Made by a program: the position numbers and the translations under genes. DNA of 34,489 bases from Seison nebaliae (Eukaryota), in the NCBI GenBank assembly GCA_023231475.1, contig JALJEE010003270.1:1-34489 (forward strand). The letters are read 5' to 3'. Under the pieces are notes generated by a model. That model did no database searches, was not told where the DNA came from, and was given only the letters and a program-made list of their open reading frames with translations. This document shows positions 1 through 34,489 of this stretch, one piece after another; the stretch's first letter is position 1, and each line of letters starts with the position of its first letter.

Positions 1-6
1 TTTTAA

Positions 7-140
7 GGTTGAGAACTGTCCTTTATGTCCTGAAAACTTTATTAAGTGAAAAAAAAGGGGTTGAGAACTGTCCGAAAATGGGGTTGAGAACTGTCCTTTT
101 TTAGTAGTAAAATGGAAAGGTTGAGAACTGTCCGGATACC
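7..140 (-). mobile_element. Probable terminus of a DNA transposon or MITE with subterminal repeats
   Basis: Four exact copies of GGTTGAGAACTGTCC at 7-21, 59-73, 82-96 and 119-133, ending in GGATACC (minus strand reads GGTATCCGGACAGTTCTCAACC). The repeats are seen directly. The transposon reading is inferred from the resemblance to modular TIRs of Mutator/Foldback-type elements; the other end would lie outside the window. Confidence 0.55.
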
Positions 141-430
141 GTAAAATGAAACATTCAAAATATTTCTGATACATATTGTCAAGAATATTGACAGTTCATA
201 TTGACCGATATATTATTATCAAAAATAATGTTTATTAAACACTTCTGAATTTTTGAATGAATTGAAATATTATGAATGAGTCAATCCTAATTCTGGTATG
301 AATTATGTTTAAAAAAATGAGTTAAACGTAAAATTTTATTTAAGCAAAAATAAAACACCTCAAAGTTGTATTCTAAAATTCTGAATTTGTCCTTTCAGGA
401 AATTTGTAATTTTATATTTTCCAAAAATTC

Positions 431-1420
431 TCATTTTTTCCGTCCAATAAAATTGTTCATACAATCATTAATTCCAAGAAATTTCGACAACCGACGTTCC
501 ACAGTGATAGGAAAAATTCTGAAAATGTCAATAAAGAAGAATTAGAGTTGTGGAGAAAAAATAAAGAACCCTCTGAAAGCATATAATAGTCGACAAAAAA
601 ATGGAAATATTATCAATTCTTCATTCCTTAAAATTCCTCCGAAAATTTTCTCTACAGCATAATCGGTTGATGAAATTGGAAGTATAGAAGGAAATTTTGT
701 TTGAACTCCATCAAACATTCCTGTATTGATATAATACGGACAGACAATGGTATTGGCAATGAGTGAATTCATTTTCATTAATTCTTGAGCAATTGCATCA
801 GCAAATCCAAATGCTGCAAATTTTGAAGCAGAATAATCAGCTAATGCCGATGAACCTTGAATGGCAGCCATACTACTAATTGTGACGAGATGTCCATTAT
901 CATGAGATATCATTTGAGATAGAAATGATTTCACCAACCAGAAATGAGACATCACATTCACATTCATACAACGTTCAACTGCGTCGTCGTTTAATTTCAA
1001 AAACGGTGCACCACTTACCACACCTGCATTATTAATTAACATAGTAACATATGATGGTCGAATATCGTTTTTGATTTGATCGGTGACTGCATAAATATCT
1101 TCTTTCTTCATACTTAAATCCAAATGATATAGTCGAATGTCATTCCGTTTCATTAAACTTTGTTCGACGGAGAAAAGTTCATTTTTTAAACTTTCCAATT
1201 GTTCCATATTATAATCCACCAATATTAATTTTTTGCATTTCAACTTGAAAAATTTCTTGGTCAATTCCTTCCCAATTCCATTTGCGGCTCCCGTTATTAA
1301 AATGACATCTTCACTCACATCTTTTGGTGGTTTGTCGAAGATGGAATAATAGACACTCCTCCCAATATCGAATGAGATTTGGGATAGTAGAATGAAAGTT
1401 TGGTAAATAATTTCCAACAT
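431..1420 (-). CDS. Short-chain dehydrogenase/reductase, SDR16C family (RDH10/SDR16C5-like), 312 aa, 2 exons
   Basis: TGAANGIG cofactor motif, NNAGV, YSASK catalytic motif and CPYYINTGMF. Model complement(join(431..518,570..1420)). Removing a 51-nt GTTCTT...TTTCAG intron (519-569) gives a family-like C-terminus GIFPITVERRLSKFLGINDCMNNFIGRKK. Confidence 0.93.
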
Positions 1421-1764
1421 TACAGAGCAGATTTTTAGTTGTCGACAGTCGAAGTGTTTGGGAATGGAAGCTTTATTTTTATTCAGTTCTCACATCATTC
1501 GACATTTGAAGTCCACATTGATGTCCATACGACTAATTGAATGAGAGAATCGATAGAATATTGAAGTTGTATAAAAACTCAAAATTTGTTATCATAAATA
1601 CGGAAAAATTCTTAATTATACATAATATGAATTTAATTTTCAAATATAAATTTCATATGAAGTTTTCGAATTCGAATTGTTTTTTTTCAATTAGAAATAT
1701 TTGTTTTATGTTTTAATTAATTTACAATTATTTTCAGTTTTAAACTTATTAATTCTGTTCTTTC

Positions 1765-3162
1765 ATGGTATTGCCGTCATGGTTTCCGTATACTACGATG
1801 GATATTCGTTGGAATTCTATTAACGAATATGGTTTTCATAACAAAGAAAAAGTGGCTGGTTTTAAGAACCCGAAAGGGCTAGGTATATGCGCTACTAATG
1901 TTATATTATCGATGATAATGTCGAGTGAATATATCATGAATTTCTTAAGAGAACATCGCACAAATTCCATGGATACTTTGTATGATCGAATGAAGAATGT
2001 TCGAAAGAAATTTAGTACAAAAAATGTTGATCAACTTTTAAGTGATACGAACGAGTGTGAAGTTATAATTAAAGGAATCTGCGATTTAAGTGATGAAAAA
2101 GCTTCAGAGTCTTTAAATGGAAGTTTTGGAACGGCAGGTAATTATCATTTAGTGAAAGGATTAAAGAGTTCACAATCTACTGATTATGAAACGGAAGTTG
2201 CGAGTGAGAGAATTTGTAAGAAATTGATATGTGATGCTAAAGTGAGAGATGGTCGAGATTATGCCAGATGGAAAGATTTAATGAACGATTTATTGACAAC
2301 TTCTAAAATTCATTCACCATCTGAAAGTTTTCATCGGGAAATTCCTGGTTTTATGTTCGATTGGATTCCACAAATTAGAATGTTGAATTTGCAGGCACAT
2401 ATTGAAATTTCACCAAAAAATAGATTTAGTTTAAAACCGTTCCGACCTGATTACCAAAAGTATTTCAAACATAGTAAAATGGAGAATTTACAGAAAGAAT
2501 TAAGATCATTGAATGTCGATCCAAAATTGATAGTTTTGACTTTCGGAAAATATCGTGCGGTGCGAATTCATCCCGGATTTTATTACAATGTTGCACGAAC
2601 ACTAAAACAAGCTGCTAAAACTGGAGAGTTTGCTTTGGAAGAAGATTTTATTTATTTTTATCCTCAAACTTTCTCCCTTCCCAATTTAAGTAAACCGAAA
2701 AATAAATATCCGTTTTTGATTAATGGTGTTAATAAAATGTACATTTTGAAATCGATTGCAGTGATTCTCGTGAAGGAGACAACTATGAAAATTTCTGAAA
2801 TTCCAACATATAAGAATATGGATGAAAATACGCAAATGGCTGTCAATGTTTGTGTTGCTACAACTGAGGAAGAAATTAAAAATTTATTAAGAGAACGAAA
2901 TTTGCAAAATTTAATACCTTTCATGGAAGATATTACTATTGATATATATCTGTTATTACGAAAAATATGTTCATTTTTAAAATTAGATGGAATTACAAAA
3001 TTCGGTACAGGTAATCATTCCATTCATACGTTTGCTCTTATTGTAAAGAATGAAAGATGGATCATAATGAACGATGAATTCTCATGTTATGTTGATGATA
3101 TCAACACATTCACCACAATGTTGAAAGATGAAACAATTTCAAGTGTATTATTTGAAGAATGA
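1765..3162 (+). CDS. Orphan-family protein copy 1, 465 aa, putative highly divergent USP/peptidase C19 fold
   Basis: Long intronless ORF and clear paralog of 4501..5916. USP-like motifs in order: GFKNPKGLGICATNVIL (Cys box), PKLIVLTFGKY, YPQTFSL, YILKSIAV, IHTFALIVKNERWIIMND (His/Asp box), SVLFEE. The ORF is well supported; the fold assignment is inference. Confidence 0.7.
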   Translation: MVLPSWFPYTTMDIRWNSINEYGFHNKEKVAGFKNPKGLGICATNVILSMIMSSEYIMNFLREHRTNSMDTLYDRMKNVRKKFSTKNVDQLLSDTNECEVIIKGICDLSDEKASESLNGSFGTAGNYHLVKGLKSSQSTDYETEVASERICKKLICDAKVRDGRDYARWKDLMNDLLTTSKIHSPSESFHREIPGFMFDWIPQIRMLNLQAHIEISPKNRFSLKPFRPDYQKYFKHSKMENLQKELRSLNVDPKLIVLTFGKYRAVRIHPGFYYNVARTLKQAAKTGEFALEEDFIYFYPQTFSLPNLSKPKNKYPFLINGVNKMYILKSIAVILVKETTMKISEIPTYKNMDENTQMAVNVCVATTEEEIKNLLRERNLQNLIPFMEDITIDIYLLLRKICSFLKLDGITKFGTGNHSIHTFALIVKNERWIIMNDEFSCYVDDINTFTTMLKDETISSVLFEE

Positions 3163-3339
3163 ATTTAAAGTTTTGGAAGTTTATGAATAAGATTACAATA
3201 TGATATTTTTCATTATCTTTCAAATCTGGGAATGTCATATAGATTATCATGTGCAAGAATGATTAGATGATTAGAAATTTAGTTAAATAAAAATCGATAA
3301 ACGAATGAATTATTATTAATATTATTATTTATTACCACA

Positions 3340-4317
3340 ATGTCTGATAGACAATTCCCCTGAGGGATAAAGTTCAGAAAAAGGATTAAAAGAAAAAAGG
3401 AATAAAATGGATGAAATAAAAAGAGTTAGATGATAAGAAATAAAAGGAAAAGAATTCATGATTCGATTTTATAACGATACACACTAAACAAATTAGTAAC
3501 CGTACAAGGTGTTTCCGTTCATCATTCCGATCGAACGTATTTCTGACATTTGAGAGATGAGGAAGAAAATTTGATGGAAGAATATTGAGTGGAGAGAAAT
3601 TTATAACAAAATCTTTAAAATCGGAAGAAGTTGGTGAGAACAGTATGTTATAATAATTATGAACTAACGAATCCATTCCCTGAAACGAAGGATTAGTTGA
3701 AATTCCGTCCAGAATTCCTAGAATTCTCCTTGCACATATGATAGAAAACGGAATCAAATCAGTAAGTGCAAACAGGAACGCCGTATTACAAGGTTCCCAC
3801 TTTACATGGATTAAATAAGTATTATCCATTTATGGTTGACGAAATGTTGAAACCGTTTAACCTAAAAGCAATGGTAATAATTTTAACTTCAGAAACATAT
3901 TTCCAGATGAATCATCTTCCACTAAAAAACTATAATATGCTAGTTAACACGGAAATCGCATGTTCCGATCTAACATTTCATAAGATTGAGGAGATGATGA
4001 AAAAAGAGGATAAGCATATCTCTCTTTTGAAAAAGTTGAAATATTTAAAGTTAATTCTTGGAAAGATATGTTCGTTTTTCCTATATAATGCAACGACGAA
4101 GTTTGACGAATTGGTAAGTCAGGTACATGTATTTTCAGTGATTCAAAGAAATGATAAATGAGTAATACTGAACGATGATTTCTCGTATTACACCGAATAA
4201 ATTTATGATTTCACTTTAATATTGAAATATGAAACAATAACCAGTGTACTACTCGAGGAACCTGTAAGTACATCGTTTGGACTTGAATTTACTCGGGCTC
4301 ATACGAGGCAAAATTAA
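3340..4317 (+). pseudogene. Degenerate third paralog of the USP-like orphan family
   Basis: The frame of ORF 3766..4161 aligns with the paralogs' C-terminal part (YPFMVDEMLKPFNLKAMVIIL, KICSFF, VHVFSVIQRNDK*VILNDDFSYYTE*...ETITSVLLEE). In-frame stops at 4159-4161 (TGA at the conserved Trp) and 4198-4200 (TAA). The 5' part (ATG 3340, MSDRQFP*) has many stops and is shorter than in the paralogs, so the 5' boundary is uncertain. Confidence 0.8.
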
Positions 4318-4500
4318 TCTTCAGGTGGCCAAAATTTATAAAAATCGTAAATTTGAGTAATTAGTTAGCGATAAATATTTTACTCTTCTACAAAGTTTTT
4401 TTCTCGAAAAATAATTAAATTCCTTTATAACTCGAAAGTTTTTTCTTCGAAAAATCCAAAACTTCTATTTCGTTTAACTCTTGTTCAATTTTTTCATCCA

Positions 4501-5916
4501 ATGGACTTACCGTCGACTTTCCCCTGTGAAAGTGAACCATATCGATGGGTTTATCTTCGACAACATGCTAAACGTGGTCCTCACATCCACAATTTTTTAG
4601 AGAATTATACACACGGTAATCGTTTCACTACTACATGTATCATCAACTTATTCTTAACGATGTTGACTTCATATTTCAATATAAAGAATTATAGACAAAT
4701 TAATGATCTTTCTCCTAACAATTGGTTCTACAGCGTTCAAGAAGTTAGAGGATTGATATGTGCTACACCAGTACACGGTTTATGGTCGACTCTTGACGTA
4801 CCGAATAATATGATCTTCACCATCTGTAATAATTTCAAGGGAGAAGTGTCAGATATTTATAATGAATTTGGGAGAAATAATTGGCTAGCAAATGCCATGA
4901 GGAAACTGAAACCGATTACTGACTTAATTTATATGCCAACTGCCACCACTTGTGAAATCATGACCGAATCGATTAAAGAAGATCAATATAAGAAATGGAA
5001 GAATTCCATTAAATATATTTTAAAACCATCAATCTCTTTACTAACACCTCCTCCTTATAAAATGGGTTTAATTTCCCATTTTTCCTACGATTGGTTTCGA
5101 GAAATTAAATTTTTAAGTTTACAAGTTGATTTCACTGCAATTCCAAATGATCCCACTAAAGCTAATCCATTTGTACCCGGTTTCACAAAATATTTGAAAC
5201 CTCAAGAGAAACAAATTCTGGAGAGAACGTTAACAGATAACAATATTGATCCGAATATGATACTCATCAGTTTTCCGGTATATCGTCTTGTTCGTCTTCA
5301 TTCCAGATTTTATTTGGATAATATAATAGAAAAAATTTTCGAAAAAAAATCAAACAAAACAACTATAGATTTCAATTCAGTTCGCATATTCTATTATCCC
5401 CAGACCATATCCTTTCCCATTTATCATGGAATTGTAGATAAATATCGTTTTAATCTCAACGGAATTAATAATTTTTACCATTTAAAATCCATAACCGTTC
5501 TTATGAATGAAGAAGTCACATCTTATGTAAAAGAATTCCCTTCACAAAATCATGTTGATTACAAATTATATAAGAATTTGGAAAATTGTATCGATACTAT
5601 TTATCATGAAATAAATTCTTTACGTGCAAAATTCGACAAAGAAGACATATCGATGTATATCAGTTCGACAATCAATCAATTCAGTTATGATACGGAGGAA
5701 TTATTCCGTAAGATTTGTATATTTTTGATGAGGGATGCAAAATCTGATTTCGATCCTCCAATAATGCCAACTCATAAATTTGTCGTAACAACTCGAAATG
5801 ATACATGGATAATCACGAATGATGAATTTTCATGTGCCATAAATAATATCGTCAAATTTTCCCAGTTAATGACAGATGAAACTATTACAAGTGTACTTCT
5901 CGAAAGAACAACATAA
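4501..5916 (+). CDS. Orphan-family protein copy 2, 471 aa, putative highly divergent USP/peptidase C19 fold
   Basis: Intronless ORF co-linear with 1765..3162 (MDLPSTFP vs MVLPSWFP; FSYDWFREIKFLSLQ vs FMFDWIPQIRMLNLQ; shared YPQT and NDEFSC; DETITSVLLE). Candidate catalytic Cys in TTTCIINLFL; candidate His and Asn/Asp in THKFVVTTRNDTWIITND. Confidence 0.7.
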   Translation: MDLPSTFPCESEPYRWVYLRQHAKRGPHIHNFLENYTHGNRFTTTCIINLFLTMLTSYFNIKNYRQINDLSPNNWFYSVQEVRGLICATPVHGLWSTLDVPNNMIFTICNNFKGEVSDIYNEFGRNNWLANAMRKLKPITDLIYMPTATTCEIMTESIKEDQYKKWKNSIKYILKPSISLLTPPPYKMGLISHFSYDWFREIKFLSLQVDFTAIPNDPTKANPFVPGFTKYLKPQEKQILERTLTDNNIDPNMILISFPVYRLVRLHSRFYLDNIIEKIFEKKSNKTTIDFNSVRIFYYPQTISFPIYHGIVDKYRFNLNGINNFYHLKSITVLMNEEVTSYVKEFPSQNHVDYKLYKNLENCIDTIYHEINSLRAKFDKEDISMYISSTINQFSYDTEELFRKICIFLMRDAKSDFDPPIMPTHKFVVTTRNDTWIITNDEFSCAINNIVKFSQLMTDETITSVLLERTT

Positions 5917-6164
5917 TAGAAAAGAACGTTCAATTATTCACATTCAATATCAAATAACATCATAATAATTATTTTCACAATTCGATTTTATATAGAAAAT
6001 TATCTAATTATAACTTTTCTCATTTATATATTTTTCACTAATTCAACTCAAATTATTTGGGAAAAATTTAAAAATAAAAATAAAAAAATTCGAAATTTAA
6101 GAAAGAAAATTAAAATGAAATAAAAACGGAAAAAAATTATCGAAAAAATGAAAAAAATTAAAAA

Positions 6165-7082
6165 TTACAATAATTCGATATTTTGTTTTCGACGACGTTT
6201 CGCAGGAGGATCCGTTGACAATTGTCCTTTACTGTATATTTGACTTTTCATTTTGTTTACGACGTCATTGAAATTAGGAAGACGATTAATTTGGACACAT
6301 CGATTATTCGCCGTCGCTATCATGGACGACGGCATTTCTTTCCAAGTCTGTGTGAGAAGAAGATTATCCTGATTCAATTTCTGTTTATTCTTCTCATGTT
6401 CTTTCGCTAAGAATTCCATTCGTTTCGTCATAAAATAATTTTTTTTGTAAATATTCGGATCATTTTCCGATTTTTTCGTATTTCGATTATGTTTCCTTTT
6501 TGGAGCGACTTTAATTTCATAATCTGCAATAATATCTAAATATTGATGATAAGTAGAAACATCTCTTACTTGAGGAAAGATGTGAGTGATCGGTTCAATT
6601 TTATTGAGGGAATGTATTGGAAAGAATGTACAATATTTATATGAACATGTCGTTTTTGATGATTTGTCGATATTGATTGCTGAATATTCGATAATTTGAA
6701 TATTTTTTGAAGTTTTCATAAGATTTCTATACCAATCTTTATCACTGATATCAGGATCTTTTTGTTGATTCTTCGGTTTGTGCAATGCTTCATGTTCTAT
6801 TAAATTCTTCTTTTTCTCTTCTTCAATGGCTTGTTTGGTTGTGAGATAATCTTCATCTCTTTCATGTTGTTCCTTTAATATTCTCCTACGATATCTATTC
6901 TCCAATTGTTTATTATAAATTCTCCAAACAATATGATCGTCATTCGTTAGAATTGGAGTGCGACTATTTTTGTCGATGAAAGTTAAAAGTTTAAGAAATC
7001 GTTTAAATTCTCGTTTATTAATTTCTAATTTATTCTCATCATTTCCATTTTCTTTCTCTCCCAATTTATATTTGATTTTCAT
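6165..7082 (-). CDS. Hypothetical basic protein, 305 aa, with C-terminal NLS-like motif
   Basis: 305-aa ORF in very AT-rich DNA; PPAKRRRK resembles a monopartite NLS. The ATG is directly preceded by an acceptor-like TTTAG, so this may be a downstream exon. No family recognised. Confidence 0.7.
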   Translation of the reverse strand: MKIKYKLGEKENGNDENKLEINKREFKRFLKLLTFIDKNSRTPILTNDDHIVWRIYNKQLENRYRRRILKEQHERDEDYLTTKQAIEEEKKKNLIEHEALHKPKNQQKDPDISDKDWYRNLMKTSKNIQIIEYSAINIDKSSKTTCSYKYCTFFPIHSLNKIEPITHIFPQVRDVSTYHQYLDIIADYEIKVAPKRKHNRNTKKSENDPNIYKKNYFMTKRMEFLAKEHEKNKQKLNQDNLLLTQTWKEMPSSMIATANNRCVQINRLPNFNDVVNKMKSQIYSKGQLSTDPPAKRRRKQNIELL

Positions 7083-7206
7083 CTAAATTCTAATGAATAA
7101 ATCTGATGGAAATTAAATTTAATTAAATGAAAATTTCAAGGAAAAATATTGAAGGAAAAATTTACAATTGTTAATAATGATCATTAATATTTCATCTGTT
7201 TAATGA

Positions 7207-8184
7207 TTAATCTTTGACATTATCGAACATATATTTTAATGGTTTATCACGACGTCGATGATTCGTCGCAGGTTGATGAGAATATCGTTGTTCTGGAACT
7301 TGATAACTGGGTTGATGGAGGAGTGGATTGATGATTGGAATCGATCCACTCACTTTATGATGACGTCGACTCACATATGATTTAATCGGCGGTTCAATTG
7401 AAGTTTGATAAGAATGTCGTGAAATAGAATCATTATAATTATAAGAATGACGACCAATCGATCGACCAACATGATCCATATTTTCCATTCCATAATTCGA
7501 ATGATAATGTGGATGTTGATGGATTTGTTTCTGATTATTTCGAATTTGTCTTCGAATTCTATCCGAATCTGATTCACTTTCATCTCCATCATCAATAAAA
7601 TCTTCGTCGTCACTATTACCACCTGCAGTAATATCATATTTCGATTTTCGACTATATTTCCGTTCAGGTTGATGATGTTTAAGAACCGTCGAAAATTGGT
7701 CATTATTCGATTTATCTATTCTTGATCGACTGATACGTTGATGTGGTCCACCATATGCCGGTTTACCACCTAATCCCATCATGTTTTGAGAAGTCGATAC
7801 ATTTCCTGTTAGTCGTTTCGTTAAACGTGGATTCTTATTAACTCTCCCACTTTTCTCATTTCGTTGATTTTTTGTAGTCGTACTATTCCTCTCCATCCAT
7901 TCTTTCCAAGGATCATATGTATCACGATCTACTTTCATCATAATTCTTTCATCAACAACATTCTCTGAGAGAATTTTCCTCTTTCCAGGATAATCAAATT
8001 CCGACGTTAAAAATAATAATTTCTGATTCTCCAATTCATTCAGATGTTGTTCTTTTTCCACTTGGTGGAGAACGTCGGAAAACTTTTGAACAAATTCAAC
8101 TTCCGCATTCATCGGTTCTTCTATTTGCCGTTCAATCACATATTTATTTTTGAATTTGTTATTCAAAATTTTCGTTGAAGTCAT
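7207..8184 (-). CDS. Hypothetical low-complexity/disordered protein, about 325 aa
   Basis: Long ORF whose first ATG is at 8184 (the track start at 8277 is TTG). Acidic patch SDDEDFIDDGDESESD and R/H/S-rich tail. No family recognised. Confidence 0.7.
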   Translation of the reverse strand: MTSTKILNNKFKNKYVIERQIEEPMNAEVEFVQKFSDVLHQVEKEQHLNELENQKLLFLTSEFDYPGKRKILSENVVDERIMMKVDRDTYDPWKEWMERNSTTTKNQRNEKSGRVNKNPRLTKRLTGNVSTSQNMMGLGGKPAYGGPHQRISRSRIDKSNNDQFSTVLKHHQPERKYSRKSKYDITAGGNSDDEDFIDDGDESESDSDRIRRQIRNNQKQIHQHPHYHSNYGMENMDHVGRSIGRHSYNYNDSISRHSYQTSIEPPIKSYVSRRHHKVSGSIPIINPLLHQPSYQVPEQRYSHQPATNHRRRDKPLKYMFDNVKD

Positions 8185-8745
8185 TTTGTCCGATAGAATA
8201 TTTTTCCTTAAGAAAAATTCTACTGTTGTTGTTCCCAATATCAGATTGTCAAATAAACAATTTATTTCAAACTTCAATTTTTTCTCTTTTCTTTCCTATT
8301 AAAAAATAAGCTTGTGTTAATTAAATTAATATCCTTCTTTAATTAACGTTAATTAACCAGACTTTTTCATGAAGGTGATCAAAACTTAAAATAATTTAAC
8401 GTAATTGAAAAAATTCATTTTTCAAAAATGCTCCATAATGACATCGTCTTTTAATTTTTTTCTAAAGTTTTTTAACGATCCATCAACTGAACTATACTCC
8501 GTCTTGAATTATCTTACAATAATTATTATTATTATTAGAAATTTCTAATTGGAAGGAAGATATGGTTTACTTTTCTTTATAAATCTTTCTATCCAATTTC
8601 AGATTATGAAGTTTTTCCTAATTAAAACTAACTTTATTTAACTAATTCTTTTTAAAAAGATAGCTGAAATAATTCATTTAATTTCTTCAATATTTTTTTC
8701 ATTTTATACAAGTCGGTTGATAAATTAATTGTATGTTGAAGTAAA

Positions 8746-9334
8746 ATGGTGTACATAACGGCGAATGGTGATATTGTTGACGGTAATACTCCAAGAAGCA
8801 CTACACGAGTTCTTTTCTTAGTACATAATAATTTTAAACTTGCAATTAGCCTACACCAAATGGAAATTTGAATAATGTCAGATCGACAAATAATACGGAA
8901 TCAAATCAGAATGAAGTAAGCTCCGGTTTCTCCATGGAAATTTTCGATACTTGGAATCAAAAATTGACAGATGTTCCTTATTGTATTCTAAATTAAATAT
9001 GTTTTCTTTTCCATTTTAGTATGGAGTTCCAACATTCACCTTACCAAATAATTGGAAAATTCGTCCGATTGTTTCAGTTTCATCTTTGTTATCTACCGTC
9101 ATGTTCGGTTACCGAGGATTAATGATGTCCATCATTCTCTATGTCATTGTACAAGTTCCAAATAAATTTTGAGATCCATTTATTATTCATATTCAGGTAA
9201 GTAAAAATGGTGCTGATAATACAACGGGAGGTCAACAAGGCTCATCATCATTCCAACCGAACCTTCCAGGTAGAACTGATAGAATGTATCAATTTAAATC
9301 GTTTACAGGAAAGGGTCAAAAATTGGGACAGTAA
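8746..9334 (+). CDS. FAM241 (DUF4605) family small membrane protein, 152 aa, 4 exons; not in the ORF track
   Basis: join(8746..8808,8850..8972,9020..9154,9197..9334), three phase-0 GT-AG introns of 41, 47 and 42 nt. The translation MVYITANGDIVD...FDTWNQKLTDYGVPTFTLPNNWKIRPIVSVSSLLSTVMFGYRGLMMSIILYVIVQ matches the FAM241B pattern as I recall it (MVRILANGEIV...FNDLNRQLVNMGFP...LGVRGLLLVGLVY). C-terminus is FTGKGQKLGQ. Confidence 0.85.
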
Positions 9335-10041
9335 TTTCTTCGAAATTAACATCTTAGAATTTTCGAAAAAATTGACTCATTCTCTTTGTTCTATGTTTAG
9401 TAAAAATTTTTTGGAAATAACAAAATTTGAAAATTAGCAATATAAAATTTCTCATATTTCTTCTCAAGTTGAAAATTGTGAGAATAAAATTATTACAAAA
9501 AATTTAAAATTTAATCTGTCTTTAACTTTTACCGATTTAGCTTTGATATTTCAAATGAAGTTTTGAAAATTTTTTTTTAATTTTCTATTTTAAAAAATTT
9601 TTATTCAAAAATTGATAAAGGTTTTTCTAGTGCTGTCTTTAAGGACCCCAATATTTTATCATTATTCTAACAATGGGTTCATCATCACAATGTACATTGT
9701 AAGTTCAATGGGCTATCAATCATATATATAATTTATTCTCGTTCTCTTCTGCGTTCTCTCATCGAAGTAACGTTCCTTTTCCCCTGATTCCTCATCACCT
9801 ATCCTCGTCGCTTAGCAACTCCTCGCTAAGCTTTATTTTCCCCAATAAACTTATCACCGAGCCTAGCCACTTCATTTTTCTTATCAAAAATAATAAACCT
9901 CTCATTGAACGATAAGTTGAGGGAATGTTATATTATGCATAGAAATTTCCTAATTTAAATTTACAAATTTAAATTTTGGCTTAAAAATTTCAATTTTTAA
10001 ATTTTATTTTCTGGTAATCCGTCATCATTTGGAAATTAACT

Positions 10042-11100
10042 ATGCAATCTGTTTATAAATCATTAACTGATTCAATTGGATCGACGAAGAATTATGTTTG
10101 TTCCTTTATTCCTGGAGTGAGTGGATGGAACAATAATGTGATGCCATCCCCACCACCACCACCATCGTCGATAAAAGGAGTTTGGTTTAATTCGAAATTT
10201 ATGGTGTTGACTATGGTGGTTGGTGGATCGATAGTTTATGGAGTTTTTGAATGGCGTCGACTTAAAAAAACGAAAAAAATCGATGAATTGCAGAAAGTGT
10301 CAATGAATGAATTGAAGAATGTGGTGATTCTTCATTCATTTCCAATTTTTGCTGATGAAGTTGAAGAATTGAAAAGTCCATGGATATCACCATTTTCCAT
10401 CAAATTAGAAGTATTTTTTATGGCGTCAAAAATTGATTATTATATCGATCCAACAGATCGAATGTCAATTCGTCATAAGACACCATTTATTACATTGAAC
10501 GGAATAGAAATCGATGACAGTCAATTCATTATGGAGAAATTGACGGATATGTTCTCATTAAAACTTGACAATCATTTAACGGTGGATGAATTGGCGAAAG
10601 GTCGAGCTATTCTCCATTTAGTGGAGAGGAGTCTTTATTTCATTCTCTTATACGAAAGATATGTCAATGGGAATTGTTTCAAAATTAAATCAGTTTGGAA
10701 ACGTTTCGTTTTTAATTTCCTGATGAAACGATGGGCGAAAACTGTTTTGTGGCATCATGGTTACGGTCGTTATAGTCGACTGGAAATACTTCGAATGGGT
10801 CAAAGAGATTTGGATTCATTATCTCAATTTTTGGGTAATAAAGACTATATTTTCGGAGAGAAATTTTCGTCTTTCGATTCTACAATTTTTGCACATTTAG
10901 TTCAATTATTGTACACGATGAAAGGAGCATTGAGGACATATATGGTGAACACTGGGAATTTGGGTCCATATGTGGAGAGAATGAAGAATCGTTTCTTTCC
11001 CGATTGGAATGAGAGATGTGAATTAAATAGAGCGACATATTCTTATTGGAAACCGAGATATCTTCCATCATACAAACATATCAAAGTCATCAAATTCTAA
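10042..11100 (+). CDS. Failed axon connections (Fax/FAXC)-like, metaxin/GST-fold protein, 352 aa
   Basis: SPFSIKLEVFF, KTPFITLNGIEIDDSQFI, GYGRYS and DLDSLSQFLGNKDYIFGEKFSSFDSTIFAHL are typical of Fax/metaxin-like GST N and C domains. N-terminal hydrophobic anchor followed by basic residues. Intronless. Confidence 0.88.
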   Translation: MQSVYKSLTDSIGSTKNYVCSFIPGVSGWNNNVMPSPPPPPSSIKGVWFNSKFMVLTMVVGGSIVYGVFEWRRLKKTKKIDELQKVSMNELKNVVILHSFPIFADEVEELKSPWISPFSIKLEVFFMASKIDYYIDPTDRMSIRHKTPFITLNGIEIDDSQFIMEKLTDMFSLKLDNHLTVDELAKGRAILHLVERSLYFILLYERYVNGNCFKIKSVWKRFVFNFLMKRWAKTVLWHHGYGRYSRLEILRMGQRDLDSLSQFLGNKDYIFGEKFSSFDSTIFAHLVQLLYTMKGALRTYMVNTGNLGPYVERMKNRFFPDWNERCELNRATYSYWKPRYLPSYKHIKVIKF

Positions 11101-11437
11101 TAATTATTGAAAAATTAAAATAACTCGTTTCTAAATTTGACAATTTGTTCGAAAAATAATTATTTGTTTGGGGACAATATAGTTTTTCTTGAAAAATTCA
11201 TATTTATTCAAAAATTTCAGGATAGTTACATATATAATTTAATTGAAAAAATTGAAACAAATTTTATTATCGAAAAATTTTCTAATTTGAAAATGAGAAA
11301 ATTTAAAAAATTTTCTTTTTCAATAATTTCTCGTTTCACTTTTTCTTCTATTTAATTGAACTCTATTCAATGATTTTAATAATATCAGTAAATGAGAATA
11401 AAGGAAATAAAAGTTTTTTGATTAATTTAAATTAATT

Positions 11438-12961
11438 TTAATATAAATGTTTGTGATCACCCAGATTTCCGATACATGTATATTTCAATTCAGAATATTC
11501 GTCCAGACCATAAATTGACCCTTCTCGTCCTAAACCGGATTCTTTGAATCCGCCGAAAGCACCGTCAGCTTGTGATACGGCTGTTGCATTGATTCCAATG
11601 ATTCCATAATCGAGAGCGGAATTCATTCGATGTATCTGTCCCATATTCTCCGAATACACATAAGCAGCTAATCCGTATCGAGTGGAATTGGCTTCGACAA
11701 TGACATCATCTTCCGAATCGAATTGAATGATAGAAATTAATGGACCGAAAATTTCTTCTTGATATACTTTCATCGATTCATTTACATTCTTCAAAATGGT
11801 TGGTGGTAAGAAAAGAGAATTTTCATCCTGACCATATTCTTCGAATGATTTCCCGTCAATTAATTGTGCACCGTTACTAACGGCGTCTAATGCTAAATCG
11901 ATGACTTTCGCTTTTCCTTTCTGATTGATGAGACATCCCATTGTTGTGGAAGGATGAAAAGGATCGCCAACATGAACTTTCTCTCCAATTTTCTTTCTTA
12001 ATAATTCGATGAATTTATCAGATATCGAATGATGAACATAAATACGATTTGCAGCGATACAAGTTTGACCTGAACATCTGAATTTATTTGTAATTAAACC
12101 GTCGACAGCTCCATTCAAATTAGCGGAGGGGAAAACAATGAAAGGAGCATTTCCTCCCAATTCCATACTAGCTTTCTTCACTGTTGACGATGTTAATTTA
12201 AGTAATTCTTTTCCGACTTGTGTCGATCCGGTGAAGGAAATGGCAGAAATCATTTCATTAGAACATAATTCTTTACCAATTTCCACACAACCGTCACGAT
12301 CCGTCGTAATGACGTTAACTAATCCTTTCGGCCATTTCAATTGTTTAATTAATGAAGCGATAAATAAAGCTGAATATGGTGTCTCTTCTGACGGTTTTAT
12401 CACACAACTACAACCGGCAGCAATACATGCTGCTAATTTTCTCGTTATCATCGCTGCAGGAAAATTCCATGGGCTAATAATTCCAGCAATACCAATCGGT
12501 TGTCGTTGTAAATATCCACGTTTCGTATTATCATTCATATCGATAATAGTTCCATATGATGATCGTGTAATTTGAGAATAATATTCGAGAAATGAAGCAG
12601 AGTAATATACTTCAGCAATACTCTCCGTCATCGCTTTCCCCGTTTCCAGAGAAATGATATAAGACAAATCGTCACAATGTTTTATGATCAATTCATTCAA
12701 ATCTGATAACATTTTACATCGTTCACGAATTGTTGAATTGACTTTGAAGAGATGAAAAGCGTCTTTAGCTGCCACTATCGCTTGTTTTGCATCAACCACA
12801 TTACATTTAGTTACGTTGCCTATCAATTCTTTATTATGTGGTGAATACACGTTAAATTTCTCTTGTTCCTCATTCCATTCATTATTGATGAATGCATTAC
12901 TAATATTGTATGTGGCTAATCGTTGGGAAAGAAATCGACGACAAATTTTCAATGATATCAT
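11438..12961 (-). CDS. ALDH5A1: Succinate-semialdehyde dehydrogenase, mitochondrial, about 507 aa
   Basis: PWNFPAAMITRK, KPSEETP, SFTGST, MELGGNAPFIV, KFRCSGQTC, EEIFGP and FGGFKESGLGREGS. First ATG is at 12961 and gives an Arg-rich presequence MISLKICRRFLSQR (track start 13012 is GTG). Coding region intronless. Confidence 0.93.
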   Translation of the reverse strand: MISLKICRRFLSQRLATYNISNAFINNEWNEEQEKFNVYSPHNKELIGNVTKCNVVDAKQAIVAAKDAFHLFKVNSTIRERCKMLSDLNELIIKHCDDLSYIISLETGKAMTESIAEVYYSASFLEYYSQITRSSYGTIIDMNDNTKRGYLQRQPIGIAGIISPWNFPAAMITRKLAACIAAGCSCVIKPSEETPYSALFIASLIKQLKWPKGLVNVITTDRDGCVEIGKELCSNEMISAISFTGSTQVGKELLKLTSSTVKKASMELGGNAPFIVFPSANLNGAVDGLITNKFRCSGQTCIAANRIYVHHSISDKFIELLRKKIGEKVHVGDPFHPSTTMGCLINQKGKAKVIDLALDAVSNGAQLIDGKSFEEYGQDENSLFLPPTILKNVNESMKVYQEEIFGPLISIIQFDSEDDVIVEANSTRYGLAAYVYSENMGQIHRMNSALDYGIIGINATAVSQADGAFGGFKESGLGREGSIYGLDEYSELKYTCIGNLGDHKHLY

Positions 12962-13798
12962 TCCGCTATTCTTTATCCAATTTCCTGATAGAATTTGTTT
13001 ATTATGATACACTTGAAGATCTACTTCTGAAAATGAAATGAAGCTAAACTTTCATTAATCGTTCGTTCTTATTAAAATGGTGAAGATAATTATTAAAAAT
13101 TTATGAAGTTTTTTTAGGAAATCCTCTTTGAACATGTTACCGCTTGAAGGAGATTTGGAGAATATTGTGCCAATTTAGAGATAGGTAAATATTATTCATT
13201 AAATAATTTGTTTATTCAGAAGAAATTTCTTCTTTTCCAGTTGATCATTCGAACTAAATTGAGTAAGAGAAAATTTGAAAAATTTCATGAGAAAAATTTT
13301 GATGAATTTTTTTTCGAAATATTATTTTGTCGTCCAAATTGATTAAAGGAATAGAAAGAAAGTAAACAGATGAGGAGAATGTAGCGCGATAAGTGTTAGA
13401 TGAATGACTATGATGACGAGCTTGTTGGAATATTTTTCAAATAGATTATTTGTTTGTTTGTCAAATCGTCTCATTAAAGAGGAAATATTTCTTCTCATAT
13501 CAAAGTAGACAGGAGGTTGGGAACGTGCGAGAAATTTTCGGGTCTACTCTCTTTCATCTCAATTGTCGGATATGACGATTGTTCAGACATTTTCACGTCT
13601 ATTCATTCGTTTGATACTCAATTTGATAAAGACCGATAATCGATGACTATTGACTAGATATTTGTATATAACAAATAAATTCTGCAAGACAACTATTCCT
13701 CCACTACATCTATAAATAGTGTTTGAATAAGCGAATATTTAAATATAGAGAGATTTCATTCCCAATTCTACAGTTTAAAACTATAAAAATTTATTATC

Positions 13799-14347
13799 AT
13801 GTTGAAAAGACGTTTATCAATTCTAACACAATATAGTTCCCGATCGACCACACCGACAAATAAAAAGATATTATTTCCGCCATCCAGTCAAACGAAAAGT
13901 TTAAAGAAACGTCGTTGGACACATTTCGAGAAGAAAAAGAATAATAATAATAATATTTCCATTAAACCGATAGCGCAATCGAGTATAATAGTTGAGAAGA
14001 GGAAGAAATCAAGAAATAGTTTCGCATCCAAATTCCGAATGAAATTCCACGTTCATAAGATGATGGGAAAAGAAGAGAATTCGTATGATATTTATGAGAA
14101 TCTTTCACGTATCGATTATTCCAACGATTATATGCCTAACAACAATTTCATCGATCATCTAACGAGTGATAATTTCGGGTATTTTCCAAGAGAAACTTCG
14201 TTCAATGAAGATTCGATTATTATGATTTCTACTCCCAAGAAAGTGAGAACTATGAAAAATGAATTATCGATTTCGGAGAATGATTCGTCATCGTATTACA
14301 TCACTTCACGCACATGCCCCCGAACATCAACACCAGTACGTGGGTAA
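13799..14347 (+). CDS. Hypothetical basic, S/T-rich protein, 182 aa
   Basis: ATG-initiated ORF with TATAAAT about 90 nt upstream and AATAAA at about 14476; several TP/STP motifs. No family recognised. Confidence 0.6.
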   Translation: MLKRRLSILTQYSSRSTTPTNKKILFPPSSQTKSLKKRRWTHFEKKKNNNNNISIKPIAQSSIIVEKRKKSRNSFASKFRMKFHVHKMMGKEENSYDIYENLSRIDYSNDYMPNNNFIDHLTSDNFGYFPRETSFNEDSIIMISTPKKVRTMKNELSISENDSSSYYITSRTCPRTSTPVRG

Positions 14348-14588
14348 CAAACAGCACATTATTGAGATGTTGAGTGATTTTTACAAATTATTTCTCTCTT
14401 TCGAATTATGTCTGGTACATTTTTTTTTAATTCTACAGTCTTTTTAGATTTCTTTCTGAAATTCTATTATTTATTAATAAAAATTTTAAATCATCTTCAT
14501 TCGAATGTTGTTATAGAGAACGTTCCATTAATAGATTAGACGACTAATTTGCATAAATTCGAATTCTCTCGGAATTAAACCGACTTGT

Positions 14589-16177
14589 TCACTCCAACAT
14601 GTTTAAGGTGACATCGTTCTGCATTTTCTGACATACATCCGCATCAAAGAGAAATGCCTACGAATGAAATGATTAATAATGGAAAGTTTTATAAAATAAC
14701 GTGTTAACTTTCGAATAAGATTTCTGGGCCATTTTCGCATCAATTTTCGCGATCTTACCATTAGTGAAACATCGAGCATATATGAAATTACCAATCGCCA
14801 AGCCTTTGTAACCGAATCGACGAATACATTCAGTCTCTTCTATAATCTTTTCATAATTCGTCAAATTCGAAAGCCATTTGGCCAGTTCATATGCTTTCCT
14901 ATATAATTTCTTCTGGTAATATCTCTCCGAAAGAAGACCAGAAGCATAAATGCTTCCTCTCTTCGAAGCATTCTTCAAATGATGAAATGATGCCGCTTCA
15001 TCTTTCCTCGTTCCCAAACCATACGTATAATGCACAGCTAATGCAGCTACAAAACGAATTAAATATTTTTATTACACTTAATTTCTTTTTAGTTTCACTT
15101 AAATGAAAAATGTTTATTTCATCCCAATTGATAATGTGATTTGGAGAAAAAGATTCTATATTAACCTTCGCTCTCCAGTGAACCATTTTCAGTTGCTAAT
15201 TTATGAAAATGGAAAGCCTTCGTCAAATTCAATGTCTCCTCATCTTCAATGATGTAATTAAAATTAAGTTGAACATTTTAAGACTAAACAAACTCGTTCT
15301 ACTATAGAAGAGACCTAATGCAGATTGCGCTTTCATTAATCCATTTGATTGAACATTCTCTTCAGCAGCAATTAACCAGTACCTTCAAAGTAAAATATTA
15401 TATGACGATTATATTGTTTTGGTTCGATATATTAAATGGAGACAAAAAATTATTATATGAAATTTTTTCACAAACCTTTCAGCAAGAACATCTGAAGCTC
15501 TATCGACGCCAAATCCAAAGAAATATGCTTTACCCAAATTATAACAACAAGCTTGCTTCAAAGCAATCTCATCGTCATTCAATTCATTTTCTTTCTCTTT
15601 GCCAACTATTTGCGTCAAAATCTCCTCCAATAATTTTACTCCTCTTATCTGACATTTAGTTAATTTACGAAATAATTTGAAGCATAAGAAACTTGTGAAT
15701 TCTCTTTCATTGACGTTTCGGTTAACAACTCGTCATAATACAATATGCCTAGCTGGAATTTAGCTCTTATATCCAGTGTCGCTATCTCACTGTAATAATG
15801 ATAAGATTTATCATAATCATTCTATTAATGTGTGAATTAGGAAGAAGGATTTATGTATGAAATTTAACATTTTCAAAATAAAATTGTCCCAATAAAAATT
15901 GGAGAAGTGATTTATTCTTGTCTTCATTTCTCGTTATTGCTGTCTTCAATATCTCCTCAGTTTTCTCCACGTATTCCTTGGGAGAATTACAATGTACAAA
16001 TAATTTCTCGTTCTATTTTTCAGGAGAATGTAATCCAATTTAATTCCCACCAACCTCAATCAAACAATATTGTACTACTGTCTTATCTTTCTGAATGAAA
16101 TGTGCTTGTTGTGTAGGCAAGTTGTAGGAAGATAATGGTGTTCGTTTTTCCTCCAAAATATTTTTCATACTTTTCAT
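14589..16177 (-). CDS. LRP2BP: LRP2-binding protein ortholog (SEL1-like repeats), about 368 aa, 8 exons
   Basis: complement(join(14589..14657,14709..15046,15166..15243,15294..15382,15476..15648,15693..15821,15869..15976,16055..16177)), all phases compatible. The translation has FLLGQFYFE, AKFQLGILYYD, YNLGKAYFFGFGV, AERYWLIAA, KAQSALGLFYS, KAFHFH...NGSLESE and GLAIGNFIYARC, co-linear with LRP2BP as recalled. The first exon is least certain. Confidence 0.85.
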
Positions 16178-17205
16178 TTCGTTAAAAGTATTATAATGCC
16201 TCCCGACCAAATGTTTCAAACAAAACAAACAAATTAGGAAATATTTCGTCAATTTGTTTTCGAGGAAGAAGGATTTGGAAGTAACATAGAACTTTCCAAT
16301 ATTTCCCTCAAGGTCATTTCTGCTGTTATGGAGGTCGTGCTCGCTATTTTTTATTTATGAGTTGAATAAAGAATTGTTATGTTTTTAAAAGAACAATGTT
16401 TTCCTTTCACTGATTTCCAGTTACATAATATTCAACTCTAATTTTTATAAGAATTGTTCGATTAATAAAAATTCTCAATCTATCAATTGTCTAATTTCCT
16501 CAAATTCCGTTTATGAGTCTGGACATGATAATAAATTGAACAAACGAATTCCCTTCATTTTGCTTACAACATTTCCTAGAAATTCAAATTAAAATCCAAA
16601 AATTAGTAGAAGAAATTAGGAAACTAAATAAATGAATTTTTTATAGTGAAACATTTGATTAAAATGATTCGACGAAACTTAAAATTATGAGTGCTCGAAG
16701 AATAAAATGTTAAATTATTTAACATATAAAATTAATGGTCGGCGTGGAACTAAAGAGTCTCCTCATTTTCATATAATTGTAGACTTTTCTCTTGGAACAA
16801 TTTATTGCAAGAAAATAATTAATAGTCGTCTAAAATCTAATAAAATTTAGTAAATTAAAGTCTTACAAATTTTTCGGCGATTTTATGTAAATCTTCTTTA
16901 ATTAGTCTTGTAAGCTAATGATAAACTGGGGAGTAGTCCAACAAGTTCTCTCACAAGTGACAAGTTAATTTTCTAAATTGAAAATATTTTCCTATTTTCC
17001 TTTCGACAGTTTTTCATTTTTTAATTAACAAAATCATTTTGTATTTCCAACACCATTCGGATGATGATGATGATGATGAATAAAGGACGGAAGTTTTAGA
17101 AAGGATCATTTTCAAAAATAGAAGAAGTGCAAAAAATAATTTTTTGTCTTTAATTGAAATTGATGAATTGAAAAGAAAAATTGTATTTTCTATTTTCTCA
17201 TAAGT

Positions 17206-17961
17206 ATGAGTCGTAATGCCGGTAGAGTCAACATAGATAAGACGAATGTTTATCCGATTATCGAAGAGCTTTATGTACTCGTGCCCAGAATGGACTTCGT
17301 CTCCACTCAGTATCGGAATGATATCAGGAAATATTTAAATGAAGGAATTTGCGATGACGTTAAAACGCAGACGATGCCACCGTTAAAGCCGACAGTTAAA
17401 GCTCACACCTCACCAATCCTAATATCACGTCGTCTTGTGTCTGCCACATCTGCCACTAAATCAGGAGATCCCGAAAGGAAAAAATTTGATGATATACCTC
17501 CAACATTTCCGATTTGTTATATCAACGAATTAATTATAACAGCAAGAAATTTGGGGAAATGCAAAATTAAGGTGAGTGAAAATGAGACTCGCCACTGGCG
17601 ACGTTACTTGTTTCCACACTATTTCAGATTGTATTTTCGTCACTTTCATAAGAAATTGAATAAAAACAAAACGATTATTGAAGCGTCTGTCCTTAATTAT
17701 TCCACAATGAACAATCATCAAGGAATAACAGGTAAAGTCGATGTGAATGACTCTTATTACTTGAACGAGAATAAAATCATGAATACTTTAAATCAAACGA
17801 CTATGACTACTTTCCCAACAACAACAAAAACAACTTCGGCATCAGCAATAAATAATAATAATAATGATTGTGTTTCTAATAAGAATAATTATTATTATTA
17901 TTGTAATGAGACAAATCGTCATCCTGAAGAGAAGAAATCTCTCAAACATCGTCGTCATTGA
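17206..17961 (+). CDS. Hypothetical protein, 251 aa, with poly-N/T/Y tail
   Basis: Long ORF with a globular-looking N-terminal half and (AAT)n/(TAT)n coding microsatellites near 17848-17900. An acceptor-like CATAAG precedes the ATG. No family recognised. Confidence 0.65.
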   Translation: MSRNAGRVNIDKTNVYPIIEELYVLVPRMDFVSTQYRNDIRKYLNEGICDDVKTQTMPPLKPTVKAHTSPILISRRLVSATSATKSGDPERKKFDDIPPTFPICYINELIITARNLGKCKIKVSENETRHWRRYLFPHYFRLYFRHFHKKLNKNKTIIEASVLNYSTMNNHQGITGKVDVNDSYYLNENKIMNTLNQTTMTTFPTTTKTTSASAINNNNNDCVSNKNNYYYYCNETNRHPEEKKSLKHRRH

Positions 17962-18770
17962 AGTTTTTTAATTGAAGGTAATAGAGAATGAGTAGAATAG
18001 AATCGTCATCTCTACATCATCGTTAGTAAATAGGCATAAATCATTGTCAAAATAGAATATTTCCAACAATAGTTGAGGACGTTAAAAATGAGTGACAAAG
18101 AAAACAGCCGGTACTTACAACCTGGCAATAGTAGTAATCATATCAATGAAAGTCGACTAACATGATTCCAGTAAAGGCATCGGAATAACAGTGATGTGTG
18201 CGAAAACAGTAAATATGGAGAATTGTCAGTGATAGATAGAATTGTATTTATTAATCGTTTATCATTTTCCTTCCTAAAATCCTATTTCTTCTTCTTCTTC
18301 TTTTGTATCATCTTCCCAACACTTTTTCCGTTTCTTTACTAATTTGTATATTAACATCTTTGTACATTCTCCATAGTCGATTAAGTGAAGGTAAAGAATT
18401 TGGGTTTATCCCAATCCTTTCACGGAATAAATTTCATTCTTATTAAAATTTCTTTCTAAAGGGAATTTCGGAAGAAGTCAAAATAAATTTCAATTATCTT
18501 TTGTATTTCCGGTTGATATGTTTATCCACAGAATTTGCCCCTTTTCTTTCTTGCGGGAGACCATTCACAATTCTTCATTACACACCAGAAAAATCATCTT
18601 AATCCAAAACATAATATATGAAAATTATAATGTTTGTAAATGGCATCAAACTTTCTTCTTTATAATTCTTGAACATGTTCTACGTATCTCAGAAAGTCGA
18701 CAGTGTAAATTTTCCATAAATCAGATGCACTAAATCTTCATTATTTACTCACTTTACATCACCCGATTGA

Positions 18771-20013
18771 TTGGCACTCTCCAAAAAATTATTATTGTTC
18801 AACAATTTCAAATATTTCGTTAGAAATTCTAATTCTTTATCGAATTCTCTCATTCGTCATCTTTCTACGATGGTTCTTCGACACTTTGATCAATTCTTCC
18901 AACAACTCAGTAAACTACTTATTATAAGAGATACAAAGAACATGATTAACATGTTGAATGACGTTTTAGAAAAATGTACAAGTTTCAACCCAAATCTCTC
19001 ATTATTTCGATCCATATATATATTCGATCAATTAGGTGGAATTGAGGATGATAAGAAAACATTAAAATGGGAACAAAGAGCTGAAGAAATTGATCTATTG
19101 ATGAAATTGTTACGACAATCTTACCTGGAAATGCATTCGTCAGTGTTCCGATTAATTCCATTTTACAATTATTGGAAAATGAAACGAAAACTTCATAAAA
19201 TTCTGTTCGATTTCTATGATATTTGGAATCGTGACGCTTTTCTTAGTTCATCAAATTTAATAATAATTTAATGATAAATAAATGATTTAATTTAGGTGAA
19301 AAATTGGAGGATGGAATTCACAAGGAACCTCAACATAAACGTGCGAAAAGCTTCAAGAAAAGCGGAATTATCAATTATCCTACAAAACTAACAACATTAC
19401 TTGGTTAATTTCTTTAATTTAATTCTTTCTAATATGAAAAAATATATATATATTATTTATAACTTCTTCCAGATAATAAAGAAAGCGATGATTCTGATGA
19501 ACAATCGGAAGACGAAGCTTTGAAATTTCTTGGTTCCGTTCATTTAAATCCACGAATCGGACATGCTGACAAATTGCATCGACAATCAACCAGATTGCGA
19601 AGAAGCGCACAACAGTATATCCGTTATGTTGCCAATGTGATGAAAAATGTAGCGAATACATTGCAACAATCAAAAAGTCGATCATATTTCAAACAGTTAA
19701 TTTTTTATTTGTTTGAACTCTTTCAACAATTTCTTCTAGACGTCAAATGTTATTCTTGTTAATACTAGACATAATATTTGATGATAAATGCTTCTATAAG
19801 AGAAACGATAAAATGAATCGAGTATTGGAACGAGTCAAATCTAATATCTCAGTTGATACTCAGAAACAGAAGAGATTACAACAAATAGAACTGATGCAGT
19901 TGGAAGCAGAATCCATTGCCAACTATCCGGTTCAACCACCAGTTCTCACCAAAAATCATGCGAGATCCATGAAAAAGTATAAAGAATTAAGAAGGAAATA
20001 TACGTCCAATTAA
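18771..20013 (+). CDS. Hypothetical multi-exon protein, 5' end unresolved
   Basis: Track ORFs 18771, 19520 and 19747 join in frame as join(<18771..19245,19296..19403,19473..19695,19740..20013) through three GT-AG introns of 50, 69 and 44 nt. Start codon and family not determined. Confidence 0.65.
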
Positions 20014-20699
20014 CTAAACATCATTTTCATTAATTTCTCCTTTATTACCAATATCAATTAATACTAGTATTTTATATTTCTTCATCGATTATAATCCGTA
20101 CGAAGAACGAATAAATACTGTTCGGCATTAGTTCCAAAAAAGAATAATTTGGACCTGATGAAATATCATATCTAATACTTAAAAGAATGTACCTGTTCAA
20201 TGTGAATTCTCCAATATTATAAATAGGAAACATCAGAAAAATAATTTTGGTATGATTTCCAAAGGAATTGGTGAGTGAGTTTCAAAATACGGAATATTTT
20301 CATAGTCTTTCATATTTTGATATTCCAAATACTTATTCCCGAGAAGAATCATCAGATAATTCAATTATTATAATCATACATTACATTACATAAAATATAG
20401 TTTATGTAAAGTTATTCAATAAATTAATTATAATCATAACGACGAAAGATAACTAATGGCAAGAAAATTGAATTATTTTTATTTGATCAAAATTAAACGT
20501 ATATAAAAGTATATGGTATAATATATATTATTTCAATGATAGAGATATTGAATTATTAAACAATGAAAAAGAATATTGCATCAATATTAGTTGAAATATT
20601 AATGCTAGTATTAAACATTATTTGAAGTATACCAAGAGATTTCTATAATTAGATCCATTTTAATTTATATTAAAAAAACGTAAAGACGTATAAGAGAAA

Positions 20700-22157
20700 A
20701 TGTCTCAAGATCCGAAAGTATCGGCAATGACGGTTGTGAATGCAAGTTCACCACAAATAAGTGATGTAGCAGAAACAACAGAGACACCGAGAAAGAATAT
20801 GCGCGATTTGAAGAACATGTTACAAGCTGTTCTCATCTGTATTGTCCTGCAATTATTTCTCTTATGGATAATTGGTAAAGAGGAATTGAAGTCTGCGAGA
20901 GATGAGAGAAGTTCTCTTGTTGCCGCTGATTATAGAGAACATGATGAGCAGTCAACAAAAGAGAAGTTGAGAAATGCGTTGATTATTGGAGGAGTGATTA
21001 TGACGGTTATAATCGTTATGACTTTTTTAATGTTACTTATCTTTTATATGCATTGGGAGAAGATTTTTTTTAAAATATTCACTGGATTATTATTAATGTC
21101 AATCGTAGTCAACGGTCTCTTTATTGCCACACTCATCGTATCAACTAATGATGTTGTTGTCGATATTATTACAGTTGTACTTTTTGCTTACAATATGGCA
21201 GTCGTAGTGACAATCAGTCTGATATGGATGGCACCGAAATTAGTTCAACAAATGTCACTAATTTTGATCTGCAACATCACCGCATTTCTTATCAATTATT
21301 TACTCTATAACACAATGACATGGATCTTGGTTGGATTTCTCATTGTTTGGGATTTAATTGCTGTTTTATGTCCGTTCGGTCCCTTAAAATTGATGGTGAA
21401 TATTGTCGACCGTTCAGGTGGCAAATTGCCCAACGTTCTCATTTACCATACGATAATTATGAGAGGAATGAAATTAACGAAAAGCGCAAGTAGAAGAAAA
21501 TTGGGAAATTTTAATAATAACAACAAATTTCCTCAGTTTGAAACTGATACGACAATAGAAGAAACCAGTTTCAGTGAGGAGAAAACGGAAACTAAAATGT
21601 GTCTATTGGAATGTCGAAATAGAAATTTCCATAATAAGAATCGTCTTCCCGTTAATGTATCAGCTTCAACAAATGGAAAAGGGTCAGCAACCGAGTTCGA
21701 TGCTCAATCTATGGCCACTAATGAAAACACCAGTAACGAAGTGAGTAATGATGCTTCAGGAGATGAGACGACTTATCTCAAAGTTCCCGCCATACGCCCA
21801 ACAAAATCTTCTCGCTTATCCATCTTTGCTGATCAAGATCAATTGCAAGATTATATGGATGAAATCGAGAACGAATACGAATCGACCGGTTCACAATTAG
21901 GGTTAGGTGATTTTATATTTTATTCTCTGATGGTGGGCAAAGCTTACGGTTATGGAAATTGGATCAGTACAATTGCCGTTCTCATCAGCATTCTTAGCGG
22001 TCTTGTGTTGACTGTTATGATCTTATTCTTAACGAATATCAGAGCTCTTCCCGCTCTGCCCATTTCCTGCACACTCGGTCTTATCGTTTTCCTACTCTCA
22101 CATTACACACTTGAACCTATGATCGAAATGTTGAATGATAAACAACTTTTTGTTTAA
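20700..22157 (+). CDS. Presenilin-family GxGD aspartyl protease (peptidase A22A), divergent, 485 aa
   Basis: VWDLIAVLCPFGPLK (TM6 Asp), LGLGDFIFYS (TM7 GxGD) and ALPALPIS (PAL motif); multiple transmembrane segments and a large hydrophilic loop. Intronless. Confidence 0.93.
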   Translation: MSQDPKVSAMTVVNASSPQISDVAETTETPRKNMRDLKNMLQAVLICIVLQLFLLWIIGKEELKSARDERSSLVAADYREHDEQSTKEKLRNALIIGGVIMTVIIVMTFLMLLIFYMHWEKIFFKIFTGLLLMSIVVNGLFIATLIVSTNDVVVDIITVVLFAYNMAVVVTISLIWMAPKLVQQMSLILICNITAFLINYLLYNTMTWILVGFLIVWDLIAVLCPFGPLKLMVNIVDRSGGKLPNVLIYHTIIMRGMKLTKSASRRKLGNFNNNNKFPQFETDTTIEETSFSEEKTETKMCLLECRNRNFHNKNRLPVNVSASTNGKGSATEFDAQSMATNENTSNEVSNDASGDETTYLKVPAIRPTKSSRLSIFADQDQLQDYMDEIENEYESTGSQLGLGDFIFYSLMVGKAYGYGNWISTIAVLISILSGLVLTVMILFLTNIRALPALPISCTLGLIVFLLSHYTLEPMIEMLNDKQLFV

Positions 22158-22622
22158 ATGAAAAGTCAATAAATAGTATATCTCGCTAGTTGTTGAAATA
22201 AAATCTTTTTTATTAATTATCACCAAATTGAAAAACTGAAAAATTTTCAAAATTTAAAAATTCAGTTAAATAAATATTTTTTATCATCGAAATTCACCAC
22301 GGAAAATGGTGGAGAATATAGTTTCATAGATTAAAACGTAAAGTATTTGAAATGTAAATAATATGAAAAGGAAAAAATCTTATCCGAAAAGACAAAAAAG
22401 TGTAGTAGTTTATTGAAATGATCTTATCAGTTTTTCTCTTGTTGAAATTGTCTACCGAAATTTGTTTTGACACTTAAAATTCTAATAAAATTACTTATTG
22501 AGAGTAAATGTAAATAAAGAGAATAATATGGTTTCTTATAGCAATTCGGCTGCATTCGGTGTAATTGTCTTACGAAAATTGAACTTGTCTCTTGTTTACA
22601 TAAATCGTGTGGATGATTGAGG

Positions 22623-23621
22623 ATGAGCATACACGAAACTTTTAATTATAATTCCGACGAAATGACTCTTAATTCATTAACGAATGGTCTCATAAAGAAA
22701 CATTCGAAACAAAGATTAAGTTCTTTCGCATGGAAGTTCTTCAATACCATTCCTCGACAAGTGATCGATGAAAATGAATTCACCACTCGAACCAAAGAGA
22801 AAACATTGGAAGAGAATAAAACGAGGAAGACTAAAAGTAACTTTTTCGCTCAATTCAATGAAGACGATTGTCTAAAATGTGGAATTGGATGGAGGAATGA
22901 AGTGGAAAAATCGACCACGGCAATTCGACGAGTACAATGTCGATTCTGTGGCGCGTCAATGAGTGTTTCCAGTGCCACAAGATTATGTCATCACATTTTG
23001 CGATGTCGAAATTCTTCAAAAACTTGTAAAGATTTATTTAAATTAATTAAAACGGATAAGCTCGTTAAATTCAACAAAGACAACCCAACTCACAGGAGAT
23101 CCATCAGCAACTTCGATCATAATGACGTGACGATCACGGGACAAACGAATGATAATGAAATTTATGATGAACGATTATCAATGAGTGATTGTCATGATAT
23201 AATATCAATTATCGATGAGTTTCTCAAAGAGAATGAACGAATTTATCATATTCCTGATAATGAAATAAGAATGTTATTAGAGAATCGATCCACATTACAA
23301 AAACGAATATCGAGAATGAATTCATCAGAAGAACAAGAGAATTTGAAGAAGAAAATTGAAAATTTCGTTTCCAACAAATTCATACAGAATTTGGTTGAGA
23401 AAAATATTTCCAATAAAATTCCTCCATTAGCCGATAACGACCATTCTATGGACGGAAATGTAACGGAAGAAATTAACGTTGAAACAGATGATGATAATTG
23501 GGGTTATGGATATAAAAGTTCATCATGTTTCCATGAACCATATCTACGATTATTGGAAGAATTGAAAATTGATGTTAATAAATTATCATTCGAACAACAC
23601 AAATTTATTGAACAATACTAA
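22623..23621 (+). CDS. BED-type zinc-finger-containing protein, about 332 aa
   Basis: SFAWKFF ... VQCRFCGASMSVSSATRLCHHILRC matches the BED pattern (W..F, CxxC, T..L..H...C). First ATG at 22623. No transposase catalytic domain visible. Confidence 0.65.
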   Translation: MSIHETFNYNSDEMTLNSLTNGLIKKHSKQRLSSFAWKFFNTIPRQVIDENEFTTRTKEKTLEENKTRKTKSNFFAQFNEDDCLKCGIGWRNEVEKSTTAIRRVQCRFCGASMSVSSATRLCHHILRCRNSSKTCKDLFKLIKTDKLVKFNKDNPTHRRSISNFDHNDVTITGQTNDNEIYDERLSMSDCHDIISIIDEFLKENERIYHIPDNEIRMLLENRSTLQKRISRMNSSEEQENLKKKIENFVSNKFIQNLVEKNISNKIPPLADNDHSMDGNVTEEINVETDDDNWGYGYKSSSCFHEPYLRLLEELKIDVNKLSFEQHKFIEQY

Positions 23622-23650
23622 AAATATGAAAAAATATTTTTTTGAGCATC

Positions 23651-23704
23651 ATAACAACAACAACAACAATAACAATAATAACAATAATAACAATAGCAAT
23701 AAAA
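23651..23704. repeat. (AAC/AAT)n microsatellite between convergent genes
   Basis: ataacaacaacaacaacaataacaataataacaataataacaatagcaataaaa, ending in an AATAAA poly(A)-like signal on the + strand. Confidence 0.85.
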
Positions 23705-23713
23705 TTTATTTGA

Positions 23714-26700
23714 TTACCAACAATGATCGGAGAATAACGTTAAAGTAAATCCTGGAAATTTACCACTTCTATCAGAAAGGAAAGTCAATATGAAATTATT
23801 CCATTTCACTCGGAATGATAAAACATAAGAAGATTTCCTACGACTACGTCCGATTCTTTTCAATTTCATTTTATCCAAATATATTTCATTATTCCATATT
23901 CTTCTCCAATGATAATCTTCAACGTCTTGCCACTTCTCCCAATTTCTTATGAGATATTTCTTATTTGTGTCATTATCTGCTATATTTTTAGGAATAAATT
24001 CAAATTTTACCGGTTGTTGTTCAATCGTTGAATTCGAATGATTCTCAATTTGGAGATTCCTTCTCACTTTCATCAATTCTTTACCAGCATCCAATTCATT
24101 TCCACATAAATCGATAAAATGTTTCGTCTCATTCATCGTCGGATTGAAGAAATCGATCTGTAAATAATCAAATCGACGACACGAATGCCATTTGGAATCG
24201 CTTTTTTCTGTTTCGAATCCATCGAATATGAAATAAGTACAATATTTATCTGATGTGACATTCCATTGGACATTGTAAGAATTTGGATATTTGTTAATTG
24301 TTTGTGAGTTTATTTGATGATGTTTCAGATTGAATAATTTTATTTTATTTGGTTGATAGATAACATAAATTTCAACGAAATGATTTTGTCCTTCTATATC
24401 GACAACAATTGTTGAAGAAATATTTGTGAATAATTGAAGATTCCCATCACTATAAGTTCTTTGACGACATTTCACATAAAATCTATTTCCACAAGGAACA
24501 TGATAACATTTTCCATGAATTAACAATTGACCAACAAATCCGTTGTAAGAATGAATATGATTAATGATCGGACCTCTCTTACGATGACGAATGAAAGAGA
24601 ATGTTGTGGATTCATTTAGAGATCTTTCTATTATATTTGTTTCCGTTTTATTTTCAAATTGATTTCCTAATCGTAATATTCGTCTTTTATTATATGATGA
24701 TATTACATATGATTTCAAATTCGTATATTTTTTATGTATTTCACAATCTAAAAGAATTTAAAAGAAATTAAAAGAAATTCAAAAGAACTTAATAATAATT
24801 CATCAGAAATCTCATTAAATCGTTTCTCGATACATATCACTTTCAATTTCTTATAATTGAAGATACATCTTTGACTGGATTTACATCGATGATATTTCCT
24901 TAAACAATCATTCCGTACTGAAAAAAACAAATAGGCTAATTTAAATCGAATTAAAAAATAGAACTTAAATGTATTGTGAAATTGAGAGAGTCGATATTGT
25001 GGTAATGGTTTGGGAGATGGTCAATAAAATTATATTGAAAAAGAAATCCAATCGATTTTGGTCGCGATGAAACAATTTCAGAAATATTTCCATTGAAGAT
25101 TTGGGTGGAATTTGGAAGAATAACAATTTCCTTTTTATCCATTTCACCATTCCAATAAAGATGAGTAACATTGAGATAATTCTGAAAAAAAAATATTTTG
25201 AATTGAGTTATAATTTATAAAATAAAACTTTCGAATTCTCAATACTAGTGAAATTGAAATTGAGTACTAATTCATAAAGATATGGTAGACGATAACCGTT
25301 GGGAATGATTAACCAGGAATTATTTCGATACAAATTGGAAGAAGTTAAATGAAAAATTTTATTATAAATAATTTCTTTCTCATTCAGAATGTAATTGACT
25401 GGTTCGGAATTTCTTTCAATTCTTCCACGTCCGTTATGAAAGTTGTCGATTATCGACGTCCGTGCAGGAATCTTAATCGATTGTTCTGATTCTTCTACTT
25501 CTAATTTACATAAAAATAGTGGAGCATCGATAACATCAACATTTCTATTTTGAATTGATTGAGAATTGACAATTTTTTTAATGTTGATCAACAATCCGGA
25601 ATGGAATCGTTCACTTAAACGTAACAAGATTTGTGATCTAACATAATTTTTGGATGAAATGTTCGATATTAATTTAGCATCGAATAATTGATATACATCA
25701 TCATCCAATTGATCATATGACGAAAATTGGAAAAGTCCTATTTCATATTCATTCTTCCGGTGATATATCGGACGGTAAAAATTATCTGAAATAACCGATG
25801 AAATATTTATAGTTCCAGTTTGATGATCATTTAACAAAAAAATAAAATTTGATTCGTACAAATTGAAATCGTTATTCATTTTCGAAATATATTCTTTCGC
25901 AACGGGGAAATTAAGTTGGTTAGTTTTGGAAATATTATAAATTATCGATTTGATATCATTCGATATTCGTAGTCGTTTTAAATGGAGAATTGTCTCCGAG
26001 AATTTTATTAATAACCATTCATTATTGACCGCTGGAAAAATCGAATGTTATATAAGATATTGAACGACATGAAAAATTGAACTTTTGTATTTAACAATGA
26101 AATTAACAAAATCTTTCTTTCTCCGATAATTTAAAGAAATATCGTTTTTGAAAGTAAGTAATGTATGATAAGAAGAAATTCGATTAAGATGAATGTAATA
26201 TGAAATTATCGATATTTTTTCCTTATCTGTTAAATATATTTCATCTTTATAAATCATTTCAATTAGAGTTGAAAAATAGAAGAAATTAAACTCTTTATTA
26301 AACTAGCCAGAATTTCATTTTTGTCCATTTTTTCGTTTCCATTCCCTTCCGTTTTATTTACAACACAATATGTAACTATTAATAAGTCAATTAATAATAC
26401 GACAAAGAAAATTTTGAAAAAATACATGAAAAATATTGCAGTTCTTTCTTCTGATTTATTGAATTGATCAATTTCCGAAATTTTTCTATTTTCAAAAAAT
26501 TGTTTAAGGTTTATAATGTTTGATCGTATGCTAAAAAAACTTTCGTTAAAAATTTCGAATATTTCATCCATAATATTAGGGAATGGTTCATTGACTGTCA
26601 ATATTCCACTACAATCCGTTCTGTAATATTGACGAAATAATCGACTATAACTATTCATTACCGGTATTAAATGAACATCTTCGGAAAGAAATTGAAATTC

Positions 26701-28670
26701 AATTCTCTAAAAATACAAGTAGCAAAATTAAAATATGTTCATTATTAAACTTCTCCAAGTTGTCTCCTTATTCTCCAATTGCAGTTGTCACAATAATTTA
26801 AGTAAAATTTATTAGTTGATTTTTCAGTAAAATTGCGCGGATTATCTTAAGGAAAAAGGACATCATCGTAGGATCATAGAAAGAAAACTACAAAGAATAA
26901 CTTTCACAAGTGTAAAGCTTATTCAGAGCTTGTCGATCCGTTTTACTCGGTTGTTTCGACATTCCCATTTTCTTTTCGATATCACTAATTGTCAAATTTT
27001 CCGTTTTCATTAAATTTGGAATTTTCTTTAATTTGATAAATTTACTGGAGTAATGCATGATGGAGAATGGATCGTAAGGGAAAATTTCATATTGAGGCAT
27101 ACGAATAATCATATCGTTAACGATATTTAATCTAGACGCTGAGAATAAATGAAAAAAAAGAAAGCAGATGGAAATATTAACATAAAGGAAGACGACGCAG
27201 AGCAGAAATGTCATATTTGATATAATGATGTCGGTCCATTCGTTGATGTTCATGTGCTAATCCAACGACATGACCCAGTTCATGAATAATCGTATTGAAC
27301 TTTCTAATACAAATCATTCCCAAATACAAATTTGCTGATGGCGATGTTGATGTACGAATTTCTGTATAACATCGTCTAAAACCGAAATGAATTGGTAGAT
27401 CGATAATCAGTCGTTAACTTTGGATTTCTCGATTTTTCTATTATCAGATGAGCTTCGGGTAACATCGATCGATTGGAAATTTGAACGAAGTCAAGACAAC
27501 TTTTCTTCTGCCACACATCAATACCATTATAGATTTCCTTCAAATATTTCGTTTCTATTTAATAAATAAAGTTTAAGAATATTTTACAAGAAATCTTAGG
27601 AAAATGTTACTTTCAAATGATTTTGAGATATGGAAGGCTATTTTACCATTCTTCCACTTTTGATGATAAATTTCGAATAAAGCTCTTCTATCTCGATATT
27701 TGGGACTAAAATGAAAAATTTCAAATTAAAATAATATTTGAAAAGTCGCCAATTTTGCAAAGCTCCCAATTTCAAAATAGAAATTTCATTCAAAATTTTA
27801 CAGGCATTATTTAAATTATTTCTTTTTTAATTTTTAGAATTATCATTATTGTTCAATTTTGTTCTGACGTGCCAACGAAGTAAGTGATAATTTTAGAGAA
27901 ATATTTGGAAATTTGTGGAAAAATGGATCAATTGAAAACACATCTGATGTTCGATGAATTGAAACGAATGAATCGACGACAAGTTCTATTCCAAGCATTA
28001 AATTTCGGTTTAATCGTTTCATCAGCTTTGATGATTTGGAAATTTATGATGGTTATCACTGGTAGTGGGAGCCCGGTCGTCGTCGTATTAAGTGGAAGTA
28101 TGGAACCGGCATTCTTTCGTGGGGATCTGTTACTATTGAGAAATATTCCAGAAGAACCGGTAACAGTTGGAGATATTGCTGTGTTCAAATTGAAGGAACG
28201 TGAAATTCCAATTGTCCATCGAGTCATTTCCGTTCATCAAAATAATGATTCTGACGTGCATTTCTTGACGAAAGGTTTCCATACAAATTTCCATTGATTA
28301 TTATTATTTAAATTATTTTACTTCAGGTGATAATAATGAAGTTGATGATCGTGCATTATATGATCGAGGACAATTATGGCTAACGAAGAATGAATTGTTA
28401 GGGAAACCGACTGGACATCTACCGTATGTGGGAATGGTCACTATAATTATGAATGATTATCCTCAGCTCAAAATTGTTGTTCTGGGCGTTTTATCTTTAT
28501 TCGTATTTCTCCATCGAGAAAATTAAATTTGCCACAAACAAAAAAAGAGAAGAATCATATATTAACTCGTTATTTCTGACAAGATGGTTTGATCGATCTT
28601 GCACCGGAATTGTTGTTATTGATGAAAGGAGAAGAATCGAAATTATCACAATCTTGTCAATATTGCCCAT
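23714..28670 (-). CDS. Astacin (M12A) zinc metalloprotease with degenerate CUB and EGF-like modules, about 1200 aa, 12 exons
   Basis: complement(join(23714..24747,24789..24917,24965..25181,25229..26031,26083..26244,26304..26706,26751..26845,26902..27138,27182..27375,27419..27554,27611..27705,28567..28670)), all phases compatible. Signal peptide [17 protein letters not shown], furin-like [40 protein letters not shown] and Met-turn [12 protein letters not shown]-like [13 protein letters not shown] and C-terminal CUB-like FDYLQI..LCG..FLSDRS..PGF. The catalytic domain is high confidence; the C-terminal joins less so. Confidence 0.8.
27923..28526 (+). CDS. SEC11: Signal peptidase complex catalytic subunit SEC11, 183 aa, 2 exons
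   Basis: join(27923..28274,28327..28526) with a 52-nt intron inside TKG/DNN. Motifs [42 protein letters not shown] and [15 protein letters not shown]. Confidence 0.96.
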
Positions 28671-31170
28671 TTTATTTAATTTTGAATCATTTGAATGAAT
28701 AAACCCTTAAATTATTCCCATATATCTAATCTAAGAAGACTAATCTAAAATTCGCCTCTAAATGTGAAAAAAAGAGGAAACTATTCTAAACGATTTCTAA
28801 TGATCATCTGAGAGTGATTAAAGAGGAAAGACGAACCGATGGCTGTGAATCTACTTAATGAGATCTTTCATTTCAACTAATTATCTTAAACATCAATCAT
28901 TCGAACTCTTTTCATAGAAAATCTTTCCACATAAATGTTACATAAACATCGTTCTATTCAACGATATCCAGAAGCTTCTACGATCAATCTAGACAGATTG
29001 TTTATTCAACAACTTTCTCTTCACTAGCAAAACTGTTTTAAAAACGTCCAACAGATCGTGTGTTAACAGAATCCTGTTATCGGTTCGAATTGTTCACAGG
29101 AAAAAATAAGTCGATTTATCTGATCTCTCTCCATCATTTCATTTCACGAAAGTTTCAAAATTTTAATATTTTTAAAATTTAAGGAAAAATATCTTACAAT
29201 TGTCTTGTTAGAATGGATATTATATTAATTTTTTCTATCAATCAACATGTAGAATAATTCAGTTTCAGAAATAATTTTATGTTTATTGATATTTTTTGAC
29301 GAATTGATGTAGAATTTAAAGAATATAATTTTTGAAGTTAAATGAAATAGTAAAAATTTTGATTTTTTAAAATTTAGTAGCTAGTTTTATGGGAAAGTTA
29401 AATTCCCTTTAAACTCTAAATGAACTAGAATAAAATTAAGTAAAGTTTAATAAATTTATAACTAGTAAATTTAATGAAAGAGAGAGCATGGAGAATAATC
29501 AATACCGTGCTGACTCATTATCTGATAAAAAGAAGTACAGAAACTGAGAGATGAATAATAAGAAGAATTGTGCAAATCAAAAATTTTGCGTTTCAGAGCT
29601 TCAAATCTAAATTAGAATAATTAGGAAATAGTCTTAAGGAAGTCATTTGTCAATTAATTGGCAAAATAAAAAGAAGTATTACAAGCGAATGACTTGTGCA
29701 TAATGCAAATGGATATGAGAATTAGCAGAAGTTTCCTATCATGATCTTATTCATTTGTCAATTATAAAAAAAGAAATTTTGTATAAATTCTACAATTTCC
29801 ATAGGTGAGAAGTGTTCAAATGAATATTGGTCTTTTCGTTTAGGGAAGTGAAACAAATATTAAGGGAGAAAGAATTCTTTCTCACCATTTCCTCTTAATC
29901 GTTGTCATTGACATTGTTTGATTGTTAAGGGTAAGAGAAATCATATAAATAAATCATATCAATATATCAATCACAAAAGAAAATTAGTAAATTGATATGT
30001 CCATGATTTTATTATGATTAAATTATGAACGTATAAAAATTATGGAAGAGAACGAGACATAGATGAGAAAAGGTCAGAGAAGAAGATTGAACGAATATTA
30101 CGTGAATTACATTATGTGTCATGGAAAATGAGAAACTTTGTCTTGTTGTATGGAACATATTTCTGTAATAATACGTAGTGTCGTAATAAAGGAATGTTAA
30201 TTTGCTTTTTATTCATACAAATAACTATCGCTTGTCTATGGTGGTGGTAGAGGTATTTCAATACGACATCGGACATTTATGTCCCTATATCGTTCCAACT
30301 TCTCCGACAGTTAGAAATGGACAAATTAATTCCTGATAATACTGGGAGGTTAGTTCATCTTCTTCTAATATGTCCCATTATCTTTCAATCATTTTCGATG
30401 TTTTCCTCAAGACCAATTTGGAGACTTAATCACTAATTCCAAGGAATTTTCATGTCGTATTTTAAATTAATTAATTTTTTTTGGAAAATAGGTCAAATGA
30501 CTTAAGTTATTTCGTGATATTATTATTATTCGCTTTCTACATATTTATCGATTATCGAATGACTTTGTAAAAATGAGAAATTCTATTACATATTAACAGA
30601 AATTATCTTGGAAAGATTCAAAATGATAAATATGAAATTTATTCTCATTTCAGTTTCGTCACTCATCGACTCTCATTCCTCTCAATACTCAAATCTATAA
30701 TATGGGAAGATATTTAAATTTATTATCCTTCAGCATCATTTTTATGAAATCTATTTAATCAACAATTCGATAAATGTTAGAAATTATTTGTGAAATTATT
30801 TGTGAAATTGTTCTCAAAGTTTGTTTGTGAGTAGTAGAGAGAGACAGATCTGCCAATTCACAAATCTGCCAAAACAAGAGAAGACGATGAATGTTGATAT
30901 GTCCCAAATGAAATATGTTGATAATATAAAATGTTACGTAATGTGAGAAATAGGAGACCAGTGAATGAATGTTTTAGTAAGAACCAACTAATTTTACGTA
31001 GACGATTGTAAATAAATGAATTTACTGGTTGTTTACCATAAATAGCACGAATGAAAAGTTTCTACAAAATAGGAGGGAGAGAACATAAACATTTTATATA
31101 GACATAATATTATGTTTGTATATTGTATCTAACGTATCCTAATGATTATTTGTTTCTATATAATTGGATG

Positions 31171-31217
31171 AGTGTGTGTGTATGTGTGTGATGATGATGA
31201 TGATGATGATGTGTATG
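31171..31217. repeat. Compound (GT)n-(GAT)n microsatellite
   Basis: agtgtgtgtgtatgtgtgtgatgatgatgatgatgatgatgtgtatg. Confidence 0.85.
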
Positions 31218-31585
31218 TTTCATGAGATGGAATTAATAATTTTCTTATTAAGTTCTCTCGTATACATTTAAGAAGAGGTGAAAGAAATAATTAATCCATA
31301 TTTCATATTAACTCTATTTCTCCGTGAATATTTCAGATTATTATTATTGATTTTTCTCGTTTTCTGTTATGTAGCTACCATTCGACTCATGGGACTAGTT
31401 GCCAATCATTGAGGAAGTGTACAATGAAGTGTTATAATCGTTCGGTATATACTTCCCTCTCAAAATAAATAAGTGGGAGATATATTAACGAATTAAACAT
31501 AGTGAGAATCAACAAAATTTTATAAAAAGAATGATAAATGGTGATGTTAATAATTGAACGATAATTACTTGAGAAAAATTGTGAG

Positions 31586-33091
31586 ATGAACAAAAACTAT
31601 AAAGATGACACGACAAAGAAATTTGTTCCAAGATGGCAAATCTATCCTTCAAGGAATCATTTCTATTGCAACGGAAAATGTGTCGGTGGACCCGATCAAC
31701 CACTTGTCGTTACAGTAATCATAATAATTCTCGTCATTTCTGGATGTATTTTCTACGATTGTTATACCATCAAAACACATGTAACGATTTATGCGATGAT
31801 TGTTGACATTTTCATTTCCATCATTCTCCTCTCCACATACCTTTTCACTTCGTGTATGGATCCGGGAATAATTAGTCGTCCAATGTCTGATGAAATCTTC
31901 CAACTCATTCAGCAACATCAATTAACAGTAAATGATGATGCGAAATTGATACAAATTGCACCAGCTCAAATCATCAATATTAAAAATGTGGAATGTCAAG
32001 TGAAATATTGTGTAACTTGTCGTCATTATCGACCTCCACGCACTTCACATTGTTCACGATGTGACAATTGTGTTGAACGGTTCGACCATCATTGTCCCTG
32101 GGTGGGCAATTGTGTGGGAAAGAGGAATTATCGATTCTTTTATCTATTTCTTCTTTTCTGTTCTCTACAATGTATTTATGGTTCTGCTTTCTCCGCTTAC
32201 GCTATCTACATCCGATACACGGAAGCTGAAGCAACCAATTCGAAAGATAATTACGATTGGCTCGCTCAATCTATTCAATCCATTATTGTCCTTCTCATTT
32301 GTCTCCTATCCGGATTTAGTGTGGTCGGTTTGGCAGTTATGCATACCAATCTCGCTTGTTTAGAATTGACAACAAATGAAGATATTAAACATACGTTCGC
32401 TAAACAATCTAATCCGTTTTCCGAAGGTGGACGTCTAACGAATTGTTGTCATAAAATTTTAGCAGGACCATTTGATCGTTCAAAATTGAATCGTTATGAT
32501 TTACTTCCGAAAAAATTCTATGAAAATGATGAGAAACGATTGAAGAGATTAATCGAGAAATATAATCATGAGGAAAGTGGAACGAAGAAAAAGAAGGATA
32601 ATAATAAGAATAATCAAAATAATTCGGGATATGTAGTCAAATCGAGTAAACGGAAAAAGAAGCCGAAAGAGAAAGACGATCAAATTAATCTTTCCACGTC
32701 CAAACTTCTCACTGATAGTAGTCTACTTTCCGTACCAATATCAAACGATCATTTCCTAACAAATCATCAACACGAACAACCATATGATCATTTATCAGAT
32801 AGTTATCATTTTAAAAATAAAAAACAAAAACAACATTACGAAATGAAGACAATCGTTAATGGACATATGTCTTTCCCAACTCATCATTCCTCCAATTCCA
32901 TTTTGGCTCAACCTCCGACGATCTCATCCGTTCGACCAGTGAACAAATTCCATAATTCGTCGACGGAGCAACCGTTTATGGATATGCCAATCGAAATGCA
33001 TGAGAACGTCAGTCTCAGTGATCAACCCATTAACATCAGTGACGACTTCTCCAATTATTGGGATTATGTTCATCCAAGTCCCATCGTCTAA
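31586..33091 (+). CDS. DHHC palmitoyltransferase, ZDHHC9/14/18 (Erf2-like) subfamily, 501 aa
   Basis: WQIYPSRNHFYCNG N-terminal subfamily motif, MDPGII, KYCVTCRHYRPPRTSHCSRCDNCVERFDHHCPWVGNCVGKRNYRFF, TTNEDIK and NPFSEG; four transmembrane segments. Intronless CDS. Confidence 0.95.
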   Translation: MNKNYKDDTTKKFVPRWQIYPSRNHFYCNGKCVGGPDQPLVVTVIIIILVISGCIFYDCYTIKTHVTIYAMIVDIFISIILLSTYLFTSCMDPGIISRPMSDEIFQLIQQHQLTVNDDAKLIQIAPAQIINIKNVECQVKYCVTCRHYRPPRTSHCSRCDNCVERFDHHCPWVGNCVGKRNYRFFYLFLLFCSLQCIYGSAFSAYAIYIRYTEAEATNSKDNYDWLAQSIQSIIVLLICLLSGFSVVGLAVMHTNLACLELTTNEDIKHTFAKQSNPFSEGGRLTNCCHKILAGPFDRSKLNRYDLLPKKFYENDEKRLKRLIEKYNHEESGTKKKKDNNKNNQNNSGYVVKSSKRKKKPKEKDDQINLSTSKLLTDSSLLSVPISNDHFLTNHQHEQPYDHLSDSYHFKNKKQKQHYEMKTIVNGHMSFPTHHSSNSILAQPPTISSVRPVNKFHNSSTEQPFMDMPIEMHENVSLSDQPINISDDFSNYWDYVHPSPIV

Positions 33092-33857
33092 ACTTCAACG
33101 ACACAAACTTATTATACAATTCATTTTTTCTCTCCGATCATTTATACACAACACTCCCTTTATTTTACACAGTATTATTTCAGTTCAGGATTATTCAAAT
33201 CAAATATTCTGATCTATTCACCGATTCGAATTTTATTTATACGAGAATTCTTTCCCATATTTTTTTCCTCTTAAAAGTTTTAATATAAAATATGCATCAT
33301 TTCACTACTAATAAAATTTTAATATTAAATTCCTGTTTCTCTTCTAAAAGATCTACAAATTACTTTAGACAAATTTCTACAAATTAAGAAACTAACAAAA
33401 TAAGAAAAATCACACTGTGTCACAATACACCACCTCACAATTTAAATTTTTCTTAATAATTTCAAATTAATAAAAATTATAAGTATCATCATAGCAAATC
33501 TGAGATTATCATAAATTGATGCTCTTATCGAATGGTAACCACGAGGAATTATGTGGTCAACCCCTTGTTTTTGTTGATGTATGAATAAAAAATGGCTATT
33601 CAATTAATGAATAATTTATAGTTTATGTATGTATAATAGATAATCTAGAAGAGAATTGTCCTATGAGTATTATCTAATATGCTTTTGTTATTTGGTCATT
33701 AATATACTTTCGAATTACTTCATTTAGGTAATGACATACAGAGTGCGTGAAAGAGGCATATATCAGACAAAAATAAATTGGAACGATCAATTTTACTTAT
33801 AATGTGTCGATGTATATGTTAATTAAGAGTCTAGGACATAAGAACCACGAGAGAAAA

Positions 33858-33913
33858 GCGTCGTGCGACAAATTAGTCACGGGACAAAAGAGCCTCGGAC
33901 AAAAGAGTCACGC
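33858..33913 (+). repeat. Three imperfect 15-16 bp repeats (GACAAAAGAGTCACG), possible transposon-end remnant
   Basis: gcgtcgtgc-gacaaattagtcacgg-gacaaaagagcctcg-gacaaaagagtcacg forms a GC-richer island in AT-rich intergenic DNA. Confidence 0.6.
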
Positions 33914-34489
33914 AGACTTCTAAAAATAAGATATTTACTATATTATAGATAGTTCATACAATTTTATTTATTTCTTCGAAACATGATGAAAAGTCCATCG
34001 TATCAATAATCACATCAATTCATATATAAGATTGGTTTAAATTACTTAAATTTGATCGACATGATTATAACAATAATGTTATATGCACATGACGAATATT
34101 ATGCACAACCTTTTCAACTCATTTATGTTTATCTTACACTACAAACGGTTAGATTTATTTAAATAAAGGTTAAAATTTCAATTCCTCAAATTAAAACTGC
34201 TTTATTTCTTTTACTATTAAAGTATAATCGCATAATAAATTGCATCAAATGAAGTCTTCTTAAGATAAGTTGCCGTCTTATCATCATAATGTTAACCATT
34301 TAATAAGATGTTTCTTCATGTTATGCTATTTCTAAAAACCGAAATACTATTTCCAAACGCTTCCAAAAGATGAATTATTCTACAAAGAGATATTTCTTGT
34401 TCTTTAAACTGTTAATAGGAATCAGTTTTGTTAAGATATAAAAAATTACACGTTAGACACGTAATATCAGATATATGCTAAAGAGAGGA

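Follow-up and report, generated by a model that had tools for sequence, protein, structure and literature searches.

GTT 5′ splice sites in transcript-supported introns of Seison nebaliae, an animal of the rotifer lineage

Introduction

In animals, the 5′ splice site (donor) carries a purine at +3 and a G at +5 that are regarded as near-constant, each linked to pairing with U1 or U6. Among described departures, Entamoeba has the donor GUUUGU(U) and a U1 arm, AACAAAC, that co-evolved with it (Roy and Bowser, 10.1101/2022.06.08.495308); its near-fixed +3 U replaces the purine in GT-AG spliceosomal introns, the donor is strict through +6 (88-89% GUUUGU, 97-98% GUUUGN), and the genome is intron-poor. 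Plants and animals have U5-type (AG^GU, the caret marking the exon end) and U6-type (^GURAG) donors, classes that are set apart by +4 and retain G at -1 (PMC11347140, PMC10581693). Canonical U1 binding in a register shifted by +1 is established at some human sites, which start A^GUU with A at -1 and a downstream AAG, human non-canonical registers together amounting to ~1.5% of sites (described in PMC4856993, PMC11162779). In Caenorhabditis elegans, where the commonest intron is 47 nt long, ~16% of introns start with GUU, as they do in human (PMC8865678), and 44% have GURAG donors (PMC11347140).

The window analysed here is a 34,489-nucleotide stretch of DNA from Seison nebaliae (contig JALJEE010003270.1, positions 1 to 34,489, of assembly GCA_023231475.1). 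Seison nebaliae is a tiny marine animal of the rotifer lineage, and the window is an animal contig, gene-dense, with a GC content of 30%. Two sequencing runs over the window are DNA-like with flat depth, hence silent on splicing, and low-depth contigs ~88% identical to it may be the second lineage described in PMC8351084. The literature searched, largely openly readable papers without bioRxiv supplements, yielded no report of introns with GTT donors from Seison or other animals: in the accessible text of PMC8351084 the string 'splic' occurs once (on GENSCAN) and 'snRNA' is absent, and its PDF supplement has neither word; a word search of the main text of PMC11347168, a survey of 263 species, returned no mention of Seison; and the accessible portions of PMC10125929 and PMC13161344 hold no Seison donor sequences. 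Outside animals, the introns of Bonamia are described as canonical in PMC11069148.

Transcript-fixed introns

Transcript evidence was sought because gene models can be circular. Junctions were taken from Additional file 2 of PMC8351084, consulted in part, which gives GMAP mappings of Trinity transcripts and has at least 20 rows matching window coordinates. These mappings fix 24 introns in four genes on the single contig, specifically SDR (1), a DUF4605 (FAM241-type) gene with a Pfam PF15378 match on exon 3 (3), LRP2BP (7), and an astacin (13). The GT-AG placement is unique for all 24 transcript gaps, and 18 of the 24 have just one possible placement of any kind, so that most introns can be placed without a splice motif. 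The spliced frames of the four genes are long and open (312, 152, 380, and 1171 aa).

Single-exon homology searches matched NCBI proteins for the LRP2BP homologue and a 1122-aa astacin, both full-length and 99-100% identical, and a second LRP2BP isoform was recovered from the protein cluster of the LRP2BP match; the name LRP2BP is supported by named relatives in corals, leech, acoel, and birds. When the NCBI proteins were aligned to the DNA by exact spliced alignment, every junction had a single GT-AG placement, with GTT at 7/7 LRP2BP introns and 10/12 internal astacin introns.

All introns are given below with coordinates, strand, length, and donor. The evidence is transcript mapping unless stated, joined by NCBI protein alignment for astacin introns 2 to 13.

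519..569, minus strand, SDR intron, 51 nt, AGG^GTTCTT
8809..8849, plus strand, DUF4605 intron 1, 41 nt, CGA^GTTCTT
8973..9019, plus strand, DUF4605 intron 2, 47 nt, GAT^GTTCCT
9155..9196, plus strand, DUF4605 intron 3, 42 nt, CAA^GTTCCA
14658..14708, minus strand, LRP2BP intron 7, 51 nt, AAA^GTTAAC (transcripts and NCBI isoforms)
15047..15165, minus strand, LRP2BP intron 6, 119 nt, AAG^GTTAAT, retained in one transcript isoform
15244..15293, minus strand, LRP2BP intron 5, 50 nt, CGA^GTTTGT
15383..15475, minus strand, LRP2BP intron 4, 93 nt, AAG^GTTTGT
15649..15692, minus strand, LRP2BP intron 3, 44 nt, CAA^GTTTCT
15822..15868, minus strand, LRP2BP intron 2, 47 nt, AAT^GTTAAA
16013..16054, minus strand, LRP2BP intron 1, 42 nt, GAG^GTTGGT, retained in one isoform
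19246..19295, plus strand, orphan gene intron 1, GTTCAT, predicted (longest open solution only)
19404..19472, plus strand, orphan gene intron 2, GTTAAT, predicted (each of the 140 open solutions has GTT here)
19696..19739, plus strand, orphan gene intron 3, GTTAAT, predicted (longest open solution)
24748..24788, minus strand, astacin intron 13, 41 nt, TAA^GTTCTT
24918..24964, minus strand, astacin intron 12, 47 nt, TAA^GTTCTA
25182..25228, minus strand, astacin intron 11, 47 nt, AAA^GTTTTA
26032..26082, minus strand, astacin intron 10, 51 nt, AAA^GTTCAA
26245..26291, minus strand, astacin intron 9, 47 nt, AGA^GTTTAA
26376..26425, minus strand, astacin intron 8, 50 nt, CAT^GTATTT, GTA exception
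26486..26540, minus strand, astacin intron 7, 55 nt, AAA^GTTTTT
26707..26750, minus strand, astacin intron 6, 44 nt, GAA^GTTTAA, retained in one isoform
26846..26901, minus strand, astacin intron 5, 56 nt, AAA^GTTATT
27139..27181, minus strand, astacin intron 4, 43 nt, TAT^GTTAAT
27376..27418, minus strand, astacin intron 3, 43 nt, AAA^GTTAAC
27555..27610, minus strand, astacin intron 2, 56 nt, AAA^GTAACA, GTA exception
27706..28566, minus strand, astacin intron 1, 861 nt, CGA^GTTAAT (transcript mapping; ORF from ATG at 28670)
28275..28326, plus strand, SEC11 intron, 52 nt, AAG^GTTTCC (homology only)

Some annotated or canonical-looking alternatives lie close to these junctions. In the DUF4605 gene, GAA^GTAAGC at 8916 and CAG^GTAAGTA at 9197, just 3′ of intron 3, go unused. 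For LRP2BP intron 7, NCBI annotates a second donor, GTTATT at 14700, for which the transcript matches listed (at least 20 rows) contain no example. The NCBI model starts astacin with an exon of two codons and gives its first intron a GTA donor; this intron was rejected, as the transcripts join 28567 to 27705.

SEC11 is nested in astacin intron 1 on the opposite strand, and GTTTCC at 28275 is the sole donor that restores both its conserved TKG-DNN stretch and a 183-aa frame. The orphan gene has 140 open solutions; half of these have GTG at the first intron, where an alternative donor at 19231 also preserves the frame. Four gap patterns retrieved no SEC11 or orphan-gene transcripts among the 19,906 rows of Additional file 2 that were covered.

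Donor counts and tests against chance

The 24 transcript-fixed donors comprise 22 GTT, 2 GTA, 0 GTG, and 0 GTC, giving a Wilson 95% interval for GTT of 0.74-0.98, and the total reaches 26/28 once the homology-fixed SEC11 donor and the three orphan-gene donors, which come from the longest open frame only, are added. A first-pass annotation made from the sequence had described GTT as near-invariant, at 25 of 26 introns. The dominance stands, and in this window the RNA-based junctions are indeed mostly GTT rather than GTA or GTG; the count does not stand, since a second GTA exception had been missed. That exception lies in the astacin gene, for which ten GTT donors and one exception had been proposed: GTAACA at 27610 was correctly placed, but the gene has 13 introns rather than 11, and GTATTT at 26425 also departs. 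The donors proposed for SDR, FAM241, LRP2BP, SEC11, and the orphan gene were all located in the sequence where expected.

The GTT excess holds under each of three nulls. Non-donor GT dinucleotides on the sense strand are followed by T in 113/329 cases, from which the donors differ (Fisher p 2.6e-8), and the excess persists against both the T content of intron interiors (0.478; p 7e-6) and the frequency of T after T inside introns (0.528; p 5e-5). It also survives an assumed T share of 0.6 (p 7e-4). The earlier estimate that T would stand at +3 in about a third of cases is thus sound for GT-N and too low for intron composition. Against the 16% published for C. elegans and human (PMC8865678), 22/24 has p 6e-16.

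In a competition test on the 23 short introns, with the 861-nt intron left out and reading frame ignored, ten introns had a competing GT other than GTT within 30 nt, and GTT was used in all ten, where 4.55 were expected (p 3e-4); neither GTA intron has such a competitor. Nine neighbouring GTTs go unused in the same test, so GTT alone is not sufficient. Nine GTRAG sites within the four transcription units are unused as well, three of which could compete for a used acceptor; these three carry little weight because the resulting introns would be ~100-140 nt and length alone may exclude them.

These results bear on a reading without selection at +3, by which the donors decayed to GT and T richness together with the choice of junctions yields the count. 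Intron interiors are indeed 48% T, and +4 and +5 resemble background; however, the junctions come from transcripts, most of them with a single possible placement, the excess remains against T after T and against a T share of 0.6, and C. elegans, with an equal modal intron length, has 16% GUU (PMC8865678). We regard this reading as very improbable. Backed by transcripts in four genes on one contig, the GTT donors do depart from the consensus of animal donors, and the deviant signal suspected in the first-pass annotation is one that the spliceosome uses at transcript-fixed junctions. The splicing machinery of Seison likely reads intron starts by an altered code.

Anatomy of the donor and the intron

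The signal in the 24 transcript-fixed donors extends into the exon, a side of which the first-pass annotation had made too little. Position -2 is a purine throughout (A 19, G 5) and position -1 in 20/24 (A 16, G 4, T 4); A exceeds exon composition at both (p 2e-5 and p 0.002, respectively), whereas G at -1 is at background. Position +3 is T 22 and A 2, followed by a mixed +4 (A 8, T 8, C 7, G 1), a +5 with G in 3, and a T-leaning +6 (T 14, A 8, C 2, G 0). G had been called rare at +5 and often missing at -1, which agrees with these counts. Uncorrected information content is 1.26 bits at -2, 0.75 at -1, and 1.59 at +3, falling to 0.23 at +4 and 0.14 at +5, both close to background. The donor signal is brief, (A/G)A^GTT with T-rich sequence after it, and the positions that normally face U6 are left free. 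GURAG donors are absent (0/24); GTTAA occurs in 6/24 and GTTTGT in 2/24.

The remainder of the intron is ordinary. Median length is 47 nt, the 3′ ends are YAG in 20/24 and AAG in 4/24 with a T-rich tail, and YTRAY occurs within the last 35 nt of 12/24 introns (a raw count). The GT...AG ends and pyrimidine-rich YAG 3′ end are those of major (U2-type) introns; the donors depart from the major-intron consensus, having a purine at +3 in 2/24, G at +5 in 3/24, and G at -1 in 4/24. Minor (U12-type) introns have the donor motif RTATCCT; it is found in 0/24 donors, and this class was ruled out.

Comparison with described donor systems

Seison resembles Entamoeba in its near-fixed +3 U, present in 22/24 donors, a comparison in which Seison is represented by its donors and the U1 arm by Entamoeba only. 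The Entamoeba donor is strict through +6; in Seison, by contrast, GTTTGT accounts for 2/24 and +4 and +5 are free, and because of this the Seison donors were not filed as the Entamoeba type. They further differ in that Seison is an animal with 13 introns in one gene and carries extra signal in the exon, whereas Entamoeba is intron-poor (10.1101/2022.06.08.495308, in part). The U5-type and U6-type classes share with Seison an informative exon end and weak U6-facing positions +4 and +5; however, it is +4 that divides them, and their -1 stays G, whereas Seison has mostly A at -1 and U at +3 (PMC10581693, PMC11347140, in part). C. elegans is alike in intron length, its commonest intron matching the Seison median, but differs in its ~16% GUU against 22/24 and its 44% GURAG against 0/24 (PMC8865678 and PMC11347140, in part).

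The A^GUU start and A at -1 are also those of the shifted human register, and a canonical U1 could read the Seison donors in this way, with -1 A facing U10, +1 G facing C9, and +3 U facing A7, a rare human mode having become the rule. The shifted register would explain -1 A and +3 U jointly without any snRNA change, and GTTAA in 6/24 donors agrees with it. It predicts, however, G at +6 and C at -2, each found in 0/24; the downstream AAG is missing; the shifted register scores higher in 10 donors, the canonical one in 12, with 2 ties, and against decoy GTTs p is 0.08; and the human non-canonical registers cover ~1.5% of sites as against 92% GTT here (PMC4856993, PMC11162779, in part). We consider this reading unlikely, and membership of the class A^GUUAAG was rejected: A stands at -1 in 16/24, yet G is missing from +6 and scoring gives no advantage.

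Age of the introns

Compared all against all, the 23 short introns show no similarity beyond shuffles, 189/200 of which reach the observed best score, and an introner-like mobile family was therefore rejected on similarity. For LRP2BP, positions were compared through isoform break-points in annotated proteins. The column of intron 7 is the exact divergence point of annotated owl isoform pairs, and a leech model runs off there too; the column of intron 2 is a join point in one owl model. Judged from these aligned proteins, introns 2 and 7 probably occupy positions shared with birds, a point that the first-pass annotation had marked for checking; this indirect evidence points to two introns of old origin whose donor is now GTT. 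Among 80 loci homologous to SEC11, 76 are uninterrupted at the junction, 4 were not parsed, and 0 have an intron; since transcript contigs are among these loci and the sampling leans towards genes without interruption, this comparison fixes the junction and cannot date the intron.

The bias might instead be local to the contig, or come from a recent GTT-ended mobile intron family, in a genome that is otherwise ordinary. The transcript support does come from four genes on one contig, and the SEC11 intron position is absent from 76/80 loci in that biased sample. Against this stand the lack of intron similarity beyond shuffles, the two GTT introns at probably old positions, and the agreement of four unrelated genes on both strands, and we think a local origin improbable. 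Since the introns are not a repeat family and two LRP2BP positions are probably shared with birds, the old donors were likely rewritten. We infer that the GTT pattern is genome-wide and that these donors were not replaced by those of a new intron family.

Recognition of the GTT donor

Our preferred reading, held at a little below even confidence, is that in these short GT-AG introns the donor moved from GTRAG to purine-A^GTT and would most plausibly be read by a U1 with a matching, changed 5′ arm. In such a U1, an A at position 6 would pair with +3 U and a U at position 9 would probably pair with -1 A or G, giving an unbroken five-pair helix from -2 to +3. Because a helix of five pairs is weak, recognition would need extra supports: it would lean on definition across the ~47-nt intron, on the U-rich tract 3′ of the donor, and on the grip of U5 loop 1 on an exon end rich in A. 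The pair between +5 G and the U6 ACAGA box would become dispensable.

A changed U1 is favoured because Entamoeba, the one published case of +3 U that was found, has a changed U1, and because a purine-only -2 and a mostly purine -1 suit U partners. Variant U1 arms do fit the donors better, but having been picked from the observed consensus they are circular and amount to a prediction rather than evidence. With the canonical U1, real donors differ little from decoy GTs in duplex energy (-2.15 vs -1.94 kcal/mol, p 0.25) and somewhat in pair count (5.42 vs 4.84, p 0.035). An Rfam scan found no snRNA genes in the window and one weak snoRNA match (E 0.5).

A U1 whose one change was A at position 6 would account for +3 U and not for the lost G at +5 and -1, so more changes or another reader would be needed. 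Several observations count against a changed U1: U5 loop 1 acting by itself would likewise favour exon ends rich in A, the two GTA donors are spliced, and nine nearby GTTs go unused. Elsewhere, 227 Saccharomycotina U1 candidates are invariant despite changed +4 preferences (PMC10581693, in part), and Thecamonas, Mamiellales, Giardia, and Trichomonas combine atypical donors with a canonical U1, but with changes that concern +4 (10.1101/2022.06.08.495308, in part).

A canonical U1 with GTT donors genome-wide is accordingly a real, if somewhat doubtful, possibility, the site being chosen by U5 loop 1, U6, and proteins. U5 loop 1 would pair with the A-rich exon end, +3 U would form a wobble with G in the U6 ACAGA box or pair with an altered version of that box, and the GURAG preference would be removed by changes in U1C, LUC7, or PRP8 or by a lost METTL16/SNRNP27K route. 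The existence of U5-type and U6-type donors in plants and animals agrees with this, as does the shift of worms and human cells towards exon-side U5-type donors upon loss of U6 m6A (PMC11347140, in part). Seison lacks the GURAG type and has a purine at -2 throughout; for GUUUGU, Roy and Bowser point out that pairing with a U6 box that has not changed could be improved, and U1 arms are invariant across most lineages with odd donors (PMC10581693, 10.1101/2022.06.08.495308, in part). On the other side, the METTL16/SNRNP27K link concerns +4 and not +3 (PMC11347140, PMC10581693, in part), the U5 class retains the G at -1 that in Seison is at background, and the lost +5 G speaks against stronger U6 pairing.

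Implications

The changed-U1 reading, extended to the lineage, is that the seisonids, an animal lineage, rewrote their donors to (A/G)A^GUU throughout the genome while the U1 5′ arm co-evolved, lost the pair between U6 and +5 G, and kept multi-intron genes; we put this forward tentatively, as a possibility that falls somewhat short of even. If true, a genome-wide rewrite would be a counter-example to the link between transformed donors and near-total intron loss, and together with a co-evolved U1 it would be the first instance among metazoans of U1 and donor evolving in concert. Gene prediction and splice-strength scoring built on other animals would then misread the Seison lineage and perhaps its acanthocephalan relatives. 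The choice between U1 and U5/U6 becomes testable from public data, through a covariance-model search of the 44-Mb assembly and a donor logo, and an animal that has dropped both the +3 purine and the +5 G is a natural experiment on how the 5′ cut site is chosen.

Intron distribution, retention and an unused donor

Many conserved genes in 542-33091, for example those encoding aldehyde dehydrogenase, a GST-like protein, presenilin, and a DHHC protein, are intronless or nearly so; alongside them lie one gene with 7 short introns and another with 13. Among the 24 introns fixed by transcript-to-genome mappings, 11 are in phase 1, and three are kept in some assembled transcripts, specifically LRP2BP introns 6 (15047-15165) and 1 (16013-16054) and astacin intron 6 (26707-26750). 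Retention affected two of the four introns whose donors have the canonical G at -1 versus one of the 20 others (p 0.06), numbers too small to interpret. A perfect canonical donor, CAG/GTAAGTA (9197-9203), lies immediately 3′ of the last acceptor of the DUF4605 (FAM241-type) gene and was not used in the single DUF4605 transcript seen.

Astacin 5′ end and nested SEC11

The true first exon of astacin, with its ATG at 28670, is absent from the NCBI model, which opens instead with a two-codon exon; the N-terminus read from this ATG is hydrophobic and signal-like. Astacin intron 1 (27706-28566) also houses SEC11 (27923-28526), on the plus strand, opposite to astacin.

Intronless presenilin and paralogous open reading frames

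Further intronless features were as follows:

20694-22157, divergent presenilin, intronless (Pfam E 8e-75)
within 1753-5916, two paralogous ORFs, both intronless (28% identity over 476 aa)

The presenilin contains both the GLGD and PALP motifs; its first catalytic aspartate lies in a WD motif, the usual presenilin motif at this position being YD. A Pfam search of the two paralogous ORFs gave no match; a shorter ORF at 3766-4161 looks similar to them and may be a decayed third copy.

Repeats and low-depth contigs

Four near-copies of a 14-nt unit occur at 8-133. DNA-run depth at 33878-34300 is ∼13 times that of the remaining window, and thus a multicopy repeat starts there. The DNA runs also yielded short, low-depth contigs of ∼88% identity over exons at 14739-14909, 27171-27284, and 28082-28215, which may belong to a second lineage of this organism.
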